Shown here: positions 1 to 64,000 of the stretch, piece after piece
Layout of the letters: the number at the start of each line of letters is the position of its first letter
How positions within the stretch are numbered: position 1 is the first letter of the stretch
Source of the DNA: a virus
Reading direction: 5' to 3' (one strand)
Virus record (IMG/VR): IMGVR_UViG_3300036715_000153
Location: 32,001 to 96,000 of that record
Length of the DNA: 64,000 nucleotides
Program-made: the position numbers and the translations under genes
The notes under the pieces: generated by a model
What the model was told of the DNA's origin: nothing
What the model saw: only the letters and a program-made list of their open reading frames with translations
Databases searched by the model: none

Positions 1-34
1 TAAAATATAATTATAACGTACATCTCAGTAGACA

Positions 35-607
35 TCAACCGTAATATCTAGCAATAGACTTTGGTGTTTCTGACCACTCAATACATGTAACCTTAACATG
101 ATTAAATTGACTCATCTTAGCAGCTACGATATCGTAAATCCATTTAGCAAGGTTCTCTGAAGTTGGAACGAAGTCTACGATAGTGAAACCTTCGAGCGTT
201 TCGTATTCTGACGTGTCTGCCGGAACGTGATCCATATTAACCGAATGCCCAACAACTTTACACATATCTACAAATATAGGTTCAAACTTAGGCTCTACGC
301 CACACGCTACTTCATATACGCCAGTGACAAGTTGATCGAACATCGGATCGTGTCTGGCAATAATAAACTTATGATCCACGATATCGTCGATAAAGTCTTT
401 TAACCATCCAATTTCTTTGAAGTCTACGACCATACCCCGACAGTCTACGTCATCTGACTCTAGATGAACTGTAATCTTACCCTCGTGACCGTGTAGATGT
501 CTACACTTCTGTTTCGTGTCGCCCTTGGCACAGAAGTCTGTATTTAACGACTGAGTGAACACCCTATGTCCGTAACAGGCGGAAAAATCCTTACTAATCT
601 TGTACAT
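35..607 (-). CDS. queD: 6-carboxy-5,6,7,8-tetrahydropterin synthase (QueD/PTPS family)
   Basis: FSACYGHR, CRHLHGH, GMVVDF, DHKF, PTSENLA and ETP motifs of QueD. Confidence 0.92.
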   Translation of the reverse strand: MYKISKDFSACYGHRVFTQSLNTDFCAKGDTKQKCRHLHGHEGKITVHLESDDVDCRGMVVDFKEIGWLKDFIDDIVDHKFIIARHDPMFDQLVTGVYEVACGVEPKFEPIFVDMCKVVGHSVNMDHVPADTSEYETLEGFTIVDFVPTSENLAKWIYDIVAAKMSQFNHVKVTCIEWSETPKSIARYYG

Positions 608-647
608 TTTTGCAATTCCTATATCGGTTTAAAATTTAACTAATCGA

Positions 648-1529
648 TCACGTATTCATGCCGTTTCCAAGCAAATGCGCGTGGAGTCGACCGCTTACGT
701 GATACCCATTATTTAGAGCCCGATAAACGATCCGTTTCGTTTCATCGGTTTCTTGACTTTCCTTAGTCGCCCCCATCGGCATCACAAACACCATATGATT
801 AGATAGTCCGCCGTATAGTTCCTCATACGTCTTAATTGCTGTATCGAGTTCTGCCCATGCTTTGTCGTTATTGTTCATAACGAACTTTAGATCGGCAGTG
901 TACCCTAGATGAAGTAGTTTGTGAATTACCTCGTAGTCTACTCCAGCCGGTTCCCCAGATACATATTTCAATTTAGGTGATATATTAAAGCAGACAGCGA
1001 TTCCGAATTCTTCGCTTATAAAGTTGACATACTTAACAAATTCTTCTTTAGGTGCAATGCTGCCGTTCGTCTCAATTTGAATAACCGTCGGAAAGTCCCC
1101 TCTGTCCAACATCACCGTGATCGTAGCCATAATAGACCTTTGTTGCATCATGGGTTCGCCGCCAGTAAAACACAAGTGCGGTGACTGCTGAGTGACTGGA
1201 TGTGGCTTGAAAGTCTTATTAGGCAGCAACGAATAGATCTTATCTGCTAACGTTTCTTCGGTGTAGTCTGTTGCAAGATGTTTATACTTAGCACTAACGC
1301 TGTAGTCGCTGTCGCATCCGTAATCTAGTACAGGTAAGTCTTCCATTTTACTGTACTGAGAAACATCGATATGGCGAATAACATACGTATCTGGTAATTC
1401 TGGGGACGCTTGCCCGAAACCCTTACATTGTTTGTTGCAGCCCATTACTCGGACCCAGACCGATGCAGTTCCGGTATATCTGCCTTCGCCTTGGAATGAA
1501 AAGAAAGTTTCACTTACACGTATCTTCAT
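648..1529 (-). CDS. queE: 7-carboxy-7-deazaguanine synthase, radical SAM
   Basis: SETFFSFQGEG, GCNKQC...CDS with long insertion, TGGEP, IETNG, SPKL, RLH; adjacent to queD. Confidence 0.92.
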   Translation of the reverse strand: MKIRVSETFFSFQGEGRYTGTASVWVRVMGCNKQCKGFGQASPELPDTYVIRHIDVSQYSKMEDLPVLDYGCDSDYSVSAKYKHLATDYTEETLADKIYSLLPNKTFKPHPVTQQSPHLCFTGGEPMMQQRSIMATITVMLDRGDFPTVIQIETNGSIAPKEEFVKYVNFISEEFGIAVCFNISPKLKYVSGEPAGVDYEVIHKLLHLGYTADLKFVMNNNDKAWAELDTAIKTYEELYGGLSNHMVFVMPMGATKESQETDETKRIVYRALNNGYHVSGRLHAHLLGNGMNT

Positions 1530-1585
1530 GTGACTGCCTTATTAATTAATTAAAATGGTATTGTAACATGTATTTTGGCATTAGT

Positions 1586-2026
1586 CTACACAGACCACGG
1601 AAACATAATCCAGTCTGCACAATTCTCCCTACGAACAAACTTCTTAAAGTAGTCTGGCATGTAAACATCAGAAGCAGTAGACTTATGAACTAGCGTTGCA
1701 AACTTTGTATCTTGTGGTAGCAACTCTGATAGTTCCCGTAGCGTGTGTCCGGAATCTGTTAGATCATCAACAACAAGCAATCCGCCTTCTGTGTATGAAG
1801 GAACGATGTTATCGTGATCCCGATTATCTCCATTCCCGCATTTTGCAGAGTATGAGATTAGTTCTAGTGGTAGACCTAGTTTTGCAGCGACGAGTGCTGC
1901 TGGGATCGTTCCACCAGATGCTACACCAATTACTTTAGAAAACGAACAACCGTCTTCCTTCGATAGAGCAACGATATGGTCAACACACGCTTCTACTTCC
2001 GCCCACGTCATATAAGTTTTTTTCAT
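1586..2026 (-). CDS. Type I phosphoribosyltransferase (xanthine-guanine PRTase-like)
   Basis: PRPP-binding loop LVVDDLTDSGHTL; C-terminal WIMFPW. Confidence 0.85.
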   Translation of the reverse strand: MKKTYMTWAEVEACVDHIVALSKEDGCSFSKVIGVASGGTIPAALVAAKLGLPLELISYSAKCGNGDNRDHDNIVPSYTEGGLLVVDDLTDSGHTLRELSELLPQDTKFATLVHKSTASDVYMPDYFKKFVRRENCADWIMFPWSV

Positions 2027-2889
2027 AGTTCATATACCTTATGTATCACATTTTTATAAATTTCATTGCCTTCGTTTTTGTAGCCAACTGCATTATTAAT
2101 CATCAAACATTGTTCAAAAAACTCTTCTCTCTGAAAATGAGAGTGACCGAAACACCAATGTGTTATGTTAGCGTTATCAAGTATAACATCACTTAGGTCG
2201 CTAGCGTAATAAGCATTCGCAGTATCTCCTTTATAGTAGGGATCGCCTACATGTTCAAGCGGAAGATGATGTGTAATAACAAATATCTTCTTGTCTTGAT
2301 TGTTACGTGCGACGTGGTCGATATACTGTCTGTGCTTCTTGTGAGTATCGCACCACTTATCAGCAGTAAACCTCTCAAAGAATTTACCTTGTATATCGTA
2401 TGCTATATTTCCATCCTGAAACATTACATTACGAAGGTCCATCTTAGCACTCGGGGAACCCTTAAACATGTCAGTCCATAGAGTACAACCAACAAAGATA
2501 TAATCCTCATGTTCCCATGTGGTCATATCTAATACTAGCACGTTATCGTAACCAAAGTCTTGAAGCATAGCATTACACTTGTCTGCTCCGTTCATAATGG
2601 TTATAGCTTGATTTGTGTTCCAGTAGCAATGATTTCCTAGTACCACAAGGACTTGCTTAAATCTTGGCGCAACTTTACCAATCCACGAATGACCAGCATA
2701 TTCAATCCATTTTGTATCAGTCCATAGATCACCTGCTAAAATTAAGATGGTGTCTTTATCGTCTGGTAAATCTTTTGGATACCAGAACGGATCGAAATCA
2801 TCTGGTTTAGTTGGATCGTATATACGAGTTTGATGCATCTCACGTGCATAGCCATCTAAGTGCAAATCGCTGTAGCATCTAACCTTCAT
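2023..2889 (-). CDS. Calcineurin-like metallophosphoesterase
   Basis: SDLHLD, AGDL, GNH, THH and GHSH motifs; start set at MKVRC (2889) because the longer ORF overlaps tRNA-Arg. Confidence 0.85.
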   Translation of the reverse strand: MKVRCYSDLHLDGYAREMHQTRIYDPTKPDDFDPFWYPKDLPDDKDTILILAGDLWTDTKWIEYAGHSWIGKVAPRFKQVLVVLGNHCYWNTNQAITIMNGADKCNAMLQDFGYDNVLVLDMTTWEHEDYIFVGCTLWTDMFKGSPSAKMDLRNVMFQDGNIAYDIQGKFFERFTADKWCDTHKKHRQYIDHVARNNQDKKIFVITHHLPLEHVGDPYYKGDTANAYYASDLSDVILDNANITHWCFGHSHFQREEFFEQCLMINNAVGYKNEGNEIYKNVIHKVYEL

Positions 2890-2916
2890 AATATACTTTC
2901 TGCCAATAATTAAATA

Positions 2917-2992
2917 TGGACCCGAAGACAGGACTCGAACCTGCATAATGCCTGAGTAGAATTCAGGTGCCTTTCCATTAGGCTACCTCGGG
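2917..2992 (-). tRNA. tRNA-Arg(UCU)
   Basis: CCCGAGG/CTTCGGG acceptor, CCTGA-ATTCTAC-TCAGG anticodon arm, TTCGAGT T-loop, encoded CCA. Confidence 0.88.
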
Positions 2993-3001
2993 GTGTTGTA
3001 G

Positions 3002-3090
3002 TGGTAGTCCAGACAGGATTCGAACCTGCAACGATCTTTCGATAATGAATTATGAGTTCACTGCCTCCGAACCAATAGGGCTTCTGGACT
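3002..3090 (-). tRNA. tRNA with CAU anticodon (Met or Ile2) and long variable arm
   Basis: AGTCCAG/CTGGACT acceptor, GTGAA-CTCATAA-TTCAT anticodon arm, 15-nt variable region, TTCGAAT, CCA. Confidence 0.85.
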
Positions 3091-3199
3091 AATGTTCTGT
3101 TTTACTTACTTTAAAAAGTGTCAAGGTTAATGTTTGTGTATATTACAAATACAAATACAAGACCAATAAGTGCACCTACTACATATTCCATAAATTCGT

Positions 3200-3556
3200 T
3201 CATTTTAGTTCCTCAAATTTTGATGATACTTGATATGTCTTAAGAAACTGTTCTAATGTTGTATATTTCCATTTAGAACTACCAACAGCCCAATGAAATG
3301 GACTAGACTTAAAGATTTCATCTATATCTGTAGACCTGCCAATTGACCAACCTGTCCCGGTTTGCATAGGTTTATCTGTCTTATAATTTCCACTAAAATT
3401 AACACAACCTAAATCATATCCAAATGATATGACCTTAGCTCCTACATCATCGGTGAATATTCCATATGTACCTGACCCAGAGATAAATACACGATAACCT
3501 TTTGCCTTTATGTCGGCGGCTACTTCTGCAATGAATTTCTGTGTCGTGGTGGCCAT
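3200..3556 (-). CDS. Hypothetical protein
   Basis: ORF with GGAG Shine-Dalgarno, co-oriented with neighbours. Confidence 0.65.
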   Translation of the reverse strand: MATTTQKFIAEVAADIKAKGYRVFISGSGTYGIFTDDVGAKVISFGYDLGCVNFSGNYKTDKPMQTGTGWSIGRSTDIDEIFKSSPFHWAVGSSKWKYTTLEQFLKTYQVSSKFEELK

Positions 3557-3566
3557 CCTATTCTCC

Positions 3567-4010
3567 TTAATGTAATATTCGGGTATTGGGGATGGGAGTT
3601 GAATCGAAATCCTCTACCTCTACCTCGTCTTCTTCAGACTCATCCATATATTCACGTAGGTCTATATCGTCGATAACTTTATCGGTTTCGCCATCTACTA
3701 CAGACACGATAGCACTGAATTTAGAAAACATGATAGAGAGAGCTTCGAATCCACGTTGTATAGCTTCATCGACTGTCAGCGTATTAATTTCTGTCACGAT
3801 AGTAATACCTCTCGTACCTCGTGCCGATTCATCACTCTCATCGAGAAAATATGTCATCGTAACATTGTACCACGTATTACCATCGCTAGTATATTTAAAA
3901 ATGTCCATCGCAACATTGTCTACAGTTGTGAACGTCCAGTTAGGTATGAATTTCTTAGTTTTCTTAGTTGTCATCTTCGTGGTCGTCTTCTTCGTAGTCG
4001 TCTTCTTCAT
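3567..4010 (-). CDS. Hypothetical protein (basic N-terminus, acidic C-terminus)
   Basis: ORF track; co-oriented. Confidence 0.6.
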   Translation of the reverse strand: MKKTTTKKTTTKMTTKKTKKFIPNWTFTTVDNVAMDIFKYTSDGNTWYNVTMTYFLDESDESARGTRGITIVTEINTLTVDEAIQRGFEALSIMFSKFSAIVSVVDGETDKVIDDIDLREYMDESEEDEVEVEDFDSTPIPNTRILH

Positions 4011-4398
4011 AACAAGTTGATATTGTAATATCTAAATCATTACTTGTAAAGGTGTAAACTCCACCCACATACGTAACTGTAATAGGAGAGTCGGAATGTA
4101 CAGTCGTTCCAAGGTAAAACAGGTCACATTTAGACCCACCGAACAAGCCTTCTGGGATTATTCCGATACATCCCGAGTCTACAAAATATTTGAAGCCGTT
4201 AGATCCTGGATAAGAACCATCGCCGCATTCTGTTGAATGAATCCACATCTTGAGATTGTTAAGTTCCAACTCCCCTTCAACACATGCAGAATCTGTATCT
4301 GGGTCCATTAAGTCACAAACTTTGTCCCAGGTATCATGCATAATGTAACATGGGTCGCCTATCCAATATGTGCCTGAAGGTAATGTTGTTCTGTTCAT
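3964..4398 (-). CDS. Hypothetical phage protein (YWIGDPCY motif)
   Basis: AGGAG SD before MNRTTLP; lies directly downstream of a sigma70 promoter. Confidence 0.7.
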   Translation of the reverse strand: MNRTTLPSGTYWIGDPCYIMHDTWDKVCDLMDPDTDSACVEGELELNNLKMWIHSTECGDGSYPGSNGFKYFVDSGCIGIIPEGLFGGSKCDLFYLGTTVHSDSPITVTYVGGVYTFTSNDLDITISTCYEEDDYEEDDHEDDN

Positions 4399-4434
4399 TT
4401 TGTATTCTCCTGTTTCGTTTAAGTTCATGTAGTG

Positions 4435-4462
4435 ATTATACAGTCTTATACGAATAAATCAA
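4435..4462 (-). promoter_or_regulatory. sigma70-type early promoter
   Basis: TTGATT-N16-TATAAT; context near-identical to the promoter at 7168-7195; IHF-consensus box upstream at 4492-4504. Confidence 0.75.
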
Positions 4463-4515
4463 CCTTTATTTGCAACTATTTGGAGTGGTTGTAAGTTGTT
4501 GATTATTAAAGTCGT

Positions 4516-4539
4516 AAAAAATCCCCATTTCTGGGGATT
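4516..4539 (-). terminator. Rho-independent terminator downstream of tmRNA
   Basis: AATCCCCA-GAAA-TGGGGATT followed by U-tract. Confidence 0.8.
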
Positions 4540-4970
4540 AGTGATTAGATTGGGTAATAAGGTTCTAATCGACCCCAAGCAGTTATTACGCTGCTAGTGC
4601 GTATGCGCCCATTGAGTCATTTGCGTTTAACAAATTGCTTGATTTACTGTCATCGCCTACAGTGTTGCATTCTTCGTTATCTCACGTCAGTCGATTCCAA
4701 TTCATCCCCATTATTAAGTATACTCGAAATCGCAACTCCCTGAGCCGTTTGCGTCTGGAATATACTTAATGGTGGAGATGGAGGCATCGAAGCCTCGTCC
4801 TGCATGCCTTCACTAAAAATGACGAGTCAAAGTCACAAGGACGAATGACTCGTGGGTACAACAATTCTGTCTACCATTAAGTCCTTACGAACCGACCGAG
4901 AAACCTCGATCCAGTATTGCTACAGGTCGTAGACACCTTTGATACCCGAGACTTCGGTCTCTGTTGCTTT
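4540..4970 (-). ncRNA. ssrA: Circularly permuted (two-piece) tmRNA; outer boundaries approximate
   Basis: Acceptor 3' end GGCTTCGATGCCTCCATCTCCACCA (ends 4770) lies upstream of the 5' end GGGGATG (4709). The stem GGGGATG/CATCTCC has G3.U70. Tag frame 4624-4586 reads ANDSMGAYALAA*. Confidence 0.92.
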
Positions 4971-5040
4971 CTTAATTTAGTTGAATCACTGTTGAATCTT
5001 GTTCGTTACCCCAGCGGATGCGAGTTGTTTCCATATCAAT

Positions 5041-5388
5041 TTAACGACCATGTGAATTTAGATCGGTAGCCGATATGACATCGATCTTATATATTTTACC
5101 TGTATCTTTTTCCATTGCTGCCTTTACATCCTTTTGCCATGAAAATAATTTCTCGTGCATAAGACTAGAGCATCCTTCCCAATCCTTGATACACGTATAA
5201 ACAGAGCCAGAATGATTGGTGATGATATATCTGTCGGTCTCTTCTGTATATGACATTATACCTGAACTGAGTCTCCACGAGTCTCCACTCAAATATCCGC
5301 CATAATAGCCTGAAAGAATTTTATCGGTGACTTCACCGTTATAATTCATTCGAACTATGACCCATCGATCTGGTTGGTAATCGTTCAT
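5041..5388 (-). CDS. Conserved-type phage hypothetical protein
   Basis: YQPDRWV...GGYLSGDSWRLSSGI motif typical of large myophage ORFs. Confidence 0.7.
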   Translation of the reverse strand: MNDYQPDRWVIVRMNYNGEVTDKILSGYYGGYLSGDSWRLSSGIMSYTEETDRYIITNHSGSVYTCIKDWEGCSSLMHEKLFSWQKDVKAAMEKDTGKIYKIDVISATDLNSHGR

Positions 5389-5403
5389 ATTAACGCTTTC
5401 ATA

Positions 5404-5670
5404 TTACTGTAACAACGGGCGACAATCTTTATCGAATTGTTCTTTTGTCATGACGAAATATTTAAGTTCCTTTACAATCTCTATCGGCAATTTGAATTCT
5501 TCATCTGTAGCAATCTCCGTATAGAATTTCGATATGTCGTTTTCTGTCGGGTGTGACTCTGTTCCGATGAAATGGTAAAAAGTTCTAGTCGATTCTTTAT
5601 CAATGAAAAAAGCGACATAATATAAAAACCCATTCAATTGGTTTAATCGATCTGGTTGATATTCATTCAT
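5404..5670 (-). CDS. Hypothetical protein
   Basis: ORF with SD; N-terminus resembles that of the downstream ORF. Confidence 0.55.
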   Translation of the reverse strand: MNEYQPDRLNQLNGFLYYVAFFIDKESTRTFYHFIGTESHPTENDISKFYTEIATDEEFKLPIEIVKELKYFVMTKEQFDKDCRPLLQ

Positions 5671-5684
5671 AAAAGTCCTTTTAA

Positions 5685-5719
5685 ACGGTGCATCAGTCTT
5701 TAGCTGTTACGCAGTCGAC
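5685..5719 (+). mobile_element. Degenerate solo IS605 end-hairpin element
   Basis: ggtgcat..cagtctttagctgttacgcagtcgac matches a left-end/right-end fusion of the IS at 45942-47482. Confidence 0.7.
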
Positions 5720-5874
5720 ATCATCTACAACGTATATTAGGCCGTGTATATCAATGTGGTTCATGGTCTCAGTCTACTCATAATCTGGTCTTCAGCGCTT
5801 GATTCTCTCGGTATTTAAAAGATGGGAATGAATCTTCTAGTATTCTTCAAATACTTCGATAGACACTTTACTCA

Positions 5875-6156
5875 TTATTTAACTTCCAAACACATACAAA
5901 AGTCACCATATCCACATGCCATATCAGTTCTACCAAAGAACTGCGAATAACCAGAATACCTTATAAATTCCATTATCTGAAAATATTCTCCTTGTTTAAT
6001 AGGATGTAAACATACTCTATCATATATTCTACAAATAATAACTGCAGTTCCTCCATGTGAAGCTACTGGACAAGTAGATGCATTGGCATAACTATTTGAT
6101 GCATTAGTGATTCCTGATATAGTTAGTAAAATTAAAATTAAAGTCATTTTATACAT
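5875..6156 (-). CDS. Hypothetical protein with signal-peptide-like N-terminus
   Basis: Hydrophobic N-terminus, several cysteines, AGGAG SD. Confidence 0.55.
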   Translation of the reverse strand: MYKMTLILILLTISGITNASNSYANASTCPVASHGGTAVIICRIYDRVCLHPIKQGEYFQIMEFIRYSGYSQFFGRTDMACGYGDFCMCLEVK

Positions 6157-6291
6157 TTCATTTACTCCTTACGTTGTAGTCATGTTTAATATAGCCACCG
6201 ATGCAGACCCAGTATAGACTCTTCGAGGGACATGCTAGGTATATCCGATGCCGAGTCGATCGGACAGCTTCTCCTCGGCTCTAGTTAAAAC

Positions 6292-6383
6292 TGGTGGGCA
6301 AGGTTGGAGTCGCACCAACACTTTGTCTAGCAAACTACAGATTTACAGTCTGTGGCGACTTAGCTGATATTCACCTCGTACAC
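6292..6383 (-). tRNA. tRNA-Tyr(GUA), degenerate acceptor stem
   Basis: ACAGA-CTGTAAA-TCTGT anticodon arm, long variable arm, GTTGG/CCAAC T-stem, CCA; two acceptor mismatches; T-loop TGCGACT. Confidence 0.65.
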
Positions 6384-6401
6384 GTTCTTCTTGCAAGAAA
6401 T

Positions 6402-6465
6402 TGGCGGCTCCTGCCCCGCTCTATGTGGTTATGAGCCACATGTGCATCTTATACACTACCTCGCA
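6402..6465 (-). pseudogene. Chimeric or truncated tRNA-Met(CAU) remnant
   Basis: 5' half intact (D-arm, TGTGG-CTCATAA-CCACA); T-arm missing; non-matching 3' end AGGAGCCGCCA. Confidence 0.65.
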
Positions 6466-6475
6466 ATTGTAAAAC

Positions 6476-6550
6476 TGGTCTCTCCTGTCAGAATCGGACT
6501 GACGATTTCTGCGTCCCAAACACAGCGACTTACCACTAGCCTAAAGAGAG
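6476..6550 (-). tRNA. tRNA-Pro(UGG)
   Basis: CTCTCTT/AGGAGAG acceptor, CTGTG-TTTGGGA-CGCAG anticodon arm, CCA. Confidence 0.88.
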
Positions 6551-6559
6551 ATAAAACTT

Positions 6560-6634
6560 AAATCAACTATCTGGAATCGAACCAGTCTCGCACTAATAAG
6601 TTAGCCGCTCTGCCGATGAGCTATTAGTTGATTT
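6560..6634 (-). ncRNA. tRNA-like RNA with shortened anticodon loop and no CCA
   Basis: GCTC/GAGC D-arm, CTGG-TTCGATT-CCAG T-arm, GCTAA-CTTA-TTAGT arm, 10-bp terminal stem. Confidence 0.6.
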
Positions 6635-6641
6635 ATAAAAA

Positions 6642-6717
6642 TGGCTCCCCAGCGTGGGCTCGAACCACGGACCTAACGATTAACAGTCGTTTGCTCTACC
6701 TACTGAGCTACTGAGGA
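6642..6717 (-). tRNA. tRNA-Asn(GUU)
   Basis: Canonical cloverleaf, AACGA-CTGTTAA-TCGTT anticodon arm, CCA. Confidence 0.95.
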
Positions 6718-6828
6718 ATTGTTTAATTTGTATGGCAGACACACGAACACTGTGTCCCTTAAACGCTATTATGATACAAAACTTGGTTTGACCTGTTGGC
6801 GTATCTGCTAACCAAAAGTCGAAATATC

Positions 6829-6915
6829 TGGTGCGAGAGACGGGGGTCGAACCCGTATGTCTTTACGGACGAGAGATTTTAAGTCTCTTGAGTATACCAA
6901 TTTCTCCACTCTCGC
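6829..6915 (-). tRNA. tRNA-Leu(UAA)
   Basis: GCGAGAG/CTCTCGC acceptor, AGAGA-CTTAAAA-TCTCT anticodon arm, long variable arm, CCA. Confidence 0.93.
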
Positions 6916-6943
6916 GTGTAATTAACTTTACATGTTGCCGAAT

Positions 6944-7056
6944 TGTTTAGTAAAACAGTATTATCGCCCTGATTCGAACAGGAAAGTCGATTAATCAACT
7001 GCGGTCCACGCTAGGAGAAGGCCTTCCCCTTTGCGATAACACTGTTTTACTAAACA
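6944..7056 (-). ncRNA. tRNA-like structured RNA with ~24-bp terminal stem
   Basis: Long terminal stem with a G.U pair on the minus strand; encloses hairpins and a CCTG-TTCGAAT-CAGG T-arm. Confidence 0.65.
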
Positions 7057-7167
7057 CCCTCTCTCGAAGATGTAAGACTTAAATTATCAAAGAACGTTTA
7101 CTGTATCCCATTAACTGAGAATTCGACTTAATAGTTTAAAAGTCTGTGTTGCTCAGTTCATGTAGTG

Positions 7168-7195
7168 ATTATACAGTCTTTTAGGAAATAGTCAA
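7168..7195 (-). promoter_or_regulatory. sigma70-type promoter of the tRNA cluster
   Basis: TTGACT-N16-TATAAT; IHF-like box at 7216-7228. Confidence 0.78.
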
Positions 7196-7245
7196 CCTAA
7201 TTAGCAACTTTCTTGTAAGTCAATGATTCATTTAGATCGCTTAAG

Positions 7246-7275
7246 AAAAAGCCCCGTGTATCGCTACGCAGGGCC
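7246..7275 (-). terminator. Terminator after gp46
   Basis: GC-rich hairpin followed by U-tract on the minus strand. Confidence 0.65.
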
Positions 7276-7332
7276 CAAGATATCGCGCATATTCATTTCT
7301 TCACAAAATGAATAATCTGGAAAAATATACGT

Positions 7333-9054
7333 TTAAACGATGCGACTAAAGTTTCCTTGTTTTTCTATTGTAATAACAGACCTACAATATGAAGATATAA
7401 GATCTGGTTTGTGGCTAATGATCCACACATTACTTTCTTCGCCCACTTCTTTCATTAAAGACATGACGGACTCTACGTCAGAGGCAGACAATGCTGAATC
7501 TATAACCTCGTCGAAGAAGATTAGGTTTGTGCTTACAGCGTTTCTACTCATTGCAACCTTACGCCACGCTAGGGTGATTGCAAGCCCTATCCTAGATTGT
7601 TCGCCTTGACTAAGGCTACCAAACGACATACTGTCTCTGAACCTAGCCAATATAGTTTCTTCGAACTCTTCATTTAATGAGAACCTCATGTGGAATCCCA
7701 TCGTATCTAAATATCTGTTAATGGTATCGTTGAGTAAAGGTATATACGACTTAATAATAGTAGACTTGATGCCGTCCTCTTTCAAAAACTGTTGTGCTAC
7801 TTGTATATATCTATTTTCTTCACCCAGCGCAGCCTTATGTTCAACTAAAGCTGACACCTCATCGTGTAGTGAAACGATACGCTGTGCTATATCCTTAACC
7901 ATCTCTGTACCTTGAGTAGAGACGGTCCTTAGATCATGCTCTTTACTCTGCAACGACTTAGTATGTACGTCTAGCGATAGTTTCAGTGAAACTGCCTGCT
8001 GCTTTAGCGTTGATAAGTTCGACTCTATTAATTCTAACTCTTTTAATGACCCTAACATGTCTTCGATATTACTGTTTAATATTGAAGTCTGCTTATCAAT
8101 GGAACTTAACTCGGCTTCCCTTACCTCGATTAACTTTGACGCGTGGTCGGTGTCGATAGACTGAGCACACGCCGGACACGATGTATTAGAATTAAAGAAC
8201 CCTATGTCTGTTTTAAGAAAATTGCTTCGATTAGATAGTTTCTGCAATGCAGCGCGAAGGTTATCTAGTTCTTCAGTTATATGGCTCTTATTAACCATAC
8301 TAGATGCTATCGTCATTGCAGTGGAGGCTAACTCCGTTAAGTCTGAATTAATTTCGGCAATTCTTATTTTTTCAGATTCAACTTGATCTTTAATTAATTG
8401 TACTCTCGATTCATCTTGTGACTGTAAGGTAATAAGATTATCTTTAAGACCTTTAATAGATGTTTTGAGTCCTACTATTGTGGATTCCGTAGTAGTTATG
8501 TTATTCTTAATCTCAGATTGAAGTTCTCGCGATTTAACCAGCATCTTCTGGAAAATACCTGTACCTAGAATTTCATCTACAAACAATCTCCTGTCAGATG
8601 CCTTTAACCAAAGGAATGGGCTGTAGTTAGCGTAGCCTAACACAACAACTTGAACCCACGTCTTATAACTAATGTTAAGTATAGTCTCCTCTAGGTAAGA
8701 CTGATAGTCTCGTACATGTGCAGATTGATCTACTAATACACCGTCGATATATATTTCAAAAACAGAAGGCTTTAGACCACGCACAACAACATAATCTGTC
8801 GTGCCAATCTTAAATGACACCTTAGTCTCGCAGTCTTTTAGATTAACAGTGTTAGTCATATCTTTTTTAGATATGTTCCTGAACGGGACACCATACAAAC
8901 AAAAAGTGACTGCTTCTAGGATTGTACTTTTTCCAGACCCAGATACGCCCTGTACTAGGGTAGTGGGTGAGCGGTTTAGTTGTATAGTAGTAGGAGTATT
9001 CCCAAAACTCAGGAAGTTTTTAAAGGTTACTTCTGTAAAATTAATATGAGGCAC
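7333..9054 (-). CDS. gp46: Recombination endonuclease ATPase subunit (Rad50/SbcC-like)
   Basis: FKNFLSFGN, Walker A GVSGSGKS, CPAC zinc hook, LSQGE signature, FFDE. Confidence 0.95.
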   Translation of the reverse strand: MPHINFTEVTFKNFLSFGNTPTTIQLNRSPTTLVQGVSGSGKSTILEAVTFCLYGVPFRNISKKDMTNTVNLKDCETKVSFKIGTTDYVVVRGLKPSVFEIYIDGVLVDQSAHVRDYQSYLEETILNISYKTWVQVVVLGYANYSPFLWLKASDRRLFVDEILGTGIFQKMLVKSRELQSEIKNNITTTESTIVGLKTSIKGLKDNLITLQSQDESRVQLIKDQVESEKIRIAEINSDLTELASTAMTIASSMVNKSHITEELDNLRAALQKLSNRSNFLKTDIGFFNSNTSCPACAQSIDTDHASKLIEVREAELSSIDKQTSILNSNIEDMLGSLKELELIESNLSTLKQQAVSLKLSLDVHTKSLQSKEHDLRTVSTQGTEMVKDIAQRIVSLHDEVSALVEHKAALGEENRYIQVAQQFLKEDGIKSTIIKSYIPLLNDTINRYLDTMGFHMRFSLNEEFEETILARFRDSMSFGSLSQGEQSRIGLAITLAWRKVAMSRNAVSTNLIFFDEVIDSALSASDVESVMSLMKEVGEESNVWIISHKPDLISSYCRSVITIEKQGNFSRIV

Positions 9055-10133
9055 TAGATTATAGATTCCTGTAAGGTCTTATCATAGATATCTTTCATTA
9101 ACGTCTTCAACTTATCTTTATCTATTGAATCTGTATCCTGTAGTCCATCTATAGCTGAAGAAATAACAACGTTTATGTTTGTGACTGTATCAGATACAAC
9201 GCTGTCCTTATATGCAGAGTTTAATAATATTGTTTCGTCTACTACCGACAGCTCTGCTGGGTTTTGATTAGATATATAAGACATGACGCTCTCGAACCCT
9301 AGTACGTCTGTCTTACTACGAACTATAAGTTTAACAAACTTATTAGATAAACTCAACTGCTTAATGCTATCGAGAATATCTGTATCTACAGAATCATTAT
9401 ACACGATGCGATTAAATAGCTTGTCGGTATATTCGTAGGGAACGAGTTCCATCGTTTCTGTATCTATCGTATGAAAATATTTCTTATCAAATACGTCTGC
9501 CCAACTCATATCATACGCAGTTCCTAAGTAATATATATTCTCACGTTGGGACTTGCTGTGGTAATGACCAGATAATACTTTGTTAAACGTCTGGAATGGC
9601 TCCATCGTCATCCCATCAGTAGATACAACTCCGGCGTGCATTAAAAACCCAGAACATTCTAGATGAGCACACAAGATGTCCGCAGATGAATTTTCTATAA
9701 TAGATTTGTATTCATTATAATGTTGATTTTGCATCCAGGGAACCATTAAGAATTCAGTAGAGTCGAATTTAATAGTAACCGGTTTATCTACGACAGTTAT
9801 GTTTGGGTAGTGGTCGGTGTCTAATAAAGTAGTGAGCGAGTTAACCTCGTTAGTGTTTCTGAAATAAACATCATGATTACCACATATTACCGTAAGTTTA
9901 ATTCCTCTAGCTTTAAGCACATCGAAGAACCGAGTCCTAAATAAAGTGAGTGTTTTGATATTAACGGATGCTCGAACGTCGAACATATCCCCTAGATGAA
10001 ATATCTGGGTAATGTTGTTCTCCTGGATATAGTCTAGTATATACTCGTGAAACTTTAAGATGTGCTGTTCTACTATATTATGAGAACTGCGGGCACCGAG
10101 GTGTGTATCAGTTAATAAAAGTATTTTACTCAT
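9054..10133 (-). CDS. gp47: Recombination endonuclease nuclease subunit (Mre11-like)
   Basis: TDTHLG, GDMFD, GNHD, SGHYH; adjacent to gp46. Confidence 0.95.
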   Translation of the reverse strand: MSKILLLTDTHLGARSSHNIVEQHILKFHEYILDYIQENNITQIFHLGDMFDVRASVNIKTLTLFRTRFFDVLKARGIKLTVICGNHDVYFRNTNEVNSLTTLLDTDHYPNITVVDKPVTIKFDSTEFLMVPWMQNQHYNEYKSIIENSSADILCAHLECSGFLMHAGVVSTDGMTMEPFQTFNKVLSGHYHSKSQRENIYYLGTAYDMSWADVFDKKYFHTIDTETMELVPYEYTDKLFNRIVYNDSVDTDILDSIKQLSLSNKFVKLIVRSKTDVLGFESVMSYISNQNPAELSVVDETILLNSAYKDSVVSDTVTNINVVISSAIDGLQDTDSIDKDKLKTLMKDIYDKTLQESII

Positions 10134-10755
10134 CTGTGGGACTCATGATGTCTTCTACGGATCTCATTTCATGTTGCTCGAGTTTTTTAAGTCTTGACGC
10201 CTTAACAGAATCTTCGTGTTTAGCAATAACGTCAGATGACCTAAGTTGTAGTAACTCAGTAGACACATTAACAAAGTGCGAGTCTTCGTCTTGAAGCTCT
10301 TGAGATATATCGTCTAACAACGTGCCCAGAGAACTGGCAATATATGCCTTAACCAGCGTTTGATGTTTTTCCTTTTTGATTCTGAAGATAAAAGAATTAA
10401 AACACGCTTGTGTGAAGTATGCGAACGGATTATCTCTATTTCGATAATCGAATTTGTGGACATATTGTATCATGTTAGCCACCGCGTCTGCTACCATCTC
10501 GTCTTTATACGAGTAATTGATAAAGTTGTGCTTTCTACTGTTAAACATAGCAATATCACTAAACACTTTACCAATTGCATTAGGAATCTGAGGTATTGGT
10601 AATCCTGCCGCTAGAGCATCTTCTCGCTTAATTAGATATTCTTTAATGTCTGCATAAAACTTTTCGTTATCTACATAATTAAACTTAGGATCCGCTTTCG
10701 CAGTCTTTGCTACGCCGCCTTGTTTTAATGTTTTACGGGTTTCGTATATTGCCAT
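10126..10755 (-). CDS. gp55: Late transcription sigma factor
   Basis: NYVDN, NFINYSYKDEMVADA, NPFAYFTQ motifs. Confidence 0.93.
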   Translation of the reverse strand: MAIYETRKTLKQGGVAKTAKADPKFNYVDNEKFYADIKEYLIKREDALAAGLPIPQIPNAIGKVFSDIAMFNSRKHNFINYSYKDEMVADAVANMIQYVHKFDYRNRDNPFAYFTQACFNSFIFRIKKEKHQTLVKAYIASSLGTLLDDISQELQDEDSHFVNVSTELLQLRSSDVIAKHEDSVKASRLKKLEQHEMRSVEDIMSPTDE

Positions 10756-10838
10756 GGGAGTGAAATGATTAGTTAGTTAGAGTATTAATATTAACACGCA
10801 ACCATCTAACTGTCAACCTAATCCTTGCTGTTAGAAAA

Positions 10839-10919
10839 AAATAGGTTGACAAGCGAAAAAAAAGGTGTAATAATCTATAGATAGGTAAGTACATACGGCT
10901 GCCGCCCAATGCTATGTAT
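10839..10919 (+). repeat. 81-bp promoter-plus-hairpin cassette, copy 1
   Basis: Identical to the reverse complement of 62775-62855. Confidence 0.9.
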
Positions 10920-10940
10920 TTACTGCAAATATGTTACTAG

Positions 10941-12455
10941 CTAGAGATTAATACTTCTGATTCTAAAGTTCATCTCTTGTTCTGCATATATGCTGAATCT
11001 ATGCTGAGCATGACTTAATGAGAAGTTTGGCTTAGACTGTTCAAAGTTATCAAACAAGTCATACACAGTACATTCTTCTTTATCTGATGCTAATCTAAGA
11101 CCTCTACCTATTGATTGAAGTATTCTAACAATAGACTTAGAAGATGAACTAAATATTATATTGTGTATTCTCTTAACCGAAACTCCAGTTGACATAGTAC
11201 CACTCGAGGCAAGAACGATTGCGTTATCCTCTTTCTCTACGATCGATCGTATATCATTTCTTTCAGAACCCTCGACACCTCCGTGTATATAGAATATACT
11301 TCTATCTGGTAATTCTGAGGTAAGCAATTCATTAAGAACGTCTCCGTGTTCCTCGATACGATTAAACAGAACGAGCGTATTACCCTTTAAGTTCTTAACT
11401 AGATTTAATATAAAGTTATTGCGTTTCTCGAATCCATTTAAGAATGATGTTTCTGCTTGATAGTCCAAACTCTTAGTATAGCTTTTCGTATCTGTTGGGT
11501 ATTTCAACTCTATACATTCTATCTTGAGAGGCGATACTCTACCAGACTCTGTTGCCTGTTTAATCGACTGTATTTTGACTACAGGTCCCAGACTAGACTT
11601 AATTACCATTTCGTTGGTTAGTGATCCGTCTAGCGTACCTGTCAATCCTATCTTATATTCAGCCTGAGTGCAAGCATTGACTAATTTCTGTAAGCTATCT
11701 CCCTTAGCCAAATGACACTCGTCGACAACTACCGATTTAAACTGTTCGAAGAACTCAAAGTCTTTTGCTTTGTAGATAGGCAGAAGAGATTGCCAGGTGC
11801 TGATTAAGATTTGAGTCTTACCAGTATATGAATATTCTGAATACAACTTCTCGACGTTGTGTTCTACGATCCATTCGTCATCTAGCTCCGAATAGTCCTT
11901 GAAGTCCCCATACAGTTGTTCTACTAATGATACAGATGGTACAATGATTAATAGTTTGTCTGTTGTGAGTTCTTGTAACAGTCGGTTAATTAGGTATATC
12001 GAGGCAGACTTACCAGTTGATGTGGCAGACAGGAATACTTGACGTTTGTGTTTAATTGCATAATACGCCATCTTGAGTTGGTAGTCGTACGCGTTAATCA
12101 CATTACCCCCAGATGAGAGAGGGATATTCTTTAATGCAGATGTGAACATGTCCTTAGAAACGATTGGATTGGAAAAACACTCAACCACTTCTTTGTCTAT
12201 CGAGATATTATATCCACGATCAGTTACGAACTTAGATAGTTCTGGAACGAGCCCCACGGGTAAAGTAGACTTCGCAGAATTATATAAACGGATCTTTCCA
12301 TCCCAACGTCTTGCCTTAACTAAGGGGTGGTGTTTGGCATTTTCTATGTAGAACGAAAACGTTTCAGATAGCTCCATCCTGACATCGTCTGGACAGTGGA
12401 TCTTTACGTTTGAGTTATTTAAGAATGATACTTTGATGGTTTCCATAATACTCAT
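10941..12455 (-). CDS. uvsW: SF2 DNA/RNA helicase
   Basis: WDGKIRLY, ATSTGKS, DECH, GLTGT, QSIGRGLR. Confidence 0.95.
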   Translation of the reverse strand: MSIMETIKVSFLNNSNVKIHCPDDVRMELSETFSFYIENAKHHPLVKARRWDGKIRLYNSAKSTLPVGLVPELSKFVTDRGYNISIDKEVVECFSNPIVSKDMFTSALKNIPLSSGGNVINAYDYQLKMAYYAIKHKRQVFLSATSTGKSASIYLINRLLQELTTDKLLIIVPSVSLVEQLYGDFKDYSELDDEWIVEHNVEKLYSEYSYTGKTQILISTWQSLLPIYKAKDFEFFEQFKSVVVDECHLAKGDSLQKLVNACTQAEYKIGLTGTLDGSLTNEMVIKSSLGPVVKIQSIKQATESGRVSPLKIECIELKYPTDTKSYTKSLDYQAETSFLNGFEKRNNFILNLVKNLKGNTLVLFNRIEEHGDVLNELLTSELPDRSIFYIHGGVEGSERNDIRSIVEKEDNAIVLASSGTMSTGVSVKRIHNIIFSSSSKSIVRILQSIGRGLRLASDKEECTVYDLFDNFEQSKPNFSLSHAQHRFSIYAEQEMNFRIRSINL

Positions 12456-12488
12456 TTAGTGGAGAACTAAACAGAGTTAGGTATTAGG

Positions 12489-12563
12489 AAAAGTGTGAAA
12501 ATGACGGTTGTAAGTTACTGATTATAATGGGGAAAAAATCACAAATTTCACGATTTTTCCAAT
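12489..12563 (+). repeat. ~75-bp intergenic element with IHF box, copy 1
   Basis: Similar to the reverse complement of 49551-49626; a second IHF box lies at 12622-12634. Confidence 0.7.
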
Positions 12564-12640
12564 CTACGTATCTACGACTGTATTTTAAGTCTTATCTCGA
12601 CGTTAAAGTGCGAGATAATTGTAAGTCATTGATTTTAATA

Positions 12641-13066
12641 CTAAACTACGCCGTTTATTAGCTTGTTATAATCTATGATATTCTTAAGTAAGAACTGACG
12701 CGAATTGATTGCTTTTATTGCCTCAAGTAACAACTCTACTTTAGTTTCCTGAACAGCAATCTTAGACCTAACTTCCTGCAATATCGTATCTGCTTCTAAG
12801 AATATGGATATATCCCCACGCAATACTTTAAGATCGAAGTTCTCTTCTTTATATTGTTGAGGATTAGCCTTACCGCTGTAAAATAACCATCGTTCTTGAT
12901 AAACTCGTTGGAGTTCTAGTTGGAGTGACTTTAGCGTTAAGTTCTCGGTAGACCGGATCTTAAGCAACTTGCCGTGTATGATCGGAATACGCTTTGCTTC
13001 TACAGATACATCATCTGAAATGTGTTGGTTATCGTCGATTAACTGTTGTATTTCGTTTAGGGTCAT
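12641..13066 (-). CDS. uvsY: Recombination mediator protein
   Basis: IPIIHGK, WLFYSGKA, IKAINSRQFLLKNIIDY; synteny with uvsW. Confidence 0.9.
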   Translation of the reverse strand: MTLNEIQQLIDDNQHISDDVSVEAKRIPIIHGKLLKIRSTENLTLKSLQLELQRVYQERWLFYSGKANPQQYKEENFDLKVLRGDISIFLEADTILQEVRSKIAVQETKVELLLEAIKAINSRQFLLKNIIDYNKLINGVV

Positions 13067-13111
13067 GTTAGTATTTAATGTAGAAATTTACATTAAAGTT
13101 TACTACATCTA

Positions 13112-13327
13112 CTATCGTCTGTCAACTTCATAGTGACGGTATACCCCTTGAGTCTTTGCATAATTGATTGCATCTCTTGCCGACAGTAACAATTCTACGA
13201 TCTGTTCTGCATTCTTACACGACATTGGCAATACTTCATTCTGAGTACCTGTACAATTCTTCTCGATGAAAACACATACTTGAGATAACTCGTCTAGTAG
13301 CATATTGATATTATGATAGGTCATCAT
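13112..13327 (-). CDS. Hypothetical protein
   Basis: Start overlaps the gp3 stop codon. Confidence 0.5.
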   Translation of the reverse strand: MMTYHNINMLLDELSQVCVFIEKNCTGTQNEVLPMSCKNAEQIVELLLSARDAINYAKTQGVYRHYEVDRR

Positions 13328-13833
13328 AATGTCCTGGATATATCCATTGTAGTAAAGTCAAACGTAACATCACACGACACAGTCAAGATATCTGAATCTG
13401 TTTGCGTCATCTGGAACCCCGATAGTGAGGTAGGTAAACATCTGCGGTAATTGATATTAAGCAGAGGCTTTTTGTAATTAGATAATATCGTCATTGTTAT
13501 ATCAGTAAACAACGAATCTTCATTACCAGATGGTTCTGTTATCGTAGCGTACTGACCGTAATCCTCGGGATATGCTGCTCCCTTCATCCAATTAACAATC
13601 TCTTCCCAGTTAGAAAGATCTTCGTTTAGTTTAAAGGATAGCGTTATTTGATCATACTGTAACCGGTCACCAACGCGAGAGATATTCGAGAACGGGTTCC
13701 CTTGTTGTGGGTTAGACATAGTGATACCAGGAACAGATACGTCTGTAGTCATAAACGCAATATTCTTAAACCGCTCGACGACAACTATGAAACTCGTCGC
13801 ATTAAGAAAGTCTGTGGTTTGTAATGATGTCAT
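13324..13833 (-). CDS. gp3: Tail tube terminator / tail completion protein
   Basis: VPGI...GDRLQYDQITLSFKLNEDLSNWEEIVNWM...PTSLSG. Confidence 0.88.
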   Translation of the reverse strand: MTSLQTTDFLNATSFIVVVERFKNIAFMTTDVSVPGITMSNPQQGNPFSNISRVGDRLQYDQITLSFKLNEDLSNWEEIVNWMKGAAYPEDYGQYATITEPSGNEDSLFTDITMTILSNYKKPLLNINYRRCLPTSLSGFQMTQTDSDILTVSCDVTFDFTTMDISRTL

Positions 13834-13859
13834 AATAGGATCAGATTAATTGAGTTCAA

Positions 13860-14954
13860 TTATTTAGTTTTGAGTATAGTCCTCGCCTTAGCTCGATATT
13901 CCGACATCGTTATGTTTGGGTACATTTCACGTGCAATGAGATATCTCTTAATAGTCGATCCGTCGATATTGAGAATTTTCTTTGCATCTGAGATAGAGCT
14001 GTATGATACTCCGTCGATAGTGACGGACTTACCTTTTAGTTTTCTTGCTGCGAGGCTGTTAATATCACATTGTTTTTTGTATTGCGTTAACCATTCATCG
14101 AACGAAGTTACTATTCCATCCTCTACATATTTCTTTATCAGTCGGTTGTCTGTATTATTTGCTATTGCTGCTTTGGATATCGACGAATATACTATGCAAT
14201 CGACCACAACAGATTTACTAGATGATTTAAGTCTGCTTTGATTATTATTCTCTTTTTCTAAATCAAGCCATTCCTTAAATGATTTATCACCTTGATAATT
14301 ACTGTATCGTTTGATGATTTTGTAAATCATACTCTTTTTAATGTTGTGTGTTTGAGCTACATCTAATATGGACGGGTATACTACACCGTCAATTTCAATA
14401 ATAGTTGCGTGTAGGGTCTTCCTGACTTCCTTGCTGCGTTTACTCAAGTCATATTCAAATTCGTGTACCGCTGTATCGCTTGAATATTCTGAATTATACT
14501 TTCTTAAATTTTGATACGATATCCCGGTTGCTTTAGTTGCATCCCTCATACATCCATATTCCAACCCATCAACTATAATTGGAACTGCAGACGGATTATC
14601 TCCACCAGACAGCGAATCTCTTTTAGCAATGCTAGCGTATTCGTATATGTGGGCAAACTCGTCTAAGTTAGACTCGTCGACTTCTTTAGTGTTACACATC
14701 CAAAACAACGCGTGAGCCATCTTAGATATTTCGTCTTTACTACCACATTCACGGAGCGCATCTAACAGAAGGTAATGGGCTTTGAGGTGATTGTACGGTG
14801 ACAGATATACTGTTTGGTCATTATCACCAAATATTGCCCGAGGATATACGTGATGCGACTCGTCATACTTATCTGGTACAACTTTATTATCCGAGCAAAA
14901 TTCTAAATATTTGGATAATTTGGCAGACGTGAAATTAAAGTTTAGTGTATTCAT
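13860..14954 (-). CDS. HNH homing endonuclease with repeated DNA-binding modules
   Basis: ESHHVYPR...N...LSPYNHLKAHYLL; four repeats of (I/V)DGxxYxSI type; own TTGACA promoter, which places the start near MNTLNF. Confidence 0.8.
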   Translation of the reverse strand: MNTLNFNFTSAKLSKYLEFCSDNKVVPDKYDESHHVYPRAIFGDNDQTVYLSPYNHLKAHYLLLDALRECGSKDEISKMAHALFWMCNTKEVDESNLDEFAHIYEYASIAKRDSLSGGDNPSAVPIIVDGLEYGCMRDATKATGISYQNLRKYNSEYSSDTAVHEFEYDLSKRSKEVRKTLHATIIEIDGVVYPSILDVAQTHNIKKSMIYKIIKRYSNYQGDKSFKEWLDLEKENNNQSRLKSSSKSVVVDCIVYSSISKAAIANNTDNRLIKKYVEDGIVTSFDEWLTQYKKQCDINSLAARKLKGKSVTIDGVSYSSISDAKKILNIDGSTIKRYLIAREMYPNITMSEYRAKARTILKTK

Positions 14955-15126
14955 ATTATCACATACTAACATTATTCGCATAGAATGTCAAATATTTAAG
15001 TCGTAGAAAAAGCCCAACTTAATGAGCTTTTCTTATTACCAGCGGAGATTCACGACAGATTGAACTAAATAGAATGGTAGCCGCGATATTACTAGTATCC
15101 GCTACCTCTAGTCACTCTAATAACAA

Positions 15127-16287
15127 TTGAAAGGCAATCGTATGACCAGCAATCTAATTTATACAACGTTAAAACTCAAATCCAAGAACGAACATTATCT
15201 AATTAGGTATTGTAACTTCATTCGATCACTAAGTACACAACTTTCTTCCGGAGGCACAGAGGCTCACCATATTTGTCCGGTTGGCGAATATCCAGAATAT
15301 TCTGATTTCGAATTACACCCATGGAACTGTGTACACCTAACAAAACACCAGCACTTTATCGCGCACTGGATGCTATGGAAAATCTTAGGATTATCTCAGA
15401 CCCGCGCGTTCAATATGATGAGTACAACCCGTGATGGAATTAGGATTAAATCTGGTCGGGTATTTGCACAGTTGAAGGACGATTATCACGCTGAGCAGAT
15501 CAGGTTGGCTGAGTTAGGGTTACATGCAAATCAGACACAAGAGTTCAGAGATCAACAACGGGCTGTGCAGAACGCCATAGTCGCCGCAGGTGAGCATCAC
15601 TGGTTAACTGAAGAACATAGTATATTTAAGAGTGAAATGGAAAAGAAGAGATATGAAGATGGTACTCATCCGTGGTGTAGTAAAGAGTTCCAGGAGGAGA
15701 ATGGCGCGCGTGCTTCGGCTAGGCAGAAGGCATTAGTTGATGCAGGTGTGCATATTTGGCAGAGTGAAGAGTGCAAGGCAGAAACATCGAGGAGGCTCTT
15801 AGAACTATCTGCCAAAGGAGAACACCCCTTCCAAGATGCGGAGTTCAAAGCTCGTAATTCTGCTAGACAAAAAGAATTATCGGCCAAGGGAGAACATCAT
15901 ACACAACAGAAAGAGTGCATCGAATTACACAAGGAAGGGTTATTGTGTAAAAGAAACAGGAATAATGTTGCTATATTGAAGGGTCACGCGGAAAGACTTC
16001 GAATGGTCTTAGGTTCGGGCTATGATTTAAAATCGGATGAATGGATAAACGAAAAGATTAAAGAATTAGAGTTAATTGAATATATAGAACCACCAAAGGC
16101 ATATCAGTGCAACTCAGACGAATCTCTAAAGGCATCTGGATTGAGAATAAAGAATAAGTCGAATAGGGAATGTGTTGTAGAGTTAAGACTTCTTGCTAAG
16201 GACAAAAATGTTACCCTATCTAGGGGATATAGCATGAAACCAGATGAATGGATATTAGAAAAGATTAAGGAAATACAAAAGTTGTAG
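15127..16287 (+). CDS. HNH homing endonuclease with GxHxW/F helical repeats
   Basis: EAHHICP...WNCVHLTKHQHFIAHWML; ~25-aa repeats; duplicated C-terminal domain. Confidence 0.8.
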   Translation: MKGNRMTSNLIYTTLKLKSKNEHYLIRYCNFIRSLSTQLSSGGTEAHHICPVGEYPEYSDFELHPWNCVHLTKHQHFIAHWMLWKILGLSQTRAFNMMSTTRDGIRIKSGRVFAQLKDDYHAEQIRLAELGLHANQTQEFRDQQRAVQNAIVAAGEHHWLTEEHSIFKSEMEKKRYEDGTHPWCSKEFQEENGARASARQKALVDAGVHIWQSEECKAETSRRLLELSAKGEHPFQDAEFKARNSARQKELSAKGEHHTQQKECIELHKEGLLCKRNRNNVAILKGHAERLRMVLGSGYDLKSDEWINEKIKELELIEYIEPPKAYQCNSDESLKASGLRIKNKSNRECVVELRLLAKDKNVTLSRGYSMKPDEWILEKIKEIQKL

Positions 16288-16292
16288 ACGTG

Positions 16293-16320
16293 AAAAAGCC
16301 TCTATTGCTAGAGGCCTTTC
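16293..16320. terminator. Terminator between convergent gp23 and HNH gene
   Basis: AAAAA-GCCTCTA-TTGC-TAGAGGC hairpin. Confidence 0.75.
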
Positions 16321-16358
16321 TTATTACACTAATATATTGCTATATCAGAGGTTACTTA

Positions 16359-17765
16359 TCACCCATGGAGGTTCTGTACGGAAGCAATCCTATAAAAACC
16401 GTTCGACCGGAATGTTGCACCACCGAATGGGTTTGTAGCAAAGCCAGCACGACTCTTCAAAGCCATCAGAGGTTGGAAGCTCGTTGGATCAGTTGCGCGT
16501 TGCAATTGAGCTGCGACATACGGAGCGTAGAACGCGCCAGCTGCATAAGGGCTAGAACCTTTGTAACCAACACAGTAGAAGTCAGCGCTTGCATAAGGGT
16601 CAACAAACACTTTCATCTTACCACCGATTGTACCAACGAATGTGCTTTGTGTAAAGTCTGCATTCAATGTTTCCAATTGTTGGATTGCTGGAGCGTATGA
16701 CATGCTACCTGCTGCTGCCAATGCGGATGCTACGTCACCGGAACAGATAAGGATGTTACCTTTACCCATACGCAGATCGTAAGCAATAGCGTTAGCATCG
16801 CGTTCGATTGCAAACAACAGACCTTTGAACTTCTCATTCGACCAACGACCATCTGTATCAGCTGCAAAGTTAAACACGCCTGGGAGGGTAGCTTTCTGTG
16901 CACCTGGCTTAGCCAAGTTATAGATAGTACGCAGTACACGACGGTTTGTTTCTGTGATCAGTTCAGTTGACATAATATGGCTCAACTCTGACTCAGCGTC
17001 CAGACCATGCAATGCTTTCATGTCCTGTGCCATTTCCAGAGAGTAACCAGATGCCAATTGATAAGTAGCAGCAGTAACAGTCAACTTCTCGATCGACATT
17101 GCCACTTTAGCAGTTATGTCACCTTCACCAGTCGCTGTAAGGATACCACCGCCGTTAGCGTTACCCAGCTGAATAGTAGTTGTTGCGTTGGTTGCAGTTG
17201 CGTTCGAAGAAGCTACAAACACTGTACCGTTGGTAATAGAAGCTACAGTTGTACCAGCAGCGAATTCAGTAGCAGCCAGTGGTTGACCTACTTGGATGTT
17301 AGCTGTAGAAGTAACAGTAACGTTAGCAGAACCAGAAGTAACTGCTGCAGACATTACTTGAACGCCGAGGTATGAACCAAACACGCCAGAAGAACCACCA
17401 ACAGAACCAGAAGTACCACCAGAGAAGCTGGTATCGGATTCGTTCCACAATGCTTCTGTACCAGCTTGTGTTGAGTAACGACTACGCAGTGCGAACACCA
17501 AACCAGTTGGAGTTGTCATTGGCTGCAAACCGCATACATCGAAAGCGATCAAGTTAGGAGCAGCACGACGAACCATGCTGATCAGAACTGGGTCATAACC
17601 TGCAACACCAGCGGCAACGTTAGTAGGAGCGGCTTCTTGCAAAGCCTTTTCTTGGTTTTCCAATAGGATTGCAGTTACGTTACGACGATATTCGTCCTTG
17701 ATTTCTGGAAGAGTACTTTCGTTCAGTACTGGTGCCCATTTTTCATTAAGAGCTTGATCTTGCAT
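16359..17765 (-). CDS. gp23: Major capsid protein
   Basis: EKWAPVL, TAILLENQ, PNLIAFDVCGLQPM, QDMKALHGLDAESEL, AFYAPYV, SFQP. Confidence 0.97.
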   Translation of the reverse strand: MQDQALNEKWAPVLNESTLPEIKDEYRRNVTAILLENQEKALQEAAPTNVAAGVAGYDPVLISMVRRAAPNLIAFDVCGLQPMTTPTGLVFALRSRYSTQAGTEALWNESDTSFSGGTSGSVGGSSGVFGSYLGVQVMSAAVTSGSANVTVTSTANIQVGQPLAATEFAAGTTVASITNGTVFVASSNATATNATTTIQLGNANGGGILTATGEGDITAKVAMSIEKLTVTAATYQLASGYSLEMAQDMKALHGLDAESELSHIMSTELITETNRRVLRTIYNLAKPGAQKATLPGVFNFAADTDGRWSNEKFKGLLFAIERDANAIAYDLRMGKGNILICSGDVASALAAAGSMSYAPAIQQLETLNADFTQSTFVGTIGGKMKVFVDPYASADFYCVGYKGSSPYAAGAFYAPYVAAQLQRATDPTSFQPLMALKSRAGFATNPFGGATFRSNGFYRIASVQNLHG

Positions 17766-17799
17766 GTGTTTCCTTTTATATAAAATGTTATTACAATAT

Positions 17800-17807
17800 T
17801 ATTTAGT
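17800..17807 (-). promoter_or_regulatory. Late (gp55) promoter ACTAAATA upstream of gp23
   Basis: Variant of the T4 TATAAATA box; the same motif precedes gp22 (18862-18869) and gp20 (22820-22827). Confidence 0.7.
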
Positions 17808-17829
17808 AAACTACCTAAATGTCCGCTAC

Positions 17830-18858
17830 TTAGCGGCTACGCCTAATAGCAGCCAAGTAAGAAGTCATCTTCTCGTCCACTTTCGGTTTAGATGTACCTT
17901 CAGACTCATCAATAGATTTATTTTCTGGTACATCAACTTTCGCTACTGATTCGTCGACAGACTTAGCAACTGGAACAGTAGAGAAGTATTCTTTAATAGC
18001 TTGTACTTTAGTCTCGAACGATTTAACATCTTCGTTCATAAATTCTTTAGCCAGACCATGGAACTTGTCGACTTGTGTATCTGTAAGACCTACACATGCC
18101 TCGTCAACGATAGACACTTTCTTATCGACGATCGCTTTTTCCTCAACTTCTTGGATAGTAACGATTGCAGACTTAAGAGCAGTTTGTGTGGCCTTTAATT
18201 CTTCTTGCAAACTCTCAACGAGGTCTTGCTTCCCAGCAGGAACTTCGATGTTGTGCGATTCAAACAAGTCTTTAAGACCACTAATAAATGACTCGGTCAA
18301 CTTAGTTTGAACTTTAGACTCAACGGCTTCTTTGTTTTCTTCCAACCACTGCTCAGATACATAAGTCAAATAAGAGTCGATAGATGCTTCTTGTTCTTTA
18401 GCTTGCTCATCTAATTGCTTAGCAATGCGCTTTTCCAACTTAGCATATTTAGACTCAGCTAACTTAGTAGCAGCTTCTTTAACAGCAGCGATAAAAGTAA
18501 CTTCTGCTTTAGCTTTGAATTCTTCAGTAAGACCTTCTACACCAGAGAACATAGCTGCCACAGATTCCTTAACATCACCTGCGACTTTCATCGCTTTGTC
18601 ATCGTCTTCTTTGTCTTCGTCGTCGTCTTCTTCGTCATCATCCATAGATTCTTTAGCATCAAAAGGATTTACACCTTTTTTACCAGCCATAGATTTCATG
18701 TCCATGTCTTTATCTTTGGCTTCACCAGCCTCGTCCTCGTCTTCTTCCTTATCTTCGCCTTTGGCTTCAATAAGATCTGCGAGGTTGTTTAATCCTTGCT
18801 TGCGCAGTTCTTCAATGTTAAGTGGCATTTCTATTCCTTTGTTAAAATTGTGTTTCAT
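17830..18858 (-). CDS. gp22: Prohead core scaffold protein
   Basis: LTEEFKAKAEVTF, DSYLTYVSEQWLEEN, ESFISGLKDLFESHNIEVP. Confidence 0.93.
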   Translation of the reverse strand: MKHNFNKGIEMPLNIEELRKQGLNNLADLIEAKGEDKEEDEDEAGEAKDKDMDMKSMAGKKGVNPFDAKESMDDDEEDDDEDKEDDDKAMKVAGDVKESVAAMFSGVEGLTEEFKAKAEVTFIAAVKEAATKLAESKYAKLEKRIAKQLDEQAKEQEASIDSYLTYVSEQWLEENKEAVESKVQTKLTESFISGLKDLFESHNIEVPAGKQDLVESLQEELKATQTALKSAIVTIQEVEEKAIVDKKVSIVDEACVGLTDTQVDKFHGLAKEFMNEDVKSFETKVQAIKEYFSTVPVAKSVDESVAKVDVPENKSIDESEGTSKPKVDEKMTSYLAAIRRSR

Positions 18859-18889
18859 TAATATTTAGTTAACTACCAAAACAGGTCGC

Positions 18890-19564
18890 TTAAACTTTAA
18901 ACGACTTCAATAAGCTGTCAAACGCAGATATCGACATCTGATATCTTTCACCTGCCTTGGCTTGCTTAATTTCTTTACGTTGCCCGAGGAATCTATCGAA
19001 TTCCTCCAGCATCGCATTATTACTTAGTAATGTCAATAAACCATCAGACTCTACGATAGATGAAACAAACGCATCCGGCGCACTCGGGTTAAGCACAAAA
19101 TCTACAGTAAACAGCTTATATCCTGCTTGAATCTCGTTAATACCATTTTTATTTAGTTTAACGGAACCAGAACCGCGTGTAGACATCCCACCTTGTACAC
19201 CATTGCGGATAAGACCAGCAACTACATCTCCTAGTGGTGTACCTTCTAATATACGGGCTTTACCTATATAATTGTTGCCGTCTTTGTTAAACTCTGTAAT
19301 GAGTAAACATGCCCTTTCTGCATTTATCCTAGGCCCACCGTCTGCTGGATGATCTAATTCGCCGAGTGCTCTGTTAGTCTTAACCATAGACTCTGTAAAC
19401 GATTTTGCAGCTGGGTCGAATATAGATTCACTGTATATTCTGTTGTTTCTATTCGCTACATTCGTCTGTGCAAATACACCGGTTACGTATAATTTCTTGT
19501 CGCCATTACTATCACTTTCTGTGATCGTAGTAACATCCTCAAAATGTTTTTCAATTAGAATCAT
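18890..19564 (-). CDS. gp21: Prohead protease
   Basis: NRNNRIY, RALGELDHP, STRGSGS, DFVLNPSAPDAFV. Confidence 0.95.
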   Translation of the reverse strand: MILIEKHFEDVTTITESDSNGDKKLYVTGVFAQTNVANRNNRIYSESIFDPAAKSFTESMVKTNRALGELDHPADGGPRINAERACLLITEFNKDGNNYIGKARILEGTPLGDVVAGLIRNGVQGGMSTRGSGSVKLNKNGINEIQAGYKLFTVDFVLNPSAPDAFVSSIVESDGLLTLLSNNAMLEEFDRFLGQRKEIKQAKAGERYQMSISAFDSLLKSFKV

Positions 19565-19594
19565 GTCGTGCTTTCTTTTCTACTAAGTACATGG

Positions 19595-19909
19595 TTATTT
19601 CCCGAAAATCGATTTACGCTTACGAAGACTAATCTTCAGTTTGCGTTTAGTTTTAATCACGCGACTGGCCTTACCTTTTCGCCACGCCTTCACCATCGCC
19701 ATTTTACGATGTCTCTTTTCCTGAAAAGACATACGTTTCAATTTTATCTGACCGCCTTTACCTTTAGTTACCTTAAACCCTTTTTTAGGCTTAACTTTCA
19801 TAACCATCTTGCCGCCACGAACTACCTTAATCTTTTTAAGTTCATTGAGAACTATGTCCTCACATAGTTCTGTCAGTCGCGCATGAACAGATGTTATAGT
19901 AAGTGTCAT
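19595..19909 (-). CDS. gp68: Prohead core protein (gp68-like), highly basic
   Basis: KIKVVRGGK...KRKLKISLRKRK; synteny. Confidence 0.7.
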   Translation of the reverse strand: MTLTITSVHARLTELCEDIVLNELKKIKVVRGGKMVMKVKPKKGFKVTKGKGGQIKLKRMSFQEKRHRKMAMVKAWRKGKASRVIKTKRKLKISLRKRKSIFGK

Positions 19910-20229
19910 TTGTTTGTTGTCACTATCACCGCATTGCTACGAGTATCGTGTTTAACTGTCGCTTCGTGTCCACTGGGATGTGAGTACGTAGTATGAGCAA
20001 ACGTCTTAGGGTTCTGTGTGTATCCCTTAGATATTAAATGTTTGTGAACCTCACCTTCAGAACTCTTGGCAGCTTCTGCAGAACTATGTTGCTTTGTGTG
20101 TTCTTGCATATGCTTTCCTTTCCAAGAAGGACCTTTAGTAAATCCTTGCCCAGATAAAGCCTCGTGATGAGACTTACCCATATCAGACCCTGCTTCTAAT
20201 ATCGCTTTAACAGTATCTACGATAGCCAT
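19906..20229 (-). CDS. Hypothetical, possible internal head protein
   Basis: Within head operon; N-terminus ends in ILEA like a gp21 cleavage site. Confidence 0.5.
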   Translation of the reverse strand: MAIVDTVKAILEAGSDMGKSHHEALSGQGFTKGPSWKGKHMQEHTKQHSSAEAAKSSEGEVHKHLISKGYTQNPKTFAHTTYSHPSGHEATVKHDTRSNAVIVTTNK

Positions 20230-20230
20230 A

Positions 20231-20962
20231 TTAGTCGTCTACTTCCATATCTTTAACTGCCTTGCTAGCCGAACGAGTCTTCGACTTTTTATCATCTTCA
20301 TCTTCATCATCAGCCGCCGACTGTCTTGATTTATGTATAGTAACCTTAGACTTTTGATTGCCGCCCTTTTCATTATCTTCTGGCATATCGTCGGTACTAA
20401 CCATAACAACATCAGCAAACGAAACAGTCATAGTTTTATCTGTGTTATCGTCGTTATACTGTTTAGGAGTAACAACATAGAATTCTTTATCTTTAAGATC
20501 GGATGAAACTACGTAGAAATAGTTATTACCCGACTTCTTAGTTTTAACTTTAACTACCTTATCTGCCTTTGTACGTGACATTGGTATCCAGTCCTCAGAT
20601 ATAGCAGATTCGGTCTTAACAGGTTCCTTGCCTTTGTCGTCCAGCGCATTAGCCTTTACATCTTTGTCGGTGATTTTAATTTCGTCCTTAGCAGAGCCAG
20701 AATTTACATCTTTTGGTTTAGCTTCTTCTGTGACTGGATCGAGACTGATTCCCATTGCAATAATGATCGAGTTAATCTTGGCAGCAGATGTACCTTGTTC
20801 GGCAGCAATCTTATTAATCAGCGTAGACTTATTAATTTTAGGATTGGTTAGTATAGCCTTAAGTACAGCCAGCGTCGCAGTAGCTGCATCTGGATTAGAT
20901 GTGGACAGTTGCTTTAACTTAGTAGTATCCAACGATTCGTTTAGATAAGATTTAAAAGACAT
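20231..20962 (-). CDS. Probable internal head protein
   Basis: MSFKSYLNES resembles the T4 capsid-targeting sequence; charged low-complexity body. Confidence 0.6.
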   Translation of the reverse strand: MSFKSYLNESLDTTKLKQLSTSNPDAATATLAVLKAILTNPKINKSTLINKIAAEQGTSAAKINSIIIAMGISLDPVTEEAKPKDVNSGSAKDEIKITDKDVKANALDDKGKEPVKTESAISEDWIPMSRTKADKVVKVKTKKSGNNYFYVVSSDLKDKEFYVVTPKQYNDDNTDKTMTVSFADVVMVSTDDMPEDNEKGGNQKSKVTIHKSRQSAADDEDEDDKKSKTRSASKAVKDMEVDD

Positions 20963-21093
20963 TATTTAGATACCTGTTTAGAAATAGATTTACCCATAGA
21001 CTCAGATACTAACTTTTCAGTCTTAGCAACCTGTTCTTGTTTCTTTTGTTCTAGCGCGGCCTTAATTGCCGAAAGACTTGTATTGTCTGACAT
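20962..21093 (-). CDS. Small prohead core protein (gp67-like), 43 aa, absent from ORF track
   Basis: MSDNTSLSAIKAALEQKKQEQ..., directly downstream of the portal gene. Confidence 0.55.
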   Translation of the reverse strand: MSDNTSLSAIKAALEQKKQEQVAKTEKLVSESMGKSISKQVSK

Positions 21094-21124
21094 AGTATAA
21101 TCCTTAAATATTTGTATAATTTAG

Positions 21125-22792
21125 TTATTGTGGAGATTGATCATCTGGTGCAGCTGGCTCGTCGGTTGGAGCTGAATCTGGTTGCTGTGCCGGTGCTGCG
21201 GTATCTGCGAACTGTGTAGGTGCATCCGCGGCATCTGGCGGAGTTATTCCTTCATCGTCTATTTGTTTATTCATTTCATCGTATTCTTCGTCAGACATTA
21301 GTAAGATCTGTTTCATAACATATTCTTTAGAAACATACTTACCAACGAACATATCTGCCATCTGAACAGTAGTAAACCTCTCGCGGATAATCTCCGTCTC
21401 TTTTAACTCTGTGTAGAAACTATCCTTAGACCATTCAACAGAAAGTTGACGTTTGATATCTTCACTCTCTTCGGCCCTAATAATCTTCTTGACGATCAAC
21501 TGTGTAATTAATAAGTCGATCAACAACAAAGAAAACTTATTACGTAGTCTGTCTATAAACTTTTGAAACTTAATCTCATCGCGAGTAATTTCGGATGTTC
21601 TTCCGAGACCACCGACCATAGGAGCTTCATCACTAAGTCTAGACAACGGAACGTTCAGAGACTTATACAACTTCTTTTTCATTAACTCTAGGTCATCTAC
21701 TTCACCTAGATTAGCGCCAGACTCCAGCGTAGATATTTCGGTAGACTTACCATCCCCTCTACGTGGAATCCAAAAGTCCTCGAGCATCGACATATTACGT
21801 CTAGCGTCTTTGACTTCTCCTGTCAGTGCATCGTATGTTAAGTTCGTACGGAACTTATTCATCATGTCTTTCATATACTGCTCTGCCTTTTGTGGAGGCA
21901 TGTTACCTACGTCTACGTAGAAGATACGACGTTCTGGTGCACGAGCAATACGATACAAAACCATAGAATCTTCTAAGGTGCGTAAGTTATTCGCAGTCTT
22001 TAATGCTGGGTGTAAATATGAAAGAATACAAGAATACTCTTCGTCATATAAACCAGACGTAACGTATGCAATCGCGTCTGGTGCAATCTTAACAAGTTGA
22101 TCGATCGAGCCTAGCGATGAAGATCCGTTATATCCTGGGGCAGTTAATACCCCAGACATACCATTACCGCTATCGTTAATAGCAATAGTGGAACCCTTAC
22201 GAGCCGCCTGATATGTAAAGTATTCTTTCTTAGTCTTATTAGTCTCTACTCCAGTCTGGTTTTTAGACTTTTCAATTTCAACGACTCGTCTAATGGTAGT
22301 AGGACTGATATACCTGGCCTCAATCAGTCCTTCATTTTGATCCCAAATCTTATGGAAGTAGATACGTCCGTCGATATACCAGCGGCGGACTAAGTCGTAT
22401 GCCTTTTGATTAAACTGGATGCGAGTCATGACTTCGTCAAACTCGTTGGATATTTTATTCTTAATAGAGTTCGAAAACTTTAAGTCGTCGGTATTTAACT
22501 TAACAACATTACCTTCGGCGTCTTCAGACATCATCTCATTAACTATTTCGTCGATGGCATATGACACTTCAGGGATGCGCGATATATCCCTATATCTGCG
22601 GATTAACTCAACTTCGTTAGTAGACGCCGATGGGTCTAAGTCATACGAGAAGTTAACTCTGTTTGATTCTACTACGATAGCGCCGTCGGCGTTTGGTAAT
22701 ACAAAAGATTCGACTTCGGTAGATACGTCCATCTCCTTTTCGGGATTTTTTGTATAACCGAACATGTTTGAGATTTGTTCTAAAAGATTCAT
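21125..22792 (-). CDS. gp20: Portal protein
   Basis: WYIDGR, YRIARAPERRIFYVDVGNMP, EITRDEIKF. Confidence 0.97.
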   Translation of the reverse strand: MNLLEQISNMFGYTKNPEKEMDVSTEVESFVLPNADGAIVVESNRVNFSYDLDPSASTNEVELIRRYRDISRIPEVSYAIDEIVNEMMSEDAEGNVVKLNTDDLKFSNSIKNKISNEFDEVMTRIQFNQKAYDLVRRWYIDGRIYFHKIWDQNEGLIEARYISPTTIRRVVEIEKSKNQTGVETNKTKKEYFTYQAARKGSTIAINDSGNGMSGVLTAPGYNGSSSLGSIDQLVKIAPDAIAYVTSGLYDEEYSCILSYLHPALKTANNLRTLEDSMVLYRIARAPERRIFYVDVGNMPPQKAEQYMKDMMNKFRTNLTYDALTGEVKDARRNMSMLEDFWIPRRGDGKSTEISTLESGANLGEVDDLELMKKKLYKSLNVPLSRLSDEAPMVGGLGRTSEITRDEIKFQKFIDRLRNKFSLLLIDLLITQLIVKKIIRAEESEDIKRQLSVEWSKDSFYTELKETEIIRERFTTVQMADMFVGKYVSKEYVMKQILLMSDEEYDEMNKQIDDEGITPPDAADAPTQFADTAAPAQQPDSAPTDEPAAPDDQSPQ

Positions 22793-22876
22793 TGATTATA
22801 TGTTACAAATAATAATTTTTATTTAGTTGAACTACATGTATTGACATTTAGTCTTTGCTAGTATATCATTTTTAAT

Positions 22877-23497
22877 ATGAAAAACATTAAAATAACAGAT
22901 TACCTAAATGAACAAAGGTTGTTCCCTATATTAACTACAATATTCGATGGCTGTCTTATTACCAAACAACATCGAATGAAAATCGATGGAAAATTATTAA
23001 TTGTAGATTTTTTAATAATCACCAAATTTGGTCAATTGATCATCGAGTTCAATGGTAATCTTCATTATCAGAGAGCAGAAACTCAACTCAGGGACAACAT
23101 GTTACGCGACTACTGTATGGTAAACGATATTATGTTAGTCGAGATACCATATTTCATACAACTCACCAATGATACGGCCGCATTCCTTTTTAGTAAAGAT
23201 GTAGTCAAATATTATTTATCAAAATTCAACATATCTACAACATTTCCACATGGATTTATTTCTCCAAAACTAACTCTACCGTGCGATTTTAATATTGCTG
23301 GTTGGAATAGATTTATGTCCGATATTCATAACATAATTCCACATGACCACAACCTCGCAATAACACGTCAGATATGGGATAGTTTATATCATAAGATGGA
23401 GTCATCTACATACCCGTCTATATCTTGTACGGTCGGGGTAGATATGTACACCCATTTTATCACTCCATCCACTTTCTTTGAAAATTATCCAACATAG
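22877..23497 (+). CDS. DUF559/Vsr-like endonuclease, probable free-standing homing endonuclease
   Basis: VDF...IEFNGNLHY...RD...EIPY; antisense insertion between gp19 and gp20 with its own TTGACA promoter. Confidence 0.6.
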   Translation: MKNIKITDYLNEQRLFPILTTIFDGCLITKQHRMKIDGKLLIVDFLIITKFGQLIIEFNGNLHYQRAETQLRDNMLRDYCMVNDIMLVEIPYFIQLTNDTAAFLFSKDVVKYYLSKFNISTTFPHGFISPKLTLPCDFNIAGWNRFMSDIHNIIPHDHNLAITRQIWDSLYHKMESSTYPSISCTVGVDMYTHFITPSTFFENYPT

Positions 23498-23541
23498 ATA
23501 TTATTAAAAGGACCTAAGCGATTAAGTCCTTTAGATAATAC

Positions 23542-24069
23542 TTATTCTATACCAGCATCGCCTCTAGTCCACCACTGATATTCCATAGTTACAGTATACT
23601 CCTGGATGGTATCAATCTGCTCATACCCCAGATCAATCGTACTCAGATCAGTTGGGAATCCGCCAACAAAGTCATACTTGGCAAGCGACAAACCATTACG
23701 ATCAAACTGTTCAACTGTAAAGTCTGTTTGATACTGAGTAGCACGAGTAGCACCGATATTCTCAGCATGACCGTTAATAAGATTCATCCAGCGTTCGAAT
23801 GCTGTACGAGTCTTCCAATCAGAATCGTTAATAACTGTAAGCGTAATTGGCTGGAAATCACGATCACCTGCGATCTTGATATTTCGACCTTGATACGGTA
23901 CTTGGATAGGGTTAATAGTCGCACCTGGGATTTGTGCTACCTTTGCGTCAAACGACAACTTGAGCGATGCGCTACCGCCGTCGACACCGTCTGGAAACTT
24001 TACAGTTACTCTATACAGTGTTGGTCGTGCACCGCCTAGGAACTGCGATCTAAATTCTGCTAATGACAA
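23542..24069 (-). CDS. gp19: Tail tube protein
   Basis: GGARPTLY, GRNIKIAGDR, FERWMN, FPTDLSTIDL. Confidence 0.95.
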   Translation of the reverse strand: MSLAEFRSQFLGGARPTLYRVTVKFPDGVDGGSASLKLSFDAKVAQIPGATINPIQVPYQGRNIKIAGDRDFQPITLTVINDSDWKTRTAFERWMNLINGHAENIGATRATQYQTDFTVEQFDRNGLSLAKYDFVGGFPTDLSTIDLGYEQIDTIQEYTVTMEYQWWTRGDAGIE

Positions 24070-24118
24070 AATAATACTCCTTAAAAATTATATTAGGGGG
24101 ATTTGCTCCCCCAGTTTA

Positions 24119-26308
24119 TTAAGCCAATTCGGCGAAGTTAGCACCAGTTGCAGTAGCTACGAATTCCAACTCGATGAATGAAATGCTACGTGCTGGCTTG
24201 ATCAAGAACTTAGCTAAGAAACCATTGCTATCAATTACTTGAGGTGTATTGTTCGACTCGTCGCAAATAACCTTAAAGTCGTATATACCTCTGCGACCTT
24301 GGATATCGCGCAAGTATGGAGTAACTGTATTAGTAAATCTAGTACGAGTAAACGCATCGTTAAACTCGAACAAGATAAACTTGCTGTATGAGGCCAGCGA
24401 CTTCTCAAGCAAGATAAACAATCTACGAACGTTAATACGACTAAACGCACCTTGATCTGTAACCATAGTCTTATCGCCATACAATACAGTACCTACGCCA
24501 GGGAAAGTAACTACTGGGTTAATACCAAGCTGATACATATTATCGCGAGAAGCTTTGCTAGTAGGGTTCCACGCTAGTTGGATTGTATTCTTAATAAATC
24601 CACGATTGAAACCAGCAGGGCTCCACCATGTATCAGCTACAGAGTCTACAGACGCACACAATCCCATAGTCGAAGGGTTCAGAGGAATCCAACGATACGC
24701 ATCATTGTAACGGTCATACACTTGCTTCCAACCAGTGTCATATACAATATAAGACGAGCTGTTCAGGGCATTGCGGAAGCTAATAACATCGCGCTCTTCG
24801 TTGCCGGTATTATTTTGTACTGCTGCTAGTGGAGGAGAAATACCGCCAACGCAATCCTTACGGAAAGTACACAGTTGATCATTAATATAAGTAGCAATGC
24901 CTTGAGTACATACGCCACCTACGATCAAAGTAACGTCGATTGCTGTTTGGTCTTTATACAGCGCAAAACCAGAAATACGGTTTGCATCAGTAATAGTGCT
25001 GTTACCAGTTGCACCTGAAGTGAACGCATATACAGGGGTTGCTGAATAGCTACCGAACTTGCTAGCAGAAGCAGAACCAAACAATGCAGTGCCAGCGCCC
25101 ATCGTATCAGAAGCAGTAACAGCAGTTTCATGCGCAGTTACCCAAACATAGGCCGACGCATTGTTAATAACGTTTAAGTAATAGTTCTGTGAGCCAGCAG
25201 CAGTCTTAGAATCGATAGCCTTAGACAAGCCAACAAACTTCTCTAAGACAGTTCCTGGAGTTCCAGTAAATACACCGCTCTTATCAATAACAACTGCGTG
25301 GATTTCATCGTTTAATCCGCCGAGGTTCTTAACATAAGACGAAGTAGCAGGAGCTCCAGGCCAAGTTGTAATATAAACAACCAAGCCGTTAACTGTACCT
25401 GTTACAGCAAGCGTAGTAGAGGCAGCAGTTGCCGCTGCGCTCATTACAACAGCAGAAGCAGAAGTAATAGAAACGATAGTTGTTCCTGTTGGGATACCTG
25501 TACCTGTTAATGTTTGACCTACAGCCAACGCACCAGATGCAACAACGATATTGGTTAGGTTGGTAGAGCCGACAACAGTAGTGGCACCGGTAATGCTAAC
25601 AGTCTGGACTGTAGTAATCGACAAACCAGGAGTCGTTGCAGTTGCTGCAGCAGACATAGTTACAGTGGTATCGTTAACGATATCTGTGATTTTAGTACCT
25701 ACAGGAATACCGGTTGCTACAAGAGGCTGACCGATTGCAAGAGATCCGCTGGTCAATACAATGTTAGCCAGTGTAGTAGATCCGATAGAAATATCACCGG
25801 TACATGTCATCGAAGTTGTGCGAGACGATACAGATGCAGAAGAAGCAGAGCTAAACAATGAACGGTATTTCCACTGTGGGAAAGTATCTGCATCTGCTAA
25901 GCTAAACTCAAGTCCGTTACCCATCGAGCCGGGATACTTAGCGATAGATTTATTAGCTGCGAGGGCTGTAAGACCTTGATTGGCAAAGTCTATATCATTT
26001 TTAACTAAAACTGCGGTACCAGAAGCTACGCCGTTCTTAGCATCAGAAGATACTACGCGAACAGTCTTAAGATAACCAGAATAGGTCAAATAATCGGCAG
26101 CACACCACCAGTCAGTCCCGACTTCGTCGTTAGGACCGCCGAAGATCTTTTTAAGTGTGTCTTCAGAGTCGATGTTAACTACTTTAAGAGCTGGACCCCA
26201 TTGGAACGTACCAGCATAAGCGCCGATAGCTGTTGCTACGCTGGGTACAATCTTCGATAAGTCGGTTTCTTTAACCGCTACCGAAGGGGAAAGTGAAAAA
26301 TTAGGCAT
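24119..26308 (-). CDS. gp18: Tail sheath protein with two inserted beta modules
   Basis: SPSVAVKETD, FQWGP, WWSPAGFNRG, FSRINVRRLF, FEFND. Confidence 0.96.
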   Translation of the reverse strand: MPNFSLSPSVAVKETDLSKIVPSVATAIGAYAGTFQWGPALKVVNIDSEDTLKKIFGGPNDEVGTDWWCAADYLTYSGYLKTVRVVSSDAKNGVASGTAVLVKNDIDFANQGLTALAANKSIAKYPGSMGNGLEFSLADADTFPQWKYRSLFSSASSASVSSRTTSMTCTGDISIGSTTLANIVLTSGSLAIGQPLVATGIPVGTKITDIVNDTTVTMSAAATATTPGLSITTVQTVSITGATTVVGSTNLTNIVVASGALAVGQTLTGTGIPTGTTIVSITSASAVVMSAAATAASTTLAVTGTVNGLVVYITTWPGAPATSSYVKNLGGLNDEIHAVVIDKSGVFTGTPGTVLEKFVGLSKAIDSKTAAGSQNYYLNVINNASAYVWVTAHETAVTASDTMGAGTALFGSASASKFGSYSATPVYAFTSGATGNSTITDANRISGFALYKDQTAIDVTLIVGGVCTQGIATYINDQLCTFRKDCVGGISPPLAAVQNNTGNEERDVISFRNALNSSSYIVYDTGWKQVYDRYNDAYRWIPLNPSTMGLCASVDSVADTWWSPAGFNRGFIKNTIQLAWNPTSKASRDNMYQLGINPVVTFPGVGTVLYGDKTMVTDQGAFSRINVRRLFILLEKSLASYSKFILFEFNDAFTRTRFTNTVTPYLRDIQGRRGIYDFKVICDESNNTPQVIDSNGFLAKFLIKPARSISFIELEFVATATGANFAELA

Positions 26309-26374
26309 TTATATTACATCCTTTATTATGGTGAGAAGTTATTACTAATTAAATTTAGTAAAACAGCAAAACAT

Positions 26375-26770
26375 CTATTTCTTAAGAACATCTTTCTTAA
26401 TGAGCGCGCCGATTGATAGTTTAACTGGCTCGTTGTCCTGAATAACGTCTCTAACCGATTCACCTATCATCTTAGATGCAATACGAACGGGGGTTTCGAC
26501 GAGAATTTGTTCTGTTAGTGGAGTATAGAACTTTCCGTCGACTACGATCTCGAGACGAATATTCTTCTCGCCTTCTGATAACATACCTTCTAGTACAGGT
26601 ACGTCACATTCGACGATACCCTCTTCTGAATTATACTTAGAAGGAACCTTAATCTCGTATCCTAGTCCAGACTCTATAATAAGGGATACAGAATCCACTG
26701 TCTTGATCTTGCCGTCTATTTTCATTTCGAACTGAAATGATTGAGCTTCGTTTATTTTAAATTGAATCAT
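26375..26770 (-). CDS. Hypothetical (probable virion) protein
   Basis: ORF track; late region. Confidence 0.6.
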   Translation of the reverse strand: MIQFKINEAQSFQFEMKIDGKIKTVDSVSLIIESGLGYEIKVPSKYNSEEGIVECDVPVLEGMLSEGEKNIRLEIVVDGKFYTPLTEQILVETPVRIASKMIGESVRDVIQDNEPVKLSIGALIKKDVLKK

Positions 26771-27180
26771 TTTAATATCCTCTTTACTGATATATCCGTA
26801 GGTTTTTCATTCACACTTATATCAATAGGTGTGGTGTTAATAGAATTTAGTTTTGTTGTAAACAACGAAGAGATAATCCTACTAGATATCATATAGGTAG
26901 ATATACGTAGTTCTTTAAACTTAACATATATTCGAGCAACAGTGTCGAACAATATGTTTCTGTATGACTTTGTTATTACTCGACTGTCCCACCTAATAAT
27001 AAACGTAATGTCGTAATGGACTGTATTATCATATATGTATCTGCCGCCACCACTGGATACTGTTGGTGCTGGGGTAATGATTACTTCGACCGAATAACCA
27101 AACCCTAACTTAGCAAATATCTTATGTGAGAATACTGTAGGAGCAAGTCCTTCTGAAGCGATAGATAAGTGATTGCTCAT
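26767..27180 (-). CDS. Hypothetical protein
   Basis: ORF track; overlaps the next ORF. Confidence 0.55.
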   Translation of the reverse strand: MSNHLSIASEGLAPTVFSHKIFAKLGFGYSVEVIITPAPTVSSGGGRYIYDNTVHYDITFIIRWDSRVITKSYRNILFDTVARIYVKFKELRISTYMISSRIISSLFTTKLNSINTTPIDISVNEKPTDISVKRILK

Positions 27181-27220
27181 GATTGTGTACTATATGCGCA
27201 GTATATCGAGCAAATAAGCA

Positions 27221-27874
27221 TTACACTCTGGTGACAGTAGTCGAACCCGCATTAGAATTAATCTGCTGAGATATTGTACCTGCTGTTCTTGATGTATCAG
27301 TTACAACTAAGGGTTTAGTCATATCAAGACCATACAACGCATAGATTTCCTGTAACATAATCAACTGATTAGGAGTTAATCCATCTACTTGAGCAGATAC
27401 CTTAGTATCAATATCCCCTGCAAGCGACAGCGTATCTTTAACTAACTTACCTGCTGTGCCTGCTATATTATATGTTGATAAATCTGTTGCCCAAGGATCA
27501 CCTACCTTAACGTTTATCAAACCAGCTGAGTTATGAGGTACTATTGATACTTGATTTAGATTTCTCTTACTGTGTATATTATTGTTGCTACCAGTTATAT
27601 TTACTTGATATTGACCATCTTCGAATGTAATACTATATGGGTCCAATATCTCGATAGTTCTTGCATAAGTCAATCCGTCGATTGTAACTTCTGTGTTGTG
27701 TCGGTTTGTATCTGGCATATACATACCATCTTCACTATCGGCCCAGTCATTTAACGCATTTCTAAAAGCATTGCTATCCAATTCATAAATTTCGAATGGC
27801 AGAGATTGTACCAAAGTCATAAAAGATTTTGGTACTGATATAATGAACGTAGCTGGGTCGATTGTTATTGCCAT
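27221..27874 (-). CDS. Hypothetical virion protein
   Basis: TATAAATA late box immediately upstream (27880-27887). Confidence 0.65.
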   Translation of the reverse strand: MAITIDPATFIISVPKSFMTLVQSLPFEIYELDSNAFRNALNDWADSEDGMYMPDTNRHNTEVTIDGLTYARTIEILDPYSITFEDGQYQVNITGSNNNIHSKRNLNQVSIVPHNSAGLINVKVGDPWATDLSTYNIAGTAGKLVKDTLSLAGDIDTKVSAQVDGLTPNQLIMLQEIYALYGLDMTKPLVVTDTSRTAGTISQQINSNAGSTTVTRV

Positions 27875-27886
27875 ACTATTATTTAT

Positions 27887-27930
27887 ACGAGCATAAACGT
27901 AACAGCCTTTTTAGCTGTTACGCGGTCTAC
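27887..27930 (+). mobile_element. Solo IS605 end-hairpin element
   Basis: gcataaacgtaacagc-ctttt-tagctgttacgcggtctac following TTTAT. Confidence 0.75.
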
Positions 27931-27936
27931 ACTTCA

Positions 27937-30900
27937 TTATTCATCTCTGGTTAGTAGGACAGTCAAGTCTAAGCCAGCTGCACCAACCGTTGCTGATATT
28001 GTATATGCTTTATATAAAGTTCCAGCTGCAACAGTTGCTCTACGAACTTGACCTTGTACATCCTGGATATATTGTGTTGTTCCTGTTATAACCCCAGACG
28101 AGTTTGTAGTTCCTGTAAGCACTAAGTTCGATCCAACCGTTGTAATAATTCTAACTCTTGCATTCTGTACTGGTGCAAGGGTAACGCCGTCTTTAACTGT
28201 TACAGTAACCGGAACAGTATCTAGCGGATACTGAGTAGCCATCGCCGCAGCAGTAACCACAGTCGGTACAGCAATCGTTGTCAACAAGTTATTTGCAGCA
28301 TACGTGTTTGTCTTGGTTTTAATTTTCATCTTAAAGCCAGTACTACTAACAATTGAGTTCTCGTTATGTATACTTGCAAATGCCAATGCCTGAGATGCAG
28401 CATTCGTACCAGCAACAGACATCGTAAATACAGTTGCCGATGTTATAGATGCAACCGTTGATGTAGCAGGAATGTTAGCAGGAGTTGTGATGTCAAAAAT
28501 ATTATCACCAACTAATATACCATAAGTAGAGCTTGATCCTGTTATCGCAGTTGACGAAACAGTTTGGTTTGTCGCCGATATAGTTGGGTTACTCGTACCA
28601 CCTGGAAAAGCAATTGTACTGACTTCATATGTACCAGTCTTACCATTCTTAGCATCAATGACACGAGTAATTATTGTGTTAGCAGCAATACCTGTACCAG
28701 TTACAATATATCCTTCATACAATTTACCAGAAGTCCATGCCGAGACTGTCAACACGTTGCCTGAAATTGATCCTGTCACAGATGTAGATAACGGAGTCAA
28801 CGTTACAGTAGTTGTAGATGATATAGTCCAACCTGGGTGTGCAGCGAAAGCGGTAGTTACGTTTGATCCTTTAAAGTAAAGATTTTTCCATACTCCAGAG
28901 AATCCTGAGCCTACATCCAAATCATAAAAGAAGTCATGATTAATTGGATTTGTAGCGGTAAATGTTGGTGCTGTCATTGTATATGGAGCAACAGTACCAT
29001 TCGTAAATCTACTATGACCATATATCTGATATGGTGTAGTCCACTCTACCTCATCTGCAACGTTCAATAGTGCAAGCGTACCGACAGATGTAAAACCAGA
29101 GCCGACATCCATCTTGTTAATTGTATATGATGAAGCGGATGGTTCTTTATTTGTTTTCTCATTCATCTGTACCACTATCTTACCAGATACTGGGCTAGTG
29201 CTACCGCCTGAAGTCCAAACGTCTGGATTAATAGGAGCAGCAACAGAGAATGAAGTTGCAGTTGGTGCAGGCGATGACAATACTGTCCACGTACCATTAT
29301 ATCCAGATGTCATTTGATATGTTGTTGCGGATAAAACACCAGATACAATAACTTTATCACCTGCTGATAATCCGTTTGTACCAGTGTTGACAAAGTTTAT
29401 CTGTCCGCCGTTTGTAGTAGTCCAAGCAGTTCCAGTTGTGATAGGAACTGCTGTTTGGGTGTACATATCTTCCCAGTGATGCCCATATACAGCAGTCTGA
29501 CCTGTAGTTGAGTTAGTGCCGCCGTATTTTCTTAATACAGTGTTAAGTGGAGTGTTTGTATATACAACAGCTGCGCCTACCCAACAGTCTTCGAATGTAA
29601 TACCAGAGTATGAGTTATCTACAGCATTCATGATACCTGTTGCTGTAAGTGTAGTATATACTCGCTGCACTGAAATATTATATGCTGCACCACCTGCTGC
29701 GCCTACCATGATATATGTTAATGGGTTAGCAGAACCAGCAGATAGAGGGGCAGCGATCGTTCCAATGTTTCTAACCTTGATATTGTTAGAACCAACCAAA
29801 GCAGAGAATATGCCAGAAAGTGGCTGAGTGTTAGCAACAATACCTCTAGCGAATGTAACTCCATTGATAGTGATGCCAGTAGAGTTTGATGTCATGCCAA
29901 ACATCACCTGACCAGTAGTGGCAGTGGTTGCACCTTCTAAGGTGTCCATGTAATCGTTATCTGTCCATGTGTTATTAGTACATGTGGTTATGAGATTAGT
30001 ACCACCGGTTGTCCTAGTTCTGGTGAATGTACAGTTAGCAACACGAGTCAACGATCTTGATCCAGATGTAGCATTACGTGCAGTAGCACCTGCTGTCGCA
30101 GTTGTTCTTAATATTAAACAAGAATCGTTAATAACTGTAACACCAGTCATATCCGCCCATATTTGAGCATACCAACTAGCTGTACCGTTATGAAATTTTC
30201 CCCATGTGCAGTTTGATATTGTTCCACCACCATAACACAAACCAATATTCAAGACAGATGCTTGAGCAGAAGATGCTACAGCTGATATGCCAGTATTCAC
30301 GTTATTCAGTTTAAATGAAGAAGCAATCTCTGAGAAGTTTAACGACTCGGATTGTATGACGTGATTGTATGTGAATGAATATGCTTGTGGTGATTGAAAA
30401 TACCAAGGAATTGAAGCTCTGGTAACCGATATTGTACCGATAACACCACCAGTTGCAATCTTTGGTCTTGTGGTTAATGTTGATGCTGGTGTTATTTGTG
30501 ACAATACCCCAGCCGTAGCTGCTTTTGCAGAATCCGAACATATAACGTTTGGTATAAGAATTCTCATACCATGAGCAGGCAAATACCCCCAAACGTTAGT
30601 GCCGTCTCCGCCAAATCTACATGAACCGGAAGCAGAAAAGAAGTGTACGTGTTTACCTTGTTCACTATTCGTTGGGAATGCTGATGCAGTAACAGCCATA
30701 TTACCTAAACCAGTATAAAACTCATACTGCAATAACTTAGCGAATGAGAAAGTACCAGGGTCAGTTGCCATAGCAATTCTAAATGTGGTTGTGCTAGGAC
30801 AGTCAAATATTTCAAATATACCATCATACGTCAATGGTACAGTGAAATCTAATTCGATCACTTGACCAGCATATAATCCGTGTGCCTTATTTGTTGTGAT

Positions 30901-33009
30901 TGTAGTATAGCCGCCAGCCCATGAAGTAGAAGAAATAGTTAAGTCTGATGTTAATGAACCACCAGATGTATATGTTCCGGGATTATTGACCATCGCAGCA
31001 GTTATTGTTACAGTGGTTGTTGATGCATAAGACTTACCAGTAACAACAAAGATACCATTGTATGCAGCAGGTGTAACGTTTAAAACTTGGAACTGATCAC
31101 CAACTATCAGTTTATCAATAAATGGCCCGAGGGTTGTTGTCGTGAAGGTAACAACGTTCGCTGCCCATGATGCTGTAGATATAACGCCGAACGTAGATGC
31201 TTTCTCTACCCATGCACCTGCATAAGGGGTTAATGCTGTGGATGAGCCGCCTGATGCCGGAAACTGGACGATCTGTTGCGCAGTATTATTTGTTGTAAGT
31301 CTTGCGTACCCAACACCACCAGTCGATGCTCCTAAGCCAACAAACGTATTATCTGTTATCGTAAATGTTGTGGTGCTTGGAACAGTAGTTACTAACCACG
31401 AACCATTTAATGCAGCAACCGATTGACCATTTAATGTAACAGTAGATCCAACAACTAACCCGTGGGTCGATGTTGTAACAGTCACAGAATTCGCTACAGC
31501 TGCCGTAGATGATGTAACAGTAAACGGCATTGTTTTAGGAGTAAACCAATCACCATTAATTGTAAAGGAAGCGACACGAGGAATTGTATGAGAAGAAGTT
31601 TCTGCACCAACTACTTCGATCCAACCCCTTTGTTCTTGTCCTGCACATGTAGCTACTGCTGTTACTGTGCCATTACCGGATAATGCAAGAGCTACACCTG
31701 ATCTGAAAGGTCCATTAGAAATATTTTTTACTTTTATATAGCCTAATGGAGACACACTGCCAGCTGTGCCTGGACCAGCAGTCCATGATGACCATGCACC
31801 TAAGAATACCGATCCGACTGTCTTTGTAATCGTACCAGCATTCTCTGTTGCAGGATTTGATCCAATTGTAAAAGTGAATACAGTCGGCGATACGACCGAT
31901 GCCACTGTAACTGTACCGTTGAAGTTTGTTGTACCTGTAATGACAACCGAGTTGCCTACTGCAACAGTGTGAGCTGCGATTGTAGTTGCTGTTGCTACGT
32001 TTGCAGCAGCAGATATACTTGAGATTGTTGATGTCTGAGTTTGGTCGCATCTAGCGTACTTGATACAACGACCAGTACCGTATGAGAAAGAAAGCGCACT
32101 TGCATTCAAGTTTACGTTGTTCGTTATACCTACGCCAGCAGTACCGTTTACCCAGTTACTTACAGTATTACAATATAAACCGGCAGAGTTATAAAGAACC
32201 CAACCCTCTGGTATTTGTTGTGAAACTGCGAATGTTAGCGTAGAAACGCCAGTAGCCGCAGTTAAGTTACCGCTACCTAGAACTTTAAAGTATGCACCTG
32301 GATTTGTAGTAAGGTTATATGTTAATGTTGTACTAGACGGTGCAGAAGTTATCACGAACAATCCGTTATAACCGTCTGTTATGTCTGTTCCACGCAAACC
32401 ACCAACACCAATCCAGTCACCTGTAACATATCCATGCGCAGAGGCGAATGTTAGCGTGACAACACCGGCAGACCAAGATGCATCGATGATTGGCTGAGAC
32501 CATGGTTGATAGTAGTAGGCGCCGGCAGATGTCTGTGATGCTTGCGCAGCAGCTGCAAAAGTACAAGTAAGAGATGCTGAGATTGCATTTAAGATCGTGC
32601 CGATATATGTACCAGTGGATGTATACAGTTTTGTTCCAGCTGGATATGTTTGTGCAACCGAGAATGTACCAGTAGTGGCTGCCGATGCGACTGTTAATGT
32701 AGTAGCACCGCCAGAAATTAAAGCGGGAGTTGGAGCAGTACCAGAACCACCTGTGTATGGAATAATACTGACGTTTGTACCGTCAATTAATACTCCACCA
32801 TTAATTGCCGTAGCAGATACAGTAACAGAATCTAAAGAACCATTAGATGCACCTGGGGATGTAATATGACCCGCGTTCCATTTTGTATCTGTGTCGATTA
32901 TTAGTTTTCCGTTGTTCTGGGCAATACTATCGACTACAGCTGTAGTCATAATCTGTTGACCGGATATTAGATCATAGTTGATAGATGCTTCGTGAATAAA
33001 GTTTGCCAT
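27937..33009 (-). CDS. Large T/S/G/A-rich virion protein with repeated HGxxxGD beta modules and a probable beta-helix
   Basis: Repeated SW.GV.T.T...HG...GD....G...YNG.F.V...PS.TT.T units. Confidence 0.75.
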   Translation of the reverse strand: MANFIHEASINYDLISGQQIMTTAVVDSIAQNNGKLIIDTDTKWNAGHITSPGASNGSLDSVTVSATAINGGVLIDGTNVSIIPYTGGSGTAPTPALISGGATTLTVASAATTGTFSVAQTYPAGTKLYTSTGTYIGTILNAISASLTCTFAAAAQASQTSAGAYYYQPWSQPIIDASWSAGVVTLTFASAHGYVTGDWIGVGGLRGTDITDGYNGLFVITSAPSSTTLTYNLTTNPGAYFKVLGSGNLTAATGVSTLTFAVSQQIPEGWVLYNSAGLYCNTVSNWVNGTAGVGITNNVNLNASALSFSYGTGRCIKYARCDQTQTSTISSISAAANVATATTIAAHTVAVGNSVVITGTTNFNGTVTVASVVSPTVFTFTIGSNPATENAGTITKTVGSVFLGAWSSWTAGPGTAGSVSPLGYIKVKNISNGPFRSGVALALSGNGTVTAVATCAGQEQRGWIEVVGAETSSHTIPRVASFTINGDWFTPKTMPFTVTSSTAAVANSVTVTTSTHGLVVGSTVTLNGQSVAALNGSWLVTTVPSTTTFTITDNTFVGLGASTGGVGYARLTTNNTAQQIVQFPASGGSSTALTPYAGAWVEKASTFGVISTASWAANVVTFTTTTLGPFIDKLIVGDQFQVLNVTPAAYNGIFVVTGKSYASTTTVTITAAMVNNPGTYTSGGSLTSDLTISSTSWAGGYTTITTNKAHGLYAGQVIELDFTVPLTYDGIFEIFDCPSTTTFRIAMATDPGTFSFAKLLQYEFYTGLGNMAVTASAFPTNSEQGKHVHFFSASGSCRFGGDGTNVWGYLPAHGMRILIPNVICSDSAKAATAGVLSQITPASTLTTRPKIATGGVIGTISVTRASIPWYFQSPQAYSFTYNHVIQSESLNFSEIASSFKLNNVNTGISAVASSAQASVLNIGLCYGGGTISNCTWGKFHNGTASWYAQIWADMTGVTVINDSCLILRTTATAGATARNATSGSRSLTRVANCTFTRTRTTGGTNLITTCTNNTWTDNDYMDTLEGATTATTGQVMFGMTSNSTGITINGVTFARGIVANTQPLSGIFSALVGSNNIKVRNIGTIAAPLSAGSANPLTYIMVGAAGGAAYNISVQRVYTTLTATGIMNAVDNSYSGITFEDCWVGAAVVYTNTPLNTVLRKYGGTNSTTGQTAVYGHHWEDMYTQTAVPITTGTAWTTTNGGQINFVNTGTNGLSAGDKVIVSGVLSATTYQMTSGYNGTWTVLSSPAPTATSFSVAAPINPDVWTSGGSTSPVSGKIVVQMNEKTNKEPSASSYTINKMDVGSGFTSVGTLALLNVADEVEWTTPYQIYGHSRFTNGTVAPYTMTAPTFTATNPINHDFFYDLDVGSGFSGVWKNLYFKGSNVTTAFAAHPGWTISSTTTVTLTPLSTSVTGSISGNVLTVSAWTSGKLYEGYIVTGTGIAANTIITRVIDAKNGKTGTYEVSTIAFPGGTSNPTISATNQTVSSTAITGSSSTYGILVGDNIFDITTPANIPATSTVASITSATVFTMSVAGTNAASQALAFASIHNENSIVSSTGFKMKIKTKTNTYAANNLLTTIAVPTVVTAAAMATQYPLDTVPVTVTVKDGVTLAPVQNARVRIITTVGSNLVLTGTTNSSGVITGTTQYIQDVQGQVRRATVAAGTLYKAYTISATVGAAGLDLTVLLTRDE

Positions 33010-33052
33010 TTAATAAGTCCAATAATCCTCGTTTATGATATTTATAATAGTA

Positions 33053-33075
33053 AAATGGGAACCGAAGTTCCCATT
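33053..33075 (-). terminator. Rho-independent terminator
   Basis: AATGGGAAC-TTCG-GTTCCCATT hairpin plus U-tract. Confidence 0.75.
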
Positions 33076-33099
33076 AATACGATTCATTACTTTTAAATA

Positions 33100-34827
33100 T
33101 CACGCATCTGAGGTTTGCACAATACCTTGCGAGCCACCCGAGGATCCAAGTGATGCAGAGAATGTTTGGAACGTCTTAATCGAATCTGTATAACTTGGTC
33201 CAGTACCACCAAATCGAGCACGCACTGCTAATGTTCTAGGTGTACCAGAGTACACGCAGTTATAAGACATCGTAGCGCCAGAAGAAATACCATCGATATA
33301 ACTGATGAATGCGTTTGCACCGTTTACCGCATTATTAGTCGAGAAGTTATACGATGTAATTGTGAACGTCTTAGTAGCAAAATTAACTGCCGAATACGGA
33401 TGGCGTGTATATTGACCGTTTGCTCTCAGAATACGAATCGTGCCTGTTGAAGGAGTATCCGCTGGTATAGCCTGTGTTACCACAACCGATGTAACAGCCG
33501 CACCAGATAATACACCGTTCAATGTAAACTGACTAACGTCTATTGCAGTCCCGGTAGATGGGCCAACGAGAACAGAGTAGCCACTCAACAAGTTAGACAC
33601 AGTGAATGATACGTTGTTTGGTGGATTACGAGCTACACCGTCGAGTGCAGTGAACAAATCGTCCTTAGTTACGTCTACATATTCCAGTGCAAAACCATAA
33701 GCACCGACAATCGCTGAACCAGTCGACTGTCCGCAGAATGGTGTCGATACCGTTGTTTCTAATACTGTACCAGTTGTTGCAGTAACACCGCCTTGTGTAA
33801 CTGTGCCAGTAGGAGCAACACCTGACAGTAATTGAATATACATTGTGCCTGATGTGCCGCCGTCAATATCAGCTAAGATAGCACCTGTACCTGCTGTGGT
33901 ACCTGAGCCCCACGTTAAGCTAGCACCACCTTGAACAAAGGTTCCGCCAGCCTGTGCTGTATATGTTACTGAATGAGTGATGCCTCTGAACAGTTCACCT
34001 GGTACACCATATATAGTTGTTACGTTCGTACGACCAGTTAAGTATTTCATACGCTCATAGAACTGTTTGATCGTGAACGTATCTCTATTCCATTGTGAAT
34101 AATAAGATTCTAGCGAACCGTTATTATCCATATCAATCTGATTATAACCAGCTGTGAGGTTTGTAATTGTTGTCCAACCCGAAACTGTCGCACTCGCTGT
34201 TGTGTTGTTCAAGTCAGCTGCGTATGTCAAAGGTACAACGTTTACACCGCGACCTGTACCGGGAATCTTAAATTCTGAGTATGTTTTAAACCATTCCCGA
34301 GTTTGGAACAGTACACGCTTACCGTCTATGTCTGAACCAGCTGTACGAACCTTCAACATAAACTGTGTAGATTTACCTGTTGCTGTATCTGGGTTCAGAC
34401 CACGGTAAGAGGCACCATTTGGAGTATTATTCCAGAAGTCGGTAGTTACACGAGCACCAGCTTGAATAACGTCAACATAGCAGCCTGGGTTTGCAACAAC
34501 AGCTACACCGTCCCAAATATCTGTACCACCGCCCTGAATAATCGAACCACCGTAAATGTATTCAGATGCTTTAGTAGTATATGCTTCGTCTAGTGCATAC
34601 CCATTAATCAAGTTGATGATCGTATCAAACGATTTATCCGTTGGGGTATCACGTGTAATATCCATGAAGTCATCTAGTGCAGATGCCTGATCATCTGCCA
34701 AGTCTTGTAGCCAACGATGCAGTTCCAAGACAGTTACGTAATTGGCTCCAGCTACACCGTGTGCGGCTCCTACATATCTAATCGTCTTGTCAGTGTTGAC
34801 TGCCCAAGATGTGCTTACTAATGCCAT
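33100..34827 (-). CDS. Hypothetical structural protein
   Basis: 575-aa G/T-rich ORF with AAGGA SD and its own terminator. Confidence 0.7.
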   Translation of the reverse strand: MALVSTSWAVNTDKTIRYVGAAHGVAGANYVTVLELHRWLQDLADDQASALDDFMDITRDTPTDKSFDTIINLINGYALDEAYTTKASEYIYGGSIIQGGGTDIWDGVAVVANPGCYVDVIQAGARVTTDFWNNTPNGASYRGLNPDTATGKSTQFMLKVRTAGSDIDGKRVLFQTREWFKTYSEFKIPGTGRGVNVVPLTYAADLNNTTASATVSGWTTITNLTAGYNQIDMDNNGSLESYYSQWNRDTFTIKQFYERMKYLTGRTNVTTIYGVPGELFRGITHSVTYTAQAGGTFVQGGASLTWGSGTTAGTGAILADIDGGTSGTMYIQLLSGVAPTGTVTQGGVTATTGTVLETTVSTPFCGQSTGSAIVGAYGFALEYVDVTKDDLFTALDGVARNPPNNVSFTVSNLLSGYSVLVGPSTGTAIDVSQFTLNGVLSGAAVTSVVVTQAIPADTPSTGTIRILRANGQYTRHPYSAVNFATKTFTITSYNFSTNNAVNGANAFISYIDGISSGATMSYNCVYSGTPRTLAVRARFGGTGPSYTDSIKTFQTFSASLGSSGGSQGIVQTSDA

Positions 34828-34852
34828 GATCGATTCCTTTTGTTAATTGTAT

Positions 34853-35203
34853 TTATTTAGTTTTTCTATTATTTTGATTTTGAATAATCTGTTTCAGAAG
34901 CTCCTGTTGATTATCAAATCTTTCTTTAGCAAGGGAATCTGCTTTACTTTGCGCTTCAATCATAGCTTTAGTACGCTCATCCAATCGTTCTTGACCAGCT
35001 TGTAATGTATTAACCTGGGCGTGTACTTCTGCATTAGATTTAACTGCATCTTCTAAAGTTTGGACTTTATTTATGGTCTGGCCCCATGCGACGCTACCAG
35101 CGAACAATGCAATGATAATGAACCAATATGTTTTTAACCACTCTAAAAATTCTGGTGTTTTACTTCTGATAGTCATATTTCCTATGTTCCTTACTGTAGC
35201 CAT
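34853..35203 (-). CDS. Membrane-anchored coiled-coil protein
   Basis: One TM segment (YWFIIIALFAGSVAW) followed by a coiled coil; start uncertain. Confidence 0.55.
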   Translation of the reverse strand: MATVRNIGNMTIRSKTPEFLEWLKTYWFIIIALFAGSVAWGQTINKVQTLEDAVKSNAEVHAQVNTLQAGQERLDERTKAMIEAQSKADSLAKERFDNQQELLKQIIQNQNNRKTK

Positions 35204-35354
35204 TTTTAGACTCTTTACACCCAATAACGAGCGTCAATACTGCATAGAATATTCCGATTGAGAATAATGAAACATCATAGTATAGTATAGCAACAGTCGA
35301 AATACCTATACTAAGTAATATCGACGCTATCCACATAATAGTATTTAACGTCAT
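35160..35354 (-). CDS. Small two-TM membrane protein
   Basis: Two hydrophobic segments and a basic tail. Confidence 0.45.
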   Translation of the reverse strand: MTLNTIMWIASILLSIGISTVAILYYDVSLFSIGIFYAVLTLVIGCKESKNGYSKEHRKYDYQK

Positions 35355-35800
35355 AATATTCCACTAGCAGGTACACCACGAAGTCTAACTGCTTCGAGTG
35401 CTTCCTTTAATGTTTTAGTTAGTGATTCGATGTGTTCATCGCGAATGCTGAGTTCTTTATCTTTGATAAGTATTTTATCTTGTAGTTCGATGTTTTCTTT
35501 CTCAAGCGCAACGAGCATACGAACACTGATGGTCAAATCTGCAATCTTGACATTTAACTCTGCATTCTCTTGTGCTAATCTCTTGAGCTGATCCGACATA
35601 ATATTCATGTGTTCTGCCATGCGAGTATTTTCTAGTCTAAGATTTTCAAATAGATTCTGACTAGCCTGATCTATTGATGTATCTCTTTTCTCTGTGTAGA
35701 ATAATCTACGGACGTGTCTAATGAAATATATGAGTGCGGTTATTGAAGCTCCACCACCTAATACGTATGCTACTGGGTCGGACGATAATATATCTATCAT
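35351..35800 (-). CDS. Membrane-anchored coiled-coil protein
   Basis: N-terminal TM segment followed by heptad repeats. Confidence 0.6.
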   Translation of the reverse strand: MIDILSSDPVAYVLGGGASITALIYFIRHVRRLFYTEKRDTSIDQASQNLFENLRLENTRMAEHMNIMSDQLKRLAQENAELNVKIADLTISVRMLVALEKENIELQDKILIKDKELSIRDEHIESLTKTLKEALEAVRLRGVPASGIL

Positions 35801-35804
35801 ATTA

Positions 35805-36248
35805 TTATTTTGTAGATGGGAAACGTATTAAAGACCACCATGATGCCATAGCTAAAACTATAGCTGACCCAGCGGCATCGGGCATAGAATGAAATACTTG
35901 TTCACACAATACAGAGCTTAACATTCCAATTGAAATGCCTGTCCATAAGAATGATCCAAGAATCGAATCTAGAAAAAATAGAATTTTTATTCGCTTACAT
36001 GAGAACAACGAGACCATTGCGGCGATACCATGAATACAAAATAGCAAAGTCCAAATTTCTTCTGGCATCGCTTTATCGGCCACATAAAACATTGGTCTAT
36101 CGAACGTATTCCCTGGCATTGCCAGTAAGATAGCCCATGATAAAGACGATAATGCTAACACTAATCTTAGTGCCAAAAGATCAGCCTCATTGAAGAGATG
36201 CGATAACTTTTCCTTAAAGGATTTATTTTTATCTTCTGAGCATTTCAT
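35805..36248 (-). CDS. Four-TM membrane protein
   Basis: Four hydrophobic segments. Confidence 0.6.
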   Translation of the reverse strand: MKCSEDKNKSFKEKLSHLFNEADLLALRLVLALSSLSWAILLAMPGNTFDRPMFYVADKAMPEEIWTLLFCIHGIAAMVSLFSCKRIKILFFLDSILGSFLWTGISIGMLSSVLCEQVFHSMPDAAGSAIVLAMASWWSLIRFPSTK

Positions 36249-36610
36249 TATTTAGCCTTAGATTTCCCAGATGCGTCTTCTACAACAGCTTCTTCATCTT
36301 TACTAGACTTACTTCCCATGTACTTACTCCAGCCAGCCATGAGACCCATAGCAGCCAAATACAAACCAAAGATACCTTCGGTTAAAGTACCAGCGACTGT
36401 CAGCTTCGTAACAACCCAAGTACCTGTGAAGATAGCAACCAATTGTCCTAGACCTGTCTTAGATGCTTTACCTTTTTCATCTACGAGTAGATCGAACACA
36501 TTAAATGTGTGATTAGATTGAACATGTGCTCTCCACAAGATTATTGCAATAATACCAACAGCAGTAATGTGTGGAATGTATGGAATATAAGGTGTAAGAA
36601 AATCAATCAT
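36248..36610 (-). CDS. Holin-like membrane protein
   Basis: Three TM segments, DLLVDEKGKAS motif, charged C-terminus. Confidence 0.5.
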   Translation of the reverse strand: MIDFLTPYIPYIPHITAVGIIAIILWRAHVQSNHTFNVFDLLVDEKGKASKTGLGQLVAIFTGTWVVTKLTVAGTLTEGIFGLYLAAMGLMAGWSKYMGSKSSKDEEAVVEDASGKSKAK

Positions 36611-37128
36611 ATCGTGTACATAATTTCCATTTTAGTAGATGCGCCGATTGCTGAAATATTAACAGCCAGATATGTCCATTTATTAGTCATTGCGACTACT
36701 GTGGAGCTACCGTCTGTCGCTGTATTCGATAGCGTACCGAGTGCAGGTACCCAGTGAAGATTGTCTAGTGAACCTTCAAGTGTCGCTGTAGTTGTACCTG
36801 TTCCAGTTACAAACGACTGAATGATTTGACCGGCGCCGGTTGAGTTTTGTGGTATAAATACGTAACGTCCGGTTGCACCTGCGCGGAACGAGTCTATCGA
36901 CACTGTACCCGTTAGGAATAATGCATAATCAGATGAACACTGTACCGTGAATACGGTTGCTGATGTAACTGTTGCAGATGCTTGTAGGTCTTGTGGGGAG
37001 TTTGTTGATTTGATACGTACTGCATCACCTGTAACTAGGTTATGGTTTAATGTAGTTGTTACAGTGAGAACGTTAGATGCCCACACTGCTGTGTAATCTA
37101 ATTCGCGTTTGACTTTTCTGGATGACAT
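36607..37128 (-). CDS. Hypothetical protein with one HxLxxGD beta module
   Basis: VWASNVLTVTTTLNHNLVTGDAV resembles the repeats in 27937-33009. Confidence 0.6.
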   Translation of the reverse strand: MSSRKVKRELDYTAVWASNVLTVTTTLNHNLVTGDAVRIKSTNSPQDLQASATVTSATVFTVQCSSDYALFLTGTVSIDSFRAGATGRYVFIPQNSTGAGQIIQSFVTGTGTTTATLEGSLDNLHWVPALGTLSNTATDGSSTVVAMTNKWTYLAVNISAIGASTKMEIMYTI

Positions 37129-37168
37129 AGATGCATTACCTGTTTAATGTTTAACTATAGTAATTTAG

Positions 37169-37738
37169 TTATCTTGTAGTTTCACCGCCGAGCTTCAATG
37201 AAATCCTTGGTCTTATATCAATCGTAATACGTCTTTTAGCTCCAACAGCTTCTTTGTGGATATTGTTCAATGACCATCCAAACTGTATCATATAACCATA
37301 GCGATCAGTCCACTTGCCCGCCTTCTTATAATCGAAGTATTTAACGTTATTGTTCTTACAGGTACGATATACCGAACCTAGTGTATAACCATTGTCGCCG
37401 ATGTCAATCTCTTGCCCAGTCGATGTGTATTCAGATATTCTACTTACATTAATACCATACAGCTGCATGAAACCATAAGCAGGATTTCTCAATGCCCAAT
37501 TAAATCCGCATACCCACTTCTTACGCCAAGGTGCATAATCTTTTGTATAAGACATCTCACGATCAATAAACATCTGATCACCAATGGCTGGTGCATCTTG
37601 CGTCTGAAACCAACCTAACCATGATGGTAGATAACCTTCGTCGTTAATAAAGAAAGGCAAGATAGGAGATAATATTACGTTTAAAATCATCACCACGATT
37701 GTTGCAACTGCTAGACAGAACCATTCAATAAACATCAT
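37169..37738 (-). CDS. Phage membrane-associated hypothetical protein
   Basis: LPSWLGWFQTQD...WALRNPAYGF. Confidence 0.65.
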   Translation of the reverse strand: MMFIEWFCLAVATIVVMILNVILSPILPFFINDEGYLPSWLGWFQTQDAPAIGDQMFIDREMSYTKDYAPWRKKWVCGFNWALRNPAYGFMQLYGINVSRISEYTSTGQEIDIGDNGYTLGSVYRTCKNNNVKYFDYKKAGKWTDRYGYMIQFGWSLNNIHKEAVGAKRRITIDIRPRISLKLGGETTR

Positions 37739-37808
37739 AGTCCATGCCCAATCATGTAAATGAGTGTTAAGAATGTTGTCATAAAGATTAATATGATTGT
37801 TGCTCGTT

Positions 37809-38252
37809 TCATGTTGGATCCTTTAATAGTGGACTAAGCATTAGATTAGATGATATTCTGCTTAGGTTGTCGTATCTTAGTAAGTTTACTCCGGCTTCTT
37901 TGAAACAGTATGCTACCAATTCAAAGCAAAACCATTTATCGGTTTCTTGCCAATCTCTGTTGAATGCAAACCCTAATACGCCTAGCCAGTCATAAGATTT
38001 ATTTAATTGGTCGATTGCTGTTAGGTGTATCTTATCGTATTGCTCCGCAGTTACTTCGACCTCTAAGATGAGATATTTATCAGGCTCTACTTCTCTTAAT
38101 TTAACTCCGCCTGGTAGTGCACCTAATAGTCGCCCATCTGGCATAATAAAATCTACGTGAGAATAGTCTGACCAATCTCTCCATCTAATAAGTCTCGAAA
38201 TTAATGAGTTTGTGGTTGAGAATCTTAGTCTTATTTTCACTAAACAGTCCAT
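37809..38252 (-). CDS. Permuted papain-like (YiiX/YaeF) peptidase
   Basis: YSHVD...YDWLG...WFCFELVAY, with His before Cys. Confidence 0.75.
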   Translation of the reverse strand: MDCLVKIRLRFSTTNSLISRLIRWRDWSDYSHVDFIMPDGRLLGALPGGVKLREVEPDKYLILEVEVTAEQYDKIHLTAIDQLNKSYDWLGVLGFAFNRDWQETDKWFCFELVAYCFKEAGVNLLRYDNLSRISSNLMLSPLLKDPT

Positions 38253-38369
38253 ACCATAATAGGTAATTCGGCGAGCAGTATGTGTGCAAACTTATACTCG
38301 ATACTGTCGATTTTGTTTTGTAGGTCTTTACAGTTCATATTATCCCTTAACGAATATCTGTGATGTAGA

Positions 38370-40097
38370 TCATAGCACTCGGACACGCACTTCGCCACGC
38401 GCTCCTGCACCTGCTGCACCATTCAAACCATATCCACCTCCGGATGGTGCCAAACCATTTTTAGAATTCACATTACCGCCTGCACCACCCAGAACTGAGG
38501 GGCCGCCAACAGTTGCGCCATCACTGCTACCACCGCCACCGCCATAAATTGAGCCAGTTCCATAACCGCCGCCGGATACCCCACCGCCCCCGCCACCTGT
38601 TGTAATTACATAAGTGCTAGGGGTCACCGAACCAGTGCCAGCTGCACCCTGTTCCGTTGTCACTGTATCTTTATAATTTACAGACCAGTTAGTTACGGAT
38701 GCTCCGGGAGTATGACCTACTGCGCTAGTACCACCACCGCCAGCGCCGCCGCCTACGCTACTTGTTCCGCCACCGCCTCCGCCTACACTTAATAAAGAAC
38801 CAACTGAAGACGCGCCTCCATTACCTCCTGGGTTACCTGCTGCACCGCCGGCTCCAACAGTAACAGTTTCGGTTGCGCCCATTTGTGATGCGAGCACTAC
38901 TCTGCTCGCATATGCACCCCCTCCCCCGCCATCAGTAGATACATTACTGCCACCGCCGCCGCCGCCCCAACATTCAATTAGTATTTGCGCATTGGGATCG
39001 ATTAAGGATGGTTTTTTCCACGTACCGCTAGCTGTGAATGTCTGATAATTTCGGTTGTTACTTATCTGCTTAGAGTTCGAATATGCGAATCCCATCCAAT
39101 TTGAGCCATCGCACGTCAGCACAACGGAAGCACCTGGATCGAGCGGCAATGTTGAACCATACCTGCCGGCAGCATATATTAGTTGGGCGCAGGATATTGT
39201 TACAACGCCACCTGTATCAAAATTATATATAGAAATAATCTTTCCACCATTACCCGTAGGCGATGGCAGAGTCACTGTTCCATCACTTGCGCTATTATAG
39301 TAAAGAAGATTTCCGAAATCTGTCGCTGTTAATGTTGCTCCGGCAGAAACACTATACATTGTGCCTCCGTGCCAATTTGATGCTGTCTGTGCAAAAGCTG
39401 TTGTCGCGAGTTGTGTAGTGTTAGTACCGGCTGCTGCAGTGGGTCCACTTGGCGTGCCTGTAAAGGTAGGACTTGTAGCAAATACATTAACACCGGTCCC
39501 TGTTTCATCCGTCAAGGCAGCGGCAAGTTGTGCAGAAGTAAACGAACCAAGAACAGTCGCATTGCCAACTGATGTGACGTGTCCCGTTAAGTTAGCATTG
39601 GTAGTTACTGTAGTAGCTGTAGTAGCTGTAGTAGCTGTAGCTGCGTTACCACCAATACTTAAATTTGCCACTGGAGTTGTTGAAGTAACAGCAAATGGCG
39701 GAGTTCCAGTTGCAATTGCTGATGTAAACGTACTCGCACTAAACGGCTGGGTAGCGTCACCATTCCTACTAGCCTTTGATGTAAACCCATCTACTATGTT
39801 AGTTCCATCGCCTCTTAATAAGGCAGTTGTTCCGTTTAGTAATGTTACTCCAGTACCACTAAGAGTCTTTACCACTATACTAAATCCACCAACCGTATTG
39901 TTTACTACAATATATGCGTTAGGTGTTGATGGAAGAATCAAGTTCCTAGTAGCAGTTAAAGTGCCTCCTACAGAAATAGTAGGATTAATTAACTTATCTG
40001 TAGAAACCGTGAAGTCTGCAGTATTATCATGTACGACTGCAGAAGTGCCCTTCAAGGACTTATCAATCGTAGGTGAATTTCCTATGTATCCTGTCAT
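38370..40097 (-). CDS. Tail fibre protein with C-terminal glycine-rich domain
   Basis: SPTFTGTP.GPTAAAGTNTTQLATTAF, FTASGTWKKP, poly-Gly tracts. Confidence 0.8.
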   Translation of the reverse strand: MTGYIGNSPTIDKSLKGTSAVVHDNTADFTVSTDKLINPTISVGGTLTATRNLILPSTPNAYIVVNNTVGGFSIVVKTLSGTGVTLLNGTTALLRGDGTNIVDGFTSKASRNGDATQPFSASTFTSAIATGTPPFAVTSTTPVANLSIGGNAATATTATTATTVTTNANLTGHVTSVGNATVLGSFTSAQLAAALTDETGTGVNVFATSPTFTGTPSGPTAAAGTNTTQLATTAFAQTASNWHGGTMYSVSAGATLTATDFGNLLYYNSASDGTVTLPSPTGNGGKIISIYNFDTGGVVTISCAQLIYAAGRYGSTLPLDPGASVVLTCDGSNWMGFAYSNSKQISNNRNYQTFTASGTWKKPSLIDPNAQILIECWGGGGGGSNVSTDGGGGGAYASRVVLASQMGATETVTVGAGGAAGNPGGNGGASSVGSLLSVGGGGGGTSSVGGGAGGGGTSAVGHTPGASVTNWSVNYKDTVTTEQGAAGTGSVTPSTYVITTGGGGGGVSGGGYGTGSIYGGGGGSSDGATVGGPSVLGGAGGNVNSKNGLAPSGGGYGLNGAAGAGARGEVRVRVL

Positions 40098-40161
40098 TAT
40101 TTAATTACCATTTATATTAATATTATTTATACTAATTAATCCGAAGTAATCATGGTTGATG

Positions 40162-40587
40162 TTACCATACTACCGCTTGAACTTCTTCGACTGTAGCAGC
40201 CGCATTTACTATATTCGTCAAATCGATTAACTTCGCCGAGTATGATTGATAAGAAGCCTTACCATCAGATAGAACCTGCTTAATCTGAGCCGCAGTATGA
40301 GGTCGTTTGGCCCAAACTCCTGCTGAGTCGCAATTCCAGAAATCGACACTTTCGCCCGATGTAACAGCGCCGATTAAATTAATCTGGTCATTCTGTTTAC
40401 TTGGATATGTGTAAGCTGTACCTAGTGCGCTGGAGGAGAATCCAGAGACAATGGCAGCACCACATGAGGCTGTCAGGATTTCAATCTGTGTAGCTTTAAC
40501 GAAGGTTAATATTTCATCCTCAGTATAAACAATTGGGTTTGCAGGGGGTGGAAGACCATTGTGAGGCCATTGTGTGATGTCTGTCAT
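40162..40587 (-). CDS. DUF4376-like tail fibre assembly protein
   Basis: GFSSSALG.AY.YPS..DQINL, HTAAQI..V, VQAVVW. Confidence 0.7.
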   Translation of the reverse strand: MTDITQWPHNGLPPPANPIVYTEDEILTFVKATQIEILTASCGAAIVSGFSSSALGTAYTYPSKQNDQINLIGAVTSGESVDFWNCDSAGVWAKRPHTAAQIKQVLSDGKASYQSYSAKLIDLTNIVNAAATVEEVQAVVW

Positions 40588-40596
40588 ATTTTTCCT

Positions 40597-42078
40597 TTAA
40601 ACCGTTGTCATTACACGATTACCTGTGCCTGTATTTGCAATAGCAGCAAATACAGTTCCGTTCCATGCTATACCGAGCCAATTATTATCAGCCGCACTAG
40701 CTCTGATCGTCCAGGTAATACCATCTGGTGATGTCATTACTCTGTTACCTGTACCGGCATCTGCAACTGCTGCAAATACCGTACCGTTCCACGCTATACC
40801 TGTCCAATCAATATCGGCTGCACTAGTCCTTATCGTCCAGGTAATACCATCTGGGCTAGTCATTACACGATTACCTGTTCCGGTATATGCAACAGCCGCA
40901 AATACAGTTCCGTTCCATGCTATACTGTACCAATTATTATCAGCTGGAGAAGTTCTGATCGTCCACGTTATTCCATCTGGGCTAGTCATTACTCTGTTGC
41001 CTGTACCAGTCTCAGCAACAGCAGCAAATACTGTGCCGTTCCACGCGATAGCGCGCCAAGAATTATCAGCTGCACTAGCTCTGAGTGTCCAGGTAATACC
41101 ATCAGGACTAGTCATTACTCTATTGCCAGTGCCTGTATATGCAACAGCAGCAAATACGGTGCCGTTCCACGCTATACCACTCCAACTATTATCGGCTGCA
41201 CTAGTCCTTATCGTCCAGGTAATACCATCTGGGCTAGTCATTACACGATTACCTGTTCCGGTATATGCAACAGCCGCAAATACCGTTCCATTCCACGCAA
41301 TAGCGCGCCAATTATTATCAGCTGCACTAGCTCTGAGCGTCCAGGTAATGCCGTCCGGCGATGTCATTACACGATTACCTGTTCCGGTATCTGCGACAGC
41401 TGCAAATACTGTACCGTTCCACGCGATAGCGAGCCAATTATTATCAGCTGCGCTAGTTCTCGAATTCCACCTAGACCCAGTTATCCGAGAATCTGTATAT
41501 TTCGATGTTTCGACTACCTGTCCACCATAACCTTGTATGCTGGTTGGTGGCGATGCCCATGCTCCAGCTGTTACTTGAGATGTTAGAATAAAACCAATTA
41601 GTCTATAAGGTAAATTTGTCCTGGCAGTGGTCGAATAAGCAACCGTCGAATAGTCAGATGATGTACTAATTGCTGTGGTTGATATTAACCCAGTTTCGGA
41701 TAAATCTATAGCCAACTGACCAGCAGAGTTTACAACGAATAGCTCTGCTGTACCGCCGTTGTTCATGACGCCTACGATAAGACGAGCACCCACATTACTG
41801 AATGTTCCTAGTGTAGCTGTCGACGGAACTACCAGATTATCGGGAGTAGCATTAAACGAGCTAACACTACCACTGCCAAGCGTAGCAGAACGGAAGGTCA
41901 TGTATTTTGCTGATGCGCCGATTGTTAAAGCATTAGATGCAACTGTTGCAGTTATAGTAGGAAGTTCGTCATTAGTAACTAGAACAGGATCGCCTGCACT
42001 ATTTACCACGATACTATTACCTACATTGCTAGACTTGAAAAGTCGGGCTAACTTTGATATTGAAAAAGCGTTAGACAT
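40597..42078 (-). CDS. Tail fibre / receptor-binding protein with 7-bladed Asp-box beta-propeller
   Basis: Seven 42-aa repeats, the first six ending MTSPDGITW and the last truncated. Confidence 0.8.
   Translation of the reverse strand: MSNAFSISKLARLFKSSNVGNSIVVNSAGDPVLVTNDELPTITATVASNALTIGASAKYMTFRSATLGSGSVSSFNATPDNLVVPSTATLGTFSNVGARLIVGVMNNGGTAELFVVNSAGQLAIDLSETGLISTTAISTSSDYSTVAYSTTARTNLPYRLIGFILTSQVTAGAWASPPTSIQGYGGQVVETSKYTDSRITGSRWNSRTSAADNNWLAIAWNGTVFAAVADTGTGNRVMTSPDGITWTLRASAADNNWRAIAWNGTVFAAVAYTGTGNRVMTSPDGITWTIRTSAADNSWSGIAWNGTVFAAVAYTGTGNRVMTSPDGITWTLRASAADNSWRAIAWNGTVFAAVAETGTGNRVMTSPDGITWTIRTSPADNNWYSIAWNGTVFAAVAYTGTGNRVMTSPDGITWTIRTSAADIDWTGIAWNGTVFAAVADAGTGNRVMTSPDGITWTIRASAADNNWLGIAWNGTVFAAIANTGTGNRVMTTV
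40600..41470 (-). repeat. Seven tandem 126-bp coding repeats
   Basis: gtcattac anchor at 40607, 40733, 40859, 40985, 41111, 41237 and 41363. Confidence 0.95.
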
Positions 42079-42159
42079 TTATTATTTCCTTTACTGTGGA
42101 ACCTCTCAGTTCCTATTGAAGTCTGGTTAAAATCGTTAACCAATCAACATTTTATTTAT

Positions 42160-42205
42160 AACAGGTGCATAAAACGTAACAGTCTTTAGCTGTTACGCAG
42201 CCGAC
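42160..42205 (+). mobile_element. Solo IS605 end-hairpin element (best preserved copy)
   Basis: ggtgcataaaacgtaacagtctttagctgttacg is identical to the IS left end; it ends cagccgac like the right end; follows TTTAT. Confidence 0.85.
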
Positions 42206-42206
42206 T

Positions 42207-43592
42207 TTATATATCCGACGACAATATAATTTTATTTGTGGCAGTATTATTGTTTCTTAGTCCGCAAACCTGTCCTGTGACTAAACCAGAAGCAACATTA
42301 ATAATTAGATTTAACTTGTTGGTGTCTGCAGTTGCCGAGCCGTTTATAGCAATAGAAGTAGTTGTTACTCTACTAACCCCCACCTCTAACTCGAATAGGT
42401 TAGCAGTAAGTGTATTTTCTATCACAGGGATAGATATCATCCCACGAACATCAACCTCGACCAGTGCGCTTGATGCAGATATACACTGACCATTTCCAAT
42501 TTGTCCATATAACGAAGTATTACCTATGTTTCGTACACGCTCCTGACACCTAGCCAACATCTCAGCTCTGCTAACTGAGGCTGATGTGGGTTGAGTGCCT
42601 TTATTAATTCTCATGTTTGAAATAGCCCAGACGTTTCCTACTGTAGCTAGGTCGTTAACTTGGTTGGCAGTGCATCTATAACCTCCTGCTATCCACTGAT
42701 CGACTGATGCGGTTTGATAAGTAGAACCGCCAGAATGAGATATCATTAATCTTACTCCAATCCCTGTAGTATAATTCCACGTTCCAGCAGTGGGTAATCC
42801 ACCTACTACAGTAAATTGATATTCATTCCACGTGTTTGCTACGGCGACATTAATCTCATGTACATAGGATAGATCGGCACCACTATTTGTGAGCGCTACG
42901 CCATGAATACCAGCAAGCGGAAATTTTGCCCAGAATGCTACCGTGAAGGTATTACCAACTAGATCGTAATTAACAATATCGTAGCCTGTAATTTTATGGT
43001 TATCCACCATCGTATCGCTTGCCACAGTTGTAGTATCTGCCGTTGTGACTGTAACTTGCCGCGATTTTCTACCCGTCGTATGACCAGTTCCTTGACTTAC
43101 ATCTAATACTGCTGATGTCGAATTTCCATTTGACCAACCATCAAGATCGCCTGCTGTATTTGCCGCTGATACAAAGCTAGTCCCGCGCTGAGCAATATCA
43201 AAATTTGGATTCAAGGCAGCGTTGGGCGTGGAGATTGTTGCCCCATTAATTGTTGAGGCGGAGAACTGCTGAGCAGAATCGCCGGCTAGATTAGCTTTAC
43301 CTGCAAGCAACACATCTGCATCAGATTTGCTATAACTGTTTACAGGTGCATCGGCGTATCTAGCAAGTGCAAATACCTCGTCACCTACCGATAGCGGAAC
43401 AGTCATTGTAAAGGAAGTACCACTAGTAGCAGTATAATCCACAGCACTCGATTGAATTGCTCCGTTTACGAATACATCTAAAAAACCAGGAGTATATCCA
43501 ATATTGAATACTGTCTGTCCAGCAGTAGCAACAACGGTTTGTCTATTCTCGTTGTTGGATGACGAAACGGGCTCTTTACCGATATATGACAT
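42207..43592 (-). CDS. Tail fibre protein
   Basis: ATAGQTVF..Y.PGFLDVFVNG..DYTATSG; NPNFDIAQRG...ELARCQ-type domain. Confidence 0.75.
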   Translation of the reverse strand: MSYIGKEPVSSSNNENRQTVVATAGQTVFNIGYTPGFLDVFVNGAIQSSAVDYTATSGTSFTMTVPLSVGDEVFALARYADAPVNSYSKSDADVLLAGKANLAGDSAQQFSASTINGATISTPNAALNPNFDIAQRGTSFVSAANTAGDLDGWSNGNSTSAVLDVSQGTGHTTGRKSRQVTVTTADTTTVASDTMVDNHKITGYDIVNYDLVGNTFTVAFWAKFPLAGIHGVALTNSGADLSYVHEINVAVANTWNEYQFTVVGGLPTAGTWNYTTGIGVRLMISHSGGSTYQTASVDQWIAGGYRCTANQVNDLATVGNVWAISNMRINKGTQPTSASVSRAEMLARCQERVRNIGNTSLYGQIGNGQCISASSALVEVDVRGMISIPVIENTLTANLFELEVGVSRVTTTSIAINGSATADTNKLNLIINVASGLVTGQVCGLRNNNTATNKIILSSDI

Positions 43593-43593
43593 G

Positions 43594-44136
43594 TTAAGTC
43601 CTCACTGCTATTGACATGTCGATATTCAATGTATTAGCAGAGCTTACACTAATAAACAGTTTTTCTCCTGCCAGCAGAGTGAGTTTCGGCATGGGTAGCG
43701 CACCACCGTAGGGGATAATGATATTGTTAAATATATTACTATAGGTCACTCCATCAACAAGGAGTCGATCGACTGTTACCAGACGATCGAGCTTTGATAC
43801 GTCATCAATGTTAGATACTGTACCAGTGAATATGGTGGCTGTAAGTCCAGCAGTTGAAGCTGTGGTATAAACTAAAACCCTACCTAAGGTGACTGTGGTC
43901 GAAGCGATCGTTGATTGTGTTACAGATAGGTTATACGTACCAGTTCCACCTGTGCCTGTACCTAGAGATGAGATAGTTGTACCTGCTACAATTCCAGCCA
44001 CGTGGACTAGCTGACCGACTGCTACAGCTCCAAGTGTAACGGAGGTTACCGTCAATACTGTGCCTGATATTGAACCTACTACTACAGCCGATCCAATATT
44101 GGGTTTAAGATTTATTGCATTGAGTGCTATTGTCAT
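43594..44136 (-). CDS. Virion protein with inserted beta module
   Basis: GSISGTVLTVTSV..G..AVGQ...GTTI...GTGTGGTGTY. Confidence 0.6.
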   Translation of the reverse strand: MTIALNAINLKPNIGSAVVVGSISGTVLTVTSVTLGAVAVGQLVHVAGIVAGTTISSLGTGTGGTGTYNLSVTQSTIASTTVTLGRVLVYTTASTAGLTATIFTGTVSNIDDVSKLDRLVTVDRLLVDGVTYSNIFNNIIIPYGGALPMPKLTLLAGEKLFISVSSANTLNIDMSIAVRT

Positions 44137-44142
44137 ATTTTA

Positions 44143-44337
44143 TTATCCACCGAAAAGTAGCGCGTTCAAGAAAGAATCATCAGCTGCTGTTGCTTTCACT
44201 TCATTGACTGCAGCAACGATAGATGATGTGTCCGCTGTTGTTAATAGAGTTATATCACCTACTGCACTATCAGTTGCATTAGTGTTAGCCCGCCACTCAT
44301 CGAACGTATTATCTAAGGTAGTTTGGTGTATAGTCAT
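44143..44337 (-). CDS. Small structural protein (fibre-anchor-like)
   Basis: NTFDEWRANTN and GDI..L.T...SIVAAVNE motifs. Confidence 0.55.
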   Translation of the reverse strand: MTIHQTTLDNTFDEWRANTNATDSAVGDITLLTTADTSSIVAAVNEVKATAADDSFLNALLFGG

Positions 44338-44367
44338 ATAGTGTAACCTTGTTATTTATCTGTTAAT

Positions 44368-45813
44368 TTAGTTGACGTTATGCCAAACTATTCCACCACG
44401 AACTTCTGTTTCTGGTTCGTCTCTCGCCATCGCAATAGATAGTATCTGTGGTAACATATCGTGTGCTAGTCTATCTTTATATGCAGCTAATACTGCCGCT
44501 CTCGCATCGCTGTTGTTGAGCGATTTAAAATATTCTTGAGTTGTAGCCCAAGCAAATAACACGATCGTCATAACCATATCGTCGTGTGCATTATCGTCTG
44601 CCTCGTACGAAGATCCTTTACTAATAAACGTAGAGAACTCTGAAATCGTCGCTTCGTCGTTTATAATAAGCAAGTCTGACTCGATAATCTGTTTTGCATT
44701 CGAACAACCGATGCGCTTCGTACGCTTGTCTGTCCTCAATCCGTTCTGCTGTTGCATTGATGCACCAGACATTAACTGTTGTCCGTGTTTAGTAGATTGC
44801 CCTACCCACGCAACGTTCTCGTAACCAAACTCATATACTAGCGTATCTGCGACTTGTTTACCCGTAGACTGAATCTCAATCAATACAAATGCTGTGTTAT
44901 ATTTAGTTGCAGTTTGATATATGAAGTCCGGGAATACCATAGGATTCATTCTATTATTCTTATACGTTGCGACCTGATTATACGGTTTAGCCGTAATGTC
45001 TATTACGCTGAATGCAGACGAATCCCCACCCACACCTTCAGAGCAGTCGACTGTCATCATGTATTGGTGACCTTCAATCGGGGATTGGTATATTTTTAAA
45101 TTGTTATGAATTAGTTCTGGATTAGCGTGTACTAGCTTGCGTAGTGTTTGTGAGTTTAATAGCGTACCAGATGAACCGATAAACTCTGCACCAAACTCTT
45201 GGTCGAACGTTTCTTGACCAATGTTAGAAATCGTATCTGCTTTCCATTTCTCATCTCTACCCGGTACGTCCCACCAGTTGATAGAGTTGGCTACGAACAG
45301 CGAACGTTTTGACTCCGCGTCTACCCACAGCTTATAGAAATGATTCAGACCTTTGGGTGTAGACACCAAGATAACCTTAGTTTCTTGACCAGATGAAATA
45401 GTGGGATATACTGAGTCCCAGAACTCTGCCCACTGAGTGCCCATGATAAAAGCTACCTCGTCTACAAACAGCAGACTGATGGACGTATTGTGTGAAACTA
45501 TTCCGTTGGCATAATATTTATTATCTTTAACCACGAATGCAGGATCGTACATCTTCTTACTACAGTTTATAATAGTTTTACTCGATACTTTACTTATACC
45601 CGATTCTGTCACTAACGCTGCACCATTGCGAATAGATGATGCCTTTTTCCATCCTCGATCAGTCATTAACGGGTGGTTGGGAGTTACTTCTATAGAATTA
45701 CCATTGATTGTCTCGAATTTAATAGTTTCGTCTGTGTCATATACAGCGACACCCGAAAAATCGGACCACCCGTCTGGTGTAAGTATTTCCCAATCGGTGT
45801 TATTTAGAAACAC
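44368..45813 (-). CDS. gp17: Large terminase C-terminal half fused to split-intein IntC
   Basis: The first 109 aa are IntC (TPNHP block B, ending YYANGIVSHN). Then TSISLLFVDE Walker B, STPKGLNHFY, nuclease VDCSEG and HDDMVM. GTG start. Confidence 0.93.
   Translation of the reverse strand: MFLNNTDWEILTPDGWSDFSGVAVYDTDETIKFETINGNSIEVTPNHPLMTDRGWKKASSIRNGAALVTESGISKVSSKTIINCSKKMYDPAFVVKDNKYYANGIVSHNTSISLLFVDEVAFIMGTQWAEFWDSVYPTISSGQETKVILVSTPKGLNHFYKLWVDAESKRSLFVANSINWWDVPGRDEKWKADTISNIGQETFDQEFGAEFIGSSGTLLNSQTLRKLVHANPELIHNNLKIYQSPIEGHQYMMTVDCSEGVGGDSSAFSVIDITAKPYNQVATYKNNRMNPMVFPDFIYQTATKYNTAFVLIEIQSTGKQVADTLVYEFGYENVAWVGQSTKHGQQLMSGASMQQQNGLRTDKRTKRIGCSNAKQIIESDLLIINDEATISEFSTFISKGSSYEADDNAHDDMVMTIVLFAWATTQEYFKSLNNSDARAAVLAAYKDRLAHDMLPQILSIAMARDEPETEVRGGIVWHNVN
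45487..45813 (-). other. Split intein C-fragment (IntC, 109 aa; +1 residue Thr)
   Basis: Terminal His-Asn followed by Thr; resembles the AceL-TerL type IntC. Confidence 0.9.
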
Positions 45814-45988
45814 GAATCCGCCCGAGCTGGTAAGAAGTTAACTAACAAGTCGTGACGGTCATGCATCACTTCCCCGTGATTTACATCGATCGACAGCTTA
45901 GTTATGTAAAATGATTGAGTCATCATTGAAATCTCCTTTATCTTTGGTGCATAAAACGTAACAGTCTTTAGCTGTTACGATGTAGCAC

Positions 45989-46135
45989 CTATCCCTGATT
46001 TAAAATATACTGTTTTACTGTCTCCGTTGATGCTTGTCCAGTCGATGCTACAAAATATCCATTAGACCAAAAAGTTCTTTCTTTCCAAAAATATTTAGAA
46101 AGATCAAAATGTTTCCAAATTTCAATAGTTGTTTT
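45989..46135 (-). pseudogene. tnpA: C-terminal remnant of IS200 Y1 transposase
   Basis: Translates ...FWKERTFWSNGYFVASTGQASTETVKQYILNQG*; HUH-containing N-terminus absent; nearest ATG (46139) is out of frame. Confidence 0.88.
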
Positions 46136-47329
46136 CCATAATATATTATTTAGTGAAATATATTTTCAATTTATAGTGAAATATTAAAAATGATAACTAA
46201 ATAGTAGTATGGAATTCAAAGCATACAAATTCAGAATATACCCAACAAAGGAACAAGAGAAAACTCTTGCTAAGTTCTTTGGTGCCAAACGATGGATTTT
46301 TAATCATTATCTTCACGAAAATAAACAACGCTTTCAGAATAAAGAAAAGCACCTTTCTAATTTCGATATTAACTATGATATTACAACTCTTAAAACATTA
46401 GAAGAAACTTCTTGGTTAAAAGAAATTGATTCTATATTACTACAGAACGCCAGTGAAGATTTACACACTGCATATTCGAATTTCTTTAATTCTATAACTG
46501 GTAAACGTAAAGGTCCTTCTATTTCGATCCCTAAGTATAAGTCGAAATATGATAAACAATCATATCGTACTCGCGGTGTAAAGGTGAACTTCGACGATAA
46601 TATAATAACTTTACCAAAAATTAAGAAAGTCAAGGCAGCTATTCATCGTAAATTCACTGGTAATATTAAATCATCGACAGTTTCAAAAACTGCATCTGGT
46701 CAGTATTATATTTCAATACTCGTTGAGGAAGATATTAAACTACTTCCTGCATCTGGTATCGAAATTGGTATTGATCTTGGTATCAAAGACTTGTGTATTT
46801 TGTCTAATGGTATCAAGTTTCAATCTCCTAGAATATTACTAGCAAAAGCCACGCTAGAATTAAAGAAGCAACAACGTAAACTAAGTAGAAAGCAAAAGAA
46901 TTCTAAAAATAGAGCCAAGCAGAAAATTAAGGTAGCTAAAGCATATCAACGAATAACAAATATTCGTAATGCTTACTATCACGAAATTTCTAATTATCTC
47001 GTTACGAATTTCGATGCAATATACATGGAAAGTCTCAATGTAAAAGGAATGCTAAAGAATCGTAAATTAAGTAGATCAATTCAAGAGTCTAGTTGGTCGA
47101 CATTAGTTAATATGATTCAATATAAAGCAGGATTTTACGGTAAAACTTTTCATCAAATTGGTAGATTTGTTCCTTCGACAAAAACATGTTCGTGCTGTAA
47201 TCATAAATTAGATTCGATTTCTCTTTCTACTAGAGAATGGTCTTGTCCGGTGTGCAATACACTTCACGACAGAGACCTGAATGCAGCATCGAATATTAAA
47301 AATTTCGGTCAATTAGATGTATATGATCG

Positions 47330-48560
<1,231 letters not shown>

Positions 48561-48564
<4 letters not shown>

Positions 48565-49466
48565 GGTGTCACCACTATAGTAGAATCGAGTTGTTCGCTA
48601 TCCATGTCAAATAAAGTCATCGTCGCAGTCTGAATAGTCTTATTACCCAACGTGTTCAACGAAACAGTTGCAGCCGGATTCGTTGCGGTAGAATTAGTAG
48701 ACACTGTAAATGATGTACTATTTATGATGCCAGTTACGTATGTGCTAACAACAAATCCAGTCCCAGTTAATAGCTGCCCGATTTTAATTCCAGCAGTAGA
48801 TGCGATAGTAACTACATTAGATCCAGTCGTTATACCTATCGTAATCGTTTGGATGTTATTGGAGCCCATAACAGGACCGAACATATATGTCTTGATAGTA
48901 AAGCTCAACGTCCACTGGATATCTCTTGCCTCCCCGTAATCTGAGTCTGGGGTATTGTCTTGATAGTCAACTCCATTGAGAACGACTGGAGTATCCTTTA
49001 CGATGTTAAGCGTAGGGAAGTCTTTAGTCTTGATTACAAATTCTGGATTGAAGAACGGTAGTATCTGTTCTACGATCTGTAACCCGTCCTCGATATTAGC
49101 AACAGCAATATATAACTCCATCTGGATATTATATGGCACAGGCTGCATCTGTGTAGCCATCGTGGTAGGCGATGTACTATATTTGGTTAATTGTGTTTGT
49201 TGGATTTTTCTATCTATGTCATATTCAAACGACAACATGTTGAATGCCATTCTGGGAACGACTCGCTTCATGTTATAGTTTAATCCGGGGTCTTCCGCTT
49301 TTCTGGAATACGCCTTATCGGCAGACGAGAATGACAGTGGTACGTTGACCACCTGTGAGGGCGCAGTGCCGGCAGTACGTACTATTTGAATGTCATTAAA
49401 CAAGCTCCCGAATGCAGAGATTATAGACTTAGTATGTGCTGTATAAAATGGTGGGTTGTTTAGCAT
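48561..49466 (-). CDS. gp15: Tail sheath stabiliser / tail terminator
   Basis: FGSLFNDI, PRMAF, PVPYN, QIVEQILPFFNP. Confidence 0.93.
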
Positions 49467-49550
49467 GTATGTGTTTGATTATTATTTGTTTTTATTTATT
49501 TAGCAGTTTAATGCATGATTAACAGACATTTAACGTATCTATATCACATT

Positions 49551-49626
49551 ATTGGTAAAATCGTGAAATCTGTCGAAAATTTACGTTTAAAATCAGTAAC
49601 ATACAACCACGATTTTCACATATTTT
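49551..49626 (-). repeat. ~75-bp intergenic element with IHF-like box, copy 2
   Basis: Reverse complement aligns to 12489-12563. Confidence 0.7.
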
Positions 49627-50318
49627 CACGGAGTCCCGAACGGCGAATTCTCATCAAACGTTAGAAACTGATTAGACATATCTTGTACGGTTTGATTGCT
49701 TGCCCACGGATCAGTATTTACATTAGGGTTAACTGTAATATCATTACTGAAATCTGCTTCCTGCGAATCGACTGCGGGCACACCTGTCTGTAGACTTTCT
49801 GATGAATATGACCACTTCTCACACGTAACCGAAAGAGTATGGTGTATGCCCAGAGGGAACCAACCAATAGACTCAAACTTATCTATGAATGAAATCTTAA
49901 AGAAGTCGGTTGAACCGAACATAGGGAACTCATCCTGCATAGGTATAAACACGATATACCCTTCCATAGGTCGCAATGCACCGGGACCAGTAACACCATT
50001 GGCTGCAGCTATCTCTCTCCACTCCTTAGCAGATATATGAAAACTGAATTCTTCGTTGTTAGTAAACCCAAACTTGGTGAATAATGCATCACCAGATACA
50101 CCGTTTTTAGCATCTTCAAATATAACTGGTACCTTGAATGCCTTAGATAACACAGGCATACGGTCTTCTCTGAAGAAAGTATCTACGTTATTAAACTCGT
50201 TAGGAATTACATATATCTCTACCCCATATAGCTGAGTTAGTTCTTGAGATAAAGACTCTATAAGTCTACGCTCAGAGTTAGTGCTCGGATTGGTTTGAAA
50301 ATATTGTGATTTAGCCAT
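49626..50318 (-). CDS. gp14: Neck protein
   Basis: TKFG, RPMEG, YSSE...TG, FDENSPFG. Confidence 0.88.
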   Translation of the reverse strand: MAKSQYFQTNPSTNSERRLIESLSQELTQLYGVEIYVIPNEFNNVDTFFREDRMPVLSKAFKVPVIFEDAKNGVSGDALFTKFGFTNNEEFSFHISAKEWREIAAANGVTGPGALRPMEGYIVFIPMQDEFPMFGSTDFFKISFIDKFESIGWFPLGIHHTLSVTCEKWSYSSESLQTGVPAVDSQEADFSNDITVNPNVNTDPWASNQTVQDMSNQFLTFDENSPFGTP

Positions 50319-50319
50319 A

Positions 50320-51057
50320 TCAGCCTACCATCATCATTGCAGGCAAACTATACATATCTATAAGCTCTTGTTTTAGCTCTTTGATCTCTTCGGTAGCCTC
50401 TTGTTTTAACTCTTGACCGCTGAACAAAAGACCGCCGGGGAGTGCAACTTGAGAATACTTGGACAAGACATTGGACCAAACGAGCTTGATCAGTGCCACC
50501 GTGTAATTCTGTAACCACTCATCGCCCCATATCAGGGAGTTTGATGTTGGGTCGACAGCCGACCACCCTTCGAGTATCATATATGAATCAACCGGAATCG
50601 TATCCCAGTCTAGGTCGAGGCTCACCTTACCAACCACACGGTTAAACCTAATAGGCTTTTCTCCACTGGTTAGCATAGAGATAGTAGAACGGTAGTTCAT
50701 CAGTAGTTGATATGATGCCATACCAGTACCACGCATTGCCTGCCATAGCGCATCGGACGCAAGGATAAAGCTAGTGTTCAGTACATTAGATCCAACGCCG
50801 GATTGGAATTGAAACAGACGAGTCACACCTGTGATACTGGATGGGACAGGTATGTACTTGTTCGTTATATCGTCTTGTGTGACCTTATGGGGAATATACA
50901 CCAACTCTGTGCCGTTGTAGTGTACGCGCTGAAACAACGAGATAGCCTTGTCGATTTGATCCTCGATTTGAATATCGGCAACGTTGATCGTTATAACTGG
51001 TGAACCAAGTTGTCTCAAACAAAAATCCTTAAACTCGTCGCGAGTTGATGGTATCAT
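50320..51057 (-). CDS. gp13: Neck protein
   Basis: CLRQLGSPVITINV, WSNVLSKY...LPGG. Confidence 0.92.
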   Translation of the reverse strand: MIPSTRDEFKDFCLRQLGSPVITINVADIQIEDQIDKAISLFQRVHYNGTELVYIPHKVTQDDITNKYIPVPSSITGVTRLFQFQSGVGSNVLNTSFILASDALWQAMRGTGMASYQLLMNYRSTISMLTSGEKPIRFNRVVGKVSLDLDWDTIPVDSYMILEGWSAVDPTSNSLIWGDEWLQNYTVALIKLVWSNVLSKYSQVALPGGLLFSGQELKQEATEEIKELKQELIDMYSLPAMMMVG

Positions 51058-51236
51058 TCTTTGTCCCTCAATTCCAGTATCATTTTTAGCATGACATCAT
51101 TTTTCATTTTTAGTTGCCTAACCTCATTCTCCAATTCAAGTATCCTTGCAGGGAACGATTCCTCGGTTTGTTTCTTTTGGTGTGCAATTAAAAATTGCAA
51201 CCTTTCACTTGGTATATCGCTAGATGGCAAGCGCAA
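51054..51236 (-). CDS. Small coiled-coil hypothetical protein
   Basis: Overlaps flanking ORFs at both ends. Confidence 0.5.
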   Translation of the reverse strand: MRLPSSDIPSERLQFLIAHQKKQTEESFPARILELENEVRQLKMKNDVMLKMILELRDKE

Positions 51237-52767
51237 TCGCTCTCAGCTGTTTAGCTCTTGGAGGTAAACAGGAGTTAGCTCCTCTGAAAACCAACTTAAT
51301 TGAATATGTTTTAAACTCTGCCAAACCTCTGACTTCCAATGTATAGTCCTTAAACTCTGTAGCAGTGGTAGATAGTACAGGAGTTATCGGATAAGCCAAT
51401 AATACCCAACTAGAATCAGCTACAGTATCAGTGTCGGAAACCTTATAATATACATCTATCATATTGCCGGTAGTAATATTAGCAGCAAACGATATCCGTA
51501 TAGACGTAGCCTTAGTATCCAATGTAATCGGCTTGGCTACATATTTGGATATAGACGACCCCGCATTCTTATCTGTCTCAGCAACTACACGTCGAGACGG
51601 TACGTTAGTTTCGTCATCAAGTAGATGGTCAACCATGACCACATTCATTAGATCCTGTCGAATAATAGGAGATACGTTTGCATTTGAAGTGCTAATCGTT
51701 GCCTTAATAAGCAAAGGCTCAGTCGATGGTAGAAACGCCGCCTTATTATTGACAGACGGAACCATAATAGGATCCTTCAGGTCTATATCAGTGTTCACGT
51801 CCAACTTCACATAGTCGGTCGCTGTAACGTACCTGGTCTGATTACCACCACGCGATCTACCGCTAGTTGTTTTAATGTAGAAATCGCAGTTTGTGCTGGG
51901 CGGCTTAACATACCTAGTCGTCACGTTAATCAGATCTGCTTTAAGGTTGACAGTTAACATCATACTCTTAACATAGCATATACCGGTAGCTGTAGGTGGT
52001 GTACCTGTAACAGTTATACCGAATGAGTCGTTGTCTGCAACGGTAACAATATATTCCTTAGACACAGCTGCACCGCCTGCTCCATTCAACTGAACTACAG
52101 TGAGACCATTGAACGTGCTAGGTGCGGGGTCATTGACGCTTATGGACACCCGATCATTTACAAATAACCCGTGGTTTTTAATGTTAAAGTAGACAGTCGA
52201 TGAACCAGATACAGTTTCAAGAATATGTCCATTGACAAACACCGGATTTAGGGGAGTAGATTTCAGTGTAAGGTTATATACAGTATTGGTTGTAAATTGA
52301 GCCTTGTATAACCTGAACATCAAGTCAGACGATGTATCCGGTGTCCACGTTGTACCGCCGTTTGCAAGGTACAATACACCCGGGTTAGGTTGTTTAGAAA
52401 TAGATGTAGACTTGTTTATCGCTACCTGACCTATTTGTGCAACCCACGCATTATATCTGTCTGAGTTGGTTCTAAGAATAATTGCATATTCTTTATCCTC
52501 TTCCAACACGACCGGACCACTGAACACGAACTTGGTTGCAGTCTGGGCATAATCACTAGTACCGACTTGGGAGGCAGCCATTATTACAGTGGAGTTGGGT
52601 ACATTAGTCTCACTAGGAATACCTTCGTTTGTTGTCCTAATTTCGAGTACAATGGGAACCAGTTGGTCTTTCGTTTTAAAGAATATATCAACCGCAGTCA
52701 AATACATTCCGCCCTTAATGCCGTTTGTATTGAATGTCTGTGCGAACGATGTTGTTAGTTTAGGCAT
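51220..52767 (-). CDS. VrlC/DUF4815-like virion protein, C-terminal part
   Basis: FAQTF...YLTAVDIFF..KD, KQP..GVL...NG.TW....DL.F.LY.A.F, C-terminal LRAIA. Confidence 0.75.
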   Translation of the reverse strand: MPKLTTSFAQTFNTNGIKGGMYLTAVDIFFKTKDQLVPIVLEIRTTNEGIPSETNVPNSTVIMAASQVGTSDYAQTATKFVFSGPVVLEEDKEYAIILRTNSDRYNAWVAQIGQVAINKSTSISKQPNPGVLYLANGGTTWTPDTSSDLMFRLYKAQFTTNTVYNLTLKSTPLNPVFVNGHILETVSGSSTVYFNIKNHGLFVNDRVSISVNDPAPSTFNGLTVVQLNGAGGAAVSKEYIVTVADNDSFGITVTGTPPTATGICYVKSMMLTVNLKADLINVTTRYVKPPSTNCDFYIKTTSGRSRGGNQTRYVTATDYVKLDVNTDIDLKDPIMVPSVNNKAAFLPSTEPLLIKATISTSNANVSPIIRQDLMNVVMVDHLLDDETNVPSRRVVAETDKNAGSSISKYVAKPITLDTKATSIRISFAANITTGNMIDVYYKVSDTDTVADSSWVLLAYPITPVLSTTATEFKDYTLEVRGLAEFKTYSIKLVFRGANSCLPPRAKQLRAIALAI

Positions 52768-53792
52768 GTGTTATTCTTTTTATCCATGAATATTGTTACT
52801 GTAGTTGCTAACCGGAACATAGCGATAATGGACAACATAAGATATGCTCTAGCAATGCCGCACGATTTCGGCTTGCCGAATATTCTATTTTTAATCCCAA
52901 CCAGCTTGCTAATAGGGACACCGAATGTCATTAGGAACTTACCTGTTATGTTACCTTCGTGGTATTTACCTTGTCTAAAAGCCATCTCATGTGTCCACGG
53001 GATTATCATATCAATGGCCCACTGTGTCAGCAGATTTTGTGCGATAGTCCTATCTTTCTTCCAGAAGAAAACATCTGGTCCTTTACCACTCATTATGTCA
53101 ACTGCATCAGATGCCCATGAGAGATACCCGAAGTATGTATCTGGACTTGTTCTTATTGTATCCAACCCATACTGTTTGTCTGCATTATATATTGTTTTAT
53201 TTATATAGCCAAGTTCATACATCTTGGTACATATAACAGTGCCTCCGCCGCCACCTTGAATCCACGGTTTAGATGGAGCCGGTGGAACAGGTGGGTCTGG
53301 AGTCCACACCTGGGTGTACACGTTGATGGGCACGTCCTCTATATAAGGGTCCTTGAAGATGGTGTTACCCTCAGCAATAAATACAGAATCAGCATAAGTT
53401 ACTTCACGCGACGGGTCTAGACTGTTTGTTATACGCAATATCTTTCTGCCTACGACAAATCTGTTGGCGGGAAGATAGAATCTAGCATAAACTGTACCAT
53501 TAAGTCCGACCACCATCTGACTACCGATTGCGGCAGCACCAACAGAGTTTGCATTATATTCCGCCTCAGTCAATGGCTTGCACATAGCAGACACATCTAT
53601 ATTATCGAATGTGACGAATACAGGTGTGTAAGGCCCTAACGACATACCCTTAATGAGAATTTCTTTAGCGTGTATATATGGGACAGATACGTGGTTAGCA
53701 TCGGCTGTCCCAACGTTGATTATAGGTGTGCTCCAAGTCCTGTACTTAGTAGTTGGTACTAATATTGTAGTAACTTCTGTATGATATGCCAT
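52755..53792 (-). CDS. VrlC/DUF4815-like middle part with C-terminal VICT-type helical domain
   Basis: PYI...FDNIDVS..C.P, F.LP..RF..G; Pro-rich and GGGGG linker, then VICTKMYELG...GYLSWA. Confidence 0.65.
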   Translation of the reverse strand: MAYHTEVTTILVPTTKYRTWSTPIINVGTADANHVSVPYIHAKEILIKGMSLGPYTPVFVTFDNIDVSAMCKPLTEAEYNANSVGAAAIGSQMVVGLNGTVYARFYLPANRFVVGRKILRITNSLDPSREVTYADSVFIAEGNTIFKDPYIEDVPINVYTQVWTPDPPVPPAPSKPWIQGGGGGTVICTKMYELGYINKTIYNADKQYGLDTIRTSPDTYFGYLSWASDAVDIMSGKGPDVFFWKKDRTIAQNLLTQWAIDMIIPWTHEMAFRQGKYHEGNITGKFLMTFGVPISKLVGIKNRIFGKPKSCGIARAYLMLSIIAMFRLATTVTIFMDKKNNTCLN

Positions 53793-53793
53793 G

Positions 53794-53976
53794 TTAAGAG
53801 TTCACCAATTCAAAATTAGCAGATGGTTGATATTTCCATTGCTCCGAGTTATCAACCGATTTCACTAAACTATTAGAGTTTGCAATAAAATCGACTGAAG
53901 TATAAGTAATACCATCAACCACGAATACAGCACCAACGTGTTCGGCATCTATTGAAAATGTTGTTATATCTGGCAT
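53794..53976 (-). CDS. Small hypothetical protein
   Basis: Fills the gap between flanking ORFs exactly. Confidence 0.5.
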   Translation of the reverse strand: MPDITTFSIDAEHVGAVFVVDGITYTSVDFIANSNSLVKSVDNSEQWKYQPSANFELVNS

Positions 53977-53978
53977 TG

Positions 53979-56900
53979 TTAATTCCTTAATGTTGTTACT
54001 AGAGGCAACGTGATCGTATCGACTTCGCTATCGCGTGTAGGGGATATTTCCATAGAACCTGCCCATATAAATACAGAGTTACCATTAACGTTTACAGGGC
54101 GCGATGCTAATCCTTGATCAACCGCAACAACCTCTGTATATGGTATGAAGTATGAATCGCCCCATTGAACAAGTGGAGAATATGTATTTACACTCATACC
54201 AACCGACTTATGATTGAATATAGGGCGCACTTCGCCTGCATCTATATCTAGTGTCGCCCTATATTCGTTGTTACCTAGATCAGCACTATCTGTTGTAGTG
54301 AATGAATCTGCAAAGAACCCAGACTTGAATCTGTTTAAGCCAGTGTTAGCGTCGACTATCTGTGTGTCCTTAACTGAGGCTTCCAACATGTTCTGTGTTA
54401 CAGCAACCTCTACATTAGCAATTCTTTTTTCTAATTTAGTTATATCCGCCATAGTGTACCGCTTGTGTTCCTGTGGAGTGATAATAACTTTATCTAGTTC
54501 TGCGTCTGCTGTAAATGCCGGTAAGAATACATCTGCTATTTTCATATTAGATGCATCGGATACATCCTCTGGCAATGTTGGTATATCAGCTGGCTGACCC
54601 TCAACAACTCTAACAATACTCTCATCTGTTATATACAGCGAATCATATCTAGGCAAGAAGTACGAATAGTCATACGTCAGGAGAGTGTTAGTCTGTATCT
54701 GATTCTTTGCAATGGAAGATGTAGCTGCACCAGAAGCAACCCTAATACCGATGGCCACTATAATACTAGACGCGTTGGTACATGCACCAGATAGTGTAAG
54801 AGTCGTACCGTTCTTTGCGGTGATATATGTGCCCCATGGAATACCAGGACCAACAACTAAACCAGTGGTTGCGCCGACGTTAATTAGATCGGATGTATCA
54901 CCGATTAAAGTTAGCGTAGTCGAACCTGTTATCGTGCCGAGGTAGAAGTTGAAGTCTGTATATGTGTCTGCTCGTGAATCAATTGTATCGCGAACATCTA
55001 TCTTGTTCGATCCCTCTGTAAACGATGGTATAGCCGCTTGATATTCTCCGCCGATATTGGCATAGGAATCTACAGTGTAAATCTCACCTGTCCTGGTAAA
55101 GTATCTGTATTGTATTTTTACCTGACCGCGAGCTTTCTTCTTACCCGGTATAAACTCAAGATATGAACCACCATATTCCAACGAATTCTGGTTCTGCACT
55201 AAACGGTAACTTGACTTGATATCGGGATCAGATGTTGTAGCTGCTGTGCCTGTTGCCTGTGAGTCATAGATGTGAGATATGTCATACACGTCCTGAACAC
55301 CTAATGGTATTCTTGCACCGGGGACAGCGACGTTCAGGTCTGCGGCGGTCGTCAATAATTTTGTGCCAACGTTTGCTGTCTTGATATATGGTGCAAAGAT
55401 TGTTACTGTATGACCGGCTGCTAGTGAAGTGTTAACTGCCAAAGATATGGTACCAGCACCAGATAGGACAGATGCACAGTCTAATATAGTTCCAATCTGT
55501 GCACCAGCAGATACATAACCGAAGTACGATGTACTAGATATAGGAGCCAATATTTCACCGGATGTACCAGCATTACTACCATCTCCGTTGGAATCTAAAT
55601 TAATAACAATCTTCTTGAGGATGGTATAAGATGTAGTGGAAACGTTAGATGAGTTCTTGATAGTATTGACCCAATTACTTGGCATCTTAACTAACAGGGA
55701 AGCACTTTCATTCTTGTTTACGATTGTTCGTAATGAAACGATAGACCTGACCAATGATGTACCACCGACAACAGAATCTCCGTCAGTCAATGGGCCGTTT
55801 GTACTATTTTTATATGCAAACAATCTCTTATTTGCAGAATCCCACTTGAACACCACGACACTAGATGTAGACCCAATGGAACCAGTAACAATCTCCGATG
55901 TAGTGAAGTTACCAGTGTTGTTAATCATGTAGTATGATTGTAGTACCTTGCCGCAACACTGAGTTGATGAAGCCGAGACGTTGAATGACCCGATATCACC
56001 TTGTGTTTTACCTGAGTTCAGATTGATATCGTATACGAACAACTTGAATATTGCATCAGCTAATGTGTTTGGACTTGTACCAGAATGGAATGCAATATTC
56101 CTAACTCTAGCATACCCGATGATATTTCCAGCCGGAGTTCCTACGACTGTTACTGGTGCATCTCTTAATTCTATTAAAGTGCCTACATCTACCTGTGGAG
56201 AACCATACATCGATGCTACGTAGAAATAATTACCAACATTAAATAATGAGTTACCGACTGAATATTTAATGGACCTAGCTCTGTTCAATCTCACGTTTGT
56301 GTTGTTGCCGATCGGACATTCAAACCCGTTTACATATGCTTTATTTGCATCCAACTCGACACCGACACATGTCTTCGCATAATCAATAGACTCCGTTACT
56401 TTGGTTTGATCTGGAAACTGAATAAGAACATTGTCTTGAGTATAGATACCATTGTTTGTTTCGAGCCTTAACCATGGTCGTACCTTAAATGATACAGGCT
56501 TCACAATGAAGTTGCCGTTAGTATCGTATGAACGTCTGGCAATAGTCTTTAACACTTCATTATATGTAGACGTCTGCTCTACTTCAATTTGTACGCCATC
56601 TATAATTCTTGTTAGTTCGATGAAGTCATTTGTCGGTATCGCAGATAAACTGTATCCAGTTAAGGATAGTGACATCTTGTATCTATGTGCACCAGGAGCA
56701 AGTTCATTCGATGTACCCAGTGCAGGGTCAAGTAAAGTAGCATCGTCTGAATCTGTTACGATTGTTTCGACTATATTTAAACCAACACGAATATTTGTAG
56801 TGCTTGGGTCCTTTGCAATAGGTACAGAATGTGAAAATACCTTTACGAAATAGTTGTTCGCATAATAGATACCATCACTAATACTGGCTACCCATGATAT

Positions 56901-57422
56901 CAGTTCTGTGCCATCAGCTTCATTGGTATTTTGAATAGTACCGCATGCAACCAACGCAATTGGGTCACCGAGCGAGTCGTAGTTCTGTATGTACAGGGTC
57001 TGACCAATCGTGCCGCGCAACTTGGGTGTTGCCTCATTGGACTGTGCCGTAGTTCTTACGTAAATTGTATTTGGTGTAGACCCGACCTTATTAGTTGCAC
57101 ATATAACCTCTATACGCGAACCACTCAGGCTACCACAGTACAGTGTCTTACCAACCAACTCTTGTACCGAAGCAATATCGATTAATGCGTCGGCTAGTTC
57201 GATATAACCAAGAACGGCTAACGAATAATTACCAGGGATAACAACAGACCCGTGTTTAAATATATGGTCACCGAGTCTTGATATTTGACTCTGCACCAAA
57301 GATTGAGTTTGATTCAGTTCCCTAGTTTGTACAGAAAACCCAGGGCGATACAATACCTTGTAGAACTCCTTCGTTTCATCGAAGTCGTCATAGTACGGGG
57401 ACTGATTAAAATTTAATGCCAT
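53979..57422 (-). CDS. VrlC/DUF4815-like large virion protein, N-terminal part
   Basis: PYYDDFD...RPGFSVQTRELNQ, APGAHR, KRYTMADI..LEKRI, RFKSGFFADSF. Confidence 0.85.
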   Translation of the reverse strand: MALNFNQSPYYDDFDETKEFYKVLYRPGFSVQTRELNQTQSLVQSQISRLGDHIFKHGSVVIPGNYSLAVLGYIELADALIDIASVQELVGKTLYCGSLSGSRIEVICATNKVGSTPNTIYVRTTAQSNEATPKLRGTIGQTLYIQNYDSLGDPIALVACGTIQNTNEADGTELISWVASISDGIYYANNYFVKVFSHSVPIAKDPSTTNIRVGLNIVETIVTDSDDATLLDPALGTSNELAPGAHRYKMSLSLTGYSLSAIPTNDFIELTRIIDGVQIEVEQTSTYNEVLKTIARRSYDTNGNFIVKPVSFKVRPWLRLETNNGIYTQDNVLIQFPDQTKVTESIDYAKTCVGVELDANKAYVNGFECPIGNNTNVRLNRARSIKYSVGNSLFNVGNYFYVASMYGSPQVDVGTLIELRDAPVTVVGTPAGNIIGYARVRNIAFHSGTSPNTLADAIFKLFVYDINLNSGKTQGDIGSFNVSASSTQCCGKVLQSYYMINNTGNFTTSEIVTGSIGSTSSVVVFKWDSANKRLFAYKNSTNGPLTDGDSVVGGTSLVRSIVSLRTIVNKNESASLLVKMPSNWVNTIKNSSNVSTTSYTILKKIVINLDSNGDGSNAGTSGEILAPISSTSYFGYVSAGAQIGTILDCASVLSGAGTISLAVNTSLAAGHTVTIFAPYIKTANVGTKLLTTAADLNVAVPGARIPLGVQDVYDISHIYDSQATGTAATTSDPDIKSSYRLVQNQNSLEYGGSYLEFIPGKKKARGQVKIQYRYFTRTGEIYTVDSYANIGGEYQAAIPSFTEGSNKIDVRDTIDSRADTYTDFNFYLGTITGSTTLTLIGDTSDLINVGATTGLVVGPGIPWGTYITAKNGTTLTLSGACTNASSIIVAIGIRVASGAATSSIAKNQIQTNTLLTYDYSYFLPRYDSLYITDESIVRVVEGQPADIPTLPEDVSDASNMKIADVFLPAFTADAELDKVIITPQEHKRYTMADITKLEKRIANVEVAVTQNMLEASVKDTQIVDANTGLNRFKSGFFADSFTTTDSADLGNNEYRATLDIDAGEVRPIFNHKSVGMSVNTYSPLVQWGDSYFIPYTEVVAVDQGLASRPVNVNGNSVFIWAGSMEISPTRDSEVDTITLPLVTTLRN

Positions 57423-57508
57423 CGGATATTCCTGTTATCGGTTAATGTAGAATTTAGTTATTATTATTCCGTATTTGAGTCAACTAAGTAGTTGTTTCTG
57501 ATATTATA

Positions 57509-58801
57509 TCAGAAAGATAAAATTATGGAAATCGACTCGCGCTGATCTAACGAACGGTTAACTAAACGTCTGTAGTCTTTGTAGAACAGAATTCCACTGT
57601 TAGGCTTAATCTGGGAATTTGTCTTTGCAATAGTACCACCAGCAAATGCAGCAGATGTACCACCCGTAACAGTGTTAGATGTATCGAATGTTCCCAGTAC
57701 ATTATTGAGTCGTAGTGTCTTTGTACTTGCATTCCAATCTATAACAGTTCCCGACGCCCCTGTTACTGCCTGCGTTACCGTTTCATCACCCACAAAGGCC
57801 CCAGAAGCTGTAGTGAATACTAGGTGCGTGGATGCATCCAATGTAGTAGCAGTGGCAACGGTGTTGGTTCCGTATAACAATGGATTTTTAATAATAACAA
57901 TCTTACGATAGTCGTTATCTACTGAGAACACACCACCTTCGTCCAAGTTAAGTACAGTGTTTAGCATGGAATAAGAGGCAAATAATTCGTTCTCTATATC
58001 TTTACCGTGACCGCCGAATGGACTAATAATTGCTCTAGCGGCTGCTGCACCAGATCCAAATGCAACTGTAGCATACGTATAACCAGATCCGATAGAGTTA
58101 ACCACGATATGATCGATTGGCTGATTGCCGCTGCCTACTACCAATACTGCCGTAGCTGTACAGCCTGTACCGTCGCCGGTCACTGTAACTGACGGAGGAG
58201 TTGCATACGAACCAGCTGTAGTAACCTTAATGGTGTGAATCGCACCATCGACCGCTGCCTGTTGTGTAGCCCATTGATTGGAACCATCCGACACAGTCAG
58301 CGTCTGAACTGGTATCCAATTCTGACTAGGGAATGAATTCAACTTAGAGGCTGTAATAGTGGTCATGTATTTCCATACATATCCATCAGATGTACTAAAG
58401 GTAGATGTAGAATATCCAGTCGGTTGACTTGTAGATAAGGCACCCTTGTTATTGTCTATACACTTATACACGTCATATGAGCTGTTAGTGACATAGAACG
58501 TCTTGGTGTTTAGTGTATTATCTGCATCGTCGTACATATCATACACAGTGTTGACTGCCCATGTATGGATTGGGACAGATGCTGTAACACCGGCAGCAGT
58601 AATTCTCTTTAATGATAACAAATCTCTGTAGTCTGTTACCAGTTGACCAAATGAATCCGACGGTGTATCTGGAGATGACTCGGTAGTCCATGGAGTTTGT
58701 TTACCAATACCGAGATAATATGTATCTGCCCCAGAAGCAATAGCTGCTCTTAGTTGTTGTGATTGGATAATTCTGTATGAGTTTGTGATATATGCAGTCA
58801 A
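57509..58801 (-). CDS. gp8: Baseplate wedge subunit
   Basis: VYKCIDNN, DGYVWKYM, PFGGHG, NDYRKI. Confidence 0.88.
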   Translation of the reverse strand: MTAYITNSYRIIQSQQLRAAIASGADTYYLGIGKQTPWTTESSPDTPSDSFGQLVTDYRDLLSLKRITAAGVTASVPIHTWAVNTVYDMYDDADNTLNTKTFYVTNSSYDVYKCIDNNKGALSTSQPTGYSTSTFSTSDGYVWKYMTTITASKLNSFPSQNWIPVQTLTVSDGSNQWATQQAAVDGAIHTIKVTTAGSYATPPSVTVTGDGTGCTATAVLVVGSGNQPIDHIVVNSIGSGYTYATVAFGSGAAAARAIISPFGGHGKDIENELFASYSMLNTVLNLDEGGVFSVDNDYRKIVIIKNPLLYGTNTVATATTLDASTHLVFTTASGAFVGDETVTQAVTGASGTVIDWNASTKTLRLNNVLGTFDTSNTVTGGTSAAFAGGTIAKTNSQIKPNSGILFYKDYRRLVNRSLDQRESISIILSF

Positions 58802-58843
58802 TGTAGTATGCCCCTATTGTAATTTCTATAATTTAGTTTATGG

Positions 58844-60535
58844 TTAGAATCTAGGATATATGACGTTCAATGACCCGTCCAGTCTATAGTGTTCGGCGTC
58901 TGGTAGATAATGTATTCTCGAACTTCTTAGCGGTTCGCTATTGACGGACACGTCCGAACTCCATGACCGGATTGTATCTGACGCAAAGTCCTTTATGGAC
59001 CTAGTATAAAAATTGAATTTCCAATCTTCTACCTTATATCTAGGCACATTGAAAGGTATATCTGGGGACTTCTCTATCATGATTATCGAATCCCTGCCAC
59101 CCACTACAGGAATGTCGATACTAGATGTAGCCGATATCAAGAAGTTCAATATGCCTCGATATAGATACCCACCGCGTTCATCCAACTCGTTGATCGTTCC
59201 AATATTAATACCGATGGACGCCAATTCCTCTATGGCTAGTTCACCGAATAAAGCCATACCAGCAGGATGTAGAATATCCTTTAAATACGACTTATAATTA
59301 CTTAGAGCATGACCGGACCTAATGACATACGAATATGGCATGTACTCTCTGTCGTTTTGTAGTATCGCCGTTTTGTCAGAAGTCATGCCATTCGTGGATA
59401 AAAACCTTCCACTATATAAACACAGTGTACCTATAGACCCAGTACCTATTGCTATCTCATCACCGACATAAGTAGGCAACGATTGTGTAAACTGTACAAT
59501 CGGGGTAATTGTGTTATAGTCAGACCCGAATGACTTTATGTCCACTGTCTTGATCTTACCTATATTTGTTCCATTAGCGATCAGTACAGCTCCAGACCCA
59601 CCACCTGTTTGAGAAGCACATGATAGGGTTGGTCGTTCTTTAAACAAAGATTGCGACCTGAATATTTGTACCGATGCTATTTGGCCTTGTAAAGAAACCC
59701 CCGGTACATACGATGTGATATCTGTTACCCTTGCCTCAAAAGCAGATGGAGGCACAGTTGTGATCATGTCTCCTACAGCGTAGAATGATCCTGGATCGAG
59801 AATGGTGATCGAGTCTATCTTTCCAGACTCAACCTCTTCTACCTCCACAGCTAACCCTACACCGTCACCGCCAGATACTAGACCAGAATCTCCTTTTCTA
59901 TAATATTGTCCAGTGGTAGACATTGTAACAGAAGTGATAGCAGACAAGACAGTCGACGTATAACCATTGACTAATACTGTTTCCCCATATAGAAAAGTCC
60001 CAGTTATCCCACTGATAAATATTTCATATATCAAGTGAAGACCACTGTAATAACTAACAACCGATTCAATTCGGGCAATTGCGCCAGATGCATTCGTAAC
60101 CGAATACCCAGCAGAATTCACAATAAGTGGATTGTCACATGTTACCTTGATACTTGTCCGCTTTAACCAACTACTATCGGACGAGTTGAACAATTGATTC
60201 GACGGATAAGATATCGAAGCCGACTCACCATAGACTGTTCTGAATAACAGCTTAACCGATTCCTCTGTACCCTTTGAGCCATAGAACTCGCGAGCGTGCT
60301 TAATGAATGACCGTTTATCTGCGACTATCTCAGGAGGCAATACAAACAGGTATTGGTTGACAAAGTTTGTTAGGAAGTTTTCTGTAGTTTGATCTACATC
60401 GAGTGTAGTTTTTAATTCTTGATGATTATTCGACAACCACTCATAGTATGCACTAAGGAAGTCTACAAATCCTGGAGCATCTTCCTTTATGAATTGTGGT
60501 ATTCTTGCTAATGATGACTGACCAAGATAACTCAT
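58844..60535 (-). CDS. gp7: Baseplate wedge subunit (gp7-like)
   Basis: FLSAYYEWL, FYGSKGTEESVKLLFR, YSYVIRS, HPAGMALFG. Confidence 0.85.
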   Translation of the reverse strand: MSYLGQSSLARIPQFIKEDAPGFVDFLSAYYEWLSNNHQELKTTLDVDQTTENFLTNFVNQYLFVLPPEIVADKRSFIKHAREFYGSKGTEESVKLLFRTVYGESASISYPSNQLFNSSDSSWLKRTSIKVTCDNPLIVNSAGYSVTNASGAIARIESVVSYYSGLHLIYEIFISGITGTFLYGETVLVNGYTSTVLSAITSVTMSTTGQYYRKGDSGLVSGGDGVGLAVEVEEVESGKIDSITILDPGSFYAVGDMITTVPPSAFEARVTDITSYVPGVSLQGQIASVQIFRSQSLFKERPTLSCASQTGGGSGAVLIANGTNIGKIKTVDIKSFGSDYNTITPIVQFTQSLPTYVGDEIAIGTGSIGTLCLYSGRFLSTNGMTSDKTAILQNDREYMPYSYVIRSGHALSNYKSYLKDILHPAGMALFGELAIEELASIGINIGTINELDERGGYLYRGILNFLISATSSIDIPVVGGRDSIIMIEKSPDIPFNVPRYKVEDWKFNFYTRSIKDFASDTIRSWSSDVSVNSEPLRSSRIHYLPDAEHYRLDGSLNVIYPRF

Positions 60536-60539
60536 TATG

Positions 60540-62306
60540 TTATACCGATGCTAATATTGAAACAGTGGTCTTGTTGATATCAATACTCAACACTTGATTA
60601 AACACAGAGATAACCTCACTATGTTTTGGTGTTGCTGTTATAGCGAATTGAGTTTCACCTAAAATCATGGTTGGCTTAAAGTTTGATAAAATAACCTCCC
60701 CAGTGATATAATCCACTGTGCCATAAACCTCTGACGTATAGAATACAGTTTGGTCAGACTTAATATAGTATCCATACAACTTACCATCGACGTCTGTCAG
60801 TCTAAACTGTTGATCAGCCGAGTATGAAGGGATAATGATATTTGTTGATTGTATGCTTCTAGGTTGTATTTCTGTTCTAAACTTATATTTATAGGTCGAT
60901 GCAGCAGCGGTAACAGGCAACGATATCTTCATGGATATCTGTAATACTGTACCGGTGAATGAAGGATCGACTTTATCAATCAATGCAGTTAGCGTAGACA
61001 GTTGGAAGTTACCACCAAAACTCTTTAAGTAAGTATCGTTGTAATATGATATTTTAGTCAACACTTGACTATGTAAAGTCTCTGGTGTGGATACAGTTAA
61101 ATGTCTATTTGACCGAACATAGCCATCTAAAGTTATAGTGATAATCTCAGGATCAATTATGACCGGCTTAATGGACATTACGCTACGTTGCTTAATAACC
61201 TGCTCCAACACCTTTTTAGATTCGGTGGACAGAGGTCTCAAATCTTCAGGCAGAACAGAGCAAAATACCTTACCAACCATAGGAGGGTCATTATCCTCAC
61301 CGCCCCAAACCTGAACAGACTTCAAATGCGGGTAGTCTTGAATAATATGAGTCGAATAGTCGTGTGGTGTCACTGATCTATATTGTGCAGCGTATGACTT
61401 CTTTGCATTGTCCCTGACCCTCTCAATAGATTCCTCTGTAGCACCACCGTTGGATGTCTCTGTGCAGACCGCAGTAGATGTTACGTTAGGATACAATGAA
61501 CTGTTTACCGTAAACACAGATATACCGTTACCCAAATCTCTGTTACCCACAAGATAACTCACTGAGATGATATTACCAGGGATCAAGGCTTTACTAATAA
61601 ACCCGTCACCAAAGTACAATTCATATTCACCACTACCATTCATTTGCGTGTAATACACAGGAGATGACTGGTTTAAACCTACTATGGATTCAGATTTAAA
61701 GAACTCTTCTGTGAAGTTGATAGTGGATGATGTTTGTACGGTGACTATCAGACTAGACATATCAACGCCCAGGTTAGGTATCCTGAATATCTTAGTCGTT
61801 GCGTCTACAGTATATTGGACATTGTATAATCTACCTTCTGATATTGATAACCCACTATATGTATATACGGTTGGGTCGATTGTCTGTAAAGCATTTACAT
61901 CAGAGAGGCTAACGAACTCATATGTATTTCCGTCTACGCCCTTACCACTAAACTTTGTACCACGGGACATCAATATACCTGGTGGTGTATTAAACACGCC
62001 ACTGATCGTGACATCAATAATTGCCCTTGCAGACTTAGCAGACTGTGGAGTGTAACCTAATTCTTTAGCCTTAGACACGATAGATGATTTCAACAATGCT
62101 GAGTCTAAGAATGACTCACTCAAACCCATGTGTTGATAGAACAAATATAGTTGGCTGTTCGCTGCAAGCAAATCTAATAAAACGTTAACGTTGCTACCTT
62201 CAAAGTTAATATCTTGGAAAGCATCTTGCGCAGACATATATGCCTTAAGAGAACTCTTAAGACTATCGAAGTCGATGTTTGATAAATTTAAAGCTGTGCG
62301 CGTCAT
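60540..62306 (-). CDS. gp6: Baseplate wedge subunit
   Basis: DFDSLK, ESFLDSA, LGYTP.S, FGDG, WGGEDNDPP. Confidence 0.93.
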   Translation of the reverse strand: MTRTALNLSNIDFDSLKSSLKAYMSAQDAFQDINFEGSNVNVLLDLLAANSQLYLFYQHMGLSESFLDSALLKSSIVSKAKELGYTPQSAKSARAIIDVTISGVFNTPPGILMSRGTKFSGKGVDGNTYEFVSLSDVNALQTIDPTVYTYSGLSISEGRLYNVQYTVDATTKIFRIPNLGVDMSSLIVTVQTSSTINFTEEFFKSESIVGLNQSSPVYYTQMNGSGEYELYFGDGFISKALIPGNIISVSYLVGNRDLGNGISVFTVNSSLYPNVTSTAVCTETSNGGATEESIERVRDNAKKSYAAQYRSVTPHDYSTHIIQDYPHLKSVQVWGGEDNDPPMVGKVFCSVLPEDLRPLSTESKKVLEQVIKQRSVMSIKPVIIDPEIITITLDGYVRSNRHLTVSTPETLHSQVLTKISYYNDTYLKSFGGNFQLSTLTALIDKVDPSFTGTVLQISMKISLPVTAAASTYKYKFRTEIQPRSIQSTNIIIPSYSADQQFRLTDVDGKLYGYYIKSDQTVFYTSEVYGTVDYITGEVILSNFKPTMILGETQFAITATPKHSEVISVFNQVLSIDINKTTVSILASV

Positions 62307-62341
62307 ATCTATTAATACCTAATTATATTGTGTTAATTTAG

Positions 62342-62752
62342 TTATCTAGAACGTTCTATTGCTATTTCCAGTCTAACTGGATTTGACGTGTTTATGATAG
62401 TAAACACAATATTAACCAAGGCTTCGTAATCATCATTATTAATACTTACGTCAATACTGTTAATGATTACCCTAGGTTCATATATAGATATGATATCGGA
62501 TAAGTTTCGTTTTAGGATAGCACCGGTCAAAATATCTACATTTTCAAATAACAGTCGTCTGACGTTAGATGCGATATCTGGATGAAATGGTTTATCACCG
62601 GTATTGAATTGAATTAGATTTCTAAGAGACTGTTTGACAGCATTTTCATCAGTCTTGAGTACTAAGTCTCCTTTACCAGAAGCAAGCACTTGTCCTGGAT
62701 GAGGTTTCATAGAAATATCTAAATCAGAGTATTTATTAGCACGAGTAGTCAT
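62342..62752 (-). CDS. gp25: Baseplate wedge / sheath initiator
   Basis: YSDLD...HP, AVKQSLRNLI, KPFHPDI, YEPRV. Confidence 0.93.
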   Translation of the reverse strand: MTTRANKYSDLDISMKPHPGQVLASGKGDLVLKTDENAVKQSLRNLIQFNTGDKPFHPDIASNVRRLLFENVDILTGAILKRNLSDIISIYEPRVIINSIDVSINNDDYEALVNIVFTIINTSNPVRLEIAIERSR

Positions 62753-62774
62753 ACTAATAATTTAGTTGGCATAG

Positions 62775-62855
62775 ATACATAGCATTGGGCGGCAGCCGTA
62801 TGTACTTACCTATCTATAGATTATTACACCTTTTTTTTCGCTTGTCAACCTATTT
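62775..62855 (-). repeat. 81-bp promoter-plus-hairpin cassette, copy 2
   Basis: Exact inverted copy of 10839-10919. Confidence 0.9.
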
Positions 62856-62862
62856 ATTTCAA

Positions 62863-63306
62863 TTATAATTTTAACATACACAATTCTTTGAACAGTTCAG
62901 GGGTTTTATTAAACCAACTCCGCATTATCTTAGCTCTAATGTTACCGTTGTAGCAGTTTTCATTAAACAGTGCTCCTGTAACGAACAAGATATGTTCTTC
63001 ACTATAAGACAGAGATGCCTTAGTGCTACAGAACATAAGTATCTCACGCTTAAACATATCCTTGCCAAGACGTTCTATCTCAGATTGCAAATAAGGTGAG
63101 GACGACCAATATTCTTCCCAATCCGAAGTTTTCCTTAGTTTCTTCTTTTTACCATTAACCATCTTAGTTGCGGCTTTGGTCAACATCTTCTTACCATAGT
63201 AGAACTTACCATTATCGACGTTCGTTATCTTATAGACAAACCCTAGAGCACCTTCAGGTATATCATCTTGTGTTATTATTTTATCTTCGAACATCCAGTT
63301 TGACAT
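62863..63306 (-). CDS. Stand-alone GIY-YIG-like nuclease domain protein common in T4-like phages
   Basis: GFVYKITN...FYYGKK...SDWEEYWSS...FKREIL...YNGNI; start taken at MSNW. Confidence 0.75.
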   Translation of the reverse strand: MSNWMFEDKIITQDDIPEGALGFVYKITNVDNGKFYYGKKMLTKAATKMVNGKKKKLRKTSDWEEYWSSSPYLQSEIERLGKDMFKREILMFCSTKASLSYSEEHILFVTGALFNENCYNGNIRAKIMRSWFNKTPELFKELCMLKL

Positions 63307-63360
63307 TTTACACTCGACCCTGTACAATTAACTAAATCAACATCCAGAACACATATTTAA

Positions 63361-63391
63361 ACAGGTGCATAAAACGTAACATGCAGTTGAC
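63361..63391 (+). mobile_element. Internally deleted solo IS605 end element
   Basis: acaggtgcataaaacgtaaca joined to tgcagttgac, following TTTAA. Confidence 0.75.
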
Positions 63392-63423
63392 GTGATGTAA
63401 CTATTAACAGAGAAGAGTAAACC

Positions 63424-63729
63424 ATGAAAGAAAAATTGATTTCAGTATTAAAAGAAGTTCGTTCACTACATAGGGAAGCGAATAATTATTTGGACAAAGT
63501 ACCGAATGATCTTCAGATGTACATCATGGATAATACGTATTCTAATGCAATTAGTATAATCAATGATCGTCTACTCCACGCATTGTTTGGTAATATGTAT
63601 GAAGATGTATCTTGGTTTTTGTTTGAATTTAAACCAAAAGACACCCCTCAAATTTGGCTGGCAGACAATACTCCCATCACCTTAACTTGTGATGAAGACT
63701 ACTATCAATATCTTAGGGACCACGGATGA
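63424..63729 (+). CDS. Hypothetical protein
   Basis: ORF track; first gene of a plus-strand unit. Confidence 0.65.
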   Translation: MKEKLISVLKEVRSLHREANNYLDKVPNDLQMYIMDNTYSNAISIINDRLLHALFGNMYEDVSWFLFEFKPKDTPQIWLADNTPITLTCDEDYYQYLRDHG

Positions 63730-63905
63730 TCAGACCTACCGCAACAGTATCAAAAGAACTAAACCAAGATACATATTTGACTGAGTTTAGAATTTCATGT
63801 ATTATCAATGAAGATAGCTTGATTGCAGAATCATACGTAAAGACACAGGATGAAATTGCTCTTGAGTTGGGGCATCTAATATTAAAGGCAACGGGGAATG
63901 TATGA
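63726..63905 (+). CDS. Hypothetical protein (59 aa, absent from ORF track)
   Basis: ATGA overlaps with both neighbouring ORFs. Confidence 0.55.
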   Translation: MIRPTATVSKELNQDTYLTEFRISCIINEDSLIAESYVKTQDEIALELGHLILKATGNV

Positions 63906-64000
63906 TTAAAATTGAAGGAAGAAATGGGTACAACGTTTTAGACCACGGCATGGTAGCACTCGTTGAAAGTATGGGTAGTGATCTGTCAATTGTGCGAAAT
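63902..64000 (+). CDS. thyX: FAD-dependent thymidylate synthase, partial (5' end only)
   Basis: MIKIEGRNGYNVLDHGMVALVESMGSDLSIVRN matches the ThyX N-terminus. Confidence 0.75.
   Translation, partial: MIKIEGRNGYNVLDHGMVALVESMGSDLSIVRN

Follow-up and report, generated by a model that had tools for sequence, protein, structure and literature searches.

How five stubs of 30 to 46 bases, each resembling the ends of a transposon, came to lie between the genes of a 140-kb T4-like phage genome is the question raised by this locus. The same genome holds one IS200/IS605 element that encodes only TnpB. Positions refer to the window, the whole stretch of 64,000 nucleotides that was analysed, unless given as genome positions. 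The resident element and its surroundings comprise the following features.

45937..45941, + strand: TTTAT directly 5' of the resident element, the putative insertion target and TnpB TAM.
45942..47482, + strand: resident IS200/IS605-family element carrying tnpB alone, in the gap where the terminase large-subunit gene is split into two halves.
45957..45979, + strand: left-end hairpin CGTAACAG-TCTTTAG-CTGTTACG, within an outer stem GGTGC/GCACC (45946-45989).
45995..46150, - strand: truncated tnpA remnant (PF01797, 37.6 bits), matching Y1_Tnp profile positions 70-121 only.
46209..47423, + strand: tnpB, 404 aa, apparently intact, with Pfam domains OrfB_IS605, Cas12f1-like_TNB and HTH_OrfB_IS605.
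47452..47482, + strand: right-end hairpin, 23 nt identical to the left-end hairpin, and tail CAGTTGAC terminating the element.
47483..47500, + strand: downstream flank TACTATTTAACATCAAGG, by analogy with the ISDra2 TnpB model the probable position of the target-matching part of the guide RNA.

The full copy was affiliated with IS200/IS605 by its coding content (TnpB with three Pfam domains, and Y1 (HUH) TnpA as a C-terminal remnant only) and by subterminal hairpins at both ends with neither inverted repeats nor target duplication. Its flanks (...CTCCTTTAT and TACTATTTAAC...) showed no terminal inverted repeats, no target duplication and no repeat in common. From 45946, the left end reads GGTGCATAAAA, the hairpin and ATGTAGCACC, and this region folds with -18.8 kcal/mol (z = -4.8). 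The right end consists of GAGCAAG, the identical 23 nt and CAGTTGAC, terminating at 47482. Both ends carry one and the same 23-nt hairpin in direct orientation. TnpB matched the ISDra2 TnpB structures 8EXA and 8H1J with E = 6e-71. The acidic residues D189, E274 and D354/D356, which are taken to be the RuvC-type positions, were invariant in the alignment together with two CxxC pairs. The protein is predicted to be an RNA-guided nuclease of the ISDra2 type and is apparently intact. The tnpA remnant represents the C-terminal part, with the Y1_Tnp profile before position 70 unmatched, and because of this truncation the resident copy is non-autonomous. A profile search of the 140-kb genome detected no intact Y1 TnpA or RAYT, the remnant inside the IS being the sole match.

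Elements of the ISDra2 type move by peel-and-paste single-strand transposition. The resident element shares with them a TnpB with HTH, OrfB_IS605 and zinc-finger domains, the hairpin ends without inverted repeats or target duplication, an apparent insertion site 3' of a short AT-rich pentanucleotide and a Y1-type tnpA, here a remnant. It differs in the truncation of tnpA, in the candidate target TTTAT instead of TTGAT and in belonging to a phage-borne clade. TnpB homologues with 55-76% identity were present in metagenome contigs, several of them large and phage-like, while the best cellular homologues reached only 43-45%; the clade is phage-borne, mainly in large phages. The contig of the closest TnpB (P0001) has gene order in common with this phage.

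The five stubs are arranged as follows.

42160..42205, + strand: stub 1, AACA and GGTGCATAAAA, a perfect hairpin and tail CAGCCGAC, after TTTAT (42155-42159).
27887..27930, + strand: stub 2, diverged, AC and GAGCATAAA, a hairpin with altered loop CCTTTTTAG and tail CGGTCTAC.
5685..5719, + strand: stub 3, AC and GGTGCAT, then CAGTCTTTAGCTGTTACG, then tail CAGTCGAC, after TTTAA.
63360..63391 (start also given as 63361), + strand: stub 4, AACA and GGTGCATAAAACGTAACA, TG, then right tail CAGTTGAC.
Genome 100491-100527, - strand: fifth stub, outside the window, a clear right tail being absent.

The preliminary description had listed the four window elements as starting like the left end of the IS and finishing like its right end, all on the + strand and following TTTAT or TTTAA. 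All of this was confirmed, with the elements sitting 2-4 bases after the motif. Its further description of a hairpin family derived from the IS ends held for the origin; a hairpin in all four did not, as only 42160 and 27887 fold in the window. Across the genome, the fold is retained in three of the five stubs. In the best-preserved stub, 42160, the left tip is followed by exactly one hairpin and the right tail, and nothing else is present. Stub 27887 folds with -21.3 kcal/mol (z = -4.9), and the fifth stub preserves its 8-bp stem through a compensatory change from C-G to A-T. The palindrome is lost in the other two. Stub 5685 has a deletion of 9 nt (AAAACGTAA) including the left stem arm and forms no hairpin (z = 0.07). 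In stub 63360 the left-end 5' part is fused to the right tail, with about 14-15 nt of hairpin gone and again no hairpin (z = -0.3). No two stubs are identical, and those still folding carry substitutions.

Matches between stubs and IS ends are far above chance. With as many as 3 mismatches allowed, the left-end 17-mer occurred three times (0.25 expected). The right-end 18-mer was found four times (0.04 expected), and blastn-short E-values of stubs against the IS ranged from 1e-21, for stub 42160, to 3e-7. Related TnpB elements in other phage contigs retain GAGCAAG, the loop TCTTTAG and the tail (A/T)TTGAC at their right ends while the stems differ, which supports the derivation from IS ends. 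Capture of a native phage repeat by the IS was ruled out, since even distant relatives have this loop and tail at their right ends. Another hairpin with a TCTTTAG loop, at genome 115837-115857, lies within an ORF without either flank and was excluded from the stub count. The window stubs are chimeric: all four pair the left-end-specific GGTGCAT(AAAA) with a right-end-type tail instead of the left-end 3' part ATGTAGCACC. The 5' part (GGTGCATAAAA) is left-end-specific and no inverted right tail, on which ground a palindromic scar of two right ends was rejected, and what is retained is the sequence 5' of the left-end hairpin, the right-end 5' flank GAGCAAG being absent. The fifth stub, lacking a recognisable right tail, may be a bare left end.

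With moderate confidence, the stubs are interpreted as internal-deletion scars ("solo hairpins") of a phage-circulating IS200/IS605-family element. Full-length copies would have been inserted just 3' of TTTAT or TTTAA by a Y1 transposase present earlier or acting in trans, at six or more intergenic places and in each case antisense to the adjacent genes. The two hairpin copies would then have undergone homologous recombination or replication slippage, with loss of about 1.5 kb containing tnpA, tnpB and the guide RNA, so that the left tip remained with a single hairpin and the 8-nt right tail. Because the usual two-end mechanism could not excise such a stub, it would remain in place. The single surviving full copy is located where the terminase gene is split and has an apparently intact TnpB. 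Scars of this sort are an ordinary form of transposon decay. Collapse between hairpins had been proposed in the preliminary description, and the chimeric structure is as that proposal predicts; the deletion step itself is deduced from this structure, because none of the stub sites was seen as a full-length or an empty allele. The IS region had no megablast match among GenBank phages, and the exact hairpin pattern had 0 matches in IMG/VR. The nearest relatives are only ~60-75% identical at the protein level and too distant for filled or empty alleles. The sole orthologous gene end found (L007, 73% amino acid identity) has no hairpin after the stop codon, but cannot count as an empty allele because its downstream DNA is unalignable. 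The sibling elements of contigs L134 and L012 have end hairpins that differ from each other, so collapse cannot be generalised to the whole family.

The surviving copy is not the direct parent of the stubs. Their first four bases are AACA, compared with CTTT in the resident IS, and the fifth tail position is C in three stubs (CAGCCGAC, CAGTCGAC and CGGTCTAC), compared with CAGTTGAC in the resident IS. These shared features would also fit stubs that copy themselves, and the preliminary description had offered REP-like or PATE-like units as its alternative. In this reading, single-hairpin, non-autonomous elements would be moved in trans by a transposase of the host or a co-infecting phage, spreading without collapse of a full copy. 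Stubs outnumber full copies five to one and still have TTTAT and the A-rich bases ahead of the stem, which form the left cleavage context. In addition, a 211-kb phage record (L049/G005) contains one stub, a left-type 5' part with hairpin and TAGTTGAC, and no TnpB match; this independent example of a stub counts in favour of deletion scars as well. Nevertheless, such mobile units are quite unlikely. A stub has one hairpin and lacks GAGCAAG, and in the IS608 model it is the right-end 5' flank that directs cleavage of the right end. The genome offers only the remnant and no TnpA or RAYT, the copies all differ, two have lost the palindrome, and the hairpin pattern occurs in no other IMG/VR contig. 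Whereas a PATE or MITE has a separate hairpin and cleavage context at both of its ends and occurs in several near-identical copies, the stubs have neither feature, and no such copies occurred in the other viral or metagenome contigs searched. Nor do they resemble a REP/REPIN and RAYT system, as only a Y1 remnant, five singlets and 0 doublets were found. Because the stubs differ from each other, lack the right-end 5' flank and accompany a truncated tnpA, they are better described as decaying scars than as active miniature transposons. That they are not inert, being either still mobilised in trans by a Y1 transposase or kept as blockers of TnpB homing, is very unlikely. If true, mobile stubs would be the smallest mobile unit known to derive from IS605 and a phage counterpart of REP elements, and homing-blocking stubs would be alleles that confer natural resistance to an RNA-guided gene drive.

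Both free-standing IS605 stem-loops and ends-only elements have been described before. PATEs and other ends-only derivatives, such as a 271-nt PATE-like element of Halanaerobium hydrogeniformans (PMC7290912), resemble the stubs as gene-less IS200/IS605 derivatives formed by internal deletion. However, they keep two ends with their own hairpins and are thought to be mobilisable in trans, whereas a stub possesses a single hairpin and is missing the 5' flank of the right end. A PATE-comparable element of ~370 nt was present in the related contig L128. In Borrelia plasmids, IS605-end stem-loops without a transposase gene occur in intergenic regions and at gene 3' ends, some with compensatory changes, and the choice between remnant and mobile element was left open (Delihas 2009, PMC2775950). 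The Borrelia loops are left-end or right-end loops separately and reside on plasmids, while the stubs, in a lytic T4-like phage, are left/right chimeras around one common hairpin, which points to a specific deletion route. Solo LTRs are similar by analogy only: recombination of identical direct terminal repeats leaves one repeat and the outer flanks. The LTR comprises several hundred bp compared with the 23-nt hairpin, and element class and transposition chemistry are unrelated. The scars leave the current understanding of the IS200/IS605 family unchanged. They provide a clean sequence-level example of the death of a TnpB element in a phage genome, in which an element with identical end hairpins can be reduced to a stub of ~42 nt, a record of its insertion. 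Recognition of stubs would aid annotation, as they can be mistaken for regulatory hairpins, and gives a tally of past invasions, here at least six, as well as candidate TnpB target motifs without an assay.

For this element, TTTAT is the candidate target and TnpB TAM. It abuts the resident IS and two stubs, whereas the other three sites have TTTAA or are ambiguous by 1-2 nt. At three sites in this genome, 2-4 nt separate TTTAT from a GGTGC or GAGC. Contig L134 has a sibling IS, with a TnpB 76% identical, which also abuts TTTAT and splits a tRNA-Met gene. Its in-silico excision after TTTAT restored the tRNA-Met gene, which supports a TTTAT-type target as suggested earlier. In intergenic DNA, the antisense strand had a mere 1.6-fold excess of TTTAT and TTTAA; as the sole cause of the uniform antisense orientation, this bias was rejected, being only a partial explanation. 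A link to T4-type late promoters was likewise dismissed: TATAAATA abuts two stubs on the gene strand, yet 10 occurrences were found genome-wide compared with ~17 expected.

Several stubs are close to gene ends. Between the end of stub 42160 and the stop codon of the gene at 42207..43592 (- strand) there is a distance of 1 nt. Stub 27887, after TTTAT (27882-27886), fills the gap that separates the stop of a 1690-aa gene from the start of the gene that follows, and its end is 6 nt from a stop codon. The fifth stub lies ~120 nt past a gene end. On the gene strand, a stub presents an 8-bp stem with four G-C pairs followed by TTTTAT, and the identical hairpin with TTTTAT at the IS left end was flagged as terminator-like in a terminator scan. 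Intact stubs of whatever origin could have been co-opted as weak terminators or as REP-like 3' stabilisers of mRNA. The compensatory change in the fifth stub and the conservation of Borrelia IS605 stem-loops at gene 3' ends (PMC2775950) agree with this. Co-option is nevertheless unlikely. The T-run has just four bases, terminator-like matches in the region numbered 12 compared with 10.8 expected from shuffles, and 42160 was not among them. Folding z-scores are weak for 42160 (-1.6) and the fifth stub (-1.7), and two stubs were free to decay. These two have other surroundings: 5685 adjoins the ribosome-binding site of the ORF at 5404..5670 (- strand), and 63360 lies between a SegE-like GIY-YIG endonuclease gene (- strand) and a + strand gene.

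The stubs might also persist as homing-resistant alleles, in which the TAM is kept apart from the former right flank so that TnpB and guide of a co-infecting phage cannot cut and convert the site. Homing by TnpB as published (PMC10055086) provides the logic. The resident TnpB seems intact, and in a stub allele TTTAT and the right flank are indeed no longer adjacent. It is highly improbable as the reason for their persistence. The sole guide in the genome, read from the flank after 47482, would recognise the terminase gap only and has no match in the flanks of the stubs, so TnpB immunity has no bearing in this genome. No phage with a full copy at a stub site is known. Homing resistance also explains nothing specific about the stub form, because any insertion remnant or point mutation would protect equally. 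As the main home of this TnpB clade, large phages offer a setting in which RNA-guided homing between co-infecting genomes is testable. A tnpB with an internal deletion, belonging to another TnpB subfamily, was observed in G006 (L140).

The record is 140,394 bp long, has a G+C content of 40% and carries direct terminal repeats. The phage is T4-like in gene content and order, and its terminase is of the T4 type. Nearly all window genes are carried on the minus strand. The gap separating two terminase large-subunit ORFs (window 44368-48107) holds a full IS200/IS605-family element with tnpB only (45942-47482, plus strand). Short elements (stubs) were confirmed at four places by inspection of the window sequence, and a whole-genome scan yielded one extra copy. 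The features are as follows.

46209-47423, plus strand: tnpB, 404 aa, matching HTH_OrfB_IS605, OrfB_IS605 and Cas12f1-like_TNB
45995-46150, strand opposite tnpB, just inside the left end: remnant of a Y1 transposase gene (tnpA), profile positions 70-121
47463-48107, minus strand: terminase large-subunit N-terminal half, Terminase_6N profile positions 6-94
44368-45813, minus strand: terminase large-subunit C-terminal half, Terminase_6N positions 95-213, Terminase_6C and weak HINT/intein matches
42160-42205, 27887-27930, 5685-5719 and 63360-63391, plus strand: stubs
Genome 100491-100527, minus strand, outside the window: fifth stub

TnpB was alignable end to end with homologues of 60-76% identity. 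Acidic residues D189, E274 and D354/D356 and two CxxC pairs were invariant in this alignment, and ISDra2 TnpB structures were matched with E = 6e-71. Besides the remnant, no Y1-transposase signal was found in the whole genome, so the resident copy is not self-mobile. Among 185,579 species genomes, the best cellular matches to TnpB were only 43-45% identical, and homologues on metagenome contigs, several of which are large and resemble phages, were 55-76% identical. From these identities, the clade appears to reside in phages. The contig with the closest homologue carried SMC_N and Metallophos (T4 gp46/gp47-like) genes, UvsW, UvsY, Gp23 and a prohead protease, and its gene order, compared by ORF sizes, looks the same as in the window. 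The final six codons and stop of the N-half terminase ORF fall within the right end of the IS. The N-half is 60-70% identical in the relatives L223, L224 and L225, and all three have this gap filled by a homing-endonuclease gene (NUMOD3 or GIY-YIG) that runs on the gene strand. Thus, different selfish nucleases occupy one terminase gap.

The IS left end follows TTTAT and consists of CTTT, GGTGCATAAAA, a 23-nt hairpin (CGTAACAG-TCTTTAG-CTGTTACG) and ATGTAGCACC, with an outer stem GGTGC/GCACC. The right end consists of GGACGGAGCAAG, a hairpin and the terminal CAGTTGAC. The two hairpins are identical over 23 nt and lie in direct orientation 1.5 kb apart. Each window stub opens with GGTGCAT(AAAA), which is specific to the left end and has a degenerate form in 27887, and finishes with a right-end-type tail (CAGCCGAC, CAGTTGAC, CAGTCGAC or CGGTCTAC); the left-end 3′ part ATGTAGCACC was absent from the end of all four. 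The stubs thus combine a left with a right end, and a fusion of two right ends (RE-RE) was rejected in view of their left-end-specific 5′ part. These matches were well over chance level. The A-rich bases 5′ of the left-end stem were kept in the stubs, and GAGCAAG 5′ of the right-end stem was not. The fifth stub reads AACAGGTGCATAAAA-AGTAACAG-TCTTTAG-CTGTTACT, then AAGTATAT, without a clear right tail. It lies between plus-strand ORFs of 569 and 82 aa (positions 4491-4527 of the genome stretch L136), and its closing stem pair has changed from C-G to A-T, a compensatory exchange. The preliminary description regarded all stubs as hairpins. This held for 42160, 27887 and the fifth copy, which still fold, and failed for 5685, which has lost 9 nt including the left arm, and 63361, which has lost about 14-15 nt of the hairpin. 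Stub 5685 sits within a region of RNA genes and small ORFs, where Rfam detected a tmRNA of the permuted or beta type together with five tRNA genes (4515-4874, 2920-3090 and 6479-6915, all minus strand). Stub 63360-63391 adjoins a SegE-like GIY-YIG homing-endonuclease gene (62863-63327, minus strand, E = 1e-28). A perfect 7-bp hairpin with a TCTTTAG loop and a different stem at genome 115837-115857 (plus strand, outside the window), within an ORF starting MKSYSDYLVE, was rejected as a further stub; it has neither left-end nor right-end flanks and is probably due to chance.

Right ends of related TnpB elements (L012, L047, L133, L134 and L135; TnpB 54-76% identical to ours) have retained (G)AGCAAG 5′ of the stem, the TCTTTAG loop and a tail ending in (A/T)TTGAC, with wholly different stems. 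Given this conservation of flank, loop and tail, a captured phage repeat was rejected as the hairpin source; on sequence comparison, the hairpin is a property of the IS family. Stubs had been proposed to arise by collapse of the IS between its identical hairpins, or to be REP/PATE-like mobile units. A deletion between the two hairpins would yield exactly GGTGCATAAAA-hairpin-CAGTTGAC. The structure of 42160 is as predicted, with two tail substitutions; the deletion itself we infer. In the IS608 model, reportedly set out by Barabas et al. in 2008, cleavage of each end is guided by bases lying 5′ of its stem. The stubs have a single hairpin without the right-end GAGCAAG, so their right side should not be excisable. 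Because there is also no transposase, no copies are identical and two palindromes have decayed, the sequences speak for fixed scars of deletion rather than for miniature elements that are still active. Three to five stubs start with (A)ACA versus CTTT in the resident IS, and in three the fifth base of the tail is C, versus T. These differences show that the surviving copy is not the parent of the stubs, and call for another source copy or for self-copying. Collapse is not family-wide, as the left hairpin differs from the right one in sibling elements.

A TTTAW target had been suggested, of which TTTAT is now supported and TTTAW plausible, based on an excision in a relative and the sites in our genome. 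In L134:1-1963 (TnpB 76% identical), a sibling IS interrupts the variable loop of a tRNA-Met(CAT) gene in a phage, where it follows TTTAT. ARAGORN called no tRNA at the intact locus, and called tRNA-Met(CAT) after in-silico removal of the element from behind TTTAT through TTGAC. The boundary is ambiguous by 0-4 nt owing to a 4-nt repeat (CGCA) and was set after TTTAT because TTGAC is the family-wide end. The gene downstream of this IS has a homologue in our phage at genome 101457-101828. At the resident IS, 42160 and 27887, TTTAT is followed by 4, 4 and 2 nt, respectively, before GGTGC or GAGC; the remaining three insertion sites either show TTTAA or leave 1-2 nt of ambiguity. All six IS-derived insertions in the genome are antisense to neighbouring genes, and the fifth stub is on the other strand precisely where the local genes switch strand too. 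In intergenic DNA, the antisense strand has only a 1.6-fold excess of the target motif, which explains the bias in part.

A stub separates the putative TAM from the old right flank, but the one predicted guide position in the genome (after 47482) matches no stub flank. The hypothetical immunity to TnpB suggested for the scars could be relevant only if a co-infecting phage bore a full copy at the stub site, and we know of no such phage. Secondary co-option of intact stubs, for example as terminators, is possible but unsupported: on the gene strand they form a hairpin plus TTTTAT, two lie 1 and 6 nt past stop codons, and a terminator scan flagged hairpin plus TTTTAT at the IS left end, but terminator-like matches in the region were not enriched versus shuffles, and 42160 and the fifth stub had weak folding z-scores.

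On Borrelia plasmids, free-standing IS605 stem-loops of an origin left open resemble the phage stubs in being transposase-less and partly at gene 3′ ends (PMC2775950). An ends-only, PATE-like derivative was described in Halanaerobium (PMC7290912). The stubs are a clear phage example of this known kind of remnant, a variant with an unusually readable origin. One independent stub, left-type GCAAGGAAA-hairpin-TAGTTGAC, was present directly after a strong intrinsic terminator in the 211-kb phage record G005 (68311-68341; L049:1277-1309), which had no TnpB match anywhere. An element of about 370 nt without tnpB in contig L128 (about 9090-9480) combines a left-end-type hairpin with a right end (CAAG, hairpin and TAGTTGAC); it is PATE-like and may retain a guide-RNA scaffold. 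In L012, a second relic of a right tail lies 30 nt past a right end. Thus, decay products of this TnpB family are common in phage contigs. In L047, the right end of a full TnpB element (2261-3682) abuts a fragment (aa 322-372) of a second tnpB in the same orientation, which could be a nested insertion or a product of unequal recombination.

Follow-up and report, generated by a model that had tools for sequence, protein, structure and literature searches.

Why does a transposable element that lies inside the terminase gene of a T4-like phage carry the octamer ACTAAATA on both strands, once just upstream of its nuclease gene tnpB and once in front of what remains of its transposase gene tnpA? 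The original prediction was that the element is adapted to transcription dependent on the phage late sigma factor gp55, and that the promoter on the minus strand could also supply the C-terminal part of the split terminase, which would select for keeping the element after the loss of tnpA. Here we follow both parts of this proposal, and they lead to different answers.

TnpB, the nuclease of IS200/IS605-type elements, is the ancestor of Cas12. In bacteria it has been established as a homing nuclease that works with a guide RNA (Meers et al. 2023, PMC10055086). The lifestyle of TnpB elements in lytic phages is not described in the literature that we searched, and searches that paired TnpB with T4-like phages, late promoters or leaderless transcripts returned no description of the arrangement reported here. 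The late-promoter box of T4 spans positions -13 to -6, and the late consensus of the Aeromonas phage Aeh1 is CTAAATA from position -12, with a/gC replacing TA (PMC1524935, PMC2988020). In T4, promoters embedded in the seg and mob genes drive essential downstream genes, which favours retention of the mobile genes (PMC2988022).

Methods

The window, i.e., the whole stretch of DNA that was analysed, is 64,000 nucleotides long and was taken from a virus record of 140,394 bp (bases 32001-96000), which has direct terminal repeats and a GC content of 40%; coordinates refer to the window unless the genome or another record is named. Relatives of TnpB were found by profile scans and a large protein search; pattern scans with single proteins found almost nothing close. 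The relatives were split at 50% TnpB identity (17 non-redundant ones with at least 50%, 137 below), the start codon was located in every fetched tnpB locus, and the 70 nt upstream were compared. Variants of the box were tallied by the two bases that precede TAAATA in upstream regions of five phages, which is a small sample.

The late-promoter box of the phage

The source of the window is an uncultured T4-like phage. Its minus strand encodes gp23, gp22 and gp20 (Table 1) and also, according to PHROG searches, a tail-tube gene, TerS and a tail sheath stabiliser. A homologue of gp55 is present (Table 1), and the candidate for gp45 is weak (E = 3e-4, 24% identity). The Pfam DNA_PPF search of the genome gave no match, as was also the case for control sequences, and no gp33 homologue was found in a genome search, which is weak evidence, gp33 being poorly conserved. 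A megablast search of 44300-48200 against GenBank phages returned no match.

The octamer ACTAAATA has 16 copies in the 140-kb genome, and nine of the 16 lie at most 70 nt upstream of the start of a same-strand ORF; a uniform distribution would put 0.69 copies there. The window holds 11 copies compared with 5.25 expected, a number that was reached in 2 of 100 shuffles. Distances from the box to the start cluster at 26-45 nt and are followed by Shine-Dalgarno sequences, and the genes preceded by the box include a tail-tube gene as well as gp23, gp22 and gp20, for which the original prediction had named it. The gp22 gene has a second in-frame ATG, 33 nt beyond the first, with an AAAGGA Shine-Dalgarno sequence. 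Because of its enrichment before genes and its agreement with the published Aeh1 consensus, ACTAAATA can be identified as the late-promoter variant in use here; it is the known Aeh1-type variant of the T4 late promoter TATAAATA and the main late box of this phage, in which TATAAATA itself is a rarer second variant (27880, 33039, 40124 and 42153).

Two further genes of the window carry boxes of these kinds. A free-standing HNH-type homing endonuclease gene (phrog_655; 15064-16287 on the plus strand including the box), antisense to head and tail genes, has its own ACTAAATA at 15064-15071, about 70 nt upstream. A gene of 217 aa (27221-27887 on the minus strand including the box, ORF 27221-27874), located directly after a diverged solo hairpin of the type described below, has TATAAATA, then ATAGT, then ATG, a layout of the same leaderless type as that of tnpB. 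It has no family match, and the possibility that it is a decayed tnpB was rejected, there being no similarity to TnpB.

Table 1 Features of the window that are referred to in the text (positions counted from the first base of the window)
Feature	Position	Strand	Basis or remark
gp55 homologue, late sigma factor	10126-10755	-	36% identity to T4 gp55, E = 1e-18; phrog_234 (late sigma transcription factor), E = 1e-43
gp23	16359-17765	-	PHROG search
ACTAAATA box of gp23	17800-17807	-	34 nt before ATG
gp22	17830-18858	-	PHROG search
ACTAAATA box of gp22	18862-18869	-	3 nt before first ATG
gp20	21125-22792	-	PHROG search
ACTAAATA box of gp20	22820-22827	-	27 nt before ATG
IntC (109 aa, ends HN, Thr at +1) fused to TerL C-extein	44368-45813	-	Terminase_6N positions 95-213 and Terminase_6C
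ORF40, 40 codons, strong AAGGAG Shine-Dalgarno (45938-45933)	45804-45926	-	stop overlaps IntC GTG
Probable target/TAM pentamer TTTAT abutting left end	45937-45941	+	flank comparison: solo copies 42164, 27880, 5687; L017, L018
Left end with subterminal hairpin 45957-45979	45942-45979		minus strand: hairpin then UUUUAU, terminator-like
tnpA remnant	45992-46144	-	Pfam Y1_Tnp positions 74-121 of 121, E = 5e-10
Predicted late-promoter box ACTAAATA, former tnpA promoter	46147-46154	-	sequence; equivalent boxes before tnpA in relatives
TAGTGAAATAT, an 11-nt direct repeat in two exact copies 23 nt apart, located between the boxes	46151-46184		
Predicted late-promoter box ACTAAATA for tnpB	46196-46203	+	sequence; geometry common to 11/17 close relatives
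tnpB, 404 aa, intact	46209-47423	+	Pfam HTH_OrfB_IS605, OrfB_IS605 and Cas12f1-like_TNB, all above cut-off; phrog_506
Perfect palindrome over tnpB stop codon	47411-47432	-	then CUUUCGAUUUU on minus strand; -9.8 kcal/mol, z = -3.6
Right end with hairpin	47449-47482		96% identical to left-end hairpin; ends ...GAC at 47482
TerL N-extein and IntN (Cys1 at 47579-47577)	47463-48107	-	Terminase_6N positions 6-94

The element and its two genes

The tnpB gene is single-copy in the genome and antisense to every neighbouring gene, and residues D189, E274 and D356 of its product are invariant, together with the four zinc-finger cysteines, in an alignment of 31 sequences. The plus-strand octamer stands where it had been reported: it is followed by GTAGT and then by the tnpB ATG, such that the end of the box lies 5 nt before the start codon, and no GGAG-like Shine-Dalgarno sequence occurs in the preceding 20 nt. 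Because T4 late boxes span -13 to -6, with five more bases to +1, the predicted tnpB start site is 46209, which is the A of the ATG and the sixth base after the box, and the transcript would be a leaderless late mRNA. Since tnpB is antisense to its neighbours and has no Shine-Dalgarno sequence, such an mRNA would be the simplest route to its expression. Stray tnpB transcripts that do carry a leader would presumably be translated poorly, so that TnpB would be limited to late infection.

The minus-strand octamer likewise precedes the tnpA remnant, in agreement with the original prediction. After it come 7 nt and then, at 46139, the ATG of a frame only five codons long; the predicted +1 of this box lies near 46141, with transcription directed toward the left end of the element and the C-terminal half of TerL. 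The remnant, which is in a different frame from the 5-codon ORF, constitutes the C-terminal third of the protein and corresponds to residues 79-127 of its homologue in the related locus L017 (tblastn against L017 TnpA); the HUH part is deleted, and no functional Y1 (HUH) TnpA is encoded. Because only Y1_Tnp positions 74-121 are left, this copy of the element is non-autonomous. The distance from box to box is 41 nt here and 16 nt in L017, and the TAGTGAAATAT repeats are probably a small duplication that widened the spacer.

One sequence identity links the tnpB promoter region with the flank of the right end. The 11 nt at 46198-46208 (TAAATAGTAGT, part of the tnpB box with the spacer) are the exact reverse complement of 47481-47491, a stretch made up of the two bases that close the right end (47481-47482) and the first nine of its flank, the presumed start of the TnpB guide. 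The identity looked at first like autorepression in the style of I-TevI, but the position of the TAM is mismatched, which makes cleavage unlikely, and it may reflect either chance or self-regulation. An Rfam scan of 45700-47700 found neither an omega-RNA nor any other family.

Relatives of tnpB and tnpA

The nearest TnpB proteins are 51-76% identical to the one studied here and come from metagenomes; the nearest matches from bacterial genomes reach only 32-39%. Where the context of the close relatives is visible, they lie beside UvsW, UvsY or gp23, or a gp23 homologue is found in the same record. A TAAATA box within 50 nt of the tnpB start is present in 16/17 relatives with at least 50% identity and in 11/137 of those below (Fisher p = 1e-13); a box located 4-7 nt before the start is present in 11/17 and 1/137, respectively (Fisher p = 7e-12), which means that the motif is not equally common in copies from related phages and in bacterial or other distant copies. 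Shine-Dalgarno-like sequences are distributed the other way, occurring before tnpB in 2/17 close and 68/137 distant relatives, the latter typically with GGAGGTG. The leaderless layout is common among the close relatives, not universal, for the box lies 24-41 nt upstream in five of the 17. Three copies of tnpB are found in a single T4-like phage (G005, a 129-kb record, which is also the record of locus L037), at 77311, 85835 and 92939, and all three have TATAAATA, then 5-7 nt, then ATG.

The two bases in front of TAAATA differ among phages, and the boxes of the element mostly differ with them. AC is dominant in the present phage (nine upstream copies), and both element boxes have AC; in G005, xATAAATA is dominant and the tnpB boxes are TATAAATA; in phage G003, GA is the commonest variant and the tnpB box is GATAAATA; in phage G001, CA is joint commonest and both element boxes are CATAAATA. 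The match is imperfect in phage G004, where AA is the commonest variant, the tnpB box is CATAAATA (CA), and CA occurs upstream of only one gene. The variant found in the element is thus also found upstream of genes of the resident phage in all five phages and is the commonest or joint commonest in four of them, and AC is found at the tnpB box in none of the 17 close relatives. These sequences fit either co-adaptation or long residence of the element in one phage lineage.

Three of the related loci (L017, L018 and L148) contain a full divergent tnpA, which in L017 covers Pfam Y1_Tnp positions 2-121, and in each of them CATAAATA is located on the minus strand 30-41 nt before the tnpA ATG. A fourth, L020, has undergone a different tnpA deletion that left residues 88-127 and has kept the minus-strand CATAAATA and the leader; the genes beyond its left end are convergent, and none lies downstream of the box on that strand. 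Judging from these loci, the minus-strand box in the present phage is the ancestral tnpA promoter of the element family, and back-to-back late boxes are a trait of the family. Because the L020 box was kept with no gene downstream, survival of the box requires no selection related to TerL.

The split terminase

The element sits inside TerL, between IntN and ORF40. The split in TerL falls between the regions of Walker A and Walker B, at position 94/95 of the Terminase_6N profile; the N part ends with ...AIRG and is followed by IntN, which starts with Cys. With the Cys1 IntN on one ORF and the HN-ending IntC plus nucleophile on another, the sequence has the features of an atypical split intein. 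IntC starts at GTG 45813, and its best PDB match is 6dsl_B, the engineered consensus atypical split intein CatC (E = 3e-7). ORF40, for which no family match was found, may act as a coupling ORF. A further box, TCTAAATA at 45801-45808 (minus strand), is located just inside IntC, 5 nt after the GTG; it is probably unused for the C-terminal half of TerL because its transcript would lack the IntC start codon. On the other side of the gap, the IntN frame enters the right end of the element and stops inside its hairpin (47463-47490, minus strand), such that its last five or so residues, QLRNS, are encoded by the transposon.

An IntC-TerL that is 68% identical and has no transposon occurs on a metagenome contig (L250, 3-1980), where TerL-N lies beyond the contig end. 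The start of this IntC overlaps the end of an upstream ORF of 177 aa, which has endonuclease-like repeats by eye and no Pfam match, and the 125 nt upstream of IntC contain no late box. The L250 IntC is probably read from an upstream transcript, and the two halves of TerL would then be co-transcribed. The layout of L250 resembles a 'fractured gene' without a transposon.

Ends, target and solo hairpins

A 26-nt repeat with 96% identity is found at the two ends of the element (45954-45979 and 47449-47474). In front of the left end stands TTTAT and then 4 nt, in the present phage as well as at the solo copies described below and in the relatives; at 45937-45941 TTTAT is the complement of ATAAA in the Shine-Dalgarno region of ORF40. 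Because a gapped exact pattern found no element-free allele of the TerL spacer in IMG/VR, we infer the boundaries of the element and its TTTAT target from such comparisons. The palindrome over the tnpB stop codon appears from its sequence to be a terminator-like obstacle to TerL-N transcripts.

Solo end hairpins are found at 42164-42197, at about 27890-27925 (diverged), at 5687-5719 (broken) and at genome positions 100485-100523 (L003:1500-1545). Every one of them is bordered by sequence from the left end on one flank and from the right end on the opposite flank, and beyond GAC the solo copies have different flanking DNA. Solo hairpins are probably what remains of lost copies after recombination between the 26-nt end repeats. 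Two of the solo hairpins abut TATAAATA late boxes, which is consistent with a TTTAT target. An earlier reading, in which the left-end hairpin had to be a working terminator given that solo copies are followed by TATAAATA boxes, was withdrawn: with TTTAT, which is complementary to the core of the box, as the probable target of the element, this adjacency is silent on termination.

Interpretation and alternatives

From the motifs, their positions and enrichment, the conserved layout and the occurrence of a gp55 gene, all of which are observed directly, we infer that the two octamers are probably divergent late promoters of the gp55 type that belong to the element itself and serve tnpB and tnpA, respectively, and a trait of an IS605-type family that inhabits T4-like phages. 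Late RNA polymerase would start at the A of the tnpB AUG, as set by the position of the box, and with no Shine-Dalgarno sequence TnpB would be made only from the leaderless late transcript. The RNA-guided nuclease would thus be confined to late infection, when many phage genomes and any co-infecting element-free genomes would be present, by the timing logic of the T4 homing endonucleases. Both boxes have the AC variant that is used for gp23, gp22 and gp20. Codons 1 to ~78 of tnpA have been lost from this copy and its promoter has been kept, giving a transcript that would cross what is left of tnpA and then the left-end hairpin on its way to ORF40 and IntC-TerL. The original claim that the element is adapted to the gp55-dependent late programme is supported by the use of the dominant late box of the resident phage, by the recurrence, in relatives from other T4-like phages, of a box, 5 nt and an ATG with no Shine-Dalgarno sequence, and by the matching of variants, imperfect in G004.

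Several other explanations of the octamers have to be considered. The element is AT-rich (27-33% GC compared with 40% in the flanks), and at such a composition loose matches to the late box are not uncommon: a degenerate [AT][CA]TAAATA is found on both strands of the 69-nt spacer in 2.7% of dinucleotide shuffles. It is nevertheless extremely unlikely that both octamers are accidental and functionless in 27%-GC DNA, given that the chance of an exact octamer on each strand of this AT-rich spacer was estimated at P = 2.5e-4 (200,000 dinucleotide shuffles; 0.21 copies expected in the whole 1541-bp element), that both copies face outward toward the two genes, and that the position relative to the ATG is conserved among relatives with just 51-76% protein identity. 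Composition alone does not explain the pair, and the comparative evidence is stronger still. TAAATA before an ATG could also act on translation or otherwise at the RNA level within a longer mRNA, A-rich or U-rich sequences before start codons being able to boost translation, or it could be a protein-binding site, as could the 11-nt TAGTGAAATAT repeats between the boxes for some regulator. We consider this improbable, for the motif equals the phage late box at all eight bases, its variant mostly tracks the resident phage, no plus-strand promoter is evident upstream from which an mRNA could reach a tnpB gene that is antisense to all its neighbours, and the boxes 24-41 nt upstream in five relatives fit a promoter better than a ribosome signal. 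Early or constitutive expression of both genes from host sigma-70 promoters might be suggested by a minus-strand match consisting of TTGAAA, 18 nt and TATATT at 46169-46140. This match is, however, one of 24 in the region where 18.8 are expected, its 18-nt spacer is poor, no comparable plus-strand match precedes tnpB, and the conserved geometry of the box would be left unexplained, all of which makes such promoters very unlikely.

A different question, and one whose answer is compatible with the element having late promoters of its own, is whether the minus-strand box is also a working promoter of ORF40 and IntC-TerL, on which the phage depends and which selects for the element; we regard this as possible, if doubtful. 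The box is directed toward ORF40 and IntC-TerL, and the distance from it to the IntC GTG is 334 nt. In the element-free L250 the IntC overlaps its upstream gene with no late box near, which fits an IntC fed from upstream; in the present phage one has to go upstream as far as GCTAAATA at 49497 to reach another late box, and its transcripts would have to cross 1.5 kb of antisense element with two terminator-like hairpins, meeting in turn the right-end hairpin, the palindrome with CUUUCGAUUUU, 1.2 kb of antisense tnpB with converging transcription, a weak hairpin and the left-end hairpin. Transcripts from the minus box would meet the left-end hairpin only, and the promoters embedded in seg and mob of T4 provide a precedent (PMC2988022). 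On the other hand, the family had the box ancestrally, and elsewhere it stands before an intact tnpA; in L020, where all genes downstream are convergent, it outlives a tnpA deletion of independent origin; a transcript from it must still pass the left-end hairpin and then UUUUAU; and loss of the element by recombination between the end hairpins, as has seemingly occurred at four other sites, would restore co-transcription, such that dependence is not forced. We would hence not count on a material contribution of the minus box to the IntC-TerL transcripts, conceivable as it is. What stands of the original claim about the minus-strand promoter is the geometry, which would allow it to feed IntC-TerL; that the element is retained, or selected, through IntC-TerL finds no support in the comparisons, in which the box is the ancestral tnpA promoter (L017, L018, L148) and survives in L020.

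All of these elements could be combined into a lineage of IS605/TnpB elements that specialise in T4-like phages, with both genes on gp55 late promoters that evolve with the variant of the resident phage, TnpB made only from a leaderless late mRNA, a TTTAT target that is the complement of the late-box core, and an orphaned tnpA promoter from which, in this phage, the C-terminal half of a split-intein TerL is transcribed. So comprehensive a combination is rather unlikely to hold in every part; if it did, expression of an essential packaging gene would now run in part through a selfish element.

Relation to known systems

The boxes described here resemble the late promoters of the T4 family (gp55, gp33, gp45; a/gCTAAATA in Aeh1) in that an 8-bp box with no -35 element precedes the orthologues of gp23, gp22 and gp20 in a phage with a gp55 homologue; they differ in that the box is also found within a transposable element, on both strands, and in a placement before tnpB that predicts no leader. 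The homing endonuclease genes of T4 (I-TevI; segG, segA, segE, mobB, mobC) are similar as mobile nuclease genes with late promoters whose translation is limited to the late transcript, and an outward promoter inside such a mobile element can serve an essential downstream gene (PMC2988022). Here, in contrast, the nuclease is an RNA-guided TnpB in an IS200/IS605 element rather than a GIY-YIG or HNH enzyme, and translation would be restricted to late infection by the missing Shine-Dalgarno sequence and a predicted leaderless start, whereas I-TevI uses an RNA hairpin (PMC2988022). A conserved late box giving a leaderless tnpB mRNA would be a simple timing device like that of homing endonucleases, reached by another route.

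Leaderless bacterial mRNAs such as that of lambda cI from PRM share the predicted 5'-terminal AUG and the lack of a Shine-Dalgarno sequence, the difference being that the predicted source of the mRNA is here a gp55 late promoter. We found no published example of a leaderless mRNA from a promoter of this kind, and tnpB offers a directly testable case of leaderless translation from one.

Atypical split inteins (PDB 6DSL) are the closest parallel to the division of TerL by an intein whose IntN is short (about 31-38 aa) and whose IntC has 109 aa; L250 adds to the likeness with its free-standing endonuclease-like ORF that overlaps IntC. We take the split TerL intein to be akin to the AceL-TerL / Cat family (fractured genes, Dassa 2009). 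The difference from fractured genes and split inteins lies in the gap, which is filled here by an IS605/TnpB element. An element within a naturally split terminase may serve as a test bed for the question of whether the promoters of mobile elements become necessary to their hosts.

Finally, the element shares with IS200/IS605 elements of bacteria (ISDra2, IS608, Geobacillus ISGst) the divergent Y1 tnpA and tnpB, similar subterminal hairpins, a probable short adjacent target/TAM and solo derivatives that encode no protein. Unlike them, it has a lytic T4-like phage as its host and phage late boxes at both genes; the distant tnpB relatives from bacteria and other phages have GGAGGTG-type Shine-Dalgarno sequences and no such box. 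In the related locus L018 (1960-2040, minus strand) the left end of the element abuts a AATAAATA box, downstream of which are the Shine-Dalgarno sequence and ATG of a 519-aa gene, and here too the insertion lies at the upstream edge of a probable late promoter.
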